DNA of 64,000 nucleotides, from contig CAZESS010000006.1 in the NCBI GenBank assembly GCA_964514975.1, positions 1 to 64,000 of the forward strand, given 5' to 3'. The DNA comes from an uncultured Thermoplasmatales archaeon (GTDB taxonomy: Archaea; Thermoplasmatota; E2; UBA202; DSCA01). The position numbers were made by a program, and so were the translations under genes. Below are positions 1-64,000 of this stretch, in pieces. Numbering within the stretch: position 1 is the stretch's first letter; each line of letters opens with the position of its first letter. The notes beneath the pieces were generated by a model, which did no database searches, was not told the DNA's origin, and was given only the letters and a program-made list of their open reading frames with translations.

Positions 1-2
1 TT

Positions 3-329
3 CCGCCACCGCCACCGCCTCCTCCACCGCCTCCGCCACCGCTCTTACCTTTGGGTGACGCGAGTTTAGGTTCTATTGGTGGTGGCGGATTTGGCAAAAT
101 GGATAAGGGGCCTAGTGGTGCGTGGGCGTTTGAAGGCTTTGGCGTTTCAGCTCCTCACCCTTTTGAATGGGAAGTTGTTGAAGGTGAATGGCGTCCTAAG
201 TCACGTAAGCACGGTAGAGTTTTTGAAAGTAGGAAGAATAAGAAAAGTGGTGTAGTTGGGCAAACTAGGTACAGCGGTAGCTCCGCTCCTTCAACTTCTA
301 AACAGTATGTTCCTACTACGGTGGCGTAA
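3..329 (+). CDS. C-terminal part of a proline-rich protein (5' truncated by window edge)
   Basis: Frame open from position 3 with 13 consecutive Pro codons, in frame with ORF 51..329. Confidence 0.7.
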   Translation, partial: PPPPPPPPPPPPPLLPLGDASLGSIGGGGFGKMDKGPSGAWAFEGFGVSAPHPFEWEVVEGEWRPKSRKHGRVFESRKNKKSGVVGQTRYSGSSAPSTSKQYVPTTVA

Positions 330-520
330 TGTCAGACGAGTTTTATTATTACGTTATGCAAACTTTTAAGGGGCAGGTGTTTGCGCACGGACCTTATCGT
401 ACGGAGAAAGCTGCTGTACACCGGAGAGATAACGTTCAAGGAGGAGAAGCCGTGGTTTTTAGGACCTTCAACTCCGACCCTGTGGCAGCTACACAGGAGT
501 TTAAGACGCAGGAGTTATAG
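329..520 (+). CDS. Hypothetical protein
   Basis: TAATG coupling to upstream stop. Confidence 0.65.
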   Translation: MSDEFYYYVMQTFKGQVFAHGPYRTEKAAVHRRDNVQGGEAVVFRTFNSDPVAATQEFKTQEL

Positions 521-522
521 AT

Positions 523-693
523 ATGATTGTATTTGATCCTGTTTATTATTTAGGTTGGTATATTCAACCTACGTTGGAAGGTTACTACGTATGTATGCGT
601 GAGGATAGTAGCAAGCCTTGTTTAGCAAGGTTCGATGATGTAGAAGAGGCTAAGGCCTACATTGAGGAAAAGACTAATTGGGGGAGAACTTAA
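523..693 (+). CDS. Small hypothetical protein, 56 aa (not in ORF track)
   Basis: MIVFDPVYYLGW...; AGGAG upstream; fills the gap exactly. Confidence 0.55.
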   Translation: MIVFDPVYYLGWYIQPTLEGYYVCMREDSSKPCLARFDDVEEAKAYIEEKTNWGRT

Positions 694-694
694 A

Positions 695-1030
695 ATGACT
701 GTTGAGAATGTATCTACAACAAACGCGCGTCAGGTATCTAAGCTGCCTATCGATCCTAGGTTCTTAGATAGGATGGATCATAGGTCTTGGGCTGAGCAAA
801 GTCCGGGGTTTTTGCAAGCTTATGGTGGGAGGGCTGGCTATCAGCGTTTAGCTAAGCTTCCTATGAAGGAGAGAATGGCTTATACAGCGATTACCGACGG
901 TAGCACTACCGAAGAAGAGATTGCCGTAGCTACGGGTTTAGACTCTAAAGACGTTAAGTCGGCTTTGACGTCGTTGGAGAAGTTGGGTTGGGTGGCTACA
1001 GAGGAGTCGGCTCTGGAACCTTCCAAGTAA
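695..1030 (+). CDS. Protein with C-terminal winged-helix-like domain
   Basis: TTEEEIAVATGLDSKDVKSALTSLEKLGWV; start moved to ATG 695 after GGGGAG. Confidence 0.7.
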   Translation: MTVENVSTTNARQVSKLPIDPRFLDRMDHRSWAEQSPGFLQAYGGRAGYQRLAKLPMKERMAYTAITDGSTTEEEIAVATGLDSKDVKSALTSLEKLGWVATEESALEPSK

Positions 1031-1031
1031 C

Positions 1032-1994
1032 ATGCGAACAAGGTTATTACTATCCATTTGTGTAGCCCTGGTAGGAGCACTTTGTGCTGTGACGGGAATA
1101 GTGTTTGCTATAGACAACCCGGACGAGGTAGCGGTAAAACAAGGGTACGTTTTTGAAAGCGTTTTAGAGAGCGGTGACCAGCTTTTTTACGTTAGGTATG
1201 ACTTGAATTACACTGCTGACCCCGATGAAAACGCTGATGATACGTGGCAAGTGGCGTTGTACAATGCTACTACTATGAACTTGGTAGCTTCTAAGCCCTT
1301 GAATTACTACCAAAACAACATAATTTCTATCTACTTAGAGCCAAGTGAGGCTTTGGTATCAGGGGAACCTCATAAAGTACGTATAATGGGCATGCCATCT
1401 GCATTTGATAGTCTTGTTGAGGATACAAATATGGATACCTACACTCTTTCAGCGGGCGCGTACTTGGATGGGGATCTTTTAGGGGACTATGTGGTGTCCG
1501 AGGCAAATATCTTAGAAGATGATACGGGTTTAACGCTGCTTACTGAGAACGATAAACTTAATGATACTGGGGCTACTTTGTTTTTGGATGGTATACCCGG
1601 CTTAAATAGTATGGAGCCTACGGTCTTTCAGACAACTGTGCGGGCACCTGATCACGAGTGGACAGATTACAACGAGACGTATGCGGAAAACCTTACTGAG
1701 TCCCAGCCATCCAGCTTGGCGAATGCTGTTAACGGTACGATGTCCATTTTTGGCGTAGAAAGTGAAACATGGGGCTCTGCTTGGTTGATGGGAATTTTGT
1801 TTGTTGTCATAGGTGCTCCAGTTTACGCTACTACTAGACAGCCCACTTGGGCTCTTATTATTCCTTTCCCTGTGATGCTGGTATTTGCTTGGATGGGTAT
1901 TGGTGGCGGAGAGTTCTTACGGGCGTTAATACTTATGGTTTTAGTGTTAGGCGTAGTGTTTGCGGTTACTTTCATTTTGAGGCACTTCGGATAA
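1032..1994 (+). CDS. Signal-peptide, acidic ectodomain, multi-TM membrane protein (putative virion/envelope protein)
   Basis: N-terminal signal, about 3 C-terminal TM helices, 6 N-X-S/T sequons. Confidence 0.7.
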   Translation: MRTRLLLSICVALVGALCAVTGIVFAIDNPDEVAVKQGYVFESVLESGDQLFYVRYDLNYTADPDENADDTWQVALYNATTMNLVASKPLNYYQNNIISIYLEPSEALVSGEPHKVRIMGMPSAFDSLVEDTNMDTYTLSAGAYLDGDLLGDYVVSEANILEDDTGLTLLTENDKLNDTGATLFLDGIPGLNSMEPTVFQTTVRAPDHEWTDYNETYAENLTESQPSSLANAVNGTMSIFGVESETWGSAWLMGILFVVIGAPVYATTRQPTWALIIPFPVMLVFAWMGIGGGEFLRALILMVLVLGVVFAVTFILRHFG

Positions 1995-4108
1995 TGAGAA
2001 GATTTCGTTTATCGGTTTTAGTAGCCTTAGCTGCGTTGCTTATTGCAACGCCTGTACTGGCTTACAGCTACACTATTGCCATTTCTTTAAGTAATGACTC
2101 TTCTACAGATTACACAGGTGTTCCTATCTTATTGGAAGTTAATAACACGCAGCTGGCTGAGTTGGGCTACATTGATGCGGATGGTATGAACACCGCCGTG
2201 TATGAAGGTAGTTCTGAAAGAGTTAGTATGGTTACTAACAACCGCTTAGGTTTGTTTGTACCTTCTATCTTAAACAACCAAGAGCTTGATTACGTTTACC
2301 GCTTAGGTACAGATACCGATCGTACTACTTTTCCTTTGATAGTAGGAGAAGGCGGTAATGTAACTGTCAGCGACGACGCAGATTTAGAACCTGGGGATAA
2401 CTTCTCCTTTAATTTTACGGGTTATTTGGGTTCTGAGGGCAATCTCATGAGCAAGGGAAACCTTCTTAGACTTAGCTACGGGGAGGGGTTACTGGAGTCG
2501 TCCATTCTTGGAGATCCTGATAGAACCACCAATATAACCCCTTTGGCGACCGGGAGTTGGGAGACTATTGATGTATCGTCGTATGTTCCTGAGGATGCGA
2601 GCGGGGCCTTGATTTTGGGTCGTCCTGACCATTATATAGACGATTGGGGTGTTAGGCCCGCTGGCTCTACCAATGACGTTTCGGGTTCGGGGAGTACGGC
2701 TCGTTCTGCTTTTGTGGGGTTAGATGCAAGCGGAACATTTGAAGCGTACCGTGAGTACGGTGATGACTACTTTTATTTGGTGGGCTATGTTACTGACGGA
2801 TGGAACTTTAGAACTAATTGGGTAGACGTTAGTTTGGGTTCTAGCGGGAGTTGGGAGGACGTGGATGTATCGTCCTACGTGTCTGGCAACGCTGTAGCGG
2901 CTTTGTTGGAGGTTCACAACAATGGCCCTAGCCGCGATTTCGGCCTCAGACCGAACGGCTCCGATTACAACCACGTTGCGGAACTTTTAGGGGGCCATCA
3001 AGTCTATCTTATTGTAGGTTTAGATAGCAACGGTGTTTACGAGATGTATATTGAGGACACTGGTATAGATCACTTTCTTGTAGGGTACATTGACGAGGAC
3101 TTCGAGCTGGTTGATACTCCCGTGGATAAAGCTCCTGGATCAGCAGACACTTGGACGGAGTTAGATTGTTCTGCAGAAGCGCCCGGCGCTACAGCTCTTT
3201 TCTTCGATTGTGGTTACGTTACGCAGGCTAGGGACTTTCGTCAGGTAGGGGATACTGCTAGTTATATAGATAATGGGTCGCGACATGATGGCGCGTTAGT
3301 GCCTGTGCCCGTCGAAGCTAGAATTTCTGATACTGGAGTAGGTATGAATCTTACTGCGTATGCTACCGATAACGTGTATTTCATGGAACCCCCGGTTACA
3401 GTTAGTGCGGCTGTTTCTTCGGGGGTTCACGATATAAACCTTACGGCGGACGGTACTGATTTTAGTCTATGGGTTGATGGTGTTGAAGAGGACTCTGTGG
3501 CTTTGGATGGGAGGTCCATACCCGGCTCTTCCTATGATTGGGAGCTGTTTTCCGACAACACGGCTCCTTACGTCAGTAGCTACAAACATTATGTGAGCGG
3601 AAGCTTGGTAGCTTGGTATGAGCCCAATACTATGATTAGCGGAACGGTGCTTACGGATAGGCAAGGTGGAGATGAGAACGGTAGTATAAGTTGGGGTAGT
3701 AACAACGGGGACTTAACAGCGACGTTGGGAGCGCTTGAGTCTGTGGAATCTTTTACTTCACCCGCTTCGGATATTACCGAGGCGCCGGATGTTTCTCCTT
3801 CACCAGCGATTGATTGGCACGGAAATACTGGTGCCGATATGTCTGAGAAGATCGGTTACGACTCCGTTAGCAAGATGGCGGAGAGTTTGGGGATGCCCGT
3901 GCAAAGAGCCTACGGGGTGTTCGCACTTTTTGTTGCAATTGCGTTAGGTTTCGCGGCCGCTATTGCCGTGGGTTCTATGTGGGGTTTTACCGTACTGTTT
4001 GGCTTAACGGTGGGTACAGCTAGTACCGCGGACTATTTACCGTTGTGGATGGCTATGACAGCTATTTTGTTCGCTTTCTTTTTAAGCATGGTTTGGACTA
4101 CGAGGTAG
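1994..4108 (+). CDS. Large membrane-anchored surface protein with LamG-like scaffold and 3 internal repeats (putative spike/adhesin)
   Basis: Start ATG 1994 (MRRFRL, TAATG coupling); signal peptide; repeats GSWETIDVSSYV / GSWEDVDVSSYV / DTWTELDCSAEA; C-terminal TMs; 11 sequons. Confidence 0.7.
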   Translation: MRRFRLSVLVALAALLIATPVLAYSYTIAISLSNDSSTDYTGVPILLEVNNTQLAELGYIDADGMNTAVYEGSSERVSMVTNNRLGLFVPSILNNQELDYVYRLGTDTDRTTFPLIVGEGGNVTVSDDADLEPGDNFSFNFTGYLGSEGNLMSKGNLLRLSYGEGLLESSILGDPDRTTNITPLATGSWETIDVSSYVPEDASGALILGRPDHYIDDWGVRPAGSTNDVSGSGSTARSAFVGLDASGTFEAYREYGDDYFYLVGYVTDGWNFRTNWVDVSLGSSGSWEDVDVSSYVSGNAVAALLEVHNNGPSRDFGLRPNGSDYNHVAELLGGHQVYLIVGLDSNGVYEMYIEDTGIDHFLVGYIDEDFELVDTPVDKAPGSADTWTELDCSAEAPGATALFFDCGYVTQARDFRQVGDTASYIDNGSRHDGALVPVPVEARISDTGVGMNLTAYATDNVYFMEPPVTVSAAVSSGVHDINLTADGTDFSLWVDGVEEDSVALDGRSIPGSSYDWELFSDNTAPYVSSYKHYVSGSLVAWYEPNTMISGTVLTDRQGGDENGSISWGSNNGDLTATLGALESVESFTSPASDITEAPDVSPSPAIDWHGNTGADMSEKIGYDSVSKMAESLGMPVQRAYGVFALFVAIALGFAAAIAVGSMWGFTVLFGLTVGTASTADYLPLWMAMTAILFAFFLSMVWTTR

Positions 4109-4114
4109 TATAAT

Positions 4115-4471
4115 ATGCGACCAGGTTGGATAGGTGCTGTAGTGTTCATATGGGCTTTGGCCCTGATTTTAGGGTCGATTCCTGTAGGTACTAACTTATT
4201 CGAGAACGAGACAGCAACTGAAAGTATAAACACTCAGCTCAGCTTTACAGAAGTTTGGGCTGAAGAAGATTGGGGTACGCTCGTCAATCCTTTACATTGG
4301 TCTAATTACTTTTCGGATTTGCGAGATATCATGTTCTTGGATCTGCCGCTATTTGGGGACGAGGATAGTCCATGGCAAATTCTTAGGTGGCTGATCCTAT
4401 TTCCTATCGTGGCTACGGTGATATTCTCGTTGATTATAGTATTTATTGGGATACTACAGAGGACAATATAA
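4115..4471 (+). CDS. Small 2-TM membrane protein (putative structural)
   Basis: Hydrophobic N- and C-terminal helices, NET sequon. Confidence 0.7.
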   Translation: MRPGWIGAVVFIWALALILGSIPVGTNLFENETATESINTQLSFTEVWAEEDWGTLVNPLHWSNYFSDLRDIMFLDLPLFGDEDSPWQILRWLILFPIVATVIFSLIIVFIGILQRTI

Positions 4472-4486
4472 TGATTGGAGGGGGTT

Positions 4487-5011
4487 ATGAATTCTTTAGC
4501 TGTAATGTTCTTTCTTTCCGTCTTGTTGCCCGTGGGGCTAATCGCTTGGAACAAGTCCCGCATCAGAGGCAAAATGTTATGTTATTTTGCGCGGAAGGAC
4601 AGGTCAGTGGTTGGGTCATTGTGTGAGCTTAGAGATGCTTTTGTTATTTGGGGGAGTAGAGCTTACGACGTTTATCCAGCCTATGTTCGTATTAGTAGGT
4701 TTCCTATGGGGTGGCCCTCAATGTTACAAGAGCTAGTGCCTACAGCTTTGTACGATGAGGAAGATGCTTTGCCAAAGGATTGGGTTACCTTAGACACGCC
4801 GAAGGAGGGCTCTTTGAGTTTAAGGGCTGCCTTGGATGAGGTGTGGTTGAAGAAGCTGGTAGCGGAGTCAGCTGCAGAAGGTGGTCTTCGCATAAATTGG
4901 AGAAAGATCTTCCCGCTTATTTTGTTGGGAATTGGTATACTAGGTTTGATTTCAATTTTAATTTTGAATGCGGGCGGTAGTGCAACGCCTACACCGCCTG
5001 AAGGAGGGTAA
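4487..5011 (+). CDS. 2-TM membrane protein upstream of the ATPase
   Basis: GGAGGGGG RBS before ATG 4487; terminal hydrophobic helices. Confidence 0.7.
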   Translation: MNSLAVMFFLSVLLPVGLIAWNKSRIRGKMLCYFARKDRSVVGSLCELRDAFVIWGSRAYDVYPAYVRISRFPMGWPSMLQELVPTALYDEEDALPKDWVTLDTPKEGSLSLRAALDEVWLKKLVAESAAEGGLRINWRKIFPLILLGIGILGLISILILNAGGSATPTPPEGG

Positions 5012-5012
5012 G

Positions 5013-5315
5013 ATGGCAGAAGGTATATTTGATAAACTGAGAGGCGGGGTACAATCCGAGGAAGAGGTTGCGCTTAAGTTTTTGTTTCCGGCTAGTAGCA
5101 AGGCAGAGATGCTACAAATGTTGTCGGATCATCAGCCAAGAGCTGTAACACCGTTTTCGGTTTTGGGCGTATTTCGTAGTAAGTACAAGTCGAAAGTCTT
5201 GGCTAGGTTTCAAACGGAGTACAACATCAACAAAATCGCACAAGAGCGCAAAGGTAGATTGGAAGGTAGCGAAGTTGTTGCTGGCGTGAGGCGCTCTGGG
5301 AAGGAGGAAGAGTAA
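5013..5315 (+). CDS. Hypothetical protein of the morphogenesis block
   Basis: AAGGAGG RBS before ATG 5013. Confidence 0.65.
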   Translation: MAEGIFDKLRGGVQSEEEVALKFLFPASSKAEMLQMLSDHQPRAVTPFSVLGVFRSKYKSKVLARFQTEYNINKIAQERKGRLEGSEVVAGVRRSGKEEE

Positions 5316-5317
5316 AT

Positions 5318-5914
5318 ATGCGTGACGAAGACTTTGGCTTGAAGCTGTGCGCTACTCCTGAATACGAGGGTGAGATGTGTTACTACGTGTCTTATTTGCC
5401 TGAATATGATCCTGCTGAGCCGGAAGGCTTGGATTGGGTCGCACATGCAGGAGGTTCGGACGATAAATCCTCAGGTCGTGGGGTTTTAAGGCTAGTGAGA
5501 TATCTAGCTCGAAAGGGTTACGACTTAGAAAATATTCGAGACCTGTCTAGCAAAGTATTCTTCGGTTTCGAGCCAGAGTTCGTACGCTACTCCGCAGGTC
5601 CTTCTCGCAGGTTCAGCGCGGCGGTTGGAGAGTATACCTACGGTTCGTTAAATGAAGGGTCGGAAGGTCCAGACGTACCAGGCTATGTTAAAGATTTACC
5701 TCCACATACCATCTCTGAGTTTACAGACGAGCCTCGATTCGGAGGAGAGGTAGGAAGAGGGTCACAAGTTTTTTCTGCCGGCAGGCGGCACCGCCTAAGA
5801 CCCAGCTTACAAAGGGCGGAAGGGAAATTATCCGAGCTAAAAAGCGGTTTAATTGACGAGGATGAGTTTAGCTTTGGGGATTGGGGGGATCTTCCTCCTT
5901 GGAGAGAAGGATGA
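5318..5914 (+). CDS. Hypothetical protein
   Basis: ORF with RBS in a tight operon. Confidence 0.6.
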   Translation: MRDEDFGLKLCATPEYEGEMCYYVSYLPEYDPAEPEGLDWVAHAGGSDDKSSGRGVLRLVRYLARKGYDLENIRDLSSKVFFGFEPEFVRYSAGPSRRFSAAVGEYTYGSLNEGSEGPDVPGYVKDLPPHTISEFTDEPRFGGEVGRGSQVFSAGRRHRLRPSLQRAEGKLSELKSGLIDEDEFSFGDWGDLPPWREG

Positions 5915-6126
5915 TGAGTGATTATAGGCCTACTTACGTGAGAGAGGGTGAGAAGCTTGCGAAGGAGATTTTGGAAGCGGGCTATGACTCTGAGTTTGAA
6001 CGTGAGACGGCTTGGATTTCACAAGTAGAGGACGACTTTTTAAGCGGCTTGTGGACGCTTTGGGAAAGAGACAAGTTGTTGAAGGACGGTTACAAAAAGT
6101 ATTTAGAGAGGTGGGATAGGCGGTAG
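5911..6126 (+). CDS. Hypothetical protein
   Basis: ATGA overlap with upstream stop. Confidence 0.55.
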   Translation: MMSDYRPTYVREGEKLAKEILEAGYDSEFERETAWISQVEDDFLSGLWTLWERDKLLKDGYKKYLERWDRR

Positions 6127-6132
6127 GGTCAT

Positions 6133-6324
6133 ATGGATTATTATAAGTATCGGGAGTGGCTTCTAAGTAGAATTGAGGGTATGGTCGGAACGTTACATGC
6201 GGAAGACCCTTATGGGCCAGGATTGTCGGTGTTAAGTATAGATGCCTTGGAAAAGCTTTATGCGGCATTGTGGGGAAGTTCCCCTTTTACTGACTATAAG
6301 AGACAAGAGTCGGGTTTAGACTAA
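6133..6324 (+). CDS. Hypothetical protein
   Basis: Operonic ORF. Confidence 0.55.
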   Translation: MDYYKYREWLLSRIEGMVGTLHAEDPYGPGLSVLSIDALEKLYAALWGSSPFTDYKRQESGLD

Positions 6325-6334
6325 GGAGTAAACT

Positions 6335-7018
6335 ATGATAGTATCATTAGAGGGGGTGCAGGGTACCGGTAAGACTACAATGGCCATTGCCCTTGCATTT
6401 GAGGAGAGTAAGAAAACTGGCAAGAAGGTAATCTCAAACCAGCATCTTAATTATGAATATACTCAGTTCAGCTTAGAGTGGTTCTTGAATCACTTGGCCG
6501 ACCACGAGTTGGAAGATTGTATATTATTGTTAGACGAGATGTACCAAATTGCGGATTCCAGGAGCTCTCAATCCAAGCTTAATAAATTGTTCACGTACTT
6601 CATTGTACAAACCCGTAAACGTGGTGTAGACTTATATCAATGTACGCACCACATAGACCATATCGATGTGAGGCTTCGTAGGGCAATAGACATTAGGGGT
6701 TCTTGCAGGTTTATTCACCGAGTTTGTAAAAAGTGTCGATGCCGTTATTGTAAAGGTACAGGCGAGGTTGACGGTCGTAGGTGCGAGAATTGTAATGGCG
6801 TAGGTGCAACAGGTTGGAACGGAGATGAACCTTGCGAGACTTGCAGAGGTTATGGAGAGCTGGGTTGGGTGCGTACAAGTTTCTTAGATCGAAAGCTTAG
6901 GAAGAGGTATTCCTTGGAGATCTTCGCTAACGAATATTGGCACCTTTTCAACTCTTGGGATAGGATACCCATGCCTGCTAAGTCTTTACAAGGAATCGAT
7001 ACAATGGAGTTGATGTAG
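6335..7018 (+). CDS. Zot/pI-like P-loop morphogenesis ATPase with inserted DnaJ-type zinc finger
   Basis: Walker A GVQGTGKT, Walker B LLLDE, QTRKRG and IDVRLR motifs of Zot-like ATPases; three CxxCxGxG repeats plus CKKC. Confidence 0.8.
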   Translation: MIVSLEGVQGTGKTTMAIALAFEESKKTGKKVISNQHLNYEYTQFSLEWFLNHLADHELEDCILLLDEMYQIADSRSSQSKLNKLFTYFIVQTRKRGVDLYQCTHHIDHIDVRLRRAIDIRGSCRFIHRVCKKCRCRYCKGTGEVDGRRCENCNGVGATGWNGDEPCETCRGYGELGWVRTSFLDRKLRKRYSLEIFANEYWHLFNSWDRIPMPAKSLQGIDTMELM

Positions 7019-7020
7019 CA

Positions 7021-7269
7021 ATGACGATGAAAGAGTGGGAAGAGGAAGAGCGTGGTTATGCGTGGGGTCCGCACGACGTTTACTTAGTACATCCAGGCGA
7101 GAGTGGGTGGGGAGAGTGGCACGAGCTGATTGTTGAAGGGGTTCCTTTCGATGTAGCTACAGAGGCTGCAAGAAACGCTGTGAGAGCTAATCCGGGCATG
7201 AGAGCGGAAGTGTGGGATGAGTTCAACATTGTGGTGTATTCTACTTCTAGGCGAATCCGATTACATTAG
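7021..7269 (+). CDS. Hypothetical protein
   Basis: Operonic ORF. Confidence 0.55.
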   Translation: MTMKEWEEEERGYAWGPHDVYLVHPGESGWGEWHELIVEGVPFDVATEAARNAVRANPGMRAEVWDEFNIVVYSTSRRIRLH

Positions 7270-7283
7270 AGGTTTCGTAAACG

Positions 7284-7550
7284 ATGTACGAGATTACTGA
7301 AGAAGGTATACGTCGTAGAGAGTTGCTGGATGATCGCGCCGAGCACCCCGAGTTGCTTGCAGGGGAAGAGGTTTGGTTCAAAGCCGCGAGGGAAGGTGCT
7401 GTACTTTCTGCTTTGGATGATAACGGTCAACCTATGTCAGTTAACGATATTTGGTTTTGGTGGGCACATCCTTACGGCAGCTGGTCTGAGGAAAACATTC
7501 GTGAAGAAGTTGGTAGTTTGTTGAAGAGAGGGTTAATTAGGAGGGCGTAA
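7284..7550 (+). CDS. Small winged-helix-like protein (permuted type)
   Basis: N-terminal YEITEEG; C-terminal LLKRGLIRR. Confidence 0.6.
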   Translation: MYEITEEGIRRRELLDDRAEHPELLAGEEVWFKAAREGAVLSALDDNGQPMSVNDIWFWWAHPYGSWSEENIREEVGSLLKRGLIRRA

Positions 7551-7747
7551 TGAGAGTTTACGCTTTGACGCAGCTGGGGAAGAAAGTGACCTCTACTAGA
7601 GAGGGTTCATCCGATGATGAGATAAGGATTTTGCAACACATTCGCGAGAACAAAACTGCTACCGACACAGAGTTGGATGTGGTAGGTGACAGGTGGTTGG
7701 TGAGGAGATTGAAGGAGCGAGGGCTTATAAAGGAGTTAACCACGTAA
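7550..7747 (+). CDS. Small winged-helix-like protein (permuted type)
   Basis: N-terminal YALTQLG; C-terminal RLKERGLIKE. Confidence 0.65.
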   Translation: MRVYALTQLGKKVTSTREGSSDDEIRILQHIRENKTATDTELDVVGDRWLVRRLKERGLIKELTT

Positions 7748-7980
7748 TGCCTTTAGTAAGAAAACACAGTAACGGTAACTATATTCTAACTTTTACTTTA
7801 GACGAAGAATGGCGTGCGGTAAATGAAGGTAGTTACGAATTTGAGTGTCCGCGTTGTGGAACGTTGCTAGACCACGACTATTACAGTTCTAACGTTACTA
7901 GATGTTGGAATTGCGCGGCGGGTATCAAGTTAGACACGCCAGGAGTTGACTACCGAGATTGGTACGCTAGTCATAACTAG
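7747..7980 (+). CDS. Zinc-ribbon protein
   Basis: CPRC...CWNC; TAATG coupling. Confidence 0.6.
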   Translation: MPLVRKHSNGNYILTFTLDEEWRAVNEGSYEFECPRCGTLLDHDYYSSNVTRCWNCAAGIKLDTPGVDYRDWYASHN

Positions 7981-7989
7981 GAGAGAATT

Positions 7990-10323
7990 TTGTTAAAGAG
8001 GTTTTTAGCTGTATTAGCGGCTGTGATAGTTTTAGGTACGCAGTTTGTTGCGCCCTTACCCGCGGTTGCTCAAGAAGGTTCTGGCTCTAAGTTACCCATT
8101 TACGGGTTTGTAGAACCTTCTGGTACCACTGAAAGAAACGGGATGGTTCAGGTTAGACTGGACCTGTGTTTAGATGAGGGAGCCTATAGATACAACGATG
8201 AGAGATTCTATGTAATAGACCAGTCGTCCCCTGAGTATCAAGCTGGGTATCAGGGAGAGCTTGATAAAGAAGGCTACCCCGTAGATGAAGTCGCTTATGA
8301 GAAGTGGCACGAGTCTCTTCCCCGAAAGTGGGCCGAGCACCGCATATTCCACCACCACTTTATCTACATAGATCCTTATACTAAGAACTGGGAAGCTGAA
8401 ATTGAAGCGGCTTTACAGCTTCATCTACCTAATTTCTATCAGGCGTGGACTGAGGATTTAGATCAAGTTAAGCATGGGATGCGTCACGGCTGGGACGTGG
8501 AAACACGTACCAGACCCACAAGATACGATACAGAAAAGTCCAACGATGCTCGTAAGCAAGACTCTTTAGATTTAGTTAGTACCATCAAGCAGTCGCATCT
8601 ATCCATCCAGTCTACTTCTGGGGATGGGGAGACGTTTCCTGCAACCTGGATAGAAGTAGGAGCAGAAGCTGTTAATCATTCGGGTGTAAGAACTCTTTAC
8701 TACAACGACGTCAATATACTTGTTAACCAGGGTGGTGATGCTAGTAATGCTTCGGGTGTTATTGATACCGTAGAGGTCTATTTTGATAGAGCTGACTCAG
8801 GTCACAATTTTAGAGTAGGTATTGTTGAAGATACTGGTACTCCTAGATTTACCTGCCGAGATATAGAGGGCATAGGTACAGTTTCTACAGGAAAGGTAAC
8901 TCTAACTGGTCTTGATCTCGATATTGAAACTGGTGATTATATTGCTGCCGATGGTAAGGGCAGCACAGGTACATTAAGAATAGATACTGATAGTTCCTCT
9001 GGTACTGTTTACCAGTCGGAAGATAACTATCTTGTAGTAGATTCAGAGGTATACTATGACTCCTACACGGGAACTATGTCCCTCTATGGTACGGGGGGAG
9101 ATCCAGAACCAGTAGTTACTACTCAAGCTGCGTCTAGTGTAGAGGATACAACAGCTACAGGAAATGGGAATATTACTTCTGTTGGTAAAGAGGATTGCAC
9201 TAAGCGCGGGTTTGTTTACGGTACTACGAGTATCACTGTTGGTGCAGAGAAAACCGCAGAGTCTCTTTCCCTTGAGGACTCAGAATCCTTTGAGTCTAAT
9301 CTGGGAGATTGGAGTAACGACGCTAATAATGTGTCTGACTGGATACGTGACAGTGGTGGCACTCCATCTTGGAATACTGGTCCTTCCTCTGCTCAGAGTG
9401 GGTCTTACTACATCTATGTAGAAACATCTAGTGGTGACTCGTACAGCGATGGCGACACTGACATCATAGAGTACGACATAGGTAGTAGTAAGGACGGCTA
9501 TGTAGACTTTTACTATCATCAGTATGGTGATGACCAAGGAACTTTATCTCTTGAAGGCTATGATGGAAGTTCTTGGAGTGAGATATGGTCTTCTTCAGGC
9601 AACCAGGGAAATCAGTGGAATCACGTAGAACAGGCTAGTACAGAGTTTACCAGCTATTCTAAGCTTCGCTTCAAAAATATAGCTGCTGGTGGTTGGCAAG
9701 GTGATGTTGCTCTAGACCTCATCAAAGTCTACACAGGAACGTTGGCTGAGTATTACGACATAGACGATTATGATGAAAAGGTAGAAGACACTGGTACTTA
9801 TAGTACGGGTGCGTTTACAAAAAGCTTGTCGAGCTTAAGTAGCTATACTACTTATTATATAAGAGCTATTGCTTATAACTCGGAAGGTTATGGCTGGGGA
9901 GATGAAGTCAGTTTTACTACTGATCCTACTTTAGATGTAAGCACTAGTCCTTCTAACTATGATGCGGGAACACAGGAGTTGTCTTCTACTATAGAAACCG
10001 GGCTTGACTATTTTACTATTACTAATAGTAGTGATTGTACCGTAGACGTGACTATTGGAGGCAGTGACTTTACCGGCACTGGGACTGATTGGACCTTATC
10101 TGATACTGCTACTCCAGGCTCTGATACTGCGGGTTTGAAAGCAGGTTTGTCGGGAGGTGATTATACGATTGTGGTTAAAAAGAGTACTCCTTACAATACC
10201 TTAAAGTCGGGTTTAGCAGCTTCGGCAACTCAGGATTTTGGGTTGAAGATATATATGCCTACAGAGGTGTCTGATAATAATGAGAAAACTTCTACTGTCA
10301 CCATCACCATAGTGGAGGCTTAA
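7990..10323 (+). CDS. Secreted multidomain adhesin: MAM domain inserted in an FN3-like domain, C-terminal pilin-like Ig domain
   Basis: Signal peptide; MAM signature (W..SGGTPS.NTGP....SGSYYIYVETS, FYYH.YG, GNQGNQW, GDVALD); FN3-like halves PVVTTQAAS..RGFVYGT and TTYYIRAIAYNSEG.GWGDEVSFTT. Confidence 0.75.
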   Translation: MLKRFLAVLAAVIVLGTQFVAPLPAVAQEGSGSKLPIYGFVEPSGTTERNGMVQVRLDLCLDEGAYRYNDERFYVIDQSSPEYQAGYQGELDKEGYPVDEVAYEKWHESLPRKWAEHRIFHHHFIYIDPYTKNWEAEIEAALQLHLPNFYQAWTEDLDQVKHGMRHGWDVETRTRPTRYDTEKSNDARKQDSLDLVSTIKQSHLSIQSTSGDGETFPATWIEVGAEAVNHSGVRTLYYNDVNILVNQGGDASNASGVIDTVEVYFDRADSGHNFRVGIVEDTGTPRFTCRDIEGIGTVSTGKVTLTGLDLDIETGDYIAADGKGSTGTLRIDTDSSSGTVYQSEDNYLVVDSEVYYDSYTGTMSLYGTGGDPEPVVTTQAASSVEDTTATGNGNITSVGKEDCTKRGFVYGTTSITVGAEKTAESLSLEDSESFESNLGDWSNDANNVSDWIRDSGGTPSWNTGPSSAQSGSYYIYVETSSGDSYSDGDTDIIEYDIGSSKDGYVDFYYHQYGDDQGTLSLEGYDGSSWSEIWSSSGNQGNQWNHVEQASTEFTSYSKLRFKNIAAGGWQGDVALDLIKVYTGTLAEYYDIDDYDEKVEDTGTYSTGAFTKSLSSLSSYTTYYIRAIAYNSEGYGWGDEVSFTTDPTLDVSTSPSNYDAGTQELSSTIETGLDYFTITNSSDCTVDVTIGGSDFTGTGTDWTLSDTATPGSDTAGLKAGLSGGDYTIVVKKSTPYNTLKSGLAASATQDFGLKIYMPTEVSDNNEKTSTVTITIVEA

Positions 10324-10339
10324 CGGTTTACGGGGGTAT

Positions 10340-10378
10340 CGATATACTATTGCGAGAAGCTAAATTAAGGTGTATAAT
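10340..10378 (+). promoter_or_regulatory. Sigma70-type promoter with upstream CGATATACTA box
   Basis: TTGCGA-17-TATAAT, box abutting the -35. Confidence 0.75.
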
Positions 10379-10401
10379 TATGCTAGGGGAAGCGAGGGGT
10401 T

Positions 10402-11043
10402 TTGAAGTCGATATACCAAATAATTCTTCTCGCCGGGTTTTGCATTATTTTGCTTGCGGGAGGACTCATAGTAGGCGCAGCGGGAGTTGATACCGACCAG
10501 GAAGAGGAGGGGCCTCGTCCTAGACCCATCGTACAACCTGACGTTTCTGGGGTAGAAGGCATCGTAGCTACTGTGGCCCCTAGCTTTAATAGGTTAAGCG
10601 TGGGTTTAGATTTGCAAGGGAGTCTCGCCGGAGATTTTTCGGTGTTGTCCGGAAAGTACTTTTTAGATTTCTTAGAACCCGGAATGGAAGTAAGGGTTCC
10701 GATAATAGTTGAGAATACTGGTGAACAGGAGATTGTTGTAGACTTAAGTTTTAGACGTCCTGACAGCTTGCTACAAGGTTCGAACATGCCTTCTAGGGGA
10801 TTGTTGAACGACTTACTATTTTTAGGAGATTATGTTGAGGGCAATGTATTAACTCTTGCTCCTGATACTTTAAGTGTTGTTAACGTGGCGTATGTTGTGC
10901 CAGAGGACGTAAGGTTTGACAAACAGGAAGTTTGGGCGTCGTTTCGTATTTTCGAAGAAGATCTAGCTTGTGTTGAGTACTGTTGTAGGATTATTTTTAC
11001 TACGAAGGAGGTTTCAAATGAAAACGAGTGGAGTAGGGGGTAG
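10402..11043 (+). CDS. Exported Ig-fold protein, fimbrial chaperone/DUF916-like
   Basis: Signal/TM; LEPGMEVRVPIIVENTG...LTLAPDTLSVVNVAYVVP pattern. Confidence 0.55.
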   Translation: MKSIYQIILLAGFCIILLAGGLIVGAAGVDTDQEEEGPRPRPIVQPDVSGVEGIVATVAPSFNRLSVGLDLQGSLAGDFSVLSGKYFLDFLEPGMEVRVPIIVENTGEQEIVVDLSFRRPDSLLQGSNMPSRGLLNDLLFLGDYVEGNVLTLAPDTLSVVNVAYVVPEDVRFDKQEVWASFRIFEEDLACVEYCCRIIFTTKEVSNENEWSRG

Positions 11044-11048
11044 AAGTC

Positions 11049-11564
11049 ATGTTTAGAATGTTGAAAAAGTTAAAGGTTTGGTTGGGCGTCTTTTCCGTCG
11101 TAGCCCTTTTGCTCTTGTGTACGCCTGCCGTAGCTCTTGGAGAGACTTCAGCTACTGTTACGGTAGACGCTACGCCGCAGTACGTTAGCATTTCCTTAAA
11201 CAACTCTACGTACGACTTTGGCGTAGTGGCGGCAAGTGCTACACCTAACACTGCTGGCGGTTATTTTGGAATAACTAACAGTAGTAACGTGGAGACCGAC
11301 AACACTATCGTTTCTAACGGTTGGGAAGGTGGTGACAACGATTGGACCTGGGGAGCTTCAGGAGAAGACACCGCCTTGCTGAACGCTAGTGATGGAGATG
11401 AGGCTTACGATGTAGAAGTGGATGACACTACTCCGGCTACGTTAAAGGCCGCAGTGGCAGCGGAGACGGATTGGGAGTTTGAATTACAGCTGGAATGTCC
11501 GTCGTCTTTTACGTATCCTAACGCTCAATCCACTACTATTACTATCGCGGCTTCGGCAACTTAG
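11049..11564 (+). CDS. Secreted pilin-like single-domain beta protein (candidate major fibre subunit)
   Basis: Signal peptide, N-terminal strand ATVTVDAT, SISL..YDFG, ITNSS, terminal TITIAAS; 4 sequons. Confidence 0.6.
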   Translation: MFRMLKKLKVWLGVFSVVALLLLCTPAVALGETSATVTVDATPQYVSISLNNSTYDFGVVAASATPNTAGGYFGITNSSNVETDNTIVSNGWEGGDNDWTWGASGEDTALLNASDGDEAYDVEVDDTTPATLKAAVAAETDWEFELQLECPSSFTYPNAQSTTITIAASAT

Positions 11565-11576
11565 AGGAGTATACTA

Positions 11577-12191
11577 ATGTTAAAAATAGTGATGGTTTCT
11601 ATTTTGGTTAGTTTACTACTTGTGGGTTGTTCAGACACTTTAGAGAATGCTTCGGCAGGGGAAGAGAACGCCCCTGCCGAGGTCCCGGAGGAAGCTGTAG
11701 AGCCTGAACCGGAGCTGGAGCTTGGTCTTGAGTCAGAAGAACCTATTGACGAACCTGAGCCCGAGCAAGTGAAGCCGATAGAGGAGTCTACGGGCGATTA
11801 CGTTGTACCCGGTACTGCTGGCTTGAAGGACTCTGGTAAGATATACGTATCCAACATGTTCGCAGGCGGTGAGGCAGATATTCCTATAACTATTTACAAC
11901 GGTCTCTCAAGAGAGAAAGTGTATGTGTTGAGTTTGGTCAACTTGTCGGACAAGAGCGTTGAGGAAGATTATGTCTCTGGTGTAGACTATGCTTATAGGT
12001 GGGTAAGGTTCGACGATGTGATGCGTGTGCCCGGTAATTCCGAGAAAACCATTGTTGCAAATTTGGCTATTCCGGGCAATGCGAAGGTTGAAGCAGATGC
12101 GTGGATGTTTGTTATTAGGTTGACTGAAGTAACAGAGGAGCAGGTGCTCATAGCGTACGATTCTAAGATTTTCGTACATATGGTGGAATAA
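11577..12191 (+). CDS. Lipoprotein with EP linker and chaperone-like Ig domain
   Basis: Lipobox LLVGC; PITIYN...VPGNSEKTIVANLAIP, similar to 10402 protein. Confidence 0.6.
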   Translation: MLKIVMVSILVSLLLVGCSDTLENASAGEENAPAEVPEEAVEPEPELELGLESEEPIDEPEPEQVKPIEESTGDYVVPGTAGLKDSGKIYVSNMFAGGEADIPITIYNGLSREKVYVLSLVNLSDKSVEEDYVSGVDYAYRWVRFDDVMRVPGNSEKTIVANLAIPGNAKVEADAWMFVIRLTEVTEEQVLIAYDSKIFVHMVE

Positions 12192-12376
12192 TGGAGTGGC
12201 TTACAGATTTAATTACAGTCGTAATTAGGGTTTACCCTGATCACTGGTTGTCGGACATAGCTAGGGCCATTATTACTGCTCACCCAGATTTTGCTAGAAT
12301 TCCTGTGTGGTTGTATTTTGCGATTGGTGCAGTTTTCTTTTACGGCGCTAATAAGTACCTAGAGGATGATCTATGA
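12191..12376 (+). CDS. Small membrane protein
   Basis: One TM helix; coupled. Confidence 0.6.
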   Translation: MEWLTDLITVVIRVYPDHWLSDIARAIITAHPDFARIPVWLYFAIGAVFFYGANKYLEDDL

Positions 12377-12750
12377 GCATAACTGGCGACGCAATGTTTA
12401 TAGGGTTGTTGTTCATGGGCTTCTTCTTCATGTTACTATCATCTAAGAGAAGAAACATTTTGGTAGCCATGGTAACTTTTTTAGTATGGTTTAGCTTGGG
12501 GTTGTGGCTGTTCTTCTCTCCTACAGCCCCCATCGGCTTTGGAGAGGTTTGGCAAGACATGTTAGGGTGGAGCTTTTTAGTGTTAAGTTTCTTGCCGTGG
12601 TTGTTTCAAATGGATGTGGAGATTAAACATGAGAAGGACGGGTATAGTTACTCTTCCTGGGGTGGCGAGCCTAGGGAGAGCGGTCCTACCGAGTACGAAG
12701 CTTATCGAGACAAGTTGTACAACCGTACACGTAAGAACCGGAGGAGGTAG
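12373..12750 (+). CDS. 3-TM membrane protein with basic C-terminal tail
   Basis: Three hydrophobic helices, RTRKNRRR tail. Confidence 0.7.
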   Translation: MSITGDAMFIGLLFMGFFFMLLSSKRRNILVAMVTFLVWFSLGLWLFFSPTAPIGFGEVWQDMLGWSFLVLSFLPWLFQMDVEIKHEKDGYSYSSWGGEPRESGPTEYEAYRDKLYNRTRKNRRR

Positions 12751-12752
12751 AC

Positions 12753-12920
12753 ATGGGAGGCGTTACTTATATTTGTGACTTATGTGGTGAGGAGTATCGG
12801 GTGACAAACGCTGAAGACAAGATTATGATAGCGATGTTTGGGTCCGTTTGCCCTAAGTGTAAGGAGAGTATTGAGAAGGCCGATAGGGGTAGGCGGGAGA
12901 GAGGATATGGTGATGCGTAG
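12753..12920 (+). CDS. Small zinc-finger protein, 55 aa (not in ORF track)
   Basis: CDLC...CPKC; GGAGGAGG RBS. Confidence 0.6.
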   Translation: MGGVTYICDLCGEEYRVTNAEDKIMIAMFGSVCPKCKESIEKADRGRRERGYGDA

Positions 12921-13185
12921 CCATTACCAAACGCCTATGTCCAATGTCGGGGATAGATGGTATCTGGACGAAGAAGACTTTACCGTTGTATCCGATGATG
13001 CCGCGTGGCTTGAGATTTTGGCCCAGGAGGCGTATTCTAGGGGAAACATCGGTGAGGAAGATTTGGACTTGTTACACGCTTTTATTCACTCTCCTGTGGA
13101 GACGTCTTTTATTGGCGAGGACGCAGCTCGTCTAAAGTGGTTACTGCACCACTTCGGTTACATACGTTTGTTTAGCAAGTCTTAA
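12907..13185 (+). CDS. Hypothetical protein with winged-helix-like C-terminus
   Basis: Ends LKWLLHHFGYIRL; start uncertain. Confidence 0.5.
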   Translation: MVMRSHYQTPMSNVGDRWYLDEEDFTVVSDDAAWLEILAQEAYSRGNIGEEDLDLLHAFIHSPVETSFIGEDAARLKWLLHHFGYIRLFSKS

Positions 13186-13198
13186 GAGGTAAGAAATT

Positions 13199-13456
13199 AT
13201 GAAGGTTGAGCTGACAGCTAGAGGTAGAGGAGCCGTACTGTGGAGGAATGCCGTGTGGGCAAAGTGTACTTACGAGGAGCAGGATATTCTTACGTACGTG
13301 TACAACAACGATATGAGAACTCCAGAAGGTTCCGACTTTCCCGTTGTTGAAGGTGTAAACGTTGGTGATATGTGTTATGAGTTGAAAATGGTAGACTGCG
13401 ATGATTTGGTGTCAAAACTAGTGTTGCGGAAATTGTTGAGGCCGGTTAGAGGTTAA
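13199..13456 (+). CDS. Small winged-helix-like protein (permuted type)
   Basis: N-terminal VELTARG; C-terminal KLVLRKLLRP. Confidence 0.6.
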   Translation: MKVELTARGRGAVLWRNAVWAKCTYEEQDILTYVYNNDMRTPEGSDFPVVEGVNVGDMCYELKMVDCDDLVSKLVLRKLLRPVRG

Positions 13457-13460
13457 AGCT

Positions 13461-13730
13461 ATGCCTAACTTTAAGGAACGAGAAGAGCGACTAGAAGGGC
13501 TTCGTTTAGACAACGAAGTAGCCGATGAAGAGATGAGTCTTGCTCAAAAGAAAGCGGCTATAAGGGCTGCTAAAAAACAGTATGGCCCGGATTGGAAGAA
13601 GGTTGTCGGGGCGGTCAGATCCGTAAAGGTCAACTCCGAGGCTATACAAAACTTACATAGCTTAGGTGTTACTAACTCGGACTTACGTAGTATGAATAAT
13701 CCTTTCAAAGGAAATAGAAAGAGGGGGTAG
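13461..13730 (+). CDS. Hypothetical helical protein
   Basis: RBS, operonic. Confidence 0.6.
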   Translation: MPNFKEREERLEGLRLDNEVADEEMSLAQKKAAIRAAKKQYGPDWKKVVGAVRSVKVNSEAIQNLHSLGVTNSDLRSMNNPFKGNRKRG

Positions 13731-13735
13731 GTTCT

Positions 13736-14017
13736 TTGGAATTTAAGAGTTGGGAAGAGCCTACAGGTACAAGCGTTTTTAGTTCTACAGGCAAAGATAT
13801 TGAGACATCAGCGGAAGGCGGAAATCGTTTCGAGTTAGCTTATTGGATGTTCGCGAGCAAGTTGGAAGAGAGTCTTCCGCAAGGCGGAACACTTTCCGAG
13901 ATTTACTACCAAGTGTCTGTGCCTTTGGGTTTAAGCGTAGACGATACTAAGGATATGTTGAAAAGAGCCGGGAAGGCTGGTTATATTAAAAGGACGATTG
14001 GGGGTAAAGAAAAATGA
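13736..14017 (+). CDS. Winged-helix-like protein
   Basis: LGLSVDDTKDMLKRAGKAGYIKR. Confidence 0.55.
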   Translation: MEFKSWEEPTGTSVFSSTGKDIETSAEGGNRFELAYWMFASKLEESLPQGGTLSEIYYQVSVPLGLSVDDTKDMLKRAGKAGYIKRTIGGKEK

Positions 14018-14169
14018 ATTTAAGAGAGTCAAAGCTTTCTTCTAAAGCTGAGAGAGACTCCTTCGCCAAGCAGCTTGCCAAGACGGGTGAGCAGTTTGTG
14101 AAGAGCTCCGACAAGTTCGCAAAAGAGTTGAAAGAGCGAAACGAAAAGTTTGTTAAGGGTCTAAAGTAG
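14014..14169 (+). CDS. Small Lys-rich helical protein, 51 aa (not in ORF track)
   Basis: ATGA overlap; MNLRESKLSSKAERD... Confidence 0.6.
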   Translation: MNLRESKLSSKAERDSFAKQLAKTGEQFVKSSDKFAKELKERNEKFVKGLK

Positions 14170-14178
14170 GGGGATAGT

Positions 14179-14316
14179 TTGGCTAAAAAGAGAAAATCTA
14201 CTAAAGGCGGGCTGACGCGAAAGATTTCCAGTTATGGGAAGAACGCGGGTAAAGATTTGTTTAGCTCCCCTTTAGGCAGAGCGGCTAGAGGAAAGAAAAC
14301 TAAGGGATTTTTGTAG
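14179..14316 (+). CDS. Small very basic protein, 45 aa (not in ORF track)
   Basis: TTG start after GGGGG; MAKKRKSTKGGLTRK... Confidence 0.6.
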   Translation: MAKKRKSTKGGLTRKISSYGKNAGKDLFSSPLGRAARGKKTKGFL

Positions 14317-14335
14317 AAAACAAGGGGTAATAGTT

Positions 14336-14572
14336 ATGGCTTATAGAAACAAAGGTTTTAGAGGAGAGTTGGATGCGCTTGGAGGCGATGTTGTAAAAGG
14401 TTTGCGACAAGGGTTTTGTCCAACACCTGGCAACAAAATTCGCTCTGGCGGTCAGGGGCGAGGGTTAGCTCGTGGGCAAGGTCGTGGACCTATCGGCCGC
14501 GGGTTTGGAGCTCGTAAAGGTCTTGGGCGTAGATTCTCTAACAATTGGGGCGGAGACTTCAGCAATTTGTAG
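14336..14572 (+). CDS. Gly/Arg-rich basic protein
   Basis: GQGRGLARGQGRGPIGRG. Confidence 0.6.
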   Translation: MAYRNKGFRGELDALGGDVVKGLRQGFCPTPGNKIRSGGQGRGLARGQGRGPIGRGFGARKGLGRRFSNNWGGDFSNL

Positions 14573-14583
14573 GGTTGAGTGTT

Positions 14584-14832
14584 ATGAATGTTAGGGAAAT
14601 CGAGAGAGCGCTAGATACGCCAGATAGAAGGTGGACGGAAGAGGACATCGATGCTGTGTCAGACTTTTTGCAAGAAGCGCCCTTTCACGGTCCTGCTATA
14701 GATGATGTAGTAGAGACAGCAGAGCTAGCTAAGCGTGGCGATCAATATAGCCTTCCGCGTATTAAGGCTGTAACGCGATTGAGAGAGATGTTGCAAAGGC
14801 AATTGCGTTATTTGGGTACGTACGGTTCCTAG
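14584..14832 (+). CDS. Hypothetical protein, paralog of 16398..16646
   Basis: PDRRWTEEDI vs PSRKWTDNDI. Confidence 0.6.
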   Translation: MNVREIERALDTPDRRWTEEDIDAVSDFLQEAPFHGPAIDDVVETAELAKRGDQYSLPRIKAVTRLREMLQRQLRYLGTYGS

Positions 14833-14836
14833 TTTG

Positions 14837-14875
14837 CGATATACTAGGGCTTATAGTCGTAAGATGGGTTAAAAT
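14837..14875 (+). promoter_or_regulatory. Promoter with CGATATACTA box and TAAAAT -10, no consensus -35
   Basis: Box-23 nt-TAAAAT, same spacing as 10340. Confidence 0.6.
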
Positions 14876-14895
14876 AAAACTGGGGGAAGAGAACA

Positions 14896-15177
14896 ATGGG
14901 AATTTACGGTGAAGTGGAACTGACGTTTTACCAGTTAACCCCTATGGGAGTTAGCCGCATACAAAACGGTCAAATACAACACTTAGATCCTGCTCAACGA
15001 GGCGTATTAACGGAGTTAGCGCAGCTGGGCGGAATGGCAGAATGGGACGAATTGAAGGTACGCGCGCTTGCTAGTCCTATGACTTTAAGGAAGAGCTTAC
15101 AACGTTTGGTAGATTTAGGGTACGTCACTGTCCCCAACCTACAGGCGCAGCAGCAACAGCAACAGCAACAGGAATGA
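14896..15177 (+). CDS. Winged-helix-like protein (permuted type) with poly-Gln tail
   Basis: FYQLTPMG near N-terminus; LQRLVDLGYV; QQQQQQQQ. Confidence 0.65.
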   Translation: MGIYGEVELTFYQLTPMGVSRIQNGQIQHLDPAQRGVLTELAQLGGMAEWDELKVRALASPMTLRKSLQRLVDLGYVTVPNLQAQQQQQQQQE

Positions 15178-15217
15178 AACCATACTTACTAAAGTTGGTC
15201 AGTGGGGGTAAAGGTTT

Positions 15218-15634
15218 TTGACAGTTTATTTTGTAACTCATCCTAATATGGGTGTTACATCTTTAGTAACCGCTCCAAGTACGGAGAAGGCCCGTACAAC
15301 CTTTTTAGATTGGTTGGAGCGTAATGATCACATTAGACGTGCCGATAGGCAGTATTGGCGGAAGAATATGATTGCGGAGAGGATGGAAGACCCTCAAAAC
15401 GTAACTGCTGACGTGGACTTAGCTTACGGGTACATGGATTCGGGGAATTACCGTGTGCGTGCTTCTGAGGAACACGTCCAATACCCCCGACGCGAGGTTC
15501 CACAAAGAAGCTTTGATACTTTTGAAGAGGAACCGGAGTCTGAGCCTGAGCCCGAACTTGAACCCGAACCCGAACCAGAGCCCAAGCCCGAACGTAAGCT
15601 TTCTCCTATTCAAAAATTGGCTTTAGGTAGGTGA
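15218..15634 (+). CDS. Hypothetical protein with EP repeats
   Basis: EPESEPEPELEPEPEPEP. Confidence 0.6.
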   Translation: MTVYFVTHPNMGVTSLVTAPSTEKARTTFLDWLERNDHIRRADRQYWRKNMIAERMEDPQNVTADVDLAYGYMDSGNYRVRASEEHVQYPRREVPQRSFDTFEEEPESEPEPELEPEPEPEPKPERKLSPIQKLALGR

Positions 15635-15638
15635 TGTT

Positions 15639-15911
15639 ATGTCTAACGTAGGTAAGAGGGTTGCTAGACACTTTCCAGCGAGCGGTTACGGGTTTGAAGG
15701 TACCGAAGATTTTATCTTCAGTCTTTTGGGTAGGAAACGCAACGCTTTTGGGGTAGTTGATGGGTTTCAGGAGTTGGGTCTTACTGCCGAGGAGGCTTCT
15801 AAAGTAGTCGCCGACGCTTGGAAACACGGCTCTATTGACTCTAATGAGTATAAGAATATTATGTGGGAACTTAAGTGGTTAGAAGCTTATAGAGGTGGGG
15901 GTAGACTATAG
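15639..15911 (+). CDS. Hypothetical protein, winged-helix-like
   Basis: LGLTAEEASKVVADAWKHGSI resembles 13736 protein. Confidence 0.5.
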   Translation: MSNVGKRVARHFPASGYGFEGTEDFIFSLLGRKRNAFGVVDGFQELGLTAEEASKVVADAWKHGSIDSNEYKNIMWELKWLEAYRGGGRL

Positions 15912-16132
15912 TGGCTTGCGTTAACTTCTTTAGTAGGTCTTATCTCAACTCTCAAGACATTTGTGAGGAAACTTTGCGAGAGTTGTTTTGGCACTTTAAG
16001 GAAGAGTTTTTCGATACTCAGTCGGCTTTTACACATGCGCGAGGTGTTACAGAAGATGAGAATCGTAGCGCTTTGGTAGTAGACGAGGGCGACAAGCAGT
16101 ATTCCGTGTATGTTTCAGGAGTTAAGGGGTAG
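15911..16132 (+). CDS. Hypothetical protein
   Basis: Coupled ORF. Confidence 0.5.
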   Translation: MACVNFFSRSYLNSQDICEETLRELFWHFKEEFFDTQSAFTHARGVTEDENRSALVVDEGDKQYSVYVSGVKG

Positions 16133-16134
16133 AG

Positions 16135-16383
16135 GTGTTGGAAAGAGAGAACCCTTTCGTAGGGCATTCGTGCGTGAATTGGCAGATAGCAGAATCCGCT
16201 TGGGAAGTTTTGCAAGGAAGAACTTCACCTTCATTGCTTATGCATGCTCTTAAAGATTCTCCGAAAGTGGTTGCGCGTAAGGTGAGGGAGTTGGAGCAAG
16301 AGTACCGCGAGATGTACCCAAGGGCTACAACTGATGAGGTACTCGACTACATAGTTGGTACGCTCGAGGACACAGATATTTAA
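16135..16383 (+). CDS. Hypothetical protein
   Basis: Operonic ORF. Confidence 0.55.
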   Translation: MLERENPFVGHSCVNWQIAESAWEVLQGRTSPSLLMHALKDSPKVVARKVRELEQEYREMYPRATTDEVLDYIVGTLEDTDI

Positions 16384-16397
16384 GGGGTAATGAGATT

Positions 16398-16646
16398 ATG
16401 ACTGATACACTTAGGTTGTTATTAGAGAAACCTAGCCGCAAGTGGACGGATAACGATATTGCTTTGGTTGGGGAATGGCTAGTGAGTCAGGATTTTGAGG
16501 TAGATAGAGTGGTGGGGCTGATCACCGACGCACAAGTTGCCGGTCTCTCGGCTTCTAACCCTCGTTTGCGGGCTTTAGAAAAGAAGCTAGCAGTAGACAA
16601 AATAAAAGAGGCCGTAAAGGGCGCTCTTCGCAGCGAGGAATGGTAG
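16398..16646 (+). CDS. Hypothetical protein, paralog of 14584..14832
   Basis: Shared P.R.WT..DI and AV..L/I.E motifs. Confidence 0.6.
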   Translation: MTDTLRLLLEKPSRKWTDNDIALVGEWLVSQDFEVDRVVGLITDAQVAGLSASNPRLRALEKKLAVDKIKEAVKGALRSEEW

Positions 16647-17024
16647 TTGGTTTACTTCGAAGAAGAAGAGGAAGAAGTAAAACCCAAAAAGCGCAAGCGT
16701 ATTCCCGCTTGGCTTGCGGAAGAACTTGCAGGAGGCGAGAAAAGCTCTTTTGGTGTTGATTGGATAGAGGATCTTAAGCAAAAACAGGTTTGGTCGTGGG
16801 ACTACATAGATATGACTAGGTTGGCCGAGTGGGTATTGCAGAATACCTCTGCTTCTGATAGGATCGTAGAAGGTCTTTTACGTAGGTTTGAGGAAACGGA
16901 GTTGGGTAATAAGCAAGGTGCTCGAGAGCGTAAGCGTATTATCAACGATTTAATAGGTTACTACGACTTTGAAAAAGGCATGAGGAACAAGTCCTTCTCC
17001 CTAGACCAAAAGGATAGGTTTTAA
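16647..17024 (+). CDS. Hypothetical protein
   Basis: TTG start after GAGGA. Confidence 0.55.
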   Translation: MVYFEEEEEEVKPKKRKRIPAWLAEELAGGEKSSFGVDWIEDLKQKQVWSWDYIDMTRLAEWVLQNTSASDRIVEGLLRRFEETELGNKQGARERKRIINDLIGYYDFEKGMRNKSFSLDQKDRF

Positions 17025-17061
17025 GGATGAGTTGGGAAGAATTTGAACGGGGTGATTTGTA

Positions 17062-17478
17062 ATGTCTTGGAAAGATTGGAAAGGGTTCGAACGACTTCCC
17101 AGACCTATACGTCCCGACACGATTGACGAGATGCGTGGGGACATCGACTCCTTAGAAAGACGCGCCGAAGGTTATGCGGGCATCTTGTCGCCGGACAGAC
17201 ATAAGGTTAAGAAAGAGAAGTTTGCATCCACTTCGGAAGCCCGCACTATGAAGGGAAAGCTAAAAGAGGAGATGGAAAAAGCTTTTAGCGACGAGGAGAA
17301 AATAAACGTAATAAATCACTTTATCAATGTATACACAAATCGTGGCTGGAAACGTCCTGCAGCTGAAAGGCGCGTTGCTAGGATGTTGCGAGATATCGGA
17401 TATAACGTCGAATATGAGCGTAAGGACGATCTAGAAGAGGATGATCCAGAAGTGGACGAGTCTGAAGATCTTTATTAG
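17062..17478 (+). CDS. Hypothetical protein
   Basis: GGGGTGA RBS. Confidence 0.6.
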   Translation: MSWKDWKGFERLPRPIRPDTIDEMRGDIDSLERRAEGYAGILSPDRHKVKKEKFASTSEARTMKGKLKEEMEKAFSDEEKINVINHFINVYTNRGWKRPAAERRVARMLRDIGYNVEYERKDDLEEDDPEVDESEDLY

Positions 17479-17492
17479 GGGTAAAGTAACGC

Positions 17493-18692
17493 ATGCTTGG
17501 TTTTAATTGGTTTTCTAAAGGGAAAGAGGAAACTTTGCCTGAAGAGTACGGCCGGCAACGGATGCTTGAGGAAGGCGAAGAGGGTAAACTACTTGCTGAA
17601 GGCGAAGAGGGAAATCTACCCGTAGAGTATCGCGTGCCACAAGAAGAGAGCAGCGAGTTTACGGGCGAGTGGTCTTACATAGGCGAAGAACCTTCGCAAC
17701 AATCCCAACAACAAGGGGACGAGGACCTGTATGGGAATGGTGGAGGAGCGCAGCAACAGGGCAACGGCTCTACTTCCCAGCAACAAGGAGATTCTACGCA
17801 GCAGCAGCAACAAGGCGACTCTTCGCAACAATCCCAACAGCAAGGCGAAAGTCGTAGAGAGGTGGAAGATAGTAAGGAAGTCAAGGAAGCTAAGGAGGCG
17901 TACGAGCGTAAACGCGTAGAAGCTGCTACTGCGATGCAGCAAAAGCAGATAACGGAAAGTAAGGCTAAGGAGCAGGCCTTACGTAAGTCGAAATACGAGC
18001 TGGGCAGGGAACAGCGCAAAGAGGGCGCTCAAGCAATGCAGAAGGTTCTGACGCTTGGGGGCGTGCCTATGTCTCAGTCAGAGAGACGTGAGTTATATTT
18101 CGGTAAGGCTAAGCGCAGTTTGTACGGGCCCACTGCACCGAAAGAACCTTTTAGTAAGAACATGGGTGCAGCGGAGTATTTGAAGCCTTCCACATCTGAA
18201 GAGGTAAAATCCCTTCATCGGCCCAGCTTTTCTAAGCTGAAAGAAGCTGGTCCTAAGCCCGCGAAGCCTTCTCAAGCCCAAAGTGAGTATGCACGACAGT
18301 TGGTACAACCCGGAGGCGAGGGTTTGCGACATAGTCTTAGCTTCGCGGGCTCCCCGCAAGGCCTTAATTACGGTTTTCTTAGGGAGTTTAATACCCCCAA
18401 AGGTTTATCGCAAGGCGAGCAATATGCCTATTCGGAAATACGTGCTAACCATGATAGAGATACTGCCAGACACGTTGTGAGCGAGTTAGGACAGATGGGC
18501 GTACCTAGACGAGACGCTGAACAGGCTTTAAGGGGTCTCTTGCAAAAGGGTCATGTACGTCGAGTGCAGGACTCTCAGGGGGAAGAACCAATCTTTGAGA
18601 TAACGCAAGAGTCTTCTGAACAGTCTCCTATAATGGCTTTAAGTAAAGGTCAAAGTTCGGGCATAGGTTTAGTTGGGGGTCTTCGAGCATGA
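17493..18692 (+). CDS. Low-complexity coiled-coil protein with C-terminal canonical winged helix
   Basis: SQQSQQQG repeats, coiled coil, LRGLLQKGHV...IFEIT. Confidence 0.7.
   Translation: MLGFNWFSKGKEETLPEEYGRQRMLEEGEEGKLLAEGEEGNLPVEYRVPQEESSEFTGEWSYIGEEPSQQSQQQGDEDLYGNGGGAQQQGNGSTSQQQGDSTQQQQQGDSSQQSQQQGESRREVEDSKEVKEAKEAYERKRVEAATAMQQKQITESKAKEQALRKSKYELGREQRKEGAQAMQKVLTLGGVPMSQSERRELYFGKAKRSLYGPTAPKEPFSKNMGAAEYLKPSTSEEVKSLHRPSFSKLKEAGPKPAKPSQAQSEYARQLVQPGGEGLRHSLSFAGSPQGLNYGFLREFNTPKGLSQGEQYAYSEIRANHDRDTARHVVSELGQMGVPRRDAEQALRGLLQKGHVRRVQDSQGEEPIFEITQESSEQSPIMALSKGQSSGIGLVGGLRA
17571..17839 (+). repeat. Intragenic direct repeats
   Basis: GAAGGCGAAGAGGG twice (17571, 17598); CTTCGCAACAATCCCAACA twice (17692, 17821). 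Confidence 0.8.
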
Positions 18693-18964
18693 CGATATCT
18701 AAAGATTGGGAACCGTTCTTTTCTGAAGAGGAGCTACAACAGCTACCTACTAACAAGGAATACGACCTAATTCGCGATGCGGCAATGCAGCGGTATGTAG
18801 TTGGAGATTATGGGGATTGGATTTCTGAAAGAATGGAAAAAGGGTGGAGCAGGCCGCAATGCGAAAGGTTCTTGCAAAAACATGAGAAACGTATAGAACG
18901 AGCTTTTAAGCAGTTGGGGCCTTCTATTGATGAAATGTTTGATAATTGGAGTGCGAAGCAATGA
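18689..18964 (+). CDS. Hypothetical protein
   Basis: ATGA coupling. Confidence 0.6.
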   Translation: MTISKDWEPFFSEEELQQLPTNKEYDLIRDAAMQRYVVGDYGDWISERMEKGWSRPQCERFLQKHEKRIERAFKQLGPSIDEMFDNWSAKQ

Positions 18965-19320
18965 GTGAAGGAACAACTGATGCTTTATTAGGTATATTGC
19001 CTGTAGCAATTGCCGGTGGCCTGGCGTACAAAATGACAGACATGATGATGTCGCGTCCCAACTATCAAAACATTAGTGGTAGTCGAAACTATTGGTTAGA
19101 TGGTCCTCAAACGTCTACGGAAGAGCAGAAAGTGGACGGAGCTGTCTTAGATGTTATAGCGCAGTTTGACCACGCTCCCACTGTAGTACAAGTACGTAAG
19201 AAGTTGGGAAAGACGCTTACAAAAAAGCTTGCTAAACACGGCGGCCTAAAAAAGTCCCTAGGTCGAATGCAGGATTTAGGTACTATTTACTTTGAAGGGA
19301 ATCACATCTACTTTGATTAG
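18961..19320 (+). CDS. N-terminal hydrophobic anchor plus winged-helix-like domain
   Basis: LLGILPVAIAGGLA; LKKSLGRMQDLGTIYFEGNHIY. Confidence 0.6.
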   Translation: MSEGTTDALLGILPVAIAGGLAYKMTDMMMSRPNYQNISGSRNYWLDGPQTSTEEQKVDGAVLDVIAQFDHAPTVVQVRKKLGKTLTKKLAKHGGLKKSLGRMQDLGTIYFEGNHIYFD

Positions 19321-19336
19321 GAGAAAGGACTAAAAA

Positions 19337-19477
19337 ATGACGAAACGCCCCGAGGAAGCCAAGCTTAACCCTAACCCGAAATTCAACTTTCCCAAAACTA
19401 AGTTTGACGGCAAATACTACAAGAAAAGGATTCGGGAGCTCAAGAAAAAGCTTCCTTCCAACGGTTTTGGAGGTTAG
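19337..19477 (+). CDS. Small basic protein, 46 aa (not in ORF track)
   Basis: AAGGA RBS; KFDGKYYKKRIRE. Confidence 0.55.
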   Translation: MTKRPEEAKLNPNPKFNFPKTKFDGKYYKKRIRELKKKLPSNGFGG

Positions 19478-19480
19478 TAT

Positions 19481-19654
19481 ATGATTACCCACGAGGATAT
19501 AGAATTTTACCGCGGTACGGATGAGGGCATGTTTGATAATGTCAGTATAGCTAGTTTTAACAGCTACGAGCAAGCTATGGGCTTCGCTGACCTTGCAAAA
19601 GTGGACACTCGATGGATAGGTCGTAAGCTTATTGTAGTGTGGTGGTGGTCTTAG
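19481..19654 (+). CDS. Small hypothetical protein, 57 aa (not in ORF track)
   Basis: GGAGG RBS; fills gap. Confidence 0.55.
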   Translation: MITHEDIEFYRGTDEGMFDNVSIASFNSYEQAMGFADLAKVDTRWIGRKLIVVWWWS

Positions 19655-19657
19655 TTT

Positions 19658-19936
19658 ATGGATGAGTACCCTTTCGAAAAAACGGACTTACAGCTGTTCA
19701 ATGGAAAAAGGATAGCTGGTAGCATAGGAAACAACTGGGGCGCGAGGTTCAATGATTGGGCAGATGCTTCGGGTTTTATTGAGATGCTGATAGCTCATGG
19801 ATATTATGTAATGATGGAGCAACCTCGTGGAAGCTACTTTAACGTTTGGTTCAAAGAACGAGAAGGTCTGCCCATGGAAGAATACCGACGGCGTAAGGCA
19901 GACGAGGACAAAGAATTTTTGAGGGGCAACGACTGA
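19658..19936 (+). CDS. Hypothetical protein
   Basis: Operonic ORF. Confidence 0.55.
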   Translation: MDEYPFEKTDLQLFNGKRIAGSIGNNWGARFNDWADASGFIEMLIAHGYYVMMEQPRGSYFNVWFKEREGLPMEEYRRRKADEDKEFLRGND

Positions 19937-20226
19937 TGGGAGTGAAAACGAGTACATTTGTAAGAAGGTTCAAGGAGAGGTTTCCCGATATAGAAGGAGT
20001 TAGAGTTGCTTCAGATTTCGGCGACGGCGATGGCGTAGTACTTTTGGGTAACGCAGCTGAAGGCGGAGTAATTGATGGCTTGCCTGGAGCAGAGTATTAC
20101 CCGGATCCTGAGATTTTTGGCACGTACTATCCTTGGATAAATCCTAAGTTGGAAAGGTTTTTACGGTTTTTGGGATACAGAGTAGAGTGGTACGATCCTG
20201 GAACATTGCTAGCAGTTGAGGAATGA
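19936..20226 (+). CDS. Hypothetical protein
   Basis: TGATG coupling; EWYDPGT motif. Confidence 0.6.
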   Translation: MGVKTSTFVRRFKERFPDIEGVRVASDFGDGDGVVLLGNAAEGGVIDGLPGAEYYPDPEIFGTYYPWINPKLERFLRFLGYRVEWYDPGTLLAVEE

Positions 20227-20227
20227 G

Positions 20228-20866
20228 ATGAAGTCGTATCGGGTAGATATTGAACACTTAGACGACGATTCGTCTTCCTTGATGTCTTACTTATACAATA
20301 CTCCCGGAGAGTTGTGGCTTGGTTTTCCCGATGGAGCAATAAGACATACCTTTGCTTTTTCTAGTAGAAGCGCTCGTGAGGCTTTTTTAGAGGATGTGAA
20401 GGACTTTCCTGAAATCCTTAATTTGCGTACTTACGAAGCGGAAGTTTCTGACGGTGTTGAAGACGTTTTTCCGATGGAGGTTAAGTCAGAAGATCACCCA
20501 AAAGTGTTATACCACGTTACACCATATCGCAACTTAAAACGCATTTTACGTGAGGGCCTAGTAGTAGGCAAGGGTAAAGCGGTTTTAGGGGCAGGTTGTA
20601 CAGATCCTTATAGGGGTAAGCGTACGTACTTTACTAAGACTCTCTCGGATGCCTATGTAATGGCTGAGGATATATGCGAGGTAATTAGTCCCTATGATGA
20701 GGATACGGGCCGCGTTGTAGTTATATTGAAAGTGGTGTTACCTAAGGGTGTGGAAGTTTATGAAGATTGGCCTTGCATAGATATGGTACCAGCAGTATAT
20801 GTAAAAGGAAGAATACCTGCAAAAAATATACAGCTTGTTGAGGAGTACGATCCCGGGATTCATTAG
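20228..20866 (+). CDS. ADP-ribosyltransferase-fold protein (Tpt1/DarT-like C-terminal domain)
   Basis: LYHVTPYRNLKRILREGL...YFT...VILKV...IPAKNI. Confidence 0.65.
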   Translation: MKSYRVDIEHLDDDSSSLMSYLYNTPGELWLGFPDGAIRHTFAFSSRSAREAFLEDVKDFPEILNLRTYEAEVSDGVEDVFPMEVKSEDHPKVLYHVTPYRNLKRILREGLVVGKGKAVLGAGCTDPYRGKRTYFTKTLSDAYVMAEDICEVISPYDEDTGRVVVILKVVLPKGVEVYEDWPCIDMVPAVYVKGRIPAKNIQLVEEYDPGIH

Positions 20867-20881
20867 GAATAGGAGTATAAG

Positions 20882-21217
20882 ATGGGCAGAGCTTGGTACG
20901 AAGTAAGAGTACGCGAAAAGGTTGGTCCAGAAAAGTGGGTGAAGAAAAGTAAGTTTTTCTACGCGCGTGGGCCTTCCGATGCGGCTTCCAAGTACAAAGG
21001 TAAGGGTATGGTTATGCACTCTACTAAAGTTGATCGTACCAAGGTTTTAGGTGTTGCAAGTTTCTTTCGTTTGGGAGACGACTTATTACGCGAACTAAAA
21101 AATGGAGGAGGTGGTTTAGATGCACAGCCAGTAAGTACGCCAGCACCCAAGCAAAAAAGAAGAATTAGGAGGTTACATGAGCAACGGCAGAAAGAAGCCC
21201 CCGATGGGCTTGAATGA
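20882..21217 (+). CDS. Basic hypothetical protein
   Basis: AGGAG RBS. Confidence 0.6.
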   Translation: MGRAWYEVRVREKVGPEKWVKKSKFFYARGPSDAASKYKGKGMVMHSTKVDRTKVLGVASFFRLGDDLLRELKNGGGGLDAQPVSTPAPKQKRRIRRLHEQRQKEAPDGLE

Positions 21218-22103
21218 CGGAGAAGAAGAACCCCAGGATCAAAGTGGTGAATTAGGTTATGCCGGTAGTGCGCCGCCACGCAGGCCGTCAGGACCCGCAC
21301 CTAAGGGCGGTAGTAGTTTGTTACCTGCAGCTTTCGGAGCTTTTATAGCTTTTGGTTTAGCTGCTGCCATGATCCTAACTTACACAGCTCCTAAAGGAGA
21401 CATTGTACAGTTTTACGGAGAGTTCGAGGACCTACGCAAGCAAGTAACCGAAGAAGTTATGCCGCAAACGGAAGCCGCTGAGAATTTGTCCGAGCAAGTA
21501 GATACAGCTGTAGCAGAGGCGGCTAGCGCTAAAAACGCTTTAGAGGGTTACGTTAAAAAGGGTGAGATACCTACTGATGGTCTCGCCACGCAAAGTCAGC
21601 TCGACAACTCTGTGGAAGCTTTGCAAGCGCGTATAGATGCTTTGGAGTTGCTTATAGAGGAAGAGGAGCAAAACGAAGAAGAAGGTAGCGGCGTTTTCGG
21701 AGGGGCTACTAGGTGGTCTATTGATTTTGTTTCGGATCCCGAGCTTCCCGGCAACGTGTATCTTCGTATCGATTCCGATAGGATCGAGGAGTCCGGCATC
21801 TACGATTTGGAACTTACAGTAGAGAACCATAGTGATACCGATCCTTTCGAGTTGGACTCGTTTTTCGAGTTGTACTTCCTTCCTAGAGACTACGTGCAGG
21901 TTGACGAGTACGAGACTTACCTAGACTCAGACCGGGCGCCTTTTATAGGATGGCGTTCAGACTTTGAAACGCGGTTGAGAGATGGTGTAGATGTGACTCG
22001 TCGTATTGAGTTCCGTAGCGAAGATAAGTTTACAGATACCATCGAACCCAACGGAAGAGTCTTCTACGACCTAGTGTTCGAGCTTTCCTACCTAAACGAA
22101 TAA
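21177..22103 (+). CDS. Single-TM protein with coiled-coil stalk and C-terminal beta domain
   Basis: TM AAFGAFIAFGLAAAMIL; heptads LQARIDALELL; 2 sequons. Confidence 0.7.
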   Translation: MSNGRKKPPMGLNDGEEEPQDQSGELGYAGSAPPRRPSGPAPKGGSSLLPAAFGAFIAFGLAAAMILTYTAPKGDIVQFYGEFEDLRKQVTEEVMPQTEAAENLSEQVDTAVAEAASAKNALEGYVKKGEIPTDGLATQSQLDNSVEALQARIDALELLIEEEEQNEEEGSGVFGGATRWSIDFVSDPELPGNVYLRIDSDRIEESGIYDLELTVENHSDTDPFELDSFFELYFLPRDYVQVDEYETYLDSDRAPFIGWRSDFETRLRDGVDVTRRIEFRSEDKFTDTIEPNGRVFYDLVFELSYLNE

Positions 22104-22120
22104 AGAGAGGTAAAAGACCT

Positions 22121-22357
22121 ATGGCCGATTTCCATCATACCATTATATCGTACGAGGACGCTCAAAAGATCTTGCCAGTGTTTAAGTGGTATGCCACTGA
22201 AGGACATTGGAGAGACTTAAGAGACGACGCTCGTCGTATTGCTAAGGAGTTAGAGGATGTGCGTCCTATCCGCTATGATTTGGGTGGTAAGCAGATCATA
22301 CTAAGTGAGAAGCAGATAAAGTTTCTTGAGGACGTTCGCGCGGAGATAGGTAAATAG
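22121..22357 (+). CDS. Hypothetical protein, last gene of + arm
   Basis: GAGG RBS; 3' end overlaps convergent PolB by 62 nt. Confidence 0.55.
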   Translation: MADFHHTIISYEDAQKILPVFKWYATEGHWRDLRDDARRIAKELEDVRPIRYDLGGKQIILSEKQIKFLEDVRAEIGK

Positions 22358-23984
22358 GTCTAGTATCCTCCCCCTCTTCTATACGGTTCGGACTGAAGTT
22401 GCTCACAAGAACCCTTCGCTCCTCGAGCCACTTCAGTTCGGACCCTTCTAGTAACTTTCTGTAGTCCGGAAGCTCTCCCGCAAGGAACTCTACTTTACCC
22501 CCGTTCAGCAAGTTTTTGAAGTCTGCTTCGGTTAAAGTAAGGTCACTGTAGCCAGCGCTCCTTTGTAGTAACCTTCCCTTGCTAATAAGTCCGTATAGCT
22601 TTTGTCTTACGAAGTACCCTCTCTCAGCTTTGTTTATTAAAACCAACTCTCCAGGACTTTTCCCTGTAGGCAGTCGTGTTGTAGTAAAGATAGAGTCTGT
22701 ATCTCCATAGAATATGTCTCCGCTTTCCCTTGCTTGTAGTAGCCATTGCAAATGTCTTATTCTAGCTTCCGCTCTAATGCGCATTGCTATAGCGGGCTTG
22801 ATGTAAGGGGACCTGCCTCTTACGTATTGTAAGGCTTGAAAGTATGTTTCGGTTTTATCTAACGGCATATGTCCTTTGAAGTCTTTAATCGCCGATACAT
22901 GTTTTACAGATTGCCTCCAACGACTTTGTCCAAACTTCCCACTAACAGATACTCCAAACAATTTCCAAAAGTGTGACAAGGCCGTCCTGCCTCTTAGCCC
23001 CGCGACAAACCTTCCAAACTCAGCTAGAATAGGCTCCTCGTCTGCTATTAACTGCCTGCGGATAGTGACATCCACGCCTAACGAAGCTGCAAACCTTAAT
23101 TCTCGGGTGTCCCACCAGCCCGTGAACTCTCCTACAGGAAAGATTAAACGGCGATTGCGTCTTACTGGCAAAGGTCCTACGTAAAAGTCTTGCGGCACCT
23201 TCACGCTTGCTTCAGCTAAGGAGCCCGCTTCCAGGTTTGGTTTAGTCCACACTAACTTACCTACAGGTACTGGTACATCGTAGCAAGAGATGTACATATC
23301 TTTAACGTCATATACGTTAATGTTCTCTCCCCTGCGTTTATAGATTTCATTTCTAGCACCATATATCGCTTCCCTGATTTGCTCTTCTACGCCCTCGTTA
23401 CTTTCTACATCGTTGAGGTTAAAAAAACATTTGCTGAGGGTTTTTGCAGCAGTGGTTGCTAAAGTAATGGAAGGCGTAACACCAAAAGTAGAACCTATCT
23501 CTTCGCAAAGCCTTGACATTGCGTTTGAAAGCGACAAGCAGTCGGTTTTTTGGTAAGCTCGAAAAGTTGTAAGCTTATCCCCCATCTCCCAGGGACTTAA
23601 GTTTTGAGAATGATCCCATTCCTTCTTAGGTTCTACTCCCAGCATCTCGTTGAGGCGTGACAGGCTCATGGGGGCAAGTAGGTAAGAGTCTTCAAAAGTG
23701 ATGTTGGGTTCTATCCACTTCAACTTTCCCATGCCTGCTAGTAGTTCTACCTTTTCGTCGTGGTCGCACAAGGCTTTAAGCACAAACTTGTGATCGTATT
23801 TGGAGCCACAATGCGCGAAAAGTTTAATGCCCCCGTATTGGCGTAGGAACTGTAAGAATCTCCATACTACATCGTCCCATTGATCTTGCTTTAGGAACTC
23901 GTGGTAGCTCTCACCATCAAAGAAGCCTACACTGATAGGAGTGCTCCATCCTATCGCTTCTATGTCCCAGGTAGGTACTGCCAT
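22296..23984 (-). CDS. polB: Family B DNA polymerase (pPolB-like), divergent motifs A/B
   Basis: ExoI WDIE, ExoII AH..SKYD, ExoIII YQKTD, YDVKDMY, KLFGVSVSGKFGQ, YGDTDS, KLY. Confidence 0.85.
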   Translation of the reverse strand: MAVPTWDIEAIGWSTPISVGFFDGESYHEFLKQDQWDDVVWRFLQFLRQYGGIKLFAHCGSKYDHKFVLKALCDHDEKVELLAGMGKLKWIEPNITFEDSYLLAPMSLSRLNEMLGVEPKKEWDHSQNLSPWEMGDKLTTFRAYQKTDCLSLSNAMSRLCEEIGSTFGVTPSITLATTAAKTLSKCFFNLNDVESNEGVEEQIREAIYGARNEIYKRRGENINVYDVKDMYISCYDVPVPVGKLVWTKPNLEAGSLAEASVKVPQDFYVGPLPVRRNRRLIFPVGEFTGWWDTRELRFAASLGVDVTIRRQLIADEEPILAEFGRFVAGLRGRTALSHFWKLFGVSVSGKFGQSRWRQSVKHVSAIKDFKGHMPLDKTETYFQALQYVRGRSPYIKPAIAMRIRAEARIRHLQWLLQARESGDIFYGDTDSIFTTTRLPTGKSPGELVLINKAERGYFVRQKLYGLISKGRLLQRSAGYSDLTLTEADFKNLLNGGKVEFLAGELPDYRKLLEGSELKWLEERRVLVSNFSPNRIEEGEDTRPIYLSPRERPQETLSASHLV

Positions 23985-24415
23985 TATTGGTAGACCACCA
24001 CGAACTTGTCGTCAAGCTGCTTGCTTAAAATGGGTTCTACTTGTTCCCATTTCAATCCACCTGCACCGCAACCGGGTCTTACCATATACTGTTCTTGTAT
24101 CCCCGCCTGCTCGCGTAGCCTATACAGCCAATCGCAACTTTTTTCGATGAGTTGCAAATCCGCGCGTTCCCACCAATCACGTTTTACGGGAAAGGTTACA
24201 AGTTTGATGTTTGAAAAAGCTTGAGGGCGGTTGCCCGTTTCTCTAAGCCTCGCTGCAAGATGTTTTGGCAGCCACGGGTAGCGTTGTCTAGCTTGTAAGG
24301 CTACTCCCTTGCCTAAAACCGCTCGACCGAAAGAGGTGACGGTACCGTTTGTAGTAATTGCTATCCACTTACCTTGGTCGTGAAAGTCCCAAATATTTCC
24401 TTGTTTTTGTAACAT
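23984..24415 (-). CDS. Macrodomain protein (ADP-ribose binding/hydrolase, DarG/TARG1-like)
   Basis: GNIWD..IAITTN..LGKGVALQ..RYP, TFPVK..W, PGCGAGGL.W. Confidence 0.85.
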   Translation of the reverse strand: MLQKQGNIWDFHDQGKWIAITTNGTVTSFGRAVLGKGVALQARQRYPWLPKHLAARLRETGNRPQAFSNIKLVTFPVKRDWWERADLQLIEKSCDWLYRLREQAGIQEQYMVRPGCGAGGLKWEQVEPILSKQLDDKFVVVYQ

Positions 24416-24418
24416 GTT

Positions 24419-24916
24419 CTAACCTCTTGGTTTGGGTTGACGAATGCTTATAGTAAGCTTCGATACCCTGTATGGCGTTTGTTTACTTACTCTATCTCCA
24501 TATCTTCTAGCTATGTCAAGAATGTCGTCTACTTTTTGATATAAGAAGACGTTTTGAGGAACTTCATATCCAGGCCCGTAGATCATGATATCCGGTTCAT
24601 CATGCATATGGGCGGAGAAGGTTACCTCGTCTGGAAGGTCTCTTCCCTTTTTAAGTTTCCCTAATCTAACGTCTAGCTTGGCAAACTTCCATCTGTACTC
24701 GTTGTACCTCATAGCTTCTTGATAAGCCAATAAGAGGATTATGTCTGAGTACTTTTGAAAGTTTGCAGGAGTCATTCTTTTTAATGGGTAGATGATATCT
24801 ATGCCTTCTGCCCATCTCAACGGAGCTTCCACCTGTTTAGGTGTACCCGCGAAACCCATGTTTATTAGTTCACGCCCTGCGGAAGGGTATTTCCCGTGAT
24901 ACGGTTTTTTCTCCAA
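24419..24916 (-). CDS. Hypothetical protein
   Basis: TTG start after AGAGG. Confidence 0.6.
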   Translation of the reverse strand: MEKKPYHGKYPSAGRELINMGFAGTPKQVEAPLRWAEGIDIIYPLKRMTPANFQKYSDIILLLAYQEAMRYNEYRWKFAKLDVRLGKLKKGRDLPDEVTFSAHMHDEPDIMIYGPGYEVPQNVFLYQKVDDILDIARRYGDRVSKQTPYRVSKLTISIRQPKPRG

Positions 24917-25096
24917 TGCTATCTTACCTCTTTTGCCAAATCATCTATATACTACCTACATCTGTTATGAATTGCTATTGTAGAATCGCCTAAACTAGCT
25001 CAAATCTGCGCAAATTAAGTTGTTTTTAATTTATCAACATATCTATCGAGCTCTAGTAAAACAGGCGCTTAAATCAGCTATTTTGCGCTTATAAGT

Positions 25097-25480
25097 TTAT
25101 ACTATCATACCCTGTTGATACAAGAGTTGCTGTATTTGCGGAGGTTTCCATCCCGCGGGTTTTAGAGACTTACCGTATTGGTCCTTGCCCCCACCAACCT
25201 TTTCCATGTTGCTTCGATGTACCTCGTCCCACACAGGTCTTATGTCTATACCATAAGATATGGCGGTGCCTAATGCGACTACAATGAGGTCAGCGATGCC
25301 ATCGGCTAGCTCTGTTAAGTCATCTTTTAGCATAGCCTCTATGACTTCGTTGAACTCTTCTTGCAACAACCTTATACGTAGTCTTCTGGTGTCACGATCA
25401 GGTGTGTGCGGTTTTTCTCCTACGACGTGATCGAATTGTTTGTGAAAGTCTACTATGTCCTGATACCAGTCTTTACTCAT
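25097..25480 (-). CDS. MazG-like NTP pyrophosphohydrolase (DR2231/dUTPase-like)
   Basis: LLQEEFNE...ELADGIADL...EVHRSNMEK...KPAGW. Confidence 0.85.
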   Translation of the reverse strand: MSKDWYQDIVDFHKQFDHVVGEKPHTPDRDTRRLRIRLLQEEFNEVIEAMLKDDLTELADGIADLIVVALGTAISYGIDIRPVWDEVHRSNMEKVGGGKDQYGKSLKPAGWKPPQIQQLLYQQGMIV

Positions 25481-25659
25481 TTCTTGCCTACCTCATTTAG
25501 CTTTCGTTTTAGCTCTTCGAGCGTCACTTCCTCAACGTCGGAAGTGGCGACTATAGCTATGTTGCAGTCTAGACATAACTTGATAGTGAACCTGCCCGTG
25601 ACTGACGTGGAGTAGTCAAATGTAAGGGTGTTTAGATGTTTACACTTTCTTTTCGTCAC
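25477..25659 (-). CDS. Small zinc-binding protein
   Basis: CKH...CLDC; GTG start after GGGGGA. Confidence 0.5.
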   Translation of the reverse strand: MTKRKCKHLNTLTFDYSTSVTGRFTIKLCLDCNIAIVATSDVEEVTLEELKRKLNEVGKK

Positions 25660-25673
25660 TCTTCCCCCTTTTT

Positions 25674-28043
25674 CTATGCATGTACTAGCTCTTCTGGTTT
25701 TTGGCAAGCCCAATTGATTCCCCATTTTACGTCATACACAAACTCCATCGCGTCATTAGTGAACTTTTTGGCGTTGTCTTCTAGGAAAGCTTTTATCTCA
25801 GGTATTACGTCCGGGTCAGGAATCTCTGTTAGGATACTGTCGTGTACAGTAAATAATGGATATATACCCCACCTGTCTCTTGCTTCGTATAAGGCTATTA
25901 GGTTAAGAAGGTTGAGGTCGCTTGAGGCTGATTGAATAGGCATGTTGGCGGCTTGTCGCTCCGCTTTACGTCTATTTTCAGGCGTGATAAGAGGGTATCT
26001 CCTTCTTCGTCCGAAGTAGGACTCTACGTAACCGTTTTCCTTTAAGCTACGCTTGATCATTCCTACATATTGCTTGTGGTTTGGAATAATCTCGTCCATC
26101 ACGTCTACCAAACGTCGCGCAGTTTCTTTACCGTACTGTCTTTCAATGGATGCTAGTCCCCTTAAGTATAGGCGGCCGAACACTGTCATTTTTGATGCTA
26201 CTCTAAGTTCCTTGGCCTTATCGGGGCCGTAAGCGATTGCACCTATGATGAAGTGAGGATCTGTACGTTGTTCCTGAGTAAGTTCAATACCTAGATCTCC
26301 ATCAAAACCTTCTGTGAGAACTCTTCTAAGATATTCGTCTTGGGCATATACGCAATACCATCTTAGCTCGGCTCCTTTCAGGTCAAAGTCTGCAATGTAC
26401 TTACTACTAGCAGATACGAACATCTCCTTGGCTCTACCATCTCTTTTGATGTTCATGATAGAAGGGTTTTCACTGCTTAGGCGACCCGTAACAGTACCGA
26501 AGAGCTTGATTGTAGGATGTATCATTAGGTTCGAGTCTACACGCTTAGCCAAACCTGTTACATAGTTAGACATGTCGTGTATCATTTCCCTATGCGTAAC
26601 GATCCTGTCCACGATTTCGTAGGTTTCCCTCAAGTCTTCTAAAAGAGCTTTGTTAGTGGACCTTGCGCCTTTTCCGTCCTTATCCGGTGGAGGAGCGGGT
26701 ATCTTAAAATCATCATACAATACGCTAGCAACTTCTTTGGAGCTGCTGGGGTTGAAAACTTTACCGGCCATATCCCACAGTTCCCTTTCGTCTTTAGCTA
26801 TATCTTCACTAAATAGCTTATGTACTTCTAATACCTTGTTGGGGTCTATTTTAACTCCTCTATAGGTAGTCTCTGTATACACCCTTAGCGCTGGCATTAA
26901 GATGTTCCAAAATACGTGGTGGTCTCCTATCTCTGCGCTCAATAACTTCCACAGCTGATGTGTATAAGCTACGTCCTTGGCTAGGTAACGCCTACGAACG
27001 TTTGTGGGTATAATTTCATAGCTGTCGTTTTTAGGGTTCTTCAGGTACTGCTGTATGTCTGCTTCCCAGTCACCTGCACCAATGTATACCCTTGCGACCT
27101 TTTTCAAACCGTGGCTTGCGGTTCTTTCGTCTAAGCAGTAGTGAGCCAACATCCCGTCAAAATATAAGTACGGATGTACGCCTGCTGCTTTAAGAAACCT
27201 TGCATCGAAGAATAGGTTCCATCCTATGATATTCTTAGTTGACAGTATTTCTCCAAACTCTGATATTAACTCAGGAGGTACGACATAGGTATGATCTTCT
27301 TCGAAGCCTATCCCCATCTCTAAAATACGATCGTGTTGTAAACCCATCGCGGTGAACCCAGTTGTTTCACAGTCCACGGATAAGTAGTCTTGTTGCTGTA
27401 AGATAGACTTCACTTCTTGCAGGTTTTGAAGGCTTACTTCAGTCATCCTCACGTCATCTTTTGCTTGATGGTAGTTGTTACGTAAGTATCGAATGCCTGC
27501 GCGCATACACTCTAAAAAGTCAAAAGCTTCGTCGGGACGTCTTAAATAGTAAGCGGGGTGCGCAATAGGTACTAACGGCGTTCCAAGATCGCTGAACAGC
27601 AACCTTCCTTCATTTTCACGTACTTTGAATTCACGTCCGCAAAACTCTTGCAAAGGCATGTCCCCCAAAGCTAAGATAAGTTTAGGGTTCTTACTAACTA
27701 TCTCCTCTCGAAGCCTCGCCCTACAACAGTTCTGTGCTTGTCTTATTTCCGCCGTTGTAGCATCTCCAGGGATTGGGCACGACAAACAATTGGTGATGTA
27801 GTAGGTATCTTGCTGTAGCTGGTGTAAAGTTTTCCTAAGGTACTTCCCCGAAGGTCCTACCATAGGCATTTTTTGGTGCAGCTCTTCGGTAGCTGGAGCC
27901 ATTGCTACTATTACTAAGTCAAACTCTCTATCGTCCCGTATAGCTAGTAGCTTACTAGGGTTTTCCGGATGAGGAGCCGTGCCCAATCCAGGGACTTGTG
28001 GTATGTCTCCAAATGGACATTCACTACAATTAGGTTCTGCCAT
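25674..28043 (-). CDS. polA: Family A DNA polymerase with N-terminal family-4 UDG-like domain and 3'-5' exonuclease
   Basis: UDG4 Fe-S Cys pattern and HPAY; DCETTG; TGRLSS..P; DLKGAELR; KMTVFGRLY; TVHDS. Confidence 0.9.
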   Translation of the reverse strand: MAEPNCSECPFGDIPQVPGLGTAPHPENPSKLLAIRDDREFDLVIVAMAPATEELHQKMPMVGPSGKYLRKTLHQLQQDTYYITNCLSCPIPGDATTAEIRQAQNCCRARLREEIVSKNPKLILALGDMPLQEFCGREFKVRENEGRLLFSDLGTPLVPIAHPAYYLRRPDEAFDFLECMRAGIRYLRNNYHQAKDDVRMTEVSLQNLQEVKSILQQQDYLSVDCETTGFTAMGLQHDRILEMGIGFEEDHTYVVPPELISEFGEILSTKNIIGWNLFFDARFLKAAGVHPYLYFDGMLAHYCLDERTASHGLKKVARVYIGAGDWEADIQQYLKNPKNDSYEIIPTNVRRRYLAKDVAYTHQLWKLLSAEIGDHHVFWNILMPALRVYTETTYRGVKIDPNKVLEVHKLFSEDIAKDERELWDMAGKVFNPSSSKEVASVLYDDFKIPAPPPDKDGKGARSTNKALLEDLRETYEIVDRIVTHREMIHDMSNYVTGLAKRVDSNLMIHPTIKLFGTVTGRLSSENPSIMNIKRDGRAKEMFVSASSKYIADFDLKGAELRWYCVYAQDEYLRRVLTEGFDGDLGIELTQEQRTDPHFIIGAIAYGPDKAKELRVASKMTVFGRLYLRGLASIERQYGKETARRLVDVMDEIIPNHKQYVGMIKRSLKENGYVESYFGRRRRYPLITPENRRKAERQAANMPIQSASSDLNLLNLIALYEARDRWGIYPLFTVHDSILTEIPDPDVIPEIKAFLEDNAKKFTNDAMEFVYDVKWGINWACQKPEELVHA

Positions 28044-28046
28044 TAC

Positions 28047-29777
28047 TTACCTCTCAAAAATTTTGATAGTGCCGCGTTCGTAAACCAGTTCATAAGGTGC
28101 GGCGTGCGGTGCCGACCACAACATTCCAGCAACACTGTCTTCAACTGGCGTGTCTTTATGCGACCTTTGGTTTACTGCGTACCACTTCCCTTGTACCAAC
28201 TCTTGATCCACAACGATATATTTTATGTTTAGTTCTCCGATAGCCTGCTCAGCTTCTTGGAAAGTAGTACTAGCGAAAAACTCCGCAGGGACAATACCAG
28301 CTTGTGTAGGTGATGTAAGCGGGACTCTTTCTCCTATGCGTATAATCCAATTACCGTAGTCCCACCAACTTAAAATTCCGTAAGATGGTTTTTCTTGTAA
28401 AGATGTTTGGTAATAGGCTTGTGGCGTTTGGAAAGGTTCGGGAGTGTTCTCTTTTAACCATGATGACGCTACGTACCAATCTGCGTTAATGTTATTGGAG
28501 ATGTGTGCTAGTCGGTAGGTGTTGGTAAAACTAACTCCCACCGCAAATACTAAGATTACCGTCAACACCGCCGCGCGAGCTTCTTTGTTAACCCACTTTA
28601 AGCAGTATAGAATGAAGAACGCGGATAAGGTACTTATAGGTACAATGGTGTAGTAACCCCAACGACGTTGCCCAACGTTGGCTACTAACATTGTGATGGC
28701 CCAAATCCAAAATAGGGCGGTATGCCTGTCCTTCTTAGCAAACCATAAGCCTCCTGGCAGGAATATAACTGCTAACCCGAACGTTGCCAGTAACGTTCCT
28801 ACGTCGGGTGGACTGGCTTCTCCTATGTAAGTATCGCCGCCCCAAAACATTGTAGACAAAAGTAGTAACTCGTACCTGAAGGTCATGGTAGTCAAAACTA
28901 TCGCAATAGGAGTCACTGCTGTGAGAGCGAACAGCAACATGGATTTGTCTTTTATTAGCTTGGTAAGCAGCCACAAAACTAACGGAGCTACTGCCAACGC
29001 CGAAGTTAAAGCCTTGGGTATAGGGCTTGTCAATCCTAGCGTAAAGGGGAAAGCTACGATCCCAGGTATACTGAACAACTTTACCAAAAAGAACTGATCT
29101 TCATCTGCCTTAAGTCTTCTTAAGAACTCGTACCAAAGCCAGGCAAGTAAGATAAGTATGAACAAGGCGGTACCAGCCCAAGTGAGATGGTATAACCCTA
29201 AGACAATTCCTGTTAAAAACATCCACCTGTATTTGCCGGATTTTAGAGACTCAATAAACAATAATATACAAGACGTCGCTAGCAAGGTCTCTAGTACGTG
29301 GTGGTCGAAGAACCCTAACATTGAACGGTGAAACAGTTCTCCAGGAAGTATCGCTACAAATAGTGCGGCTATTACACCTACCCAACCATTGAAAAGTACT
29401 CTGCCTAAAAAGTACGTCAATCCCACTATACATACTAGTAGTATGGGCGGAACAAAAGATATGGCGGTCTCGCCACCTATACTTCCTACAGCATATCCTA
29501 TCCACGTGAGTAGCGGTGGGTAGCCGTTTGCAGCCCCGTCAGGAAACTTTGCGAACATATCCCACTCAATTTGATGGGGAAAGTTCGCGGACATCGCATC
29601 TACTAAACGCATATGATACCAAGAGTCTACGCCCCTAAACCAAACTAAGTCCTGTACGAAGATCTTGTCCAGCTGTCCTGCTACCCTTAACAAGAACGTT
29701 AAGATTCCTATTCCTAGCAAACACAGGTATTGAGGCTTGAAGTTTGTTTTAACTTCTTGTACCTTACGCTTAGTCAA
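28047..29777 (-). CDS. aglB: Oligosaccharyltransferase, STT3/AglB family
   Basis: About 13 TMs, DSWYH, GFFDHH, WWDYG, DQELVQGK (archaeal DK-type motif). Confidence 0.9.
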   Translation of the reverse strand: MTKRKVQEVKTNFKPQYLCLLGIGILTFLLRVAGQLDKIFVQDLVWFRGVDSWYHMRLVDAMSANFPHQIEWDMFAKFPDGAANGYPPLLTWIGYAVGSIGGETAISFVPPILLVCIVGLTYFLGRVLFNGWVGVIAALFVAILPGELFHRSMLGFFDHHVLETLLATSCILLFIESLKSGKYRWMFLTGIVLGLYHLTWAGTALFILILLAWLWYEFLRRLKADEDQFFLVKLFSIPGIVAFPFTLGLTSPIPKALTSALAVAPLVLWLLTKLIKDKSMLLFALTAVTPIAIVLTTMTFRYELLLLSTMFWGGDTYIGEASPPDVGTLLATFGLAVIFLPGGLWFAKKDRHTALFWIWAITMLVANVGQRRWGYYTIVPISTLSAFFILYCLKWVNKEARAAVLTVILVFAVGVSFTNTYRLAHISNNINADWYVASSWLKENTPEPFQTPQAYYQTSLQEKPSYGILSWWDYGNWIIRIGERVPLTSPTQAGIVPAEFFASTTFQEAEQAIGELNIKYIVVDQELVQGKWYAVNQRSHKDTPVEDSVAGMLWSAPHAAPYELVYERGTIKIFER

Positions 29778-30457
29778 AGCTCACCCGCTTTTTCCAGGTC
29801 TTTTTTGTTGTTGATGTTTATGTACTGTCCATTAAATGGTACGGCTTTCAACGGTAAACCGCCTTCTACCATACTTTGCAATACGTCAGTAATCTCTACC
29901 TCGTTTCTTAGAGGAGAAGGTTTTGCGTTTTGAATATATCGAAATACGTCTTGGTCGAAGAAGTACACACCCATTCCACATAACAACCCTTCCGCGCGTT
30001 TAGGTTTTTCCCAAAGACGTGTTATGCGGTTGAAACCATCTACCTCAAAACCGTAACCGGCTTTAATACTAGCTATGTCCGCCTGTTTCCAATATCCTAC
30101 GCCGCTTTTGATGTGTCCGGTGAGATGCGTTTCCCACTCGCCTTTGCATACGCAATCCCCCAGCACTACTACGAACTTATCTCCGACCCAATCTTGTGCA
30201 GGGAGTATAGCATCTGCGATACCCTTAGGTTGCGTTTGCTGTACTACAATAAAAGGGAGTGTTTCAAAAGTTTGCAGTACTTCGTAGAAGTGTTCAGTCC
30301 ACTGAGGGTTGGCTACTATTACAAAACCATCTACACAACTTCTCCAACCTTCCATCACTGTTTGTAGTACGGTTTTGTTGTTTATTTGTACCAGAGGTTT
30401 GGGTACATTTGCTCCTAAACGTCTTCCCGCTCCTGCACACAACACTACACACTTCAT
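29774..30457 (-). CDS. Sugar-1-phosphate nucleotidyltransferase (RfbA-like)
   Basis: LCAGAGRRL..PKPL, QPKGIADA, EKP, EVEITD. Confidence 0.85.
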   Translation of the reverse strand: MKCVVLCAGAGRRLGANVPKPLVQINNKTVLQTVMEGWRSCVDGFVIVANPQWTEHFYEVLQTFETLPFIVVQQTQPKGIADAILPAQDWVGDKFVVVLGDCVCKGEWETHLTGHIKSGVGYWKQADIASIKAGYGFEVDGFNRITRLWEKPKRAEGLLCGMGVYFFDQDVFRYIQNAKPSPLRNEVEITDVLQSMVEGGLPLKAVPFNGQYININNKKDLEKAGEL

Positions 30458-31503
30458 TTCGGCTCCTTATTAAATAAGTGCTTCTCTTGTATGATCCACT
30501 GTAGCAGTTCCACCAGTCCGGACTCGGGTAGAGTAACGGGCCGCCAATCAAAGCTTTGAAGGGCTTTATCGTAGCTACCAACAAACCACCATAAGTCTCC
30601 TTGTCTGGCAGGGTGTAAGGTTGTAGGGATGTTACACTCCAAGTACTCCTCGTAAAACTTCAGTACGTCGTGGATGGATATAGAGTTTTCGTCACCACTA
30701 CAAATATTGTACGTGCCTTTAGGGCAACCGTTCTCAAACCACTTGAAGAAGGCTTCTGCGGCATCACGTACGTATAAGATATCCCTTACTTGCTTGTCGG
30801 TACCGAAAACTTTAATGGGTTGGTTGGTGATAGCTTTAATAGCGAAGTTGGCTACCCACCCGTGATCCTCACTTCCAAATTGTCTAGGACCGTAAATACC
30901 CGTAAGTCTAAAGTTCACTGCAGGAAGATCATATGATTGTGCGAACGACTCCACGTATAATTCACCCGCTCTTTTAGATACGTGTAAAGGTGTTAAGGTA
31001 CCCTTTAACAAAGGATGCGTTTCAGGTATTTCGTCGTATTGTAAGTGAAGTAGTTTAGTAGACCTTTCGGTGAGGTGGCGGTTTATTTCGTTACCGTATA
31101 CGTGTATGGAAGAACAGTTAGCTACTGGTACGTTAAACCACTTCGCAGCGTGCAAAACATTGAAGGTACCTAATACGTTTGTTTGCAGGTCTAACCGCGG
31201 TTCGTCGAGCGCTATCGTCATCGCAGGTTGAGCAGCACAATGTGCTATGAAGTCCGGACGCTCGTTTCCGATTGCTCGGAAGATTTCCTCTTTGCAGGAT
31301 ACATCTTCTGGTATAACTTTTATACCCTCTTGCGCGAACAGGTGTAGGTTGTATCGGCGTACCTGCTCTACGTCGTACGTAGTTCGACTATACTCGAACT
31401 TGGTAAGATTGTCAAACGCTACCGCTTCCCATCCAAGTTCTAAGGCTCGTGTACAAATATGTGAGCCAAGAAACCCACATCCCCCAGTAACTAAAACTTT
31501 CAT
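30454..31503 (-). CDS. NAD-dependent NDP-sugar epimerase (CDP-paratose 2-epimerase-like)
   Basis: TGGCGFLG, IYGPRQFG.EDHGWV, QVRDILY; catalytic YxxxK reads HVSK/LHVSK. Confidence 0.85.
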   Translation of the reverse strand: MKVLVTGGCGFLGSHICTRALELGWEAVAFDNLTKFEYSRTTYDVEQVRRYNLHLFAQEGIKVIPEDVSCKEEIFRAIGNERPDFIAHCAAQPAMTIALDEPRLDLQTNVLGTFNVLHAAKWFNVPVANCSSIHVYGNEINRHLTERSTKLLHLQYDEIPETHPLLKGTLTPLHVSKRAGELYVESFAQSYDLPAVNFRLTGIYGPRQFGSEDHGWVANFAIKAITNQPIKVFGTDKQVRDILYVRDAAEAFFKWFENGCPKGTYNICSGDENSISIHDVLKFYEEYLECNIPTTLHPARQGDLWWFVGSYDKALQSFDWRPVTLPESGLVELLQWIIQEKHLFNKEPK

Positions 31504-31515
31504 TCATCCTCCTTT

Positions 31516-31554
31516 ATTATAACTGAGTTGAGTCAATTAGTAACTAGTCTATAG
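31516..31554 (-). promoter_or_regulatory. Promoter with CTATAGACTA box
   Basis: Box-23 nt-TATAAT, then AAGGAGG. Confidence 0.7.
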
Positions 31555-31897
31555 AACTTTTTTCATCTTTCAGCAGCTTCTCAATATCCCTTAACAACCT
31601 CATTTGCTCGCTATCGTGGGCATGCATTTGTCTATTCCTAAAAGTCCAAATGGAGGGTAGTACCAACACATACACAAACGCCATCATCCCCAACGCCAGT
31701 AAACAAAAGAAACCTAAGAAGTAGTAAACTTTCATCCAAGGAAAAATTACAAGCAGATGAGGTCTTAAGGTTTCGTACAATACGATTGTTACCGAAATAA
31801 AGTTTATGGCCCCTAGCATAGGTAACATCGTATACAAGGAGTCAATCAAAGCCCCTAACCAAGGGACGTTTCTTTGCTGCCACCACTTCAACTTCAT
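31544..31897 (-). CDS. 2-TM membrane protein
   Basis: Hydrophobic helices. Confidence 0.6.
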   Translation of the reverse strand: MKLKWWQQRNVPWLGALIDSLYTMLPMLGAINFISVTIVLYETLRPHLLVIFPWMKVYYFLGFFCLLALGMMAFVYVLVLPSIWTFRNRQMHAHDSEQMRLLRDIEKLLKDEKSSID

Positions 31898-32622
31898 TTA
31901 CTAATCCCTTTTACCTTTAAGTTGAGCAGGATTAGAGAACCGAAAGTTTCGGGCAACGTGAACAATATTCCCACTACAACCCCTATAAATAAGTACCACG
32001 GCTCGTTAGTAAAGTGGTAAGTTAAGGGCCCGACAACAAACATAGAAAAAACCGCTTCTCCGACTGTAGGATGAGGATAGGTGTGGTATTTGTTTACGAA
32101 GCGTTTATATGCCGCTGCAAAAAGGGAAGTAGGTTCTTCGTTATTTATCATCCACACGTCTCGCTCTCCTATTTGAACTTTTATACGGTATATGGCGGAG
32201 GAAAATCTCATGACTAGGTAATGAAAGCTCATCCACACCAACAGTAGTACCGTGAGTAGTACGTTTGCGGCGCCTACAGCTAAGCCGATCGTTACACACG
32301 TACAAACTAATCCGTCTAAGACAAAGTCTTGCATACCTCGTACAGTATCGTCTACTTCTAACATTCGATTTATTCGACCGTCGATACTATCTGTTAGCAG
32401 GAAAGCTAGATACAGTATCGCACCTAATCCTAAGCGCTGGTAACCGAAAGCGGTCGCAGCGCACAAACCTATTAAAAAGGTGGTCAAGGTGGCGAAGGTG
32501 GGCGACAAACCTAACTTTATAGCCAAAAAGGCGAGAGGTGTTGCTAGGTGGTCTAAAACAAGCTTGCGTATCCATATGTCACGAGGTTTTCTCGCGAGGC
32601 GTTTGGCTTGTTGGTAGTTCAT
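31894..32622 (-). CDS. CDP-alcohol phosphotransferase family protein
   Basis: DSIDGRINR...G..DFVLD motif, multi-TM. Confidence 0.8.
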   Translation of the reverse strand: MNYQQAKRLARKPRDIWIRKLVLDHLATPLAFLAIKLGLSPTFATLTTFLIGLCAATAFGYQRLGLGAILYLAFLLTDSIDGRINRMLEVDDTVRGMQDFVLDGLVCTCVTIGLAVGAANVLLTVLLLVWMSFHYLVMRFSSAIYRIKVQIGERDVWMINNEEPTSLFAAAYKRFVNKYHTYPHPTVGEAVFSMFVVGPLTYHFTNEPWYLFIGVVVGILFTLPETFGSLILLNLKVKGISK

Positions 32623-32628
32623 ATCTTC

Positions 32629-34269
32629 CTACTCCTCCCACATCGGAGTTGTTAGAACGTAAGAATCGCCAGTTTGGAAGACGATGTCATTTTCGAAATC
32701 TAGCTGCCATTCTTCGAAGGTGTACTGCTTTCGCAACCCTATTCCGTTCCACGAAGTAAAAGCTCCATCTTGCGTGTTCCGGCTACGCACGAAGATATAA
32801 CCCTCTGGTACCGGGCGTGGAGATTTGGGTATCTCAGATATGTAGTCGCGTTGTGGCCCCATTGGTCCCAACCTTTCGGAGAATAGCTGTGCACCATAAA
32901 CATCTGCAACTACGGGAAAAAGGTCATTGTCTATTACATAGTCTCTAGCAATGTAGTCCTCGGGAGTGGTAGTTGTACCCAAATCTATGCGATGGCCACT
33001 TAAACTATAGTTATATGGGACGGTAAAGGTTTCGTTATTAGGTACTTTTATTAGTTCGAAAGCTAGCCCAGACGTGAATACGAAGAAGATGAGGCAAAGG
33101 GCTGTTAGTCCTTTTAGATTTCCCGTAACGAACGGCGCTACCATTAAGGTAAGTCCCACCAAGTGAGCTATTCTTGTGATGTTGAGGGTGTTCGAAAATC
33201 CGGGAACGGTGCAAAGCAGCACTACTACTAAAGAACCCGTGCCTAGCAACCAAAAGTTGGGTACTTTACGTAGGTGCCACAAACCCTTAAAAGCTAGCAA
33301 TATAATTATCCACGCGAAAAGGATGAATACAAAGGTTAGCGACGAGGACAACTTATAACCAAAAAGGCTTCGAACCGTAGGTTCGTACATTTTAAGGGAT
33401 ACAGTCGTGTCTGTCTTTTTATTCTCCGCTTCTACTTGCGTTGTACCTTCCGGGGCGGGCTCAAGGAGAAGATCAGGATTGGTTACTTGTAAACTAACGG
33501 GCGCCCAATGGTTGTAAAGGTGGAACACCTTTCTAGCTACAGCTCCGTCTTGTGCTGTGGGAAAATAAATTGTACTAACTAGCAACATTGCAGCAGTAAA
33601 GACTACTAAAGGTTTGGTTGTGTACATCTTTCGTACTAGGGCAACGACGACTCCGGGAAGCAAAATAACCGCTGCTATAATAGTTACGGAGTAATGTGTT
33701 AAAGGTATAAGAACCCCTAATACTGCCAGTATCACATATTTATATTTGCTGTGTTTGAGTAGTAGTATACCGAACCCTAGAACTAACCAAGCTTCCGCTA
33801 GCATTTGTCGTGGAATGGTGGGAATCTCTAAAAAGAAAGGACTGAAGGCTATTACAAGGAAACTGCCTAAAAGGGCTCGTTTTGGAGTTGTCCACTGCTT
33901 ATAAACCGAATATAAAACGCACGGCACGGTTGCGAAAATTGCTGGATAAACGAGTTTGTAGGCCCACATGTTAGGGGGCGTCACGTATGCAAATATGTTT
34001 GTGCCTTGTGGGGTGTTTATTAGCGGTTGCCACACGTCCGCACCATGACGCAACAAAACAAAGTAGTACTCCAAATGTACGTCTGAGCCCACTAAGTACG
34101 GGCCCGCGAGAGTAGTGGTATAGATCATGCTTAGTGCAGTAGCGTAGATTATGTGTAGATGGTACTCTTCTGGTATCTTGCCTGACATCGCCAAATAGAT
34201 AGCAACACAAATCGAGACTATGGTAAGGATTGCTACGGCCATCACAGGCCAGATTCTCCCCACTGACAT
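32629..34269 (-). CDS. Multi-TM DUF2206-like (GT-C-like) membrane protein
   Basis: LVGSDVHLEYY, RQMLAE, THYS motifs; many TMs; start uncertain. Confidence 0.65.
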   Translation of the reverse strand: MSVGRIWPVMAVAILTIVSICVAIYLAMSGKIPEEYHLHIIYATALSMIYTTTLAGPYLVGSDVHLEYYFVLLRHGADVWQPLINTPQGTNIFAYVTPPNMWAYKLVYPAIFATVPCVLYSVYKQWTTPKRALLGSFLVIAFSPFFLEIPTIPRQMLAEAWLVLGFGILLLKHSKYKYVILAVLGVLIPLTHYSVTIIAAVILLPGVVVALVRKMYTTKPLVVFTAAMLLVSTIYFPTAQDGAVARKVFHLYNHWAPVSLQVTNPDLLLEPAPEGTTQVEAENKKTDTTVSLKMYEPTVRSLFGYKLSSSLTFVFILFAWIIILLAFKGLWHLRKVPNFWLLGTGSLVVVLLCTVPGFSNTLNITRIAHLVGLTLMVAPFVTGNLKGLTALCLIFFVFTSGLAFELIKVPNNETFTVPYNYSLSGHRIDLGTTTTPEDYIARDYVIDNDLFPVVADVYGAQLFSERLGPMGPQRDYISEIPKSPRPVPEGYIFVRSRNTQDGAFTSWNGIGLRKQYTFEEWQLDFENDIVFQTGDSYVLTTPMWEE

Positions 34270-35333
34270 AGGCAGTATTCACAAAACTCGAAAGGCTCCA
34301 AAGGCTCTATCATCGGAAGGCCCTTCAGGTTTGTTAATTGGTCGATGCTCATAGTTCTTCCCGTAGGTTGACGGGTGCTACGGAGATGACGGCGAAGGCT
34401 TTTGTACGTAGGGTTTGTCCAAACTTCTTTTAACGTATCTTCAGCGATGTTACCCATCCTATAATCTAAATACGGTGTGGGAAATTCCTTCCCATTGTAC
34501 ACTTCAGAACGACGGAGATTTGCCATGTAGGTGCACGCGTACACGTCCTTATTTAACAGCACAAAGGGACTAATGAAAGGGTCATAACAAGGACTGAATG
34601 TTGGAGTGTCGGTACAGGTGCCTGTTACATGTAAGTTGGCTTGCTTCGCGAGCTGGCGAAACTTTTGTATGGCTTGTATGTGAGGCTCGATTTTGGGGGG
34701 ATTACCGAATCCAAGTCTTTCGGATTGCATTTTCATGTAGTGTATACCCGTAGCTCCAACTTGTGTTGCTAAGCGTACGTACTGCGGAAGTTGTTCCACT
34801 ACTTCGTCAGAAAATAATACTACGTTCATATACAATTGTATACCTGACTCTCCTATCAGCTTACAGTTATGTAGCACCTGCTCGAAGTTTGCGCCCAGTT
34901 TAACTTTCTCATAGGTGTGCTTATCAGCTCCATCAAAAGATATATGGATACGCGTCATACCGTGTTTTTGCAGAAACTCGACCCACTTTTCGTTTAATAA
35001 AGTGCCGTTACAGGTCATCATAGTACGTGCGTTATTGAAGTGACAAAGCCGTACTAAACCTTCGAAGTTGGGATTACACATTGGCTCTCCATCCCCTTCA
35101 AACCTGACCGCGCGGATCGGGCACGAGGATAGAATATCTTGCAAAGCTGTGGGCGTAAGATGTGTTTCTCCCGGCTCGGAAGAGATGCTTGCGGAGTAGT
35201 TGCGTCGACAACCAGGACACCTCAGATTGCATGATTTGGTAGTTTCTACTTCTACGACTCTAGGTAGTAAGTCGTGTCGCAAAGCTGCCCATTTGTAGGT
35301 TTGTATCCCTAGTTGTTGTAAATGTTTGTTCAA
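34242..35333 (-). CDS. Radical SAM/SPASM-twitch protein
   Basis: CNLRCPGC, GDGEP, ISFDG, C-terminal Cys; TTG start after GGAGG. Confidence 0.85.
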   Translation of the reverse strand: MNKHLQQLGIQTYKWAALRHDLLPRVVEVETTKSCNLRCPGCRRNYSASISSEPGETHLTPTALQDILSSCPIRAVRFEGDGEPMCNPNFEGLVRLCHFNNARTMMTCNGTLLNEKWVEFLQKHGMTRIHISFDGADKHTYEKVKLGANFEQVLHNCKLIGESGIQLYMNVVLFSDEVVEQLPQYVRLATQVGATGIHYMKMQSERLGFGNPPKIEPHIQAIQKFRQLAKQANLHVTGTCTDTPTFSPCYDPFISPFVLLNKDVYACTYMANLRRSEVYNGKEFPTPYLDYRMGNIAEDTLKEVWTNPTYKSLRRHLRSTRQPTGRTMSIDQLTNLKGLPMIEPLEPFEFCEYCLCQWGESGL

Positions 35334-36139
35334 CCTTGCCTCCGAAGAATAAGTATATCTTGAAACGAAAGCCCGTCTACGCAACCTGACCACTGCCCTT
35401 TGTGAACAGTGGCGTTCAATCCCAGTCCGTGTAAAGCCTCTAGCAGCTCGTCTTGTTCGTAAGCTACCGCTAAACGAGGTTTAGACTTTCGAACGTGCCA
35501 CGTGGTACCGATTTTATGATTGAAGTGGTAATGGTTGTATGATTGTAGCTCGCGTTGCTCGTCATTTAGCAAAAAGAAAGTAGCTAAGCAGGCGCCGTCA
35601 GGTTTAAGGAAGACCTTCATCTGCGAAAGGTAATTTAAGGTCTCCTCTAAAAACATGTGGGTGAAAATCGACTTGAAAAGTACGATGTCGTAAAGGTTGG
35701 AAGGTAAGCCGAACTCGTAATCCCTTGCGTACTTACTGCCTTGAGGATTTAGCTCCTCGTCATACACATCTATGTGAAAGTAGTAGCCCTTTAAGTGGTC
35801 GTTGCACCACTGCACGAAAGGAAGATGCACATCGAGTCCTGCATAACGATTAACATCGCACAAAGCGTACTGACCCGTGAAACTTTGTGCTGTACTACCG
35901 CACCCACAACCTATGTCTAAGATGTTGCACGGGGGTTTCAATCCGCACAGCAGCTTTAGGTAAGCTACATATTCAGCACTAGCTCCTTCAAAGGTGCTAA
36001 TGGAGCCTACCTTTTGACGTAAAGACAAGGGCGGAACGTTTTTATGTAGTAGTTTGTTGTAAGCACCATCTAAGGGTTCTACGCACTTCAACGCAAGGTG
36101 CCTACCCTTGCGCGCGGCTTTGTAAAAGCTTTCGTTCAC
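35330..36139 (-). CDS. Class I SAM-dependent methyltransferase
   Basis: ILDIGCGCG, SIFTHM, LKPDG; GTGA overlap. Confidence 0.85.
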   Translation of the reverse strand: MNESFYKAARKGRHLALKCVEPLDGAYNKLLHKNVPPLSLRQKVGSISTFEGASAEYVAYLKLLCGLKPPCNILDIGCGCGSTAQSFTGQYALCDVNRYAGLDVHLPFVQWCNDHLKGYYFHIDVYDEELNPQGSKYARDYEFGLPSNLYDIVLFKSIFTHMFLEETLNYLSQMKVFLKPDGACLATFFLLNDEQRELQSYNHYHFNHKIGTTWHVRKSKPRLAVAYEQDELLEALHGLGLNATVHKGQWSGCVDGLSFQDILILRRQG

Positions 36140-37248
36140 GAGCAAGCCATTCCCCATCTAGCCAAACAATACTTACAATGTTCGAACCTACCAGCTTCAG
36201 GATCGGTAGAGGCAAGTTTAGTAAGTCGCAACAAGCTGTCACGTTCCATGACCGTGCCTCTAGGAAGCTCTGAATCTTTGTACACCTGTCTTAACTCCCG
36301 GTAAGCAGGGCCATACCAAACCTCTCTAAAACCTTCCTTGAACATATTTCCCATGTTATAGGTATCCTCAGGGATCTCGTACTCGTAACCCATGTACCAA
36401 ACTTTTCCTCTACCCAAGGAATAGCAACATGCGAACAGGTCCCCTTCGATTGTAATCTCTGGACGTATGAACGGAAAGCTGAAACGCCTCCAGGTGGGAT
36501 TCAAACCCAAAGGGAAAATCCACTTTACACCCAACTGCTTACATAACCTTGCACTCTCGTTGAAAATGTTTTGGTTGGTGGAGTTGTTTTCGGGACGAAC
36601 TTTAGTGTCGTCGCCGTACGTACAAATAGGCATTAAGAACGTAACTTCTTTTGCTCCTACTTGTTTTGCTAATTTTACTATCTCTGGCATCTCGGCAATG
36701 TTTTGCTGCGTTATGACAGTGTTTATGCATAAGGGAATGCTACTACTACCCAGTAGCTTTAAGTTGTGCAAAGTTTGTTCCCACTCCGCCCCAACTCTCA
36801 TAGCTTCGTAAAGTTTCTTTTGCGCAGCGTCGACGGACGAGTGCACCCTATACACCTTGTTATTTTCCCAATGCCTGATGGTCTCGGGATTTACTAGCGT
36901 AGTGTTGCTGGTTACGACGGTGTGAATGTCTTGTTTAGCCGCGTACTCGATTATGTCGTTAGTTTCCGGGTTCATGAGAGGCTCGCCGTCACCCATAAAG
37001 TTGAGAGTTGCGAGTGTAGGAATTTGTTGATGTATCTCTCGGAACCTTTGCAAGGTGCAAAAAGGTTCTTCTGCACGGCTTTGCGCTAATGAGGAGTCGG
37101 CTCTTCTCATACAAGCGGGACAGCTAAGATTGCATACCCTTGATACTTCTAGGTCTATCATCCTGGGCATAAAGGTGCGTTGTCTAATCGCCCACTCTCC
37201 CAAGTGTTGTGCCCATCCTTGTGTTTCAGGTATCTTTTTCCAGTTCAT
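36136..37248 (-). CDS. Radical SAM/SPASM-twitch protein
   Basis: CNLSCPAC, GDGEPL, ACC..CKYC. Confidence 0.85.
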   Translation of the reverse strand: MNWKKIPETQGWAQHLGEWAIRQRTFMPRMIDLEVSRVCNLSCPACMRRADSSLAQSRAEEPFCTLQRFREIHQQIPTLATLNFMGDGEPLMNPETNDIIEYAAKQDIHTVVTSNTTLVNPETIRHWENNKVYRVHSSVDAAQKKLYEAMRVGAEWEQTLHNLKLLGSSSIPLCINTVITQQNIAEMPEIVKLAKQVGAKEVTFLMPICTYGDDTKVRPENNSTNQNIFNESARLCKQLGVKWIFPLGLNPTWRRFSFPFIRPEITIEGDLFACCYSLGRGKVWYMGYEYEIPEDTYNMGNMFKEGFREVWYGPAYRELRQVYKDSELPRGTVMERDSLLRLTKLASTDPEAGRFEHCKYCLARWGMACS

Positions 37249-37424
37249 TAGTCAAACCATTCTCCCCATGTCGTTTTGCAATCTTTGCACTCCTTCCAAC
37301 CCACATGTCCTCGCGTTACACGACATATGTTGTGAGAAGAGCACGAGGGGCATTTTACATTCTTTTGAGCTTCTAATGCGTCCCTGAGTATTTTAGCTAA
37401 CAGCTTGTCGCTTTGTGCGCTCAA
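37248..37424 (-). CDS. Zinc-ribbon protein, 58 aa (not in ORF track)
   Basis: CPSC...CKDC; AAGGAG RBS, TTG start. Confidence 0.6.
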   Translation of the reverse strand: MSAQSDKLLAKILRDALEAQKNVKCPSCSSHNICRVTRGHVGWKECKDCKTTWGEWFD

Positions 37425-37433
37425 AATATCTCC

Positions 37434-37661
37434 TTATACTAGTTGTAGTTGTTCCTTTGCAACTTGCGGCGCTTTTACAGGTTTTTCACTAACGTCTACT
37501 ACGGCTTCTATGCCTAGTACTTCCACTCCTATTATGCTACCGTTACTGTCAAAGTCTATAAATACTCTACCGTTCGCGAACTCCATTGTCAGTTCCACTT
37601 CCTCGTGTCTGAGGTAAGCATATAAAGCTTGAGCCTCAGGATCGTATGTTGCTTTTGGCAC
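37434..37661 (-). CDS. DUF2283-like protein
   Basis: YDPEAQALY..IDFDSNGSIIGVEVL. Confidence 0.8.
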   Translation of the reverse strand: MPKATYDPEAQALYAYLRHEEVELTMEFANGRVFIDFDSNGSIIGVEVLGIEAVVDVSEKPVKAPQVAKEQLQLV

Positions 37662-38694
37662 TAAGTAAACCCCCTAATTGCTGTACTACTTGTGAGCAGT
37701 ATTTATCCCAAGTAAGTTCGGTTTCGATAACGACACGTAGCTGTACGTCATAGGTACCCTTAATAGTCGTGCATATTTGCGCTGCGTGTTTGGGGGAAGA
37801 CGCTACGTTATCGAACAACTGACTTTCCTGAAATTCGGGTATAGTAATAACTGGCAGCTTGGCGCAGGTGGCTTCTAAAGGCGCTAGCCATCCTCCCTGA
37901 CCTGTCACTGGATGCAGCAGTACGTCATAGTTGTTGTAAGCCCTTCTTACGTATTCTCGATTTCGCTGCCCTAAAAAGTGTACTCTACTTTCCAAATCCC
38001 AATCGGCGATATAGCGCTGTAACTTCTTTAAGTAGCTTTTGTCGGAAGCGTCGCCTATGAGGGTTAGTGATGCGTCGGAGGCTTGCCCGTCAGGCATGTG
38101 GTCCAGCAGTTGACTTAGTACTTGCAAACTCCACAACTGGTTTTTTAGTGGAGTGACAGTACCTACTTGTAGTAAGTTTAGGAAATGTCTGGGAGTTGTT
38201 ATAGGTTCATATACTTTTTCCGACCACCACTCAAAGTCTATACCGTAAGATATGATAGTTGGAGTAATACCGTACAAGCGTTGGAAGCGTGCTTGGTCAT
38301 AAGTGGTAGCTACAACCATATCAACAAAAGGATGACTAACCCACCACTTGTTAAACTTCTCCAAAGGTTTTCTCCACCATTTGCTAAACAACTCTGGGGG
38401 TTCATTGACGTACCACAACAAAGGTTTTTTACGGGGAAAAGACGTCAGCGACGCGGGAAAATTGAAGGCGATGATCGCGTCACTCCCCAAAGCATTAACT
38501 CTTTCCCACATTCCTAAGTAGGTGTTTACAGTTGAGTACTTGCCTTCGAGATCAATTAACATTTCGTAGGGAGGATCTTTGAGAACCAACTCGTAACAGT
38601 AGTTATGCTTGTGTAACCAATTGTCCAAGCGTACAACAACCTCTTCTGCCCCTCCATAAAAGTGTTGACATGGATGTACGACTACTATCTTCAA
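37636..38694 (-). CDS. Glycosyltransferase family 4
   Basis: GGAE, KNQ, LEATCAKLPVI, TWD. Confidence 0.8.
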   Translation of the reverse strand: MKIVVVHPCQHFYGGAEEVVVRLDNWLHKHNYCYELVLKDPPYEMLIDLEGKYSTVNTYLGMWERVNALGSDAIIAFNFPASLTSFPRKKPLLWYVNEPPELFSKWWRKPLEKFNKWWVSHPFVDMVVATTYDQARFQRLYGITPTIISYGIDFEWWSEKVYEPITTPRHFLNLLQVGTVTPLKNQLWSLQVLSQLLDHMPDGQASDASLTLIGDASDKSYLKKLQRYIADWDLESRVHFLGQRNREYVRRAYNNYDVLLHPVTGQGGWLAPLEATCAKLPVITIPEFQESQLFDNVASSPKHAAQICTTIKGTYDVQLRVVIETELTWDKYCSQVVQQLGGLLSAKSNIRS

Positions 38695-39020
38695 AAAGCC
38701 CCCTCTGCTACTAGAACACTGCTGCCTCGACTTTTACGATTAGAATCTGCGTCTATGATTGTGATGGAGTCGCTGGGGATAGTTCTTGTGATATACTTAT
38801 GTCCCGGCAAGTCGGTGTATACTTTGATGTTGGACGGAACACAAATCTTTAGTAACGCCAAGTTCTCTTGGTAGTCTTCAGGGTCAACTGCCCTTAAACA
38901 GTCTTGCCTGCAATCGAATACAAATCTGCGTTGCCCACCTACCGTTTTTAAGCCGGAGCTTTTTATGTGCCGCAACTCGCTTTCGGGTACAACAGTGTAA
39001 ACTAAGGTCAACTCAATCAC
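38691..39020 (-). CDS. Degenerate ART-fold (Tpt1-like) protein
   Basis: VYTVV...IKSSGL...LLKI...IPSDSI; lacks the His. Confidence 0.5.
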   Translation of the reverse strand: MIELTLVYTVVPESELRHIKSSGLKTVGGQRRFVFDCRQDCLRAVDPEDYQENLALLKICVPSNIKVYTDLPGHKYITRTIPSDSITIIDADSNRKSRGSSVLVAEGAF

Positions 39021-39026
39021 TCTCCT

Positions 39027-39350
39027 TTATAAATACCGCCATTGCTCGCACGTAGTACGTGCTATGTCCGTAACGGTTCTTCCTTTGGTACATTTTTGGG
39101 ATTGCAAGTCGCAAAACTTACACCAGTTACAGGTATGAGGTCCTGGATAGGTCTTAAACGGCCTTACCATCATCTCCCTGACTTCCTTTAGAGGCGGTTT
39201 TTGTTGGAACCTTGCCGCCAAATGTTCCCATTCGTCTTTGGTAAGGAATCTTTCGGCTGTAGCGGGCGCGTCCACAATGGCTATGCAAGTGCCCGTATCT
39301 TCAAGATCCAATACCGGAAAGTACTTAAACATCACCCTTCCACACTCCAT
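39027..39350 (-). CDS. Cys-rich hypothetical protein
   Basis: CNWCKFC...C...C. Confidence 0.5.
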   Translation of the reverse strand: MECGRVMFKYFPVLDLEDTGTCIAIVDAPATAERFLTKDEWEHLAARFQQKPPLKEVREMMVRPFKTYPGPHTCNWCKFCDLQSQKCTKGRTVTDIARTTCEQWRYL

Positions 39351-40551
39351 ACTTTTTTACTCTGCTGAGAGTGTTGAAAGCTCTACAACCTACACACACT
39401 TCTGGTACCGGCGCGTGCGGGTCTACCACCTTTTTACGGAACTGCTTGTAATGCGGTGTATTCCAGATTTCTTTGAGTGTAGATTGGTGTATGTTTCCAA
39501 AAGCTAAACGCTCTAAGTTAGGTCGATCGTTGCTCATTAAAACAGCACAACAAGGTACCACGTGACCTGTTATCATTATGTAAGGCTCGCTCCAAAACGT
39601 GCAAAAGTCTACAGGCGCTTTGTTTTCTTCTATATGCGTTATATGAGACCAGTAGTTTGTGAACCCGTACAACTTGCTTCGCCTGTCTGTAATGGCAACG
39701 ATCTCTTTAGGTATCTCTACCGCCAAACCTTTTGTTTGCTCGAACTCTAGTAGGGCGACGATGTTGATGGAAGGGTCATCTCCGTAATCTCGTACATCAT
39801 CTACTAATGAGGACAGGAATTCGGGTATTCGCGTAACTTCGTGTACGTTGTGTTTAAGAAAACAGAACCTAAAGCAAATCTCGGGAAGTGGGCTATTTAA
39901 TTGCTTTTTAGCTGCGACTAACTTTTGTATGTTGGATTTTACCGCTTCAAAGTTCGAACCTACTCGGATCTTTTCGTAGGTGTCCTTCGTAACACCGTCA
40001 AAAGACCAGTAAATGCGGTCGACACCCGACTCTACTAAAAAGCGTATTTCGTTATCACTTATGCGGTAAAAGTCGTGACTAAAGTCTACGTAGATGCCCT
40101 TGGCCTTACAGTACAACACCATTTTAAGGAAATCAGGGTCTAAGAAGGGGCTACCTTCCCCTGTAAGGTTAATCCACTTTAAGTTAGGTATCGCGTCAAC
40201 TATCTTGCGGAAGTCGTTGAATTGTAAGTGTTGGTTCAAGTACGACTTATCCGGCCAGTAGGTATGCTCACACATGATGCACCGCAAGTAGCAAGCCGTA
40301 GTTACTTCAACTTCTATGTCCCACAAAAAAGGCGCCTTACCCGTAAGCTTCCATACGGGGTCAAGTACGCCTCGTCCGCAATCTTCGCCTCGTACGAAAT
40401 AGGTTACGAACAAGTGGTTTTTGAGGGATTGATACTCTCCCTTTTTAAGCAGGTATTTGAGTGTCCTGCGGTGCTTCCACAATAATTGTGTAGCAGAAAA
40501 AGGCCTGTAGGCTACGTTTGCAACAACATCGAGATTTTCTTTGAAAGTCAC
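39325..40551 (-). CDS. Radical SAM/SPASM-twitch protein
   Basis: CYLRCIMC, SFDG, VPCC, CVGC. Confidence 0.85.
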   Translation of the reverse strand: MTFKENLDVVANVAYRPFSATQLLWKHRRTLKYLLKKGEYQSLKNHLFVTYFVRGEDCGRGVLDPVWKLTGKAPFLWDIEVEVTTACYLRCIMCEHTYWPDKSYLNQHLQFNDFRKIVDAIPNLKWINLTGEGSPFLDPDFLKMVLYCKAKGIYVDFSHDFYRISDNEIRFLVESGVDRIYWSFDGVTKDTYEKIRVGSNFEAVKSNIQKLVAAKKQLNSPLPEICFRFCFLKHNVHEVTRIPEFLSSLVDDVRDYGDDPSINIVALLEFEQTKGLAVEIPKEIVAITDRRSKLYGFTNYWSHITHIEENKAPVDFCTFWSEPYIMITGHVVPCCAVLMSNDRPNLERLAFGNIHQSTLKEIWNTPHYKQFRKKVVDPHAPVPEVCVGCRAFNTLSRVKKYGVWKGDV

Positions 40552-41192
40552 TCATCCTCCAATCCATGTCTAGTAAGGTAATTGTTTACGTACTTGACAG
40601 CGCGTCGCAAGCTTTGCGGAGGTATGCCCATCTCAGGTTGAAGTTCTTCAAGCGCCTCACGTACTTCGCGCCACTCCACGCCATCCCTAAGTACCATTGT
40701 CACGGCGTTGTCAATCAGGGCATCAGTCCAACTATCTCCAGTATGTATACATGCTTGTAGCTCTCTCTTCATCGCCTGTTTTGAAGTTATTGCCTCAGAG
40801 GCTTTAGAGAAGCTTGATAAGTGTTTGTGGTACAGGTGCGCCAACTCATGTCTTAAAGCACTCTTTGCTCTGGGCTTAGACATGCCTTCGGGTATAGATA
40901 TGACATATTTGCCGGGCGCAACAACTTCAACTCGCGGGTCAGAAGTTCTCTCGCCGATTATTACTTTAGGAATTTTACCTGTATAGCCGACTTTCTTAGC
41001 TTCCTGCTGAACTAACTCTTTAGGAATTTCTTTGTAGCCGCCGTATGTGGTTATGTCGTGCCCGAAGTACTCACGTGACAGCAACTTGTCTACTGAGGTA
41101 CCGGAAGGTATGGCATCCCAATCTTCCCCAAGTTCTTCGAAGTATTCTTTCCAAGCTTGTTGCTGCCTAGACGTTAGGTCTCTTTTCTTCAA
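40548..41192 (-). CDS. HEXXH zinc metallopeptidase-like protein
   Basis: LRHELAHLYHKH...ELQA. Confidence 0.6.
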   Translation of the reverse strand: MKKRDLTSRQQQAWKEYFEELGEDWDAIPSGTSVDKLLSREYFGHDITTYGGYKEIPKELVQQEAKKVGYTGKIPKVIIGERTSDPRVEVVAPGKYVISIPEGMSKPRAKSALRHELAHLYHKHLSSFSKASEAITSKQAMKRELQACIHTGDSWTDALIDNAVTMVLRDGVEWREVREALEELQPEMGIPPQSLRRAVKYVNNYLTRHGLEDE

Positions 41193-41194
41193 CC

Positions 41195-42226
41195 TTACTT
41201 ACCCCTTCTCAAAATTGACTCGTAAACTCTTTCGTAAGCGTCTACGGTCCTTTCCCAGTCGTGATTCTCCTTAGCCCACAAATAGTTTGCCTTAGTATCC
41301 ACCGTTTCTACTAAGTCGTACAAAGACTCCTTAGTTTGTAGTACTCCGTTGAGGTCGGGGGCTAAAGCGCATCCGATTATGACCTCGAACGGTAGAACCG
41401 CATCGGTCATTACTACTACAGGTCGGCCGCAAGCCATTGCTTCAACAATGGGAAGTCCATAACCTTCAATCCACGTAGGGAATACTAGTACATCAATGGA
41501 GTTGTAGAAGTCTACTAGTTGATTGTCGGGTATTATATCTAAAAACTCTATTCTAGGATCGCCCCCTGCAAGCCTTTTTAATCGAGGAGCTTCAGGCCCT
41601 ATTCCCGCTATTTTAACGTGCCAGTTTTCCTTACTTTCCGTAACTGCTAAGATTAGCAATTCTACCCTTTTTCTACGGTCTAACTGCCCTAAGTAACCCA
41701 AACGTAAGTAGTTGTTATCCACGGGCTCTTTAATATCTAAGTTGGGAAGGATGCCTGACCTTATTGTACAAATAGAAGAGGGGCTTACATTCAAGCATGA
41801 GGAGACCTCAAGGCTAGTTTTGTCGCTTACGGCTACGATACTCTTACTTTTCGCAGCACGTTTTGCGGCGTATTTGAAATAGGCTACACCCAGATCATGT
41901 TTCAGCCCTTTCTCTCCTAAGCCGCTTCCTAACCTTTTGGGATGTGTAATTTGAAACAAGTCGTGGAAGGTCACTACACTTTTGTCTCGCGGGAGCCACA
42001 TGGCTTCCATAGGAGTTAATGCGTGGTATACTTGGGCATCTTTTGGCATCTTCTTGCGTATCTCGTAAAAGGTGTACCAAAAATAAGAGTATAAGGACAT
42101 ACTCTCTGCACTAATGCAAACTACTTCGTGACCCCTTTTTTGCAGGCGGTCGCGTATTTCAATAGATACGCGTCCCAAACCAGCGTTGCGAAGATCGAAA
42201 CACTTTGTTAGTAAGCAGATCCTCAT
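41195..42226 (-). CDS. Glycosyltransferase family 4
   Basis: TFHDL, RKR, EGYGLPIVEAMACG. Confidence 0.9.
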   Translation of the reverse strand: MRICLLTKCFDLRNAGLGRVSIEIRDRLQKRGHEVVCISAESMSLYSYFWYTFYEIRKKMPKDAQVYHALTPMEAMWLPRDKSVVTFHDLFQITHPKRLGSGLGEKGLKHDLGVAYFKYAAKRAAKSKSIVAVSDKTSLEVSSCLNVSPSSICTIRSGILPNLDIKEPVDNNYLRLGYLGQLDRRKRVELLILAVTESKENWHVKIAGIGPEAPRLKRLAGGDPRIEFLDIIPDNQLVDFYNSIDVLVFPTWIEGYGLPIVEAMACGRPVVVMTDAVLPFEVIIGCALAPDLNGVLQTKESLYDLVETVDTKANYLWAKENHDWERTVDAYERVYESILRRGK

Positions 42227-42430
42227 CTACCAATCCTCGCGAGGGACAATGGTACGTGGCTTTCGAAACCCAGCCTTGTGAAAGATAGTGTTTGAGGGAG
42301 CATCTCTTAATATAACAGGTTTGACGTCTTCGTATTTACCTTCGTACTCGGGTATGGGCTGACCCTTGCTGTCAAAAGCTCGTACCATACCGTTCTGCCA
42401 CAAATGTACTATTGCGATAGTTCTTGCCAT
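42227..42430 (-). CDS. Small hypothetical protein
   Basis: NGMV.AFD..G..IPEYEG; AAGGAGG RBS. Confidence 0.6.
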   Translation of the reverse strand: MARTIAIVHLWQNGMVRAFDSKGQPIPEYEGKYEDVKPVILRDAPSNTIFHKAGFRKPRTIVPREDW

Positions 42431-42439
42431 GCCGCCTCC

Positions 42440-42907
42440 TTAGTCTAAGTAGTATCTTTTCCAGTGGAGCTTGCGATAGTCACGCAACCACAACACTAAC
42501 AAGGTTATAATCATAACAGCTAAAACAATTATTACGTAATAGTACCACTGAAACGAGTCTGAAGACGGAGGAGGCGAAGGTTCTTCCACTTCCTTCAGAT
42601 CTTCTGGGGCCTGTTCGGATTGTTGCTTGTCTTGCAAGTAGTCCAAATACCATTGTTGGAGGTGGATTACTTGCGGAGGCTTAACTTCAGACTCCTCAAA
42701 AACGGAGAAAGGGTCTCTACCATAACTTTCCGGAGGACACCCGTACGGACCTGAGTCCCACGAGTACTGCCTTTTAGGGTCTGGCTGTTCCTGCTCTTCT
42801 TCTACGACTTTTACCCGCAAACTTACGTCGTCCTCTCCTTCACAGTCTGCTAGTAAAGGTTGAGGTAGCAAAAGTAGTAACAGGAACGGAAAAACCCACT
42901 TAACCAT
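42440..42907 (-). CDS. Signal peptide + single beta strand + disordered linker + C-terminal TM (candidate fibre anchor)
   Basis: DCEGEDDVSLRVKV right after signal; P/E/Q-rich linker; TM. Confidence 0.6.
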   Translation of the reverse strand: MVKWVFPFLLLLLLPQPLLADCEGEDDVSLRVKVVEEEQEQPDPKRQYSWDSGPYGCPPESYGRDPFSVFEESEVKPPQVIHLQQWYLDYLQDKQQSEQAPEDLKEVEEPSPPPSSDSFQWYYYVIIVLAVMIITLLVLWLRDYRKLHWKRYYLD

Positions 42908-43402
42908 TTATCTCCCCCGGGGCGCAAGCTTTATGAAGGTAAGGACCGCTAACACCAGTACCATGAAACCTATGATAATGTAATATAGTTCAGTTACGTG
43001 TCCCTCGAAGTCAAGAGGACCGTAAGGCGCTGCACCCTTCACTGTTAAAGGTATTTGTATTCCTACACCCACAGCAGCACCCGTCATAGGCTTCAACCTT
43101 AGAAACCCTTCATGAACTCCGCTAGCAACTACTTTTATGTCTAAAGTGATAGTACGGTTGTTCTCGTCAAGCGTTACATACGTAGGACTGTACTGTAGTA
43201 CCGTTGAAGGAATGTCTTTTAAGGTTATGCGAACATCTCCTACGTATCCTGAGGTTTCTGTAAGGGTGATGGAACTGTCACCTTCCTCGATAACAACATT
43301 GGTAGGGGTTATGCCAAACTGACTAGCGCTTACGGGTTCACATAAAGCAAGTAAAGCCGCTAAACCTATAATGAACCACGCTATAATCTTTTCCAACAAC
43401 AT
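42908..43402 (-). CDS. Exported Ig-fold protein with C-terminal TM (chaperone-like)
   Basis: FGITPTNV...YSPTYVTL...GVGIQIPLTV. Confidence 0.6.
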   Translation of the reverse strand: MLLEKIIAWFIIGLAALLALCEPVSASQFGITPTNVVIEEGDSSITLTETSGYVGDVRITLKDIPSTVLQYSPTYVTLDENNRTITLDIKVVASGVHEGFLRLKPMTGAAVGVGIQIPLTVKGAAPYGPLDFEGHVTELYYIIIGFMVLVLAVLTFIKLAPRGR

Positions 43403-43412
43403 TTTTGCCTCC

Positions 43413-43431
43413 GAGGGGGATGAACCCCCTC
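43413..43431 (-). other. GC-rich intergenic hairpin abutting RBS
   Basis: GAGGGGG-5 nt-CCCCCTC, no U tract. Confidence 0.6.
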
Positions 43432-43437
43432 AAATGT

Positions 43438-44340
43438 TTATACAGGCGTAACCCAGAAGGTTAAGGTACCTGTTTCCGTTCCGGGCGGTGTAGCTACGGG
43501 AACTCCCAAACGCGCATCTACGTCAAAGGAACCTGCAACTGCAACACCTTCGCTCCACATGTTAAGGAAAGCCCATCCGCCGCCAGAGTCGAACTCCAGG
43601 TTTCCGTTAAAAAGATCTGTAGCACTAGCTTCAACAGTCACGTCGACATCTCCACAATTACTTACTGTCAACGCGTTACCTATCTCCACTTCTGTACCGG
43701 GCTGTACGCTTCCAAAGTCTAAAGAGCTTGGCGTAACGTCTATACATACGCAATGTGCATCTTGCACTTCTACGGTAAGGTCTACCTCGTCGTTACCTGA
43801 GCAAGGTTCAGTAACGAACTGTACCCAATCAAAGGCTACTTGCCCGTAGGTGTCGAAGTATTCCCACTGTACTCCTGTAGCGCAAAACTCCACCACGTGC
43901 TGCATTTGGTTAGGAAGCCCGAAAACTGTTAAGTCCACAGTTTCGTCAACCCACGTCTCTGCAGGATCGCTAGGATCAGGGTCGTTGTAAGTGAAGACAG
44001 TTACACCATCCACCTTCACTTCGTAAGAGTCGTCGCCGATGCCTTCTAAAGCTGACCATGAAAGTTCCAGCGGATTCGCGCACTCGCAACATTGGAAGGT
44101 GATGTCAGCGCAAGGATCTTCGGTAGTTTCCCATACTACGCGACAATCGTCTACGCCTCCATAGTTACCTCCAGAGTTTGCCGGCTCGATCGGGCCCCAC
44201 CCGTTCATCACAACAGAGCTTTCGCTAGTGGTATTCCCAATGTCTACGTCCCATGTCCCGGGACAAGACGTGTCCGCCGTTGCCATGGTTGGTACTAAAA
44301 GTACCGCAACGACTGCTAGGGCTGCAATAAGTTTGTGCAT
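43438..44340 (-). CDS. Secreted two-domain protein: lectin-like N domain plus pilin-like Ig domain
   Basis: Signal peptide; CSGNDEVDLTVEV..IDVTPSSLDFG..TVSN..TLTF; AGGAGG RBS. Confidence 0.65.
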   Translation of the reverse strand: MHKLIAALAVVAVLLVPTMATADTSCPGTWDVDIGNTTSESSVVMNGWGPIEPANSGGNYGGVDDCRVVWETTEDPCADITFQCCECANPLELSWSALEGIGDDSYEVKVDGVTVFTYNDPDPSDPAETWVDETVDLTVFGLPNQMQHVVEFCATGVQWEYFDTYGQVAFDWVQFVTEPCSGNDEVDLTVEVQDAHCVCIDVTPSSLDFGSVQPGTEVEIGNALTVSNCGDVDVTVEASATDLFNGNLEFDSGGGWAFLNMWSEGVAVAGSFDVDARLGVPVATPPGTETGTLTFWVTPV

Positions 44341-44399
44341 GTAAAACCTCCTCCTTTTCATACTTTCGTGTAATTAACCCCCTACACGTAATCTACCAT

Positions 44400-44439
44400 A
44401 TTATACATGAGTGTAGCAAGTTTTTTCAATAGTGTATAG
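44400..44439 (-). promoter_or_regulatory. Sigma70-type promoter with CTATACACTA box
   Basis: Box, TTGAAA-18-TATAAT. Confidence 0.75.
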
Positions 44440-44443
44440 AAAG

Positions 44444-44665
44444 TCATTCATAAATGTTTGTAAGTCTCCCGTCCGGCAAATAGCGTTCCCGAGAGGGTTT
44501 TGCACCTAGAAATACGGATCTTAAGGACGGATCCGATAGCAATAGTTCGATTGTAGGAAGCCCGTATTGAGCATATACTGCGCCCATACAATACAACATT
44601 TGTTCCTGGTGACGTGTCTTATTAAACCAGACACGCCTTACATCGTTATAGTAATCGCGCCTCAT
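44444..44665 (-). CDS. Hypothetical protein
   Basis: ATGA coupling. Confidence 0.55.
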   Translation of the reverse strand: MRRDYYNDVRRVWFNKTRHQEQMLYCMGAVYAQYGLPTIELLLSDPSLRSVFLGAKPSRERYLPDGRLTNIYE

Positions 44666-44913
44666 AACTTCTCCAATAACTCCTGCAACTGGAAACCATC
44701 CATACTAATGCATATTTGGTGATCGCGGGAGCCCCACATTATACCTTCGGTATGCAGATACTTTAGCAAATGATCTGCGCAACAATAGTAAAGGTCGTAC
44801 ATCTCGTCCCCGTGCAAGTAGCACTGCATGGAGAGACCTTCGTGTTCAAAAGGGAGGAGACACCAATCACAAGTTGTCACGCTGATTTCTCGTTGTAGTA
44901 TCGTCTTGCCCAT
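44662..44913 (-). CDS. Small Cys/His metal-binding protein
   Basis: CDWC...YCCADH. Confidence 0.55.
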   Translation of the reverse strand: MGKTILQREISVTTCDWCLLPFEHEGLSMQCYLHGDEMYDLYYCCADHLLKYLHTEGIMWGSRDHQICISMDGFQLQELLEKL

Positions 44914-45101
44914 GTCTCCTCTTTCCTCGTTTGCACAAAATGTAGACGTCTGTTTCTGGTTTGATGAAAGTAGTATGATATTAGCGAGTTTAGTTGAGGA
45001 GAGGGTCTCCTGTTAAAGAAACCCGCAACAGGGTCATACATTTCAATAAACGTATTTACTAACTCACTTATGCTGGGCTCGTTGGTTCTACTCTCTTCCA
45101 T
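44877..45101 (-). CDS. Hypothetical protein
   Basis: GAGG RBS. Confidence 0.45.
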   Translation of the reverse strand: MEESRTNEPSISELVNTFIEMYDPVAGFFNRRPSPQLNSLISYYFHQTRNRRLHFVQTRKEETWARRYYNEKSA

Positions 45102-45246
45102 AATGGTGACCTCTTAAAAGATTTTCTACAACTTGGGACTCGGGGACGTTCTCTTGTTCTGCCGTTTTTGCGATGAAGTCTTTTATTACCAGCTCAGCGG
45201 CAAACTCGAAATCTCCCTTTTCCATGTTAGTTAGATCTTCTCCCAT
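45088..45246 (-). CDS. Small acidic protein, 52 aa (not in ORF track)
   Basis: AGGAGG RBS; MGEDLTNMEKG... Confidence 0.55.
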   Translation of the reverse strand: MGEDLTNMEKGDFEFAAELVIKDFIAKTAEQENVPESQVVENLLRGHHYGRE

Positions 45247-45267
45247 CTTGCCCTCCTAATATTCGTA

Positions 45268-45564
45268 CTACCACTTCCACACTACTAAAGGTGAGTATAT
45301 CAGCACTGTTAGTGTGACGGTAGCTACAACGCCTAAAACCAATTTAGGGTATAATCCTGTAATACGTGAAGCCAAATAGCAAATGACAATGCAAGCCAAA
45401 ATGAAAATGGGTGTATGGAAGATCCTTCCGTGAGTAAGGTTGGGAGCCACGGTTTTCCATAACAACATCGAGAAAAAGTGGTCCAGGTCAACCAATACAC
45501 TAGCAAACCCACACAACCCGAAGATAAGAAGTGCAGTAGCGGCTTCCATATAAAATTCGTCCAA
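45268..45564 (-). CDS. Membrane protein with DLDH/H..FH motif (metal-dependent hydrolase-like)
   Basis: LVDLDH...HGRIFHT, TMs. Confidence 0.55.
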   Translation of the reverse strand: MDEFYMEAATALLIFGLCGFASVLVDLDHFFSMLLWKTVAPNLTHGRIFHTPIFILACIVICYLASRITGLYPKLVLGVVATVTLTVLIYSPLVVWKW

Positions 45565-45591
45565 CCTTCCTTAAGAATTATTTGTAGTATT

Positions 45592-45984
45592 TCACTCATC
45601 TTCGCTGCGACTCATTATAGCTTGTGTACACAGTGCGGCTACGCCTACGCCAAGCAACATTGTGGCGATTCCAGAAGCTACAGGAAGGTTATGTAGTTCG
45701 TCGTCCTTATACGGTTGGGCTTGTAAAAGGGCAAAGACGGGAGAGTTTTCGGCTTTACCTGTGATGTGGTAACGAATTTCTAACATATCGTTATCGTCGA
45801 CATTTAGGACCTCTACCAACTCTTTATTGGTTAAGTATTGTTGCACAAGCAGGTACTCTTGAATGGTAAGAGTAGCTTCGCCCTCAGCACCGAATATAGT
45901 ATCGTCGGCGATAGCCGAATAGGATGGGACTCCAAACGCAAGAAGTACAAGGGCTGCCGCTCCTATAGCTAATACTACCCTCAT
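45592..45984 (-). CDS. 2-TM membrane protein, paralog of 45981..46412
   Basis: FGAEGEATLT...LQAQP. Confidence 0.7.
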   Translation of the reverse strand: MRVVLAIGAAALVLLAFGVPSYSAIADDTIFGAEGEATLTIQEYLLVQQYLTNKELVEVLNVDDNDMLEIRYHITGKAENSPVFALLQAQPYKDDELHNLPVASGIATMLLGVGVAALCTQAIMSRSEDE

Positions 45985-46412
45985 TGCGGCTCCCTATCGA
46001 CGCTCTCGTCAAGCATTCTATTCCTACGTACGCTGCATGAGATAAGTGTTCCAAATACTAGTATAATTACCGCGCACATAAATGACAGTCCCCCAATTAG
46101 GTAATAAGACACTTGTGTCAGAAAACTTTTTTGCGGATGGGCTTGCAGGATATCAAAAGCAAGTGCGTCTTTTGACACATTTTCTATACTGTAAGCTACC
46201 TTTACAGAACTTTCCCCGGCTTCCACAATTTGTACTTCTCCCGAGAAAACCTGTGACTGCAGTTGAATAAGTTGCGATAAGGTGATAGCAGCCTCCCCTT
46301 CGGCTCCGTAAACATCCCCATCGGTAAAAAGTAGATATGAAAGATAACCGAAAAAAGCTGCAAGTATTAGAGTGGTTACTAAAGCAAGCGTTTCGGATAT
46401 GCCAATTTTCAT
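45981..46412 (-). CDS. 2-TM membrane protein, paralog of 45592..45984
   Basis: YGAEGEAAIT...LQAHP. Confidence 0.7.
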   Translation of the reverse strand: MKIGISETLALVTTLILAAFFGYLSYLLFTDGDVYGAEGEAAITLSQLIQLQSQVFSGEVQIVEAGESSVKVAYSIENVSKDALAFDILQAHPQKSFLTQVSYYLIGGLSFMCAVIILVFGTLISCSVRRNRMLDESVDREPQ

Positions 46413-46425
46413 TTATTCGTCCTCT

Positions 46426-46779
46426 TTAGGTCCTATCGTAGTCATCGTCCTTTCGGATTATGTCATTAGGCTCATACTTAGGTACCACTTCAATGAACTT
46501 CAAATCGGTAAGAGCTTCTACGCGGTGCCATGCTTTTACAGGAATGCTTACAATCTCTCCGGGGCTTAACAAATGTTCTTGTACCTCTTCACTGCCCTCG
46601 AGTTGCACAATTACCCAACCTGTACCACTTATACCATACCACGTTTCGTGTCGATGAGAGTGTTGTTGTAGAGAGATCCTACATCCAGCCCTTACGGACA
46701 ATACTTTAGCACCACAGTCTTTGCTATCGACAAGCAGCAATTCGTATCCCCACGGTTTATTTGTGCGCAGCGGTATCAT
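46426..46779 (-). CDS. Cupin, mannose-6-phosphate isomerase type II C-terminal-like
   Basis: KPWGYE, SLQQH..RHETW, DIIR.DDDY.R. Confidence 0.85.
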   Translation of the reverse strand: MIPLRTNKPWGYELLLVDSKDCGAKVLSVRAGCRISLQQHSHRHETWYGISGTGWVIVQLEGSEEVQEHLLSPGEIVSIPVKAWHRVEALTDLKFIEVVPKYEPNDIIRKDDDYDRT

Positions 46780-47471
46780 TTGAACCTTTCTGTAAGGAGA
46801 CGTTTGCCGATTTTGAGACCGTCTACTACTTTCAACTTAGAGTGAGAGTCTTCGGGTCGGGAGTAGTAGTCAATAGGTATTTGGATGATGCTGTAATGAT
46901 TTTTTACCGCTTTTGCGAACAACTCCGCTTCTAAGGTAAACCCGTCGCTGTTCAAATGCAATCTTCTAAAGCTGGCAGCTTCGCCCACCCAAAGACCTGT
47001 ACACACGTCGGACATCTTCACTCCGAATAACATGCTAGCCCACAACGACAAAGCTTTGTTGCCAAAAGCGTTTAAGGCTGTCATAGAGCCCTTTTCACGC
47101 GTTTTTCGTATTCCTACTACAAAGTTACGCCTACCCATATTCATTCGGTGTTTTACATAAGCTTGGTAAACAGCTTGAGGGGGATATGTATAGTCCGCAT
47201 CGATCATAGCCATGAAGGGTGTATTAACGTGGCGCAGCGCGCCTCGAACTGCAAAACCCTTACCACGTGCCGGCAAGTTAACAACCCGCGCACCAGCTTC
47301 AGCAGCTATTAAGCCAGTATCGTCTGAAGAGTTGTTAGCGACTAATACATCGCAGCCGGGCATACAAACGTATAAATCGCGTACAAGAGGGCCGATAGTA
47401 GCTGCCTCATTTCTGGCTGGCAGTAGGATAGTCAAACGATGCAAGTCTGGAACTAGAGAATGGTAAGTCAT
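46776..47471 (-). CDS. Glycosyltransferase family 2 (polyprenol-phosphate glycosyltransferase-like)
   Basis: LPARNE, GKGFA, DADYTY, SD.CTG, GFTLEAE, SKL. Confidence 0.85.
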   Translation of the reverse strand: MTYHSLVPDLHRLTILLPARNEAATIGPLVRDLYVCMPGCDVLVANNSSDDTGLIAAEAGARVVNLPARGKGFAVRGALRHVNTPFMAMIDADYTYPPQAVYQAYVKHRMNMGRRNFVVGIRKTREKGSMTALNAFGNKALSLWASMLFGVKMSDVCTGLWVGEAASFRRLHLNSDGFTLEAELFAKAVKNHYSIIQIPIDYYSRPEDSHSKLKVVDGLKIGKRLLTERFK

Positions 47472-47838
47472 AGCCTCCAACTCCGAAAATTATTTGTATA
47501 CCAAGTTGCTCGCAAGTAGGGCTTTCTGGCAGGTTCTCCAAGTCCCACGTTCTACCGCCCTTTGCAAATATGTCGGGTCGATAGTAACGCAAGGACTCTC
47601 TACATGATATGTCTTGGTCGATATTTGAAACGACTTCTCCACGGCCTTGCAGACCCCAATCCAATACGTATTTTCGTACATAGTAAGGTAAAACGTAATA
47701 ACCCTTCTTTTGTAGAAGCTGGTCGTCTCGGGTAAGTATAACCAACAGCCTGTCGCCTAACGTTAAGGCTTCTTCAATGTTACAAATGTGTCCCGGGTGT
47801 AAGGGATCATAACCACCACTAACTGCTACGACGTTCAT
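47407..47838 (-). CDS. Cytidylyltransferase (HIGH family, TagD/RfaE-like)
   Basis: SGGYDPLHPGH, PDIFAKGG, SSS. Confidence 0.85.
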   Translation of the reverse strand: MNVVAVSGGYDPLHPGHICNIEEALTLGDRLLVILTRDDQLLQKKGYYVLPYYVRKYVLDWGLQGRGEVVSNIDQDISCRESLRYYRPDIFAKGGRTWDLENLPESPTCEQLGIQIIFGVGGYDLPFSSSRLASFDYPTASQK

Positions 47839-48025
47839 CCATTGCCTCCTTTAACATAGCACTAAATAATCTCTCCGCTTCTTCAGGGTATATGTACACG
47901 TCTTGCACAAGGTGATCCGAAAAGGGAACAATACCTTTGACCATCCATACGGTGCCTCTGGTACCATACACACGTTTGGGCGTAGATCCCGCCTTACAGT
48001 AAAGAAAATATTCTAACATTTTCAT
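47819..48025 (-). CDS. Hypothetical protein
   Basis: Operonic ORF. Confidence 0.5.
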   Translation of the reverse strand: MKMLEYFLYCKAGSTPKRVYGTRGTVWMVKGIVPFSDHLVQDVYIYPEEAERLFSAMLKEAMDERRSS

Positions 48026-48037
48026 CCTATCGATTGT

Positions 48038-48478
48038 TTAATCTTCTATTTCCTCTAAAAAGTTGCCAACCTCGCTTTCGAGGGTTAGACCTTCGTTACT
48101 TAGGTACCTTTCCTTAGGTACAAAACTAAAACGCTTTACGACCCGTATTTCCGATGGGGCTATATACTTTCTCCTTCGCAAACGGAACGCAAAAGGGCCT
48201 TCGTTCCAAAATTCGTCGCTCTCTGCCCATTCCCAATCTGTTGACAGTGAGTTCCTGCCCTTGACTTGGAAAGAGAGTAGGACAAATTCAGTCTCGCCAG
48301 TCGCATTATAAACATCCTTTGCAACGTAGTGTGCGTATTCGGGACGTGTTAAGACGTAAATACTGGGGGAGATACCTTCAAAACCCGGCACAGGACTTTG
48401 AGGCATCGAGGCTCGGAGCCCTGATCTAAGGATCTCCTCCGCATTGTAGGCAGGGGTGAGATGGTATACTGTTAACAT
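48038..48478 (-). CDS. ADP-ribosyltransferase-fold protein (Tpt1/DarT-like)
   Basis: VYHLTPAYNAEEILRSGL...IYV...VLLSF...IAPSEI. Confidence 0.65.
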   Translation of the reverse strand: MLTVYHLTPAYNAEEILRSGLRASMPQSPVPGFEGISPSIYVLTRPEYAHYVAKDVYNATGETEFVLLSFQVKGRNSLSTDWEWAESDEFWNEGPFAFRLRRRKYIAPSEIRVVKRFSFVPKERYLSNEGLTLESEVGNFLEEIED

Positions 48479-48505
48479 CTGCTTACCTCCATAACATTTT
48501 CATCT

Positions 48506-48847
48506 TTACCTTTCTCGCGACAAAAACCAAGCGGATTCTTCTTGCGCCTTGGCGGCTATTATAGCGAAGTACACTGAAAGGTCTTTCGCGGATTCTTCCA
48601 CCGAATCAAAGTCGTTCATTGTACGTTCTCTAAGGTTAAGAAACCCTACCACGTTTGCCAGGTGCTTTGCCATTAGAAACCACGCGGTAACGTACACATC
48701 CGCATTTGTAGGCTTTTCTACCATATCAATGAATTTGGCAGATTGCGTAAAACCTCTGTACACTTGCTCCTTACATCCTTTGATGTATTCGCTGTTCTTC
48801 TTCTCGTACCTGCTTGCAAGGTTTTTTAGAATGTCTCCTGCTCCCAT
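48506..48847 (-). CDS. Nmad1/DUF1599-like all-alpha nucleotide-modification-associated protein
   Basis: KKNSEY...KH...DSVEESAKDLSVY. Confidence 0.55.
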   Translation of the reverse strand: MGAGDILKNLASRYEKKNSEYIKGCKEQVYRGFTQSAKFIDMVEKPTNADVYVTAWFLMAKHLANVVGFLNLRERTMNDFDSVEESAKDLSVYFAIIAAKAQEESAWFLSRER

Positions 48848-48856
48848 AAACTCCTC

Positions 48857-49093
48857 CTAAGAATCTAGAAAACGTTTCACGTCTACTTGTGATTTGTCTA
48901 CGCTAATGAAGTTTCTTGCGCACCGCACAAAATACACTTCGGGGTCGTTTGCGTCACGGAAGACGTCTCTTACCTCCAAGCGTACTCTTACGATGGAACC
49001 GTCCTCAAGATATACTTCCGTGAACTTGCTTACGATGGTTTCGATACGTTGTTGGAGTACCTCAACCTCTTTTCCGTCGACTGTTATCTTCAT
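48857..49093 (-). CDS. Hypothetical protein
   Basis: YLEDGSIVRV. Confidence 0.55.
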   Translation of the reverse strand: MKITVDGKEVEVLQQRIETIVSKFTEVYLEDGSIVRVRLEVRDVFRDANDPEVYFVRCARNFISVDKSQVDVKRFLDS

Positions 49094-49536
49094 GTAAGTG
49101 TATAATCTCCTGCAATGACTACGTAAGATTTATTGGCACGTTTCTTGCTTATGGCGTAGATTTGTTTCCGGTATAGCTGGAACTCTTTTTCAGTTTTGTT
49201 GTTGACTTTGCACCAATGTTGAGTAAGCTTTTTTACGTAGGACTTTCGATAAGCGTACGTGGACCTACCGAAGTGTATTACGTCATGGCACACCTCACAA
49301 ACGCACCTCAAAGCTGTCAAGTATTGTATATGTTTTTTGTCGTCGAAACCCCATTGTTCGTGACAATGTAATTGTAACGTCCTTTCGCCGCAAATCTCGC
49401 ACGTAAAGTTGGCGTCGAAATACACGCGCTGCCGTATCTTATTCCATTCTGGTCTAGGTAACCTACTAGCAAGAGTTATGCCCCAAGTACTAATGGGTCT
49501 CGGCTCGATTTCAAGTTTAAGCTTTTTGGTAGCTAT
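49090..49536 (-). CDS. HNH endonuclease-like protein (probable ATA start)
   Basis: CEICG..LHCHEQW..CEVCHDVIHFG; frame open 37 codons above the tracked start, giving KLEIEP..W...EWNKIRQRVY. Confidence 0.7.
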   Translation of the reverse strand: MATKKLKLEIEPRPISTWGITLASRLPRPEWNKIRQRVYFDANFTCEICGERTLQLHCHEQWGFDDKKHIQYLTALRCVCEVCHDVIHFGRSTYAYRKSYVKKLTQHWCKVNNKTEKEFQLYRKQIYAISKKRANKSYVVIAGDYTLT

Positions 49537-49598
49537 GACCCATCACGCTCCTGCACACCCGCCCTGCCTTCAAGCAAAGCGTTGCGAAATCCTTCCAT

Positions 49599-49973
49599 TC
49601 AATTTTCAATCACTTCGACCCCACAACAATATTTGTATTTCTTTCCCGATCCGCAAGGACAAGGCTCGTTTCTTCCTACCTTAGGTTCTGACCTTACATA
49701 TTGTTCAGGTTTAGAGTCTTTTATGTTTTGCAACACCTTCCTAAGGTCATCATCGGTGACGCCTATACTTTCGAACGCGGACTTGAACTGCTTAGCACCG
49801 TTAATACGCTCTCGCGCGTTCTTCAACTCTTGTTCAATGTCCGAATCTCTTTTTACGTAAGGACGCCACGCTTCCTCCAGTTGTGCGAGGAAATCGTCCT
49901 TATCTATATTTTTGGACAACTTAGCCGCAGACTTACCAACTATCTTGCCTATACCTTTTCTTCCCCAAACCAT
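49599..49973 (-). CDS. SEC-C motif protein
   Basis: [20 protein letters not shown]. Confidence 0.85.
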
Positions 49974-49995
49974 ATTAACTCACCTTCCTTTGTGA

Positions 49996-50079
49996 TGGTG
50001 GGGCGAGAGGGATTCGAACCCTCACTCCTTTCGGAAACGGTTTTTAAGACCGTAGTGTCTGCCTTTACACCATCGCCCC
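49996..50079 (-). tRNA. trnL: tRNA-Leu(TAA), CCA encoded
   Basis: Acceptor GGGGCGA/TCGCCCC, anticodon arm ACGGT-CTTAAAA-ACCGT, long variable arm, GGTTCGAATCC. Confidence 0.95.
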
Positions 50080-50266
50080 ATGTTTTAGTGTACTACTATG
50101 CCGTATTCTTTTTGAGGGAGAAGGATCATAACACCTTAAATTTTCTCTCCTTGGTCTATTGCCTTTACGTACTTGTCGTACTTCTTTTCAGCTTCTTTCA
50201 AAGACTTGCAACGATGGACACGAAACTCAACTGGTATCATTTCCGCTACGACAAAGTATTCGCACA

Positions 50267-50497
50267 TTACGACTCCCTAGATATAAAGACTAATATGGAT
50301 AAGACTAAAAATAGGGCCCACACAGTTCCCAAAATCTCTCCAGCATTAGATAGAAACCATGCCTCTAGTCCAGACGTACCTGTTGCATCAACCTCTACCC
50401 CGCTAACTGCAGATATAAAAAGGACATAGGGGATGGTGACAACACCTATAAGGAATCCAAAGGCCAGGTACTTCCTGTTTGCTTTAATCCAATTCAT
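50267..50497 (-). CDS. 2-TM membrane protein
   Basis: Hydrophobic helices; coupled. Confidence 0.6.
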   Translation of the reverse strand: MNWIKANRKYLAFGFLIGVVTIPYVLFISAVSGVEVDATGTSGLEAWFLSNAGEILGTVWALFLVLSILVFISRES

Positions 50498-51174
50498 TAC
50501 ACTCCCTTTTTGCTGCCGTACAACACTTTGTGCAATTGTAGGCTAAACCTGGCCCGTTCCTGCTTGCAAAACTCCACTACTTGTTGACACCACTCAATAT
50601 CGCTTTGAAAGTTATCGGCGTTGTTAATAACCGGGCTGATCATTTTGGTGGCCTTGATGCTTTGTACCTCTTGCAAAACCTCGCGCACAAATCGCAAGTC
50701 CGCCTGATCTGCAACCACGAACTTGATTTGGTCTTCAGGGCGAGAAACTAACGGAAGTATGTCGATTCGGCTAGCTCCGCATACACCTGATGAAGGGCAC
50801 TTAATATCTACACACCAACTATCTACCAAATACCTCCAACCGGGTAAAAACAGGGAGCCGTTGGTTTCAATTTCGGTCTTCAGACCTATTGCAGATAGCT
50901 TAGCTACGAAATCTCCCAACTCCGCGTGTTGTTGTAAAGGTTCACCTCCGGTAATGCAAACCCAATCACCCCGTCTTCCGCCGTCTTTTACAATCTCATC
51001 CACTATTTGACGAGTAGTGGTTTCGTAGCCGGCAGCGATGTCTTGCGCGTAAGTAGTGTCGCACCAGGAGCACCTTGGCTTGAGGTTGCAACCTTGCAGC
51101 CTTACGAACCACATGGGAACGCCTGCATAGATACCTTCGCCTTGTATAGAGTAAAAAACTTCATTAACCCTCAA
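50497..51174 (-). CDS. queE: 7-carboxy-7-deazaguanine synthase
   Basis: EVFYSIQGEG, FVRL.GCN, CX5CX2C, ITGGEP, ETNG, SLQLHK. Confidence 0.92.
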   Translation of the reverse strand: MRVNEVFYSIQGEGIYAGVPMWFVRLQGCNLKPRCSWCDTTYAQDIAAGYETTTRQIVDEIVKDGGRRGDWVCITGGEPLQQHAELGDFVAKLSAIGLKTEIETNGSLFLPGWRYLVDSWCVDIKCPSSGVCGASRIDILPLVSRPEDQIKFVVADQADLRFVREVLQEVQSIKATKMISPVINNADNFQSDIEWCQQVVEFCKQERARFSLQLHKVLYGSKKGV

Positions 51175-51353
51175 GGTATATCCCTTCCTTCTCGAATACG
51201 TTTTCGATACGCTTTTTCGTCGAACTTTAACTCTTTGGTTTCTACGTCACGTGAGAACGGGTACTTTAACTTACTCCAGGTCTTTCCGCACCGCTGACAT
51301 TTGCGGTTTGCAATACGGCCTCCACAACCACGGTGTACATCAACTGTTTTCAT
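51171..51353 (-). CDS. Zinc-ribbon protein, paralog of 51692..52012
   Basis: HRGCGG...CQRCGKTW. Confidence 0.55.
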   Translation of the reverse strand: MKTVDVHRGCGGRIANRKCQRCGKTWSKLKYPFSRDVETKELKFDEKAYRKRIREGRDIP

Positions 51354-51678
51354 AACTAAACTCCTGCAACGCGCGCGCGATGGCATCAGGACAACTGAGC
51401 GTTCGTGCATCTTCTGGCCACATGTTAGCATTAGGGCATTGGATGCCACTTAACTGGTCTATGAACTCTTGTGCTGGGACTCCGTACCGTAAGCCTAGAG
51501 ATATCGCACGTGTTAGCGCTTCGTTTTGACATCGAGTACATCCGCCGTTCTTTCCTAACGACGCAAACAGTTCTAAAGGCTTTCCGTTAGAGTTGATAGT
51601 TACATACAGATTTCCGCATCCCGTAACTTTCTTAACAGTTACTCCAGTTAGTGTCTTAGGTCTTGGAGCTTTTGGCAA
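51340..51678 (-). CDS. Stand-alone TSCPD domain (class II RNR NrdJb-like)
   Basis: RPKTL.G.T...TGCGNLYVTIN, GK.GGC, L.GIQC, LSCPDAIA. Confidence 0.85.
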   Translation of the reverse strand: MPKAPRPKTLTGVTVKKVTGCGNLYVTINSNGKPLELFASLGKNGGCTRCQNEALTRAISLGLRYGVPAQEFIDQLSGIQCPNANMWPEDARTLSCPDAIARALQEFSYENS

Positions 51679-51691
51679 AAGTATTGACCCC

Positions 51692-52012
51692 CTAGCATCT
51701 CGAGATTAAAAGTACAGCGATTGTTAATAAACCTACAAAAGCTAAGATCCGTAAAGGGCGAGGCCAATTGGGAAGGTAGCTTGCCACAATGGCTGCCAGG
51801 GGGAAGTTATCCGCCCACGACATGTAGGTAGTCTTGCCCTTTTTTATTTGAGGCGTCTTAACCTGTGGAACTCGGAAAAACATGTCCTTGGGAGGCTTAC
51901 CGTAGACTATTAAAGGATTCCACCGTTTTCCGCAACCCATACACTTAGGTGGAATGGGCAACGGAGGAAACCACTTGATCTCGCCTCCACATTTTTTATG
52001 AAAGTAAGGCAT
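51692..52012 (-). CDS. Zinc-ribbon protein with C-terminal TM
   Basis: HKKCGG...CMGCGKRW. Confidence 0.6.
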   Translation of the reverse strand: MPYFHKKCGGEIKWFPPLPIPPKCMGCGKRWNPLIVYGKPPKDMFFRVPQVKTPQIKKGKTTYMSWADNFPLAAIVASYLPNWPRPLRILAFVGLLTIAVLLISRC

Positions 52013-52398
52013 TACAGTATGTACACTATGCAGCTCTCAGGCGTTTCCCAAATCTTCACGTACTTGAGCTCTGCACATTCCCCTTTGCTCCATGGTTCTC
52101 GAGTCCACTCCCAAGCCACATGTCGTGCGATGTTCTCAGCTGTAGGATTGTCTATGAAATCATTAACAGTGCGGTGATCTAGCTGATCGGCGATGCTTTG
52201 CAAAAACGCTTTCAACCAATTGAAGTCTACAACCATACCTGTTGAAGGGTCGACAAAGTCTTCTACACCGACTTCTACGGTCCACCTATGTCCGTGCAGA
52301 TTGGCACACTTACCGTTGTAGCCTGGCAAGTAGTGCGCAGCATCGAAACTAATTTGTTTGGTTGCAATCATCCTCACGTCTTCAGGCATGTCACTCAT
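52012..52398 (-). CDS. queD: 6-carboxytetrahydropterin synthase
   Basis: FDAAH, C.NLHGH, GMVVDF, LDH, PTAENIA, WET. Confidence 0.93.
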   Translation of the reverse strand: MSDMPEDVRMIATKQISFDAAHYLPGYNGKCANLHGHRWTVEVGVEDFVDPSTGMVVDFNWLKAFLQSIADQLDHRTVNDFIDNPTAENIARHVAWEWTREPWSKGECAELKYVKIWETPESCIVYIL

Positions 52399-52523
52399 CC
52401 GAATACCCCCATAGGTTTTAGAACAAACCACGTAACACAAAACAAAACGAAACCTAAAATTAGTACAACGAAACCCCAATTAAGTTGTGTCTTCGACCTA
52501 CCTTTACCCACCTTCTTTTTCAT
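52395..52523 (-). CDS. Small basic single-TM protein
   Basis: GGAGG RBS; MKKKVGKGRSK + TM. Confidence 0.5.
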   Translation of the reverse strand: MKKKVGKGRSKTQLNWGFVVLILGFVLFCVTWFVLKPMGVFG

Positions 52524-52531
52524 ATGCCTCC

Positions 52532-53668
52532 TTAAAGTTGTGTAATACTTTCCCAAGGGAACTCTCGACCAAAGTGCCCACCAACAGACGTTTGTTGATA
52601 GCGCCATCCTATACGGCTTACTAACCCGAATCTTTCTATGATAGCTGCAGGACGGAAGTCGAACGTATCTTCAACTACCTTGGTTAGGACAGGACTAAAC
52701 ACTCCCTGTTCTATGACTTGTATACTTAAAGGATGTGCAGCTCCTATCACATAGGCTACCCGTACTTCGGCCTCTTCACAATAATGCGCCGCAACTAAGG
52801 ACCTGGCAACATGTCTAGCCATATACGCCCCGGACCTATCCACTTTCGTAGGATCCTTACCTGAGAAGGCTCCTCCGCCATGAGCGCATACCGGGCCATA
52901 GCCGTCTACTATAATCTTTCTACCAGTAAAACCCGTGTCGCTAGCAGGGCCGCCAATTGTAAAGGCTCCAGTTCCGTTAACAACCAACTTTTTGCACAGT
53001 AACCCGTATTTGGCTAAAACCGGCCCTACTACAAAGCTGTTTATTTGCGCTGCAAAAACATCTGGGTCTACACCGTAGTCTTCGTGCTGTGCAGCTATTA
53101 CGATGGATTCTGCGAAGGGGTGTCCGTCCGTATAACGGAGAGTCACTTGAGTTTTTCCGTCAGGACGTAAGCTGGGCATCATTCCACAACGCCTTATGGA
53201 TGTGAGCTCCATACTTAACTCGTTGGCCAGCTGCGCGGCTAAAGGCATGTAGTTGGGAGTCTCATTGCAAGCATACCCTACTACTATGCCTTGATCTCCT
53301 GCTCCCAACTCATCAAACTTATCCACACTTCCGGCAACCTTTTCAACTGGATGGTTCACACCCCTTGCGATGTTGGGGGATTGGCGTTGTATAGAAGTCA
53401 TTACACCGCAAGTATTTCCGTCAAAGCCTAGGTCCGCGTAGTTGTAGCCTACGTCGCAAATGACAGAACGTACTAATGCTGGAATCTCTACGTACCCTTT
53501 GCAGGTTACTTCGCCAAGTATGAACACTGTACCTAAAGTTATAGCGGTCTCACAAGCTACGCGAGAGTCTGGGTCCGCATCTAGCATAGCGTCCAAAATG
53601 GCATCAGATATTTGGTCGCAAAGCTTATCAGGGTGCCCAGCTGTTACAGACTCTGCTGTTACTAACAC
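52532..53668 (-). CDS. metK: S-adenosylmethionine synthetase (bacterial type)
   Basis: ESV..GHPDK, GAGDQG, GGGAFSGKDPTKVDRS. Confidence 0.96.
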   Translation of the reverse strand: MLVTAESVTAGHPDKLCDQISDAILDAMLDADPDSRVACETAITLGTVFILGEVTCKGYVEIPALVRSVICDVGYNYADLGFDGNTCGVMTSIQRQSPNIARGVNHPVEKVAGSVDKFDELGAGDQGIVVGYACNETPNYMPLAAQLANELSMELTSIRRCGMMPSLRPDGKTQVTLRYTDGHPFAESIVIAAQHEDYGVDPDVFAAQINSFVVGPVLAKYGLLCKKLVVNGTGAFTIGGPASDTGFTGRKIIVDGYGPVCAHGGGAFSGKDPTKVDRSGAYMARHVARSLVAAHYCEEAEVRVAYVIGAAHPLSIQVIEQGVFSPVLTKVVEDTFDFRPAAIIERFGLVSRIGWRYQQTSVGGHFGREFPWESITQL

Positions 53669-54145
53669 CTACTTCAACCTCTTAATCCAACCGTTTTCTG
53701 CAAACAGCCCGAACCTAACAAGAAAACTGTTTAGACGTACTCTAGCTTCTTCGTTTTCCTCATTTACACGTTGCTGCTCTTGCTCACTATAGGCTATCCA
53801 CGGGCGAAACAACGGTCTAGCGATTATGCGAGCGACCACGTACGCACCTGTAAGTACGTATACCATAGGCAGAAGGTCGTGGCTGACAAGGTAAGTTAAG
53901 GTTTCTCTTCCATAACCCGCGTCTAAGGTAAAAGCGTTTATTACCTGTAGTACGAACGGAAGAACCATAAACCACAGCACTGCTACCGACATACCCCAAA
54001 TAAGAGCTACTAAAGGCGCTACACGGTTAGCGCTACGTTTGGCGACGTACTTGCCCTTACCTCTTTTGATACCTGTGATGATGTCGATCAAATTCAATAC
54101 AACAATTGCAACTACCGCTAAACCTATCCACTGCACCTCATTCAT
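53669..54145 (-). CDS. 3-TM membrane protein
   Basis: Hydrophobic helices; GGAGG RBS. Confidence 0.6.
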   Translation of the reverse strand: MNEVQWIGLAVVAIVVLNLIDIITGIKRGKGKYVAKRSANRVAPLVALIWGMSVAVLWFMVLPFVLQVINAFTLDAGYGRETLTYLVSHDLLPMVYVLTGAYVVARIIARPLFRPWIAYSEQEQQRVNEENEEARVRLNSFLVRFGLFAENGWIKRLK

Positions 54146-54306
54146 CTTGACCTCCAATCTCTTCCACCGCTTTCTACGTAAGTCTTTTTATGTCGTTCAC
54201 AACAAAAGACTAACTTCTCTCCCTTGTAATCGGCTGTAGCCCACTTTTTAGGAAGTACATAAGCGTCATTCCTACGGTTCCGACAGTACTCACATTTTAA
54301 GTTCAC
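54142..54306 (-). CDS. Small Cys/His metal-binding protein, 54 aa (not in ORF track)
   Basis: CEYC...FCCERH; AAGGAGG RBS. Confidence 0.55.
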   Translation of the reverse strand: MNLKCEYCRNRRNDAYVLPKKWATADYKGEKLVFCCERHKKTYVESGGRDWRSR

Positions 54307-54315
54307 TTCTCCTCC

Positions 54316-55239
54316 TTATAAAGCCTTAAACCTGTACTGCACTTGTTCTTGTTCTTCGCCTACGGCCATTAACCCTTCCGGGCCGAAGGTTTCTAGTAAC
54401 TTGTTTTGGTTTATCACAAACTTCGTGAAACTAATTCTCTTAACTCTAAGAAGTCCGGCCACTTCCATTACTTCGGTTTCACCCATCTCTTGTAAGAGGA
54501 ACCTTCGCACCTCTTCCTTCATAAGCTTGCCAACCTTTTCCAGCTTATCCCCTTCTATCCACCTATTAGCGACCTCTTCGTCAGGGCTTACGGAAACTTT
54601 ACTAAAGTCGATTACGTCGAAGCAGCCGTATCCACATTTGGTACACCACGCGCACGGCTGAGGCTCGGGTACCCACCCTTCTAATCGAATTTTGTCGCAC
54701 CACTCCAAGATAGGTAAAATGAAGTCGTCGTCCCTCTTCACCACTTCATCTAAGAAGGTGTTGTTGTTCTTAAGCTTAATGAAAAAGTCGGCGTACTTGT
54801 CCCCCATACCTATCAAATAACCATTTACTTGGGCTTTTTGCATGGGGAGACTATCGAGTCCGCCCGATTGAAAGTCTGCTACGTGTAGAGAACCGGCGTC
54901 GTAGGCTTTATGTTCCCACAAGTACGTCTCCCCGCTGAAAATAAACTCGCCATCGATGTGTCCCGGTACTTCCGACTTGCCGATGGCTACGCTGGCTTGC
55001 CTATTAATAATACTTATACCCGCTTTTTCCAACCTGCGCGTCGTTTGTTCTTCTTGCCAAGCTCCATCGTCCATATTATAGTACATTTGTGGAGTAAGGT
55101 CTTGGTTCCAGAACTGACCCGTATGAACCAAGTACAAGCGGTATGGACACGGGAAAAGTTGACTAACCGTTATGCCTGTTGGCCGTCCTTCGTTGTTTCT
55201 TTTTCTGGGAGCTGCAGCATGCAGTATTTGATTAAGCAC
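54316..55239 (-). CDS. Cas4-like PD-(D/E)XK exonuclease
   Basis: CPYR, GHIDG, EHK, Q..GY, C..C..C...C. Confidence 0.75.
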   Translation of the reverse strand: MLNQILHAAAPRKRNNEGRPTGITVSQLFPCPYRLYLVHTGQFWNQDLTPQMYYNMDDGAWQEEQTTRRLEKAGISIINRQASVAIGKSEVPGHIDGEFIFSGETYLWEHKAYDAGSLHVADFQSGGLDSLPMQKAQVNGYLIGMGDKYADFFIKLKNNNTFLDEVVKRDDDFILPILEWCDKIRLEGWVPEPQPCAWCTKCGYGCFDVIDFSKVSVSPDEEVANRWIEGDKLEKVGKLMKEEVRRFLLQEMGETEVMEVAGLLRVKRISFTKFVINQNKLLETFGPEGLMAVGEEQEQVQYRFKAL

Positions 55240-55738
55240 TTTCTTGCACCTCGAAAACTCTCATTTGTAAAGGCCAAACAATATCCATATTAGGGTCGTG
55301 TGAGAAGATACCTAAAGTAAGAGTGTCATAGCTTTCGATACTATCAACGAAGCCTGGCAACAAGTCGTTACTAGGACATATGTAAATGTCTTGACCTTTT
55401 CTAAGCGCGTTGATGTTAAACCCCGCACGCCCGTCCCAGATAACGGTCCATCTGTCGGCTTTGGTAAAGTATTTAGGAGTAGGTTCGCTACTCTTCACCT
55501 CTATCTCTACTCTACAACCAGCTTTAGACAACAGCTCAGCTAAGCTGCTCATACCTTGCTCGCTTGCACCGTTTTTAATCACAACCCAGCAACCTTTTAC
55601 CAAGCCCATAGTACTGAGTCTACGCACTACGTCTTCTGTTTTTAGGTTTTGACCAAACCCGCATTCGATGAAAATTGCGGGAAGACCTGTGTTTAATCCG
55701 TATCGTCTAATATCCTTATTGATGTTAAATATATACAT
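55232..55738 (-). CDS. QueE paralog lacking the radical-SAM cluster motif
   Basis: Colinear with QueE at 50497 but without the Cys loop. Confidence 0.6.
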   Translation of the reverse strand: MYIFNINKDIRRYGLNTGLPAIFIECGFGQNLKTEDVVRRLSTMGLVKGCWVVIKNGASEQGMSSLAELLSKAGCRVEIEVKSSEPTPKYFTKADRWTVIWDGRAGFNINALRKGQDIYICPSNDLLPGFVDSIESYDTLTLGIFSHDPNMDIVWPLQMRVFEVQESA

Positions 55739-55749
55739 TATGCCTCCTA

Positions 55750-55823
55750 CGCTCCCGCTGGGACTCGAACCCAGAACCCCCTGTTTAGAAGACAGATGCT
55801 CTAATCCATTGAGCTACGAGAGC
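55750..55823 (-). tRNA. trnR: tRNA-Arg(TCT), no encoded CCA
   Basis: Acceptor GCTCTCG/CGGGAGC, anticodon loop CTTCTAA, GGTTCGAGTCC. Confidence 0.95.
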
Positions 55824-55831
55824 CAATATAC

Positions 55832-55948
55832 GAAAGACGGCCAAGTACCGACGTGCATTACGCGCCCTTCCAGCTCAGCACACGGGGAGGCAATGGGTTG
55901 GCAGGAAACAACCCAGGAGGGCTTTCCCGGGTACTTGGCCGGCCTTTC
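55832..55948 (-). ncRNA. Candidate structured ncRNA
   Basis: 12-bp perfect closing stem CGGCCAAGTACC/GGTACTTGGCCG plus inner stems; GC-rich intergenic island. Confidence 0.55.
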
Positions 55949-55965
55949 CAAAAATTAAGGTGCAG

Positions 55966-56388
55966 CTACGAACTGAGGTTTTCTAGTCTCCGAAATATAG
56001 AAGCTGCTTCGGGATCATCTTCGTAATAGTCGTCAGCTGCGTTAGCGAAACTCTCGTGATAGTTGTGCCAAAAACTGTCCAAAGCGTTTATCATGTCTTC
56101 GCGTGTACGTGCGTACCGTAAACTTTTTATAAGACCTCTCAACCAACGTACATCCACGTGTAAGACGTTATCATAGTCCACTTCTGTACTTTCATTAGGT
56201 ACTCTTCTTCCCCAGTCCTGCATTTCGAGTTGTAAGGTATCAGCGAGCCTTCTACAAGTACGTTTAAGGGTTCCATCGTCTACGTAGCGGCCCAGCGCTA
56301 TACTTTCGTAAACCCGTAAGGAAGGTTTTAAGCCTGAAACTACAACCCATGAGAGAAACTTCCATCCGTCCCTATGTTTTAACACCAC
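55966..56388 (-). CDS. Hypothetical protein
   Basis: Coupled ORF. Confidence 0.55.
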   Translation of the reverse strand: MVLKHRDGWKFLSWVVVSGLKPSLRVYESIALGRYVDDGTLKRTCRRLADTLQLEMQDWGRRVPNESTEVDYDNVLHVDVRWLRGLIKSLRYARTREDMINALDSFWHNYHESFANAADDYYEDDPEAASIFRRLENLSS

Positions 56389-57341
56389 TACGCGCTTACC
56401 CCTACGAACTTATGAATCTCTTCCATCAACTCTTGAAAATTACAAACCCATGAGTACTTTTTACTTGCGCGAGCAACAGCCACGTACAATACACGTTCTT
56501 CCTCTCCGGGTTTGTTGGGGTACCAATCATACACAATCACGTTATCGAACTCGTGCCCTTTACTTGCGTGTACAGTCATCAGCCTAAGGTCACTAGGACC
56601 TACTACATCGTACTCACGATTTGTACCAAACCTAGCCGACAACCTTACCCTATGGGGGATTTGCTTCCCCTTCAAGTAGTTACTTACTTCGAAAAGCTGA
56701 TCGTTACGTCTACAAAGGATTGCAGTAGTGCCGGAGTCTCTTACATCCGCGCTAACTAATCCTCTCTTATAGATTTTGTTAAGGAGCTCCACTATTTCGG
56801 GGCAAGAGCGATAGTTGTTTATTAACGGAATCTCTTTACATCCGCACTTATGGAGAATGTCCATTACAGATGGTCCTAAAGCTCCCTGAAACCCGTAAAT
56901 AGATTGGTAAGGGTCTCCTACGGCAAATATACGTCTATTTACAAGGGACAATACTACGTCCATTTCCATAGGGTTGAGGTCCTGACACTCATCTACTAAA
57001 ACCCAATCAAATTGCATTGGGTCTGTGTGTTGAGCCCACAAGAACCTTTGCAACAGATAGGTATACCCTTCCTCTTCTTCTCCACCATAAGGTACTTGCC
57101 ACCCTACGGCTTGACAACATAACGAATGTATGGTAAGAGAGGGTACATGCGGTACCCGCGATGCCATCTCTAACGCAGCAGAACGCGTAAAGCACAAGCA
57201 AACTATGGTTTCGTTGTTTTCAATGAGCGCGCGGGCCTTTTCTGTAAGTACTCTAGTTTTACCAGAGCCGGGACCGGCAACACAAATAACGCTCTCGCTC
57301 TCGTTAACAACCGCCGCCTGTTCTAGGTCAAGATTAGACAT
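56388..57341 (-). CDS. Compact UvrD/Rep-family SF1 helicase
   Basis: AGPGSGKT, DECQD, VGDPYQSIYGF, NYRS, TVHASKGHEF, YVAVARA. Confidence 0.9.
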   Translation of the reverse strand: MSNLDLEQAAVVNESESVICVAGPGSGKTRVLTEKARALIENNETIVCLCFTRSAALEMASRVPHVPSLTIHSLCCQAVGWQVPYGGEEEEGYTYLLQRFLWAQHTDPMQFDWVLVDECQDLNPMEMDVVLSLVNRRIFAVGDPYQSIYGFQGALGPSVMDILHKCGCKEIPLINNYRSCPEIVELLNKIYKRGLVSADVRDSGTTAILCRRNDQLFEVSNYLKGKQIPHRVRLSARFGTNREYDVVGPSDLRLMTVHASKGHEFDNVIVYDWYPNKPGEEERVLYVAVARASKKYSWVCNFQELMEEIHKFVGVSA

Positions 57342-58056
57342 TTATCTCTTTCCTAAGAAAGGCTATGTTCCTACAAATGCCCGCCCAAGTGTCTTTGTTC
57401 AAAGGTATTCTAGAAGTGTCAGTTGTGCGATCGAAGTCGTCGAAGTCCTTTTGAGCTAATCCGGATCTTACGGGCACGTCCGTGTCTATGCTGACGACGT
57501 TAGGTAAACCTGCATACCACCTAAACTCGTCTAAGGTAGTAAGTCCTAACAGATGCACTTGGATATTTTCGGGGATGTGCTTTACCACCAACACCCTTCT
57601 TAAGGTTTTCAACCAATCGGGGTCTTCCTTTTTAGAACCGCCTACCCTATAAGGTACCAAGACTACACCGGAATCGTAGTATTGTAGACACTGTAAAGCC
57701 TCTTCAGGAGAAGAACCTTGTAACACCCCTGCAATTATGGGGTCACAACCCTCAAACTTGGTATTCTTAAACTGCAGAAAAGCTTCTACAGTCTTTTGAA
57801 AGTCGTTTATCCAATCCGGGCTCACTATTATCCAAGGTTTAACAGCGTTTGCTACTTCGATAAGTTGCTCCGGCTGCAACGGTTCGCCTTTCTCCGTTAC
57901 CGAGTTATCGACTACCTTCAAGTTAGTGGACTCTTCAAGGTAGTACTTAGCGTACTCTTCGTCGTCCAAAAACCTGTCTGCTAATATCCAATCAAAGTCG
58001 GCGAAAGGTTGAACCATTCCCAACAAGCTAGTCGGACATTCTAGTGCGAGCTTCAT
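57334..58056 (-). CDS. TGT-fold DNA 7-deazaguanine transglycosylase (DpdA-like)
   Basis: VDNS, SPD, GVLQG, HLLG, SIDT motifs; near folE/queC. Confidence 0.7.
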   Translation of the reverse strand: MKLALECPTSLLGMVQPFADFDWILADRFLDDEEYAKYYLEESTNLKVVDNSVTEKGEPLQPEQLIEVANAVKPWIIVSPDWINDFQKTVEAFLQFKNTKFEGCDPIIAGVLQGSSPEEALQCLQYYDSGVVLVPYRVGGSKKEDPDWLKTLRRVLVVKHIPENIQVHLLGLTTLDEFRWYAGLPNVVSIDTDVPVRSGLAQKDFDDFDRTTDTSRIPLNKDTWAGICRNIAFLRKEINV

Positions 58057-58315
58057 TTGCGCCTCCTGGATTATCGATGTGCCAAACTGCTAAAGCGCCC
58101 CAACAAATAAGGTCTATCAGGTCTTCGCGAAACTTGGGTGTCGATACTTTACCTTTTTCTAATCTGGTTCGCAAGTACTCCGCCTTACGAAAAACCTCAT
58201 GTATGCAAGTCTTGTCTCCTGCACGAATCCAAGAATCTCCGTAATCGTCTTCCTTCCCTTGCAACATGCTTTCAGCATCAGCCCATACGTAAGACACCCT
58301 TTCAAACGTATTCAT
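58028..58315 (-). CDS. Nmad1/DUF1599-like protein
   Basis: KEDDYGDSW...K..L...EDLIDL. Confidence 0.7.
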   Translation of the reverse strand: MNTFERVSYVWADAESMLQGKEDDYGDSWIRAGDKTCIHEVFRKAEYLRTRLEKGKVSTPKFREDLIDLICWGALAVWHIDNPGGANEARTRMSD

Positions 58316-58905
58316 ACTTTTTGCCCTCCTGTAACTAATGTAAGAAACTCGGCACGCGAAGCAGGATTGTGGAACATGGCTCCCGTTAAAAAGGAAGTGC
58401 TTACACACGCCTCTTGTTTTATTCCCCTAGATCTCATACAATCATGTTCGCCAACGACGTAAACGCCCACACCTTTGGGATTAAGCTTATTTTGTATGAC
58501 CTTTGCCACCTCTCGCGTGTACATCTCCTGAATAACTGGACGGTGGGCTAAAGTCTCCGCGACCCTTGCAAGTTTACTTAAACCTAATACCAAGTCGTCT
58601 GGAATGTAACCAACGTGTACGGTAAACTTACACGGCAAAAGGTGGTGTGGACATAAAGTCCAAACCCTTACAGGACCTGCAACCAACATTTCGTCGTATT
58701 TGTCTACAAACGCCGTACTAAGGTGACGCTCTAGTTCCGAGTCGATCTTTTCATTAGGCCAGCAAAACTCTTGATAAGCTCTTACCAACCTTTCTCCCGT
58801 ACCCGTAAACTGATTACGACCATCCCAACCGTAGTAGCGCTGCTTTAACCACGCCTCTAAATCATTAAAAGTAGCGCTAACATCTTTACTGTTCTCTTGC
58901 GACAT
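58312..58905 (-). CDS. folE: GTP cyclohydrolase I
   Basis: CPHHLLP, GLSKLAR, IQE, H.CM..RG. Confidence 0.93.
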   Translation of the reverse strand: MSQENSKDVSATFNDLEAWLKQRYYGWDGRNQFTGTGERLVRAYQEFCWPNEKIDSELERHLSTAFVDKYDEMLVAGPVRVWTLCPHHLLPCKFTVHVGYIPDDLVLGLSKLARVAETLAHRPVIQEMYTREVAKVIQNKLNPKGVGVYVVGEHDCMRSRGIKQEACVSTSFLTGAMFHNPASRAEFLTLVTGGQKV

Positions 58906-58907
58906 TA

Positions 58908-59171
58908 CTACTCCCTTATACGAAACTTTTTGTTAACCCATCGAGCGATTGCCCAACACAACAACAGTGTAGTGAATATGATCCACGCGGGTGCGACGAA
59001 CGACAGTACCTGCCCATAAGTGCTTGTACCAAAGATTTGCGGAGCTAAATGTCCTAATCTTTGTGCAGCTGTTACGCTGTACACCAGAGCAAACACCATC
59101 CAGGTAATCAAACCTGCCCATACACACACTCTCACTACTGTCACGGCTTTGGGATCCTTAGGTCTCCACAT
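58908..59171 (-). CDS. 2-TM membrane protein
   Basis: Hydrophobic helices. Confidence 0.6.
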   Translation of the reverse strand: MWRPKDPKAVTVVRVCVWAGLITWMVFALVYSVTAAQRLGHLAPQIFGTSTYGQVLSFVAPAWIIFTTLLLCWAIARWVNKKFRIRE

Positions 59172-59172
59172 G

Positions 59173-59421
59173 TTACCTCCTTCTACTTGGAAAGTACAAA
59201 CTCTTTTTACGGCGAGCTGGGTAGTAAAAGTCCCTACCTTGCCTCACGTATAAGCTCTTACTAAGTGCGGAAAGGAACTTTATAGTAGCCCATCCCAAAG
59301 CGACAACCGCCAATACCAGTAAGACGGTGCCACCTATAACGGCTATGAAAATCTTTTTGCCGCTACCAGAGTTGCGCCACTTGGAGTTAACGATCTGAGA
59401 AGCTTGTTGTAGCACGTGCAT
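59173..59421 (-). CDS. Single-TM basic protein
   Basis: One TM helix. Confidence 0.55.
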   Translation of the reverse strand: MHVLQQASQIVNSKWRNSGSGKKIFIAVIGGTVLLVLAVVALGWATIKFLSALSKSLYVRQGRDFYYPARRKKSLYFPSRRR

Positions 59422-59422
59422 C

Positions 59423-59626
59423 TCATATCCCTAACAACTTTCTGAAAATTGCGGAATCGGGTTGTGAAAGTTTCCTCAGCCCAGAAGCGTTGAAGCCTGG
59501 TTGAGTGTGTTTGCGGGGAATGTAGGTATCGGGAGACTCGGGAGGAGCTTCGGCCGAACCTTCTTCAATCTCGGCTTCCAGCTCCCTTGCCAATTGTAGC
59601 AGTTCCTGTACTTTTTGTGAATCCAT
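59423..59626 (-). CDS. Hypothetical protein
   Basis: GGAGG RBS before MDSQ. Confidence 0.55.
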   Translation of the reverse strand: MDSQKVQELLQLARELEAEIEEGSAEAPPESPDTYIPRKHTQPGFNASGLRKLSQPDSAIFRKLLGI

Positions 59627-59638
59627 TTTTGCCTCCTG

Positions 59639-59661
59639 CCTCGGGGTTTCAGCCCCCGAGG
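59639..59661 (-). other. GC-rich intergenic hairpin next to RBS
   Basis: CCTCGGGG...CCCCGAGG, no U tract. Confidence 0.6.
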
Positions 59662-59667
59662 ACTTGT

Positions 59668-59901
59668 TTAACCTACTTTCACTACGTGCTCCGGATTGAT
59701 AGCACATTCGTGTCCACTATCCGACACAAACTGCCTATCCTCGGGGTAGTACCATCCTAACTCTCCTGCTTGTAGGTAATCTTCAACCAACCTTCTCCCT
59801 ACTTCCGCTGGGATGAGATCACCCACTTCGTAATCCTCTGCTTCAGGGGAATAGGACATCCAACCTTCCTTCACCCTAGCTCTAAACTCTTCTGCCATCA
59901 C
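59668..59901 (-). CDS. Hypothetical protein
   Basis: Operonic ORF. Confidence 0.55.
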   Translation of the reverse strand: MMAEEFRARVKEGWMSYSPEAEDYEVGDLIPAEVGRRLVEDYLQAGELGWYYPEDRQFVSDSGHECAINPEHVVKVG

Positions 59902-59910
59902 TTTAACCCC

Positions 59911-60579
59911 CTACACGTATGCTATAGGATCTTCTACTCCTGCTTGTTCGAAAGCCCGTAGTCTAATACGGCAGCTATCACAAGCGCCGCAAGCCTTTTC
60001 TTCACCCTTGTAACAAGACCACGTAAGCTCGAAAGGTACTCCTAGCTGCAACCCCATTTCAACCTCTTCAGCTTTACTCCTGTAAATAATGGGCGTTACG
60101 ATACGGATGTGTTGGCCTGTCTCTACGAATCTCTTACTAGCAAGATTCAACGCAGAATCCATAGCATTGAAAAACTCTGGCCTGCAATCCGGGTACCCGC
60201 TATAATCAACTACATTAGCGCCCAACCATACTTCTGTAGCTCCGATAACTTCGGCCCAAGCGTAAGCTAACGTAAGGAACAAGCTGTTACGTTGAGGTAC
60301 CCAAGTTACAGGTATTCCACCTTCTTCGCCTTTATCGGGAACTTGGATTGCGTCGTCCGTAAGAGCCGATCCGCCTATTTGGTCAAGAGGTACTCCTGTA
60401 ATGACCTTATGTTGCAAAACTCCTAACTTCTCCGATAACGCCTTAGCGCATTGTAGCTCTTTGTCGTGGCGTTGCCCGTATTGGAAAGACAAAGCATACA
60501 AATCTACATCCGGCTCATTTGCTAACCAAGCCGTTACGGCGGAGTCCAAACCCCCCGACATCAGCACTACTCTTTTCAA
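59911..60579 (-). CDS. queC: 7-cyano-7-deazaguanine synthase
   Basis: SGGLDS, YGQRH, VPQRN, YPDCRPEF, TWSCY, CGACDSC. Confidence 0.95.
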   Translation of the reverse strand: MKRVVLMSGGLDSAVTAWLANEPDVDLYALSFQYGQRHDKELQCAKALSEKLGVLQHKVITGVPLDQIGGSALTDDAIQVPDKGEEGGIPVTWVPQRNSLFLTLAYAWAEVIGATEVWLGANVVDYSGYPDCRPEFFNAMDSALNLASKRFVETGQHIRIVTPIIYRSKAEEVEMGLQLGVPFELTWSCYKGEEKACGACDSCRIRLRAFEQAGVEDPIAYV

Positions 60580-60800
60580 ATCATTCCTCCTCTTTTTAAC
60601 GCGTTAACGTAGTTAGTTACCTGCACACGCGCTTGCCTACTGTAACCCTTTTTACTTAGGTGAGTTTTCATTAAATCGAATCGCTTACGCAAAGGTGTAC
60701 CCTTCATTGATACTCTGAGGTCTTGCCATTCACCGTCCTTAACCGCACGTTGTATTTCAGCTTGTCCGTATATGCCGAAGATTAGCTCGTCCCAGGACAT
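60576..60800 (-). CDS. Hypothetical protein
   Basis: QVTNYVNALKRGG; GAGGTG RBS. Confidence 0.6.
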   Translation of the reverse strand: MSWDELIFGIYGQAEIQRAVKDGEWQDLRVSMKGTPLRKRFDLMKTHLSKKGYSRQARVQVTNYVNALKRGGMI

Positions 60801-61132
60801 ATTGTTATTACCACCTCTTCTCGTTCGCTGCACTCAACGCAACCTTCATCCACCATAATAAAGTATTTGTCGTTTACTTGTAACCCGTCTTGCACCGCGT
60901 CGGAAATAATTTTGAACAAATTGGAGATGTCTGGCCTGCGCTCATCCTTAAAGAACCCTTTTACACCTATTTGGTAGCGAGAAGCTTTTGGCAAGTCTCC
61001 TTTTTCAACGTGTTCCGTAAGTAAGGCTTTCCAAGACTTTACTACACCTTTTGTATTGTAGTTACGACGTTTATAGAAGTTCTCGCTAAGCACGCCACCG
61101 ATATAAGGCATTCTAATCATCAACGTCTTCAT
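60782..61132 (-). CDS. RusA-like Holliday junction resolvase
   Basis: RPDISNLFKIISDAV....ND. Confidence 0.75.
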   Translation of the reverse strand: MKTLMIRMPYIGGVLSENFYKRRNYNTKGVVKSWKALLTEHVEKGDLPKASRYQIGVKGFFKDERRPDISNLFKIISDAVQDGLQVNDKYFIMVDEGCVECSEREEVVITICPGTS

Positions 61133-61388
61133 CAGCGTCTGGTTCAGGGTAGTCTTCGTCTAGCCAACAATCCATTATCTCCATCTTAGCTCGTTCTAGG
61201 AAGCCAACTATCTTGGAGCAATCCATCTTAGTACACACTACCCTAAAAAAGCCTTCTCGGTCTACGTAAATACCTATTAGGTGTTCAGGGTCTGCCTTTA
61301 CCAACGATTCTAGCAACTTTTGTGGTCCGTCATCAGGTGCCATCATACCAAATAACTCACTGAGCTTGTCCGGAATTTCTTTGCCCAT
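61113..61388 (-). CDS. Hypothetical protein
   Basis: GAGGAG RBS before MGKEIP. Confidence 0.55.
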   Translation of the reverse strand: MGKEIPDKLSELFGMMAPDDGPQKLLESLVKADPEHLIGIYVDREGFFRVVCTKMDCSKIVGFLERAKMEIMDCWLDEDYPEPDADEDVDD

Positions 61389-61722
61389 ACTCCTCTCTCC
61401 TTTTTTCAATTCTGGAACGACACTTCACACACCTACGTGAAAGCTCACGCACATTCTCTTCATAGTCTATACAAGGAGTGTATGAAGAAGAGTAAGTAAC
61501 TTGTTGCAAAGGGGAAGCATGAGCAAAACCCCTTTTTTGCATTTCCTTTACGAGTTCGTCATGTCTTGCGTCCAACTTGCTTTCGTCAAACAGTCCCCCA
61601 AGAACATACCCCGATACAGAAATGTTTTTGAGAATACTGCCTACAAACATGTGACACTCTTTGTGTTCACCTAAAAGGTGTTGATCGCAAAGGATGGTAG
61701 GGTCTACACACCATAACCTGAT
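61357..61722 (-). CDS. Pyrimidine-dimer DNA glycosylase/endonuclease V-like protein (ATC start)
   Basis: (I)RLWCVDPTILCDQHLLGEHKECHM, RHDELVKEMQKRGF.H.SP; GGAGG 6 nt before ATC. Confidence 0.75.
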   Translation of the reverse strand: MRLWCVDPTILCDQHLLGEHKECHMFVGSILKNISVSGYVLGGLFDESKLDARHDELVKEMQKRGFAHASPLQQVTYSSSYTPCIDYEENVRELSRRCVKCRSRIEKRREEYGQRNSGQAQ

Positions 61723-61737
61723 TTTTTGCCTCCTGGT

Positions 61738-61842
61738 ACCCCTGACGAAGCCCCGGCGTTCTTAAGACTTTGATTAAAAGAATGCCTCGTCAATTATGAC
61801 GCACGTCCAACTTACTCTCAGAACCCGGGACCCGTCAAGGGT
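61738..61842 (-). ncRNA. Candidate rod-like structured RNA
   Basis: Nested stems CCCTTGACG/CGTCAGGGG, GGTCCCGG/CCGGGGCT, GTTCT/AGAAC, CGTCA-TAAT-TGACG. Confidence 0.5.
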
Positions 61843-61843
61843 G

Positions 61844-62472
61844 GCTAGTGTCCGAAGGCGAGTTAGCTACTTACGCAGCGTGCTGTTTGTCGTAGCGGTC
61901 GGCCGGGTAAATGCGGTCTACGCGAGGGCGGATCTGCTCCTCGAACGCCTCATTGTGGAGCTTGGCGGAAGCTTCCATACCAATCCAGTCACCCGGCTTG
62001 AATACGAATGCCTCGTTAAGCTGCACGTCAGGGTCGAGAGCCTTAAGAAGCTGGTAAAGGAAAGGTAGCGCCTGTGACTGCAGGGAGAACTCCCTAAACA
62101 GCTTACGCCCGGAGGCTTTAACAGTGCGCTCGCTATAGCCCACCTTCTTCATGCCGCCTTCGGCTTCCTCATCGGGCTCCCACTCCTCTATCGCGACTTC
62201 TTCAGGACCAATGATGGTCATCTCGCAGGTAACCTTTTTCTGGTTACTGCGGTTGGAGACACCCTTTTCCATGTTGGTGACGCGGACCTTGTAGATCTCG
62301 CGATCGTCCAACGGCTCAAATGGCCTTACTTCGGAAAAGTCTAGAATCTCCTCGTTCTCAGCTTCTGGTCGTCTTGCCAATGTGTTTCCTCCTACTACAA
62401 ACAAATTTTTACTGTTCCAGTCAATCCTCAGCTAATACCCGGTTCCCCGTACTAGCCTCTTCGGACACTAGC
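61844..62472. repeat. 14-bp inverted repeat enclosing the SSB gene
   Basis: GCTAGTGTCCGAAG at 61844-61857; CTTCGGACACTAGC at 62459-62472. Confidence 0.85.
61871..62380 (-). CDS. Phage ssDNA-binding protein (DUF669-like)
   Basis: DFSEV..FEPL...YKVRV, GRKLF, L..LL.AL; AGGAGG before TTG. Confidence 0.7.
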   Translation of the reverse strand: MARRPEAENEEILDFSEVRPFEPLDDREIYKVRVTNMEKGVSNRSNQKKVTCEMTIIGPEEVAIEEWEPDEEAEGGMKKVGYSERTVKASGRKLFREFSLQSQALPFLYQLLKALDPDVQLNEAFVFKPGDWIGMEASAKLHNEAFEEQIRPRVDRIYPADRYDKQHAA

Positions 62473-62475
62473 GCA

Positions 62476-62595
62476 TCATGAGTTAAGAAAGTGGATTTGG
62501 TAGTCGACATCTTCGGGAAGGCATAACATTCCTGAGCCTTGTCTACTTTCAATGGCCATTTCAGCTTCCTTCCACTGCTTGTAAAAGTTGCTCAT
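62476..62595 (-). CDS. Small ORF, 39 aa (not in ORF track)
   Basis: ATGA overlap with Rad52-like stop. Confidence 0.35.
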   Translation of the reverse strand: MSNFYKQWKEAEMAIESRQGSGMLCLPEDVDYQIHFLNS

Positions 62596-63389
62596 CCTTG
62601 TTTCGCCATTCCTATTAGCTCCGCTGTAAGACTTAACACATCTTTCTTAGGAGCCTTGTCCAAAGGTTTGCCCAACTTTTCTTCTACCCACTTATCGGTT
62701 TGTTCGTCTGACCATCCAAGCTTTTCGGCTCGGGTGTAAACAGCGTTTACTTGCGCGTTGGAAGGTCTCTCTTCCTCATCTTCGTCTTGTGGTCCGTAAA
62801 CGTCGAGAAACACACCTAACTGCGTACCACATTTTTTCATAGCATCTGTTGCGGCGCCCTTGTAGTCGTTACCTAACTCTAAAGGATCGCCCGCGCGGTG
62901 TTTGTACAGGACGTTACCTTGACTATCCTTTTGAGGCTGACCTTTACTATCCCTTACGGGATCAGCAGAAGTCCACTTTTTAACTTCAGAAGACCCATAT
63001 TGCTCCTTCACAATCTCAAAACCTTCTAGGTGGATTGTTTCTTTGACACCGCTAGGATATTCACGCGCAATGGTTCTTCCGGGAACCTTGAGAGTAAAAC
63101 GGCCCTTAGCTACTATGTGACCATCTTGTTCGAACCTGTCAGGAACTTCGAACGACCACAAGAAACCAAAGGCCTCGTTAAAGCGTTGAATGAAACGCTG
63201 TCCTGGAACGTATTTTATTGTTTTGCCGCCGCGTATAGGTCTAGGCTTTTGCCATTCTGACGGTGTTGGGGAGTTAAGGATGTCTACGAGCCGCTGACTC
63301 TCGTCCCTATCCAAACCCATGAACTTTTGTAGCATCAACAACCGATGCTCGTCTATTCGCTGCTGTACTTCGATTTGTGCCTCTGACAT
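62592..63389 (-). CDS. Rad52/Sak-like single-strand annealing protein
   Basis: RGG..KYV...NEAFG..WSF, KGAATDAMKKC...G. Confidence 0.8.
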   Translation of the reverse strand: MSEAQIEVQQRIDEHRLLMLQKFMGLDRDESQRLVDILNSPTPSEWQKPRPIRGGKTIKYVPGQRFIQRFNEAFGFLWSFEVPDRFEQDGHIVAKGRFTLKVPGRTIAREYPSGVKETIHLEGFEIVKEQYGSSEVKKWTSADPVRDSKGQPQKDSQGNVLYKHRAGDPLELGNDYKGAATDAMKKCGTQLGVFLDVYGPQDEDEEERPSNAQVNAVYTRAEKLGWSDEQTDKWVEEKLGKPLDKAPKKDVLSLTAELIGMAKQG

Positions 63390-63436
63390 GCTTCTCCTAA
63401 GATGTCTATATATAATAAATGTTTATTCGTGGTTAT

Positions 63437-63661
63437 TTACGGATACTCGACTATACTAGGATGCTCTGATCTGATTAGGTGTACCAAAGTACTTCTTGGA
63501 GGTAAGGGTTTATCTGATGCTGCGATAACGTCAACATCCCATTGATCCGGATTACATTCCTTAAGAAACAAAGGTCTTCCCAAAGATTCCTGCAGACTCT
63601 GTAAGTCCTTCAACCCTTTTTGATATTCGTCGTTAAGTATTAGGTAAATGACTTGTTCCAA
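63437..63661 (-). CDS. Hypothetical protein
   Basis: GAGGGGG RBS, TTG start. Confidence 0.55.
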   Translation of the reverse strand: MEQVIYLILNDEYQKGLKDLQSLQESLGRPLFLKECNPDQWDVDVIAASDKPLPPRSTLVHLIRSEHPSIVEYP

Positions 63662-63680
63662 GTTGTATTAACCCCCTCGT

Positions 63681-63881
63681 TCATCCCCCGTCTCCCGACA
63701 TCCTCGTGTGAGTTAGCCGGTTTTCTACCCATGAAATAGTGTACTTAGGATAAGGAAACCTGGCGTTGAGGTTTCTCCAGGCTTGAGCGTGGCTGTAAGC
63801 GGAAGTGTATTGATAAGAAGAAGCTCCGTTAGATCTATCGCGCACCAACGCGATGTACCTGTCGCGTGCTTTCTCAATCAT
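63681..63881 (-). CDS. Hypothetical protein, probably on a leaderless mRNA
   Basis: ATG 6 nt downstream of TATAAT, no SD. Confidence 0.55.
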   Translation of the reverse strand: MIEKARDRYIALVRDRSNGASSYQYTSAYSHAQAWRNLNARFPYPKYTISWVENRLTHTRMSGDGG

Positions 63882-63887
63882 ACCTAT

Positions 63888-63926
63888 ATTATAGAAGCTA
63901 ATTCTCTCAAAATCAATATTATATAG
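63888..63926 (-). promoter_or_regulatory. Sigma70-type promoter with CTATATAATA box
   Basis: Box, TTGATT-17-TATAAT; overlapped by inverted repeat TCTCAAAAT/ATTTTGAGA. Confidence 0.75.
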
Positions 63927-64000
63927 AATTTTGAGAAAACTTCACATTTATTTTTAGATTTTTGGGTGTTGATAATTTCAATATAATGCTATATTATTAT

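Follow-up and report, generated by a model that had tools for sequence, protein, structure and literature searches.

A putative virus-like element encodes its own AglB-type oligosaccharyltransferase within a glycan-building gene cluster

The 64-kb window analysed here is the first part of contig CAZESS010000006.1 (herein C6, 91,192 bp in total), in which the glycosylation genes form a compact minus-strand block together with an aglB gene. All of the cluster genes that the earlier note had listed were present at its coordinates when analysed with Pfam and NCBIfam. Three radical-SAM/SPASM genes, a CDP-alcohol phosphatidyltransferase-like gene and a cytidylyltransferase-like gene had been omitted. 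The features used in the following are:

1032..1994, plus strand: candidate glycoprotein 1, with signal-like N-terminus, Ig-like ectodomain and C-terminal TM helices
1994..4108, plus strand: candidate glycoprotein 2 ('spike-like', 704 aa), with signal-like N-terminus and three C-terminal TM helices
6335..7018, plus strand: Zot/AAA-type morphogenesis-like ATPase (Pfam AAA 5.3e-8, Zot 5.8e-7)
22296..28043, minus strand: replication block, immediately downstream of AglB
22296..23984, minus strand: protein-primed PolB (pPolB), matching tectivirus-type polymerases
25097..25480, minus strand: MazG-like gene
25674..28043, minus strand: UDG-exo-PolA fusion, matching 1406 phage records
28047..29777, minus strand: short AglB/STT3 oligosaccharyltransferase (OST), 576 aa, with its stop 3 nt ahead of the PolA start
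29774..30457, minus strand: sugar-1-phosphate nucleotidylyltransferase (Pfam NTP_transferase 1e-22)
30454..31503, minus strand: NDP-sugar 4,6-dehydratase/epimerase of the SDR family (Pfam Epimerase 1.3e-41)
31544..31897, minus strand: 117-aa protein with three TM segments, no family match in Pfam or NCBIfam
31894..32622, minus strand: CDP-alcohol phosphatidyltransferase-like membrane protein (weak Pfam match, 3.2e-4, under cut-off)
32629..34269, minus strand: DUF2206-like protein, predicted GT-C-fold glycosyltransferase, 546 aa
34242..35393, minus strand: radical SAM/SPASM enzyme 1 (Pfam Radical_SAM 3e-20, SPASM 4.7e-8)
35330..36157, minus strand: SAM-dependent methyltransferase (Pfam Methyltransf_11 8.7e-6, 26.7 bits, cut-off 21.2)
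36136..37248, minus strand: radical SAM/SPASM enzyme 2 (Pfam 3.1e-17 and 1.3e-7)
37636..38694, minus strand: GT4 (Pfam Glyco_trans_1_4 3.7e-13)
38691..39350, minus strand: two small ORFs (109 and 107 aa), no family match in Pfam or NCBIfam, separating this GT4 from radical SAM enzyme 3
39325..40551, minus strand: radical SAM/SPASM enzyme 3 (Pfam SPASM 7.6e-13, Radical_SAM 1.2e-10)
41195..42226, minus strand: GT4 (Pfam 2.6e-20)
42440..46412, minus strand: small exported or membrane-anchored proteins within the cluster (42440-42907, 42908-43402, 43438-44361, 45268-45564, 45592-45984 and 45981-46412), with an N-terminal hydrophobic segment and with or without a C-terminal TM segment
46426..46779, minus strand: cupin of the mannose-6-phosphate isomerase C-terminal type (Pfam 3.3e-10)
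46776..47480, minus strand: AglJ-like GT2, polyprenol-phosphate hexosyltransferase type (NCBIfam TIGR04182 6.8e-44; 150 bits, under the 325-bit cut-off)
47407..47838, minus strand: cytidylyltransferase-like protein (Pfam CTP_transf_like 3.1e-7)

The AglB protein was recognised above cut-off by both Pfam STT3 (5.6e-23) and AglB_core-like (6.9e-15), scored 289 bits against the 450-bit cut-off of NCBIfam archaeo_STT3, and in PDB searches matched Archaeoglobus fulgidus AglB-L (3waj, 4.4e-44) as well as 3vu0 (3.6e-14) and 3vgp (4.1e-12). The WWDYG, DHH and DK-type motifs that had been claimed for it are all intact, reading GVD51SWYH, FD158HH160, E320, W471WDYG475 and DQELVQGK531. In an alignment of 35 homologues with a mean column identity of 46% (A1), D51, D158, H160, E320 and WWDYG were invariant and K531 was conserved in at least 90%. 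The catalytic motifs align with those of A. fulgidus AglB-L (3waj/5gmy/7e9s; short-paralogue C-terminal domains 3vgp and 3vu0), to which the C6 protein shows about 25–30% identity while belonging to a separate clade and being shorter, by roughly 290 residues, than the 875-aa chain. In solved OSTs, the WWDYG and DK-type motifs bind the +2 Ser/Thr of the sequon. Judged by its sequence the C6 AglB looks active, and the proposal that the element encodes its own OST was borne out to that extent, with the gene lying inside a glycan-building cluster.

Homologues of many of the cluster genes were found in related contigs. The nucleotidylyltransferase adjoins AglB in L085–L087, L091, L094 and L105, and the epimerase, which also matches the NCBIfam dTDP-glucose 4,6-dehydratase family under cut-off (2.2e-35), has counterparts of 50–53% identity in L087, L091 and L094. 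The AglJ-like GT2 has homologues (34–36% identity) immediately upstream of AglB in L088 and L089, and that of the cytidylyltransferase-like protein (45%) adjoins AglB and a DUF2206-like gene in L006. Radical SAM/SPASM enzyme 2 is 66% identical to its homologue in L091, and enzyme 3 shows 66% identity across 87 aa at the edge of L094. The GT4 proteins encoded at 37636..38694 and 41195..42226 have homologues in L094 (32%) and in L099 and L100 (38–40%), respectively. The 117-aa protein has a homologue at the equivalent position in L091 (35% identity), and a flippase-like role for it would be a guess; no flippase, no initiating enzyme of the phosphoglycosyl-transferase type and, with Pfam and NCBIfam, no GtrA-like family was recognised. 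For the CDP-alcohol phosphatidyltransferase-like protein, which matched the NCBIfam archaetidylinositol-phosphate synthase under cut-off (3.2e-7), no homologue was found in the related contigs.

The 'DUF2206-like' label could be refined. The C6 protein itself had no Pfam match, homologues in two relatives matched DUF2206 (4.2e-22 and 1.7e-12), and the gene neighbours AglB in L006, L088, L089, L091 and L094. Its AF2 model (pLDDT 73, pTM 0.76) gave VIA-align Z scores of 18.2 with STT3A (6s7o_A, 384 residues aligned), 18.1 with PglB (5ogl_A, rmsd 5.1) and 17.1–17.5 with A. fulgidus AglB, and all 50 of the 50 entries listed were GT-C-type membrane enzymes. According to this model, the protein is a second GT-C-fold glycosyltransferase.

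At least seven metagenome contigs, independent of one another, carry the AglB module beside equivalent replication and 7-deazaguanine genes, with AglB adjoining PolA in L091 and UvrD helicase and queD/queE genes in L088 and L089; the L094 copy is broken into two ORFs. The OST module is thus conserved across a family of related elements. That the cluster could be a chimeric host fragment was contradicted both by this recurrence and by an independent contig of 22,878 nt from a second assembly, having an even depth of 11.4 and bridging C6 positions 21285–40000; exact C6 pieces were also present at low depth in a second sample. In the phylogeny that the earlier note had suggested, the uncultured short AglBs (21 rows) were monophyletic (support 100/98), with a chromosomal Dehalococcoidia AglB (L005, 611 aa, flanked by lspA, tsaD, gltX and rluD) as their sister (100/100), and the short clade grouped weakly with long Chloroflexota AglBs (70/61). 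The short clade is nearly missing from 185,579 species genomes, its members among the best 80 AglB loci being only L005 and L006.

We consider, with a probability of roughly 0.6, that C6 is a virus-like mobile element with its own OST and glycan-building cluster, wrongly binned, having Dehalococcoidia-class (Chloroflexota) bacteria as its likeliest hosts and its own surface proteins as preferred substrates.

With regard to those substrates, the sequon counts given before were exact, namely 6 in 1032..1994 (which has 17 Asn), 11 in 1994..4108, 5 in 7990..10323 and 4 in 11049..11564. Only the first two proteins stood out as sequon-rich when each sequence was compared with 1000 shuffles of itself, with 6 observed versus 2.2 expected (p 0.017) and 11 versus 5.6 (p 0.011), whereas 7990..10323 (5 versus 6.1, p 0.76) and 11049..11564 (4 versus 2.1, p 0.14) were not above the composition-based expectation. 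All 6 sequons of 1032..1994 lie within its ectodomain (model pLDDT 80), and all 11 of 1994..4108 precede the anchor. Comparing exported with cytoplasmic ORFs, the nine plus-arm proteins with an N-terminal hydrophobic segment had 31 sequons versus 18.9 expected (Poisson p 0.0066), an excess that was lost without the two top proteins (14 versus 11.2, not significant), and 146 ORFs without a TM segment had 75 versus 77.7. From these shuffle tests and counts, the enrichment is real but modest and due to two proteins. The small exported proteins within the cluster have 0 or 1 sequons apiece. Among relatives, 18 homologues of the 1032 family had 71 sequons versus 37.1 expected, with N177-x-T179 invariant in all 18, and the best 150 homologues of the 1994 protein, a family with 2255 representatives, had 1382 versus 932.5. 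In the AglB-bearing L094, the spike-like protein had 17 versus 8.4 (p 0.005) and the A2 homologue 2 versus 1.75, not enriched. Of six island homologues whose genomes have no detected AglB, three keep the invariant N-x-T, which may therefore be structural. The proteins encoded at 1032..1994 and 1994..4108 would most likely be the preferred AglB substrates.

It is alternatively conceivable, though doubtful, that the module mainly re-decorates the host surface (S-layer, other exported proteins or lipid-linked glycans), for the purpose of superinfection block or altered receptor display, in parallel with phage gtrABC O-antigen conversion, with the element's own proteins being incidental substrates. 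The conserved core of a polyprenol-phosphate GT2 and GT-C enzymes, which is the logic of gtrB/gtrC, would fit this, as would the restriction of the sequon excess to two proteins and the packing of AglB, 3 nt from PolA and immediately upstream of the replication genes, which places it outside a structural block. Furthermore, of 201 Dehalococcoidia-class genomes sampled, only 23 had the AglB core domain, so the element would bring new surface chemistry to many hosts. Against it, both membrane-protein families are sequon-enriched across relatives and unenriched in one island whose genome lacks AglB (G173, where no AglB was found; 2 versus 2.0 and 4 versus 5.1 expected), the GtrA-like family was not recognised, and Pfam scans of C6 revealed no integrase, so that nothing points to lysogeny.

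Substrate preference apart, the host of C6 had to be considered. C6 is binned with an archaeal MAG having four TBP genes and no sigma-70, and could belong to an archaeal virus or plasmid, of the lineage of the MAG or another, that captured the AglB module from an archaeal host, with the Dehalococcoidia links reflecting old inter-domain transfer. This we hold to be unlikely. In its favour, the ATPase, assigned to a 'head morphogenesis' PHROG (4.6e-8), had as its sole viral matches in tblastn the Asgard-archaeal viruses WyrdV1 (a Lokiarchaeota virus) and Muninn virus (3e-7), the AglJ-like GT2 and DUF2206-like protein resemble archaeal families, with Atlas look-alikes being 56–88% Archaea, the record of a Nitrosopumilaceae spindle-shaped virus contains an STT3-like ORF without annotation (see below), and bacterial promoters and terminators were not in excess (sigma-70 promoter scan 22 versus 24.8 in shuffles; terminator scan 18 versus 15.8). 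However, the GC content of C6 is 0.462, compared with 0.51–0.61 in the ten largest other contigs and about 59% for the whole MAG; C6 had neither nucleotide matches to the rest of that genome nor a CRISPR spacer match linking the two, 9 of its 184 ORFs matched the rest of the genome at 26–50% identity, and the MAG's own STT3 (contig C20) is far removed from the C6 AglB (tree branch 1.9). The AglB clade has a gene from a bacterial chromosome as its sister, the hosts named among the matches listed for UDG-exo-PolA are bacteria, and pPolB is nearest to those of Bacillus tectiviruses.

The profile of the 1032 family matched 6 of 401 Dehalococcoidia-class genomes, on contigs as long as 1.52 Mb, and none of 400 other genomes from the phylum of the MAG; this difference between two lineages is small (Fisher p 0.03). 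The 1994 protein was not found in any of 100 other genomes from the class to which the MAG belongs. Both families have homologues, distant at 24–38% identity, within islands of Dehalococcoidia chromosomes, as in G173:C42, where the island sits between ftsZ and hflX and holds a serine recombinase, a D5 primase, an ATPase and homologues of both membrane proteins. The DUF2206-like profile reached about 300 bits, at full length, in two of five AglB-positive Dehalococcoidia genomes, 9–18 kb from AglB, whereas its best score among 200 genomes from the phylum of the MAG was 106 bits. Comparisons of tRNA and MetK did not tell the two candidate hosts apart. With the sister relationship of AglB and the membrane-protein islands, C6 probably lies outside the MAG that holds it, the binning being wrong, and its hosts are probably bacteria of the Dehalococcoidia class. 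The pointers to Dehalococcoidia, from AglB, the DUF2206-like GT-C protein and the two membrane-protein families, had not been foreseen in the earlier note.

Rather improbable is that C6 is a large plasmid, or a chromosome fragment of a low-GC unsampled organism, with an ordinary cellular glycosylation island. Pfam and PHROGs searches of its 91 kb yielded no capsid, portal or terminase gene, there are no terminal repeats, and IMG/VR scans gave no relative; both the 'virus' label and the completeness of C6 are accordingly putative, given the missing genes and repeats. Yet the 91 kb has no ribosomal, tRNA-synthetase or other housekeeping genes, carries phage-typical content (pPolB, UDG-PolA, MazG, RusA, Rad52, SNF2 and UvrD helicases, a queCDE/folE set and two tRNAs), and its AglB is of the clade so scarce in species genomes; Atlas lists the cluster nearest to the 1994 protein as 100% viral, which is a lead only. 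C6 may produce virions. Finally, that the AglB homologue is inactive or uses another acceptor (lipid, polysaccharide or O-linked sites), as its short form without the peripheral C-terminal domains of 700–900 aa cellular enzymes, its sub-threshold archaeo_STT3 score and the split L094 copy could suggest, is very improbable given that every residue lining up with A. fulgidus AglB at its catalytic and sequon-binding sites is kept.

Returning to the reading of C6 as a virus-like element that glycosylates its own surface proteins, activated sugars would be supplied by the nucleotidylyltransferase, 4,6-dehydratase/epimerase, cupin isomerase and cytidylyltransferase-like protein, whereupon the AglJ-like GT2 and two GT4s would assemble a short glycan on host polyprenol phosphate on the cytoplasmic side, and the methyltransferase and three radical-SAM/SPASM enzymes would probably modify it. 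The glycan would then be flipped and moved by the short AglB to the Asn of N-X-S/T sequons in exported proteins, with the DUF2206-like GT-C enzyme probably adding another lipid-phosphate-borne sugar at the outer face; we infer the lipid carrier, the glycan and the order of steps.

The Haloferax volcanii AglB pathway uses AglJ, soluble GTs and AglB, followed by AglD/AglS on the outer face. C6 has the matching parts, namely a polyprenol-phosphate GT2, soluble GTs, an AglB carrying the WWDYG and DK-type motifs, a methyltransferase and, as an enzyme possibly acting outside, the second GT-C protein, but differs in having the module on a mobile phage-like element with a minimal 576-aa AglB, three radical-SAM/SPASM enzymes, no recognised AglR-like flippase and a probably bacterial host. 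Among the Dehalococcoidia chromosomal AglB loci compared (L005, G151:C25 at 105–131 kb and G168:C8), G151 resembles C6 in having AglB, NTP transferase and epimerase adjacent and, no more than 25 kb away, a GT2 and a DUF2206-like gene, although these loci show only 27–37% identity to the C6 genes and the cellular AglBs, unlike that of C6, are mostly 780–820 aa and lie among housekeeping genes. Phage gtrABC O-antigen cassettes are likewise mobile, with a polyprenol-phosphate GT2 and a GT-C transferase working on the outer face, and attach one sugar to a polysaccharide, whereas the OST of C6 is directed to Asn and comes with a glycan-building set of several enzymes, with no GtrA-like family detected.

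Archaeal viruses, in the parts of the sources consulted, encode modules of GTs, NDP-sugar dehydratases and methyltransferases with no OST, thought to modify virion or host proteins, with transfer assumed to be made by the host or via direct GTs (PMC13700489, PMC10866085); compared with these modules, C6 differs by its own OST. The suggested search for STT3 in viral data did give a hit, in the Nitrosopumilaceae spindle-shaped virus NBC1 (BK067786.1), while the IMG/VR scans gave nothing related to C6. ORF25 of NBC1 (597 aa, Pfam STT3 7.3e-28, core-domain matches under cut-off) is 27% identical to the C6 AglB over residues 358–523 only, had no glycan-building cluster near it in the 12.5 kb inspected, and is a second, independent virus-borne STT3-like gene. 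The record labels it just 'ORF25', and the terms 'STT3', 'AglB' and 'oligosacchar' are absent from the text of the paper (PMC10866085). No described virus-encoded OST was found in the literature searched, agreeing with the earlier view that viruses generally rely on the host OST. The C6 module would represent a portable archaeal-type N-glycosylation set carried by the element, and its combination of an own OST with glycan-building genes would, as far as the literature searched shows, be new to any described prokaryotic virus.

As the earlier note had claimed, the gene at 28047-29777 (-) of contig CAZESS010000006.1 (C6; 91,192 bp) encodes a real AglB/STT3 oligosaccharyltransferase (OST) of 576 aa, with both Pfam matches above their cut-offs (STT3 5.6e-23, 82.5 bits against 24.5; AglB_core-like 6.9e-15, 55.8 bits against 27) and with the catalytic motifs kept. 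Its closest solved relative is AglB-L of Archaeoglobus fulgidus (3waj_A, 4.4e-44), with the motif pairs GVDSWYH/GNDPWYY, FDHHVLE/NDHHIWE, SWWDYGNW/SWWDYGHW and DQELVQGKWYA/DIEMETGKYYA. In an alignment of 35 homologues (46% mean column identity), the first-loop catalytic Asp (GVD51SWYH), D158 and H160 of the second acidic motif (FD158HH160), E320 and W471-W-D-Y-G475 were all invariant, and K531 was at least 90% conserved. The protein thereby has both the WWDYG (W471-G475) and DK-type (DQELVQGK531) motifs, which bind the +2 Ser/Thr of the sequon. E320 (IGEASPP) lies in a stretch that the HMMER alignment to 3waj does not span, and may be the Glu of the flexible external loop, the OST motif named TIXE-type. 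The NCBIfam model for archaeosortase-A-associated OSTs (TIGR04154, archaeo_STT3) gave 289.1 bits, under its cut-off of 450 bits, which places the protein outside that family; because the match spans model positions 3-604 of 831 and stops there, we regard the enzyme as a short, minimal form. Judged from its sequence, it would transfer a lipid-linked glycan to Asn.

A search of 5.8 billion proteins found about 50 such short AglBs, of 541-647 aa and 33-57% identical to that of C6. Using one genome per species (185,579 species), 465 of 598 candidate stretches encoded an AglB relative, and among 26 loci sampled from the 80 best kept, only L005 (a Dehalococcoidia MAG contig, 613-aa frame) and L006 (567 aa) were short, the other 24 having 700-915 aa. 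Two trees, a quick one of 88 rows and a careful one of 57 rows made without 30 redundant short rows, the long-branched P0055 and an Eisenbacteria row, agreed with each other. In the careful tree the 21 uncultured short AglBs were monophyletic (ultrafast bootstrap 100, SH-aLRT 98), so that the short element AglBs make up one clade, with the L005 AglB as its sister (100/100). The short clade and L005 grouped weakly with long Chloroflexota AglBs (70/61), and the MAG's own STT3, on contig C20, was very distant (branch 1.9). As the L005 gene is flanked by genes for an M16 peptidase, tsaD, signal peptidase II, rluD, gltX and a ZIP transporter, it is a bacterial chromosomal gene.

To our knowledge, viruses of all domains are thought either to borrow a cellular OST or to use direct glycosyltransferases. 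Scans of IMG/VR with the C6 AglB protein and with the alignment found no relative, and one of 50,697 phage records, BK067786.1 of a Nitrosopumilaceae spindle-shaped virus, was the sole match. Its ORF25 at 4951-6744 (+) encodes an STT3-like protein of 597 aa (Pfam STT3 7.3e-28), which the record labels only ‘ORF25’. The text of the paper describing this virus contains none of the terms ‘STT3’, ‘AglB’ and ‘oligosacchar’, and its authors report that in Nitrosopumilaceae spindle-shaped viruses they could not annotate any glycosyltransferase with high confidence (PMC10866085); elsewhere, viral glycosyltransferase modules are described without an OST (PMC13700489). The literature searched held no description of a virus- or phage-encoded OST, nor any paper on an OST or N-glycosylation in Dehalococcoidia.

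The window corresponds to positions 1-64,000 of C6. The genes of C6 lie on the + strand over the first 22 kb, on the - strand over 22-63 kb and then once more on the + strand as far as the contig end. The features that bear on the nature of the element are as follows.

Features of C6 outside the glycan cluster
1032-1994 (+): membrane protein, candidate glycoprotein
1994-4108 (+): spike-like membrane protein, candidate glycoprotein
6335-7018 (+): Zot/AAA-type ATPase (Pfam)
22296-23984 (-): protein-primed PolB, pPolB (Pfam)
25674-28043 (-): UDG-exonuclease-PolA fusion (Pfam)
50497-51174 (-): queE (Pfam)
52012-52479 (-): queD (Pfam)
52532-53668 (-): bacterial-type S-adenosylmethionine synthetase, alongside the queCDE/folE set, as is a TSCPD protein
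58312-58905 (-): folE (Pfam)
59911-60579 (-): queC (Pfam)

Pfam scans of 32, 37, 26 and 46 ORFs (about 140) also identified MazG, a UvrD-type helicase, Rad52, RusA and an SNF2 helicase, and C6 has two tRNAs. None of these ORFs was a ribosomal, aminoacyl-tRNA-synthetase or other housekeeping gene. Neither Pfam nor PHROGs, the latter used on 32 of the same ORFs, found any terminase, portal or capsid family, and 0 of the tailed-phage (Caudoviricetes) hallmarks (terminase large subunit, portal, HK97-type capsid) were recognised in the ORFs scanned. Neither direct nor inverted repeats occur at the ends of the contig. The two polymerase families lying side by side at 22296-28043 (-) are an unusual pairing for one element. 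The genes at 50497-60579 (-) amount to a full preQ0/7-deazaguanine set, found also in the related locus L088, which suggests modified DNA; no TGT/DpdA-like transglycosylase was recognised with it by Pfam. The ORF at 11577-12191 (+) has an N-terminus, MLKIVMVSILVSLLLVGC-SD, that reads as a lipoprotein lipobox, which a regex screen failed to catch and which would suit a host possessing signal peptidase II, as the L005 contig does.

One condition under which the earlier note would have had to be abandoned was that the cluster is a chimeric host fragment, and this was checked: an assembly chimera is ruled out by a bridging contig together with synteny in other metagenomes. A second assembly, from run X1, contains a contig of 22,878 nt that spans 21285-40000 with 9 differing letters and an even depth of 11.4, bridging pPolB, PolA, AglB and the cluster; since X1 may be the source sample, only the assembler, and not the data, counts as independent. 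From another sample of that study came exact pieces of 153-297 nt along the stretch at a depth of 2-3, one of them within AglB, whereas run X3 yielded nothing. Stronger evidence comes from relatives, as found by tblastn of the 184 C6 ORFs against 26 loci and Pfam on 91 ORFs of those loci. Locus L091 has, in a row, the radical SAM protein (66% identity), a 546-aa polytopic protein (38%), a 117-aa protein, the epimerase (50%), the NTP transferase, AglB (34%) and PolA (43%), and L088, from a 114.5-kb contig, has the UvrD helicase (54%), two proteins, queD, TSCPD and queE, then the epimerase, GT2, AglB and a DUF2206 protein. Parts of the arrangement recur in L089, L094, L099, L100 and L085-L087. 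In L094, AglB is split at 9932-11737 (+) into an STT3 N-terminal ORF of 358 aa and an AglB core ORF of 230 aa, which might be explained by a frameshift, by an error in sequencing or by decay of this copy. In L088, the 14-21.6 kb stretch downstream of AglB and DUF2206 encodes a collagen-repeat protein, a NADAR domain protein, a B12-binding radical SAM protein, a PAPS-reductase-like protein, an EF-Tu/CysN-like GTPase, a DegT aminotransferase and a NUDIX protein, suggesting amino-sugar or sulfated-glycan chemistry.

The glycan cluster lies upstream of AglB on the - strand, with stops and starts mostly overlapping.

Glycan cluster of C6, in order from AglB
1-4 (-): NTP transferase; 4,6-dehydratase/epimerase; 117-aa protein with three TM segments; CDP-alcohol phosphatidyltransferase-like protein (weak)
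5-9 (-): 546-aa polytopic protein; radical SAM/SPASM; methyltransferase; radical SAM/SPASM; GT4
10-13 (-): two small ORFs; radical SAM/SPASM; M78-like protein (weak); GT4
14-17 (-): six small exported or anchored proteins; cupin; AglJ-like GT2; cytidylyltransferase-like protein

The gene list first drawn up for this cluster was real as far as it went, with the three radical-SAM/SPASM genes absent from it. As radical-SAM genes (SPASM or B12-binding type) are also found in the glycan clusters of L088, L091, L094, L099 and L100, we lean towards a role of these enzymes in glycan tailoring. The GT2 domain scored above its Pfam cut-off, and against TIGR04182 (AglJ/dolichyl-phosphate hexosyltransferase) the protein gave 150.4 bits (6.8e-44), under the 325-bit equivalog cut-off, so that it is AglJ-like in function, as a putative rather than an established member of that family.

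The 546-aa protein had been labelled DUF2206-like; it gave no Pfam match at E 0.01 or better, but its homologues in two relatives match DUF2206 (PF09971; cut-off 35.6), at L088:11775-13748 with 79 bits (4.2e-22) and at L094:7145-8746 with 47.3 bits (1.7e-12). An AlphaFold2 model from a 12-sequence alignment had a mean pLDDT of 73.1 and a pTM of 0.76. With this model, the first 21 places in Foldseek were all GT-C enzymes, led by AftA (2.7e-4) and then yeast and human STT3. VIA-align gave Z 18.2 for human STT3A (384 residues aligned, rmsd 7.3), 18.1 for PglB (309 residues, rmsd 5.1), 17.1-17.5 for A. fulgidus AglB, 17.3 for DPY19, 17.0 for Pmt4 and 14.8 for ArnT, and all 50 entries among the matches listed were GT-C-type membrane enzymes. 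Three residues of the family, D63, H65 and E67, are invariant and follow the first TM helices, in an acidic first external loop. At profile level the likeness was slight: the hhalign comparison between the DUF2206-like and AglB profiles was weak (probability 41%), and hmmsearch of the DUF2206-like profile against the PDB found no match. The literature searched made no mention of ‘DUF2206’. On its model the protein has the fold of a GT-C glycosyltransferase, which gives the cluster two GT-C enzymes.

With regard to the host, the MAG holding C6 is archaeal, with four TBP genes; no sigma-70 region 2, McrA or 16S rRNA was found in it. C6 has a GC content of 0.462 versus 0.51-0.61 in the ten largest other contigs of the MAG (1.96 Mb, 66 contigs). 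As blastn-short gave no match of C6 to the rest of the MAG, there is no spacer and no shared DNA between them; 9 of the 184 C6 ORFs match the rest of the MAG at 26-50% identity. Further low-GC contigs of the same MAG are C34 (10.4 kb, GC 41.5%), with a Mu-like prophage I protein, a cement protein, a Phage_cap_E capsid protein and a 593-aa GT4-methyltransferase fusion; C42 (3.2 kb), with a tail tube protein and Mu Gp36; and C49, with a cytidylyltransferase 47% identical to that of C6. Since C34 and C42 bear tailed-phage structural genes, viral contamination of the bin reaches beyond C6; tblastn gave no link of these two contigs to the relatives of C6 or to the Dehalococcoidia islands.

Those islands came from searches with the two membrane proteins. 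A profile built from 18 sequences of the 1032-1994 family matched 6 of 401 genomes of the Dehalococcoidia versus 0 of 400 others of the MAG's phylum (Fisher p 0.03); in one genome a contig of 1.47 Mb bears three copies, and in another a contig of 1.52 Mb bears one. The 1994-4108 protein matched 1 of 101 genomes of the Dehalococcoidia versus 0 of 100 others of the MAG's class. That match, contig G173:C42, is a 93.5-kb bacterial chromosome piece with mutL, yidC, rnpA, ftsZ, rpoD, dnaG, topA, tig, clpP and ffh, in which an island of roughly 22 kb (about 15-37.5 kb; L172-L174) lies between ftsZ and hflX. This island, the only one examined over its whole length, encodes a D5-type primase, a serine recombinase, a DNA methylase, two ORFs of >1000 aa and a Zot-like ATPase 24% identical to that of C6 (E 3e-5), with adjacent homologues of both C6 membrane proteins. 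Other island sites with such homologues are at 250, 273 and 820 kb of G288:C1 and at 968 kb of G210:C1, and the three copies in one genome have identical scores. At a threshold of E 1e-8 the islands yielded no capsid family, and they could represent a family of proviruses or of elements that form vesicles.

The pathway genes point the same way. The DUF2206-like profile matched at full length, with about 300 bits, in two of five AglB-positive Dehalococcoidia genomes, 9-18 kb from AglB; among 200 other genomes of the MAG's phylum no score exceeded 106 bits. In the Dehalococcoidales genome G151, AglB, an NTP transferase and an epimerase are adjacent, a GT2 and the DUF2206-like gene lying no more than 25 kb away. 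The UDG-exonuclease-PolA fusion matched 1406 phage records, all hosts named among the matches listed being bacteria, and the C6 pPolB is closest to Bacillus tectiviruses. Against a bacterial host stand the C6 ATPase, whose only viral matches are two Asgard-archaeal viruses (3e-7; a PDB sequence search with it gave nothing below E 0.2), the mostly archaeal GT2 and DUF2206 families, and the sigma-70 promoters and intrinsic terminators, which over 1-20 kb of C6 did not exceed shuffles. The tRNA-Arg, with partial matches of about 74-84% in the archaeal class and Dehalococcoidia alike, and MetK, 46-56% identical to Dehalococcoidia versus 44-53% to the MAG's class (the MAG's own copy 52%), do not discriminate, and a purine-rich, Shine-Dalgarno-like region at -14 to -5 in the base composition upstream of the genes is compatible with either domain. 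The host is probably bacterial rather than the MAG's archaeon, and Dehalococcoidia are likely. As the AglB core domain occurs in only 23 of the 201 sampled genomes of this class, patchily and in some with 2-3 copies, an element with the whole pathway would be independent of host capacity.

Four exported proteins had been named as sequon-rich targets, with counts that proved exact. Compared with shuffles of each protein, two were enriched, 1032-1994 (6 sequons versus 2.2 expected, p 0.017) and 1994-4108 (11 versus 5.6, p 0.011), and two were not, 7990-10323 (5 versus 6.1) and 11049-11564 (4 versus 2.1, p 0.14). In each of the two enriched proteins the N-terminus is signal-like, TM helices lie towards the C-terminus and every sequon falls between these parts. 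The 7990-10323 (+) product, an exported protein of 777 aa, has a MAM domain (Pfam 2.2e-15), known mostly from animal surface proteins. Nine proteins of the + arm with an N-terminal hydrophobic segment together had 31 sequons versus 18.9 (p 0.0066), and 14 versus 11.2 without the two top proteins; the 146 ORFs without a TM segment had 75 versus 77.7. In the 1032-1994 family, N177-x-T179 is kept in 18 of 18 homologues, with 71 sequons in total versus 37.1 expected, and in the best 150 of 2255 representatives of the 1994 family there were 1382 versus 932.5, with 75% of these representatives above expectation. In the AglB-bearing L094, the spike-like protein had 17 versus 8.4 (p 0.005) and the 1032-type protein 2 versus 1.75. 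The AglB profile, which matched the MAG itself and G151, G152 and G153, gave no match in the six island-bearing genomes of the Dehalococcoidia class; the G173 island homologues had 2 versus 2.0 and 4 versus 5.1 sequons, and the N177-x-T179 sequon is lost in three of six island homologues. This contrast is only suggestive, because numbers are small and rows related. In a model of 1032-1994 (pLDDT 80.4) an Ig-like sandwich precedes the helices; a fold search with this model found no viral spike, only generic Ig-like/CARDB-like sandwiches (TMq about 0.2), and tblastn of the 1994 protein matched none of the 50,697 phage records. Altogether, the evidence for these proteins as targets is modest.

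The most likely mechanism would be a self-contained pathway that builds a glycan on a polyprenol-phosphate carrier and ends in AglB, with the second GT-C enzyme acting on the outer face, and its main use would be glycosylation of the element's own anchored surface proteins. The chief rival in terms of function is that the module re-labels the surface of the host, in the manner of phage gtr cassettes. That would fit the core of a GT2 and GT-C enzymes, gtrABC cassettes consisting of a small GtrA-like flippase, a GtrB GT2 and a GT-C transferase, and the position of AglB 3 nt upstream of PolA, outside any structural block; a GtrA-like flippase was, however, not recognised in C6, the 117-aa protein with three TM segments having no family match in Pfam or NCBIfam.

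Keeping to glycosylation of the element's own proteins, we propose that large virus-like elements infect wall-less, S-layer-type Dehalococcoidia with a complete, portable N-glycosylation system (a minimal OST, a second GT-C enzyme and glycan-building genes) and modify their own membrane-anchored surface proteins even in hosts that lack the capacity, a reading to which we give a chance of roughly one in three (0.35). Virion formation, enzyme activity, glycan structure and substrates are parts of it that we infer. The earlier note holds in its core, namely that a mobile element encodes an OST and a glycan pathway of its own, with the amendments that its host is probably a bacterium, that the cluster is larger and has two GT-C enzymes, and that the case for the targets is modest.

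The mis-binned 91-kb contig is hereby flagged in a MAG scored 98.9% complete, and the about 50 compact OSTs (around 575-600 aa) in natural diversity could serve glyco-engineering. If the proposal is true, this would be the first virus-encoded oligosaccharyltransferase, and nature would offer an example of a virus that equips a bacterium with an entire protein-glycosylation pathway; it also becomes testable whether the virus glycan is a shield or adhesin or serves to re-label the host. The AglB systems of Dehalococcoidia, unstudied so far, would become accessible, and an element bringing both an OST and a lipid-linked glycan pathway would show that the last, membrane-bound step of N-glycosylation is mobile.
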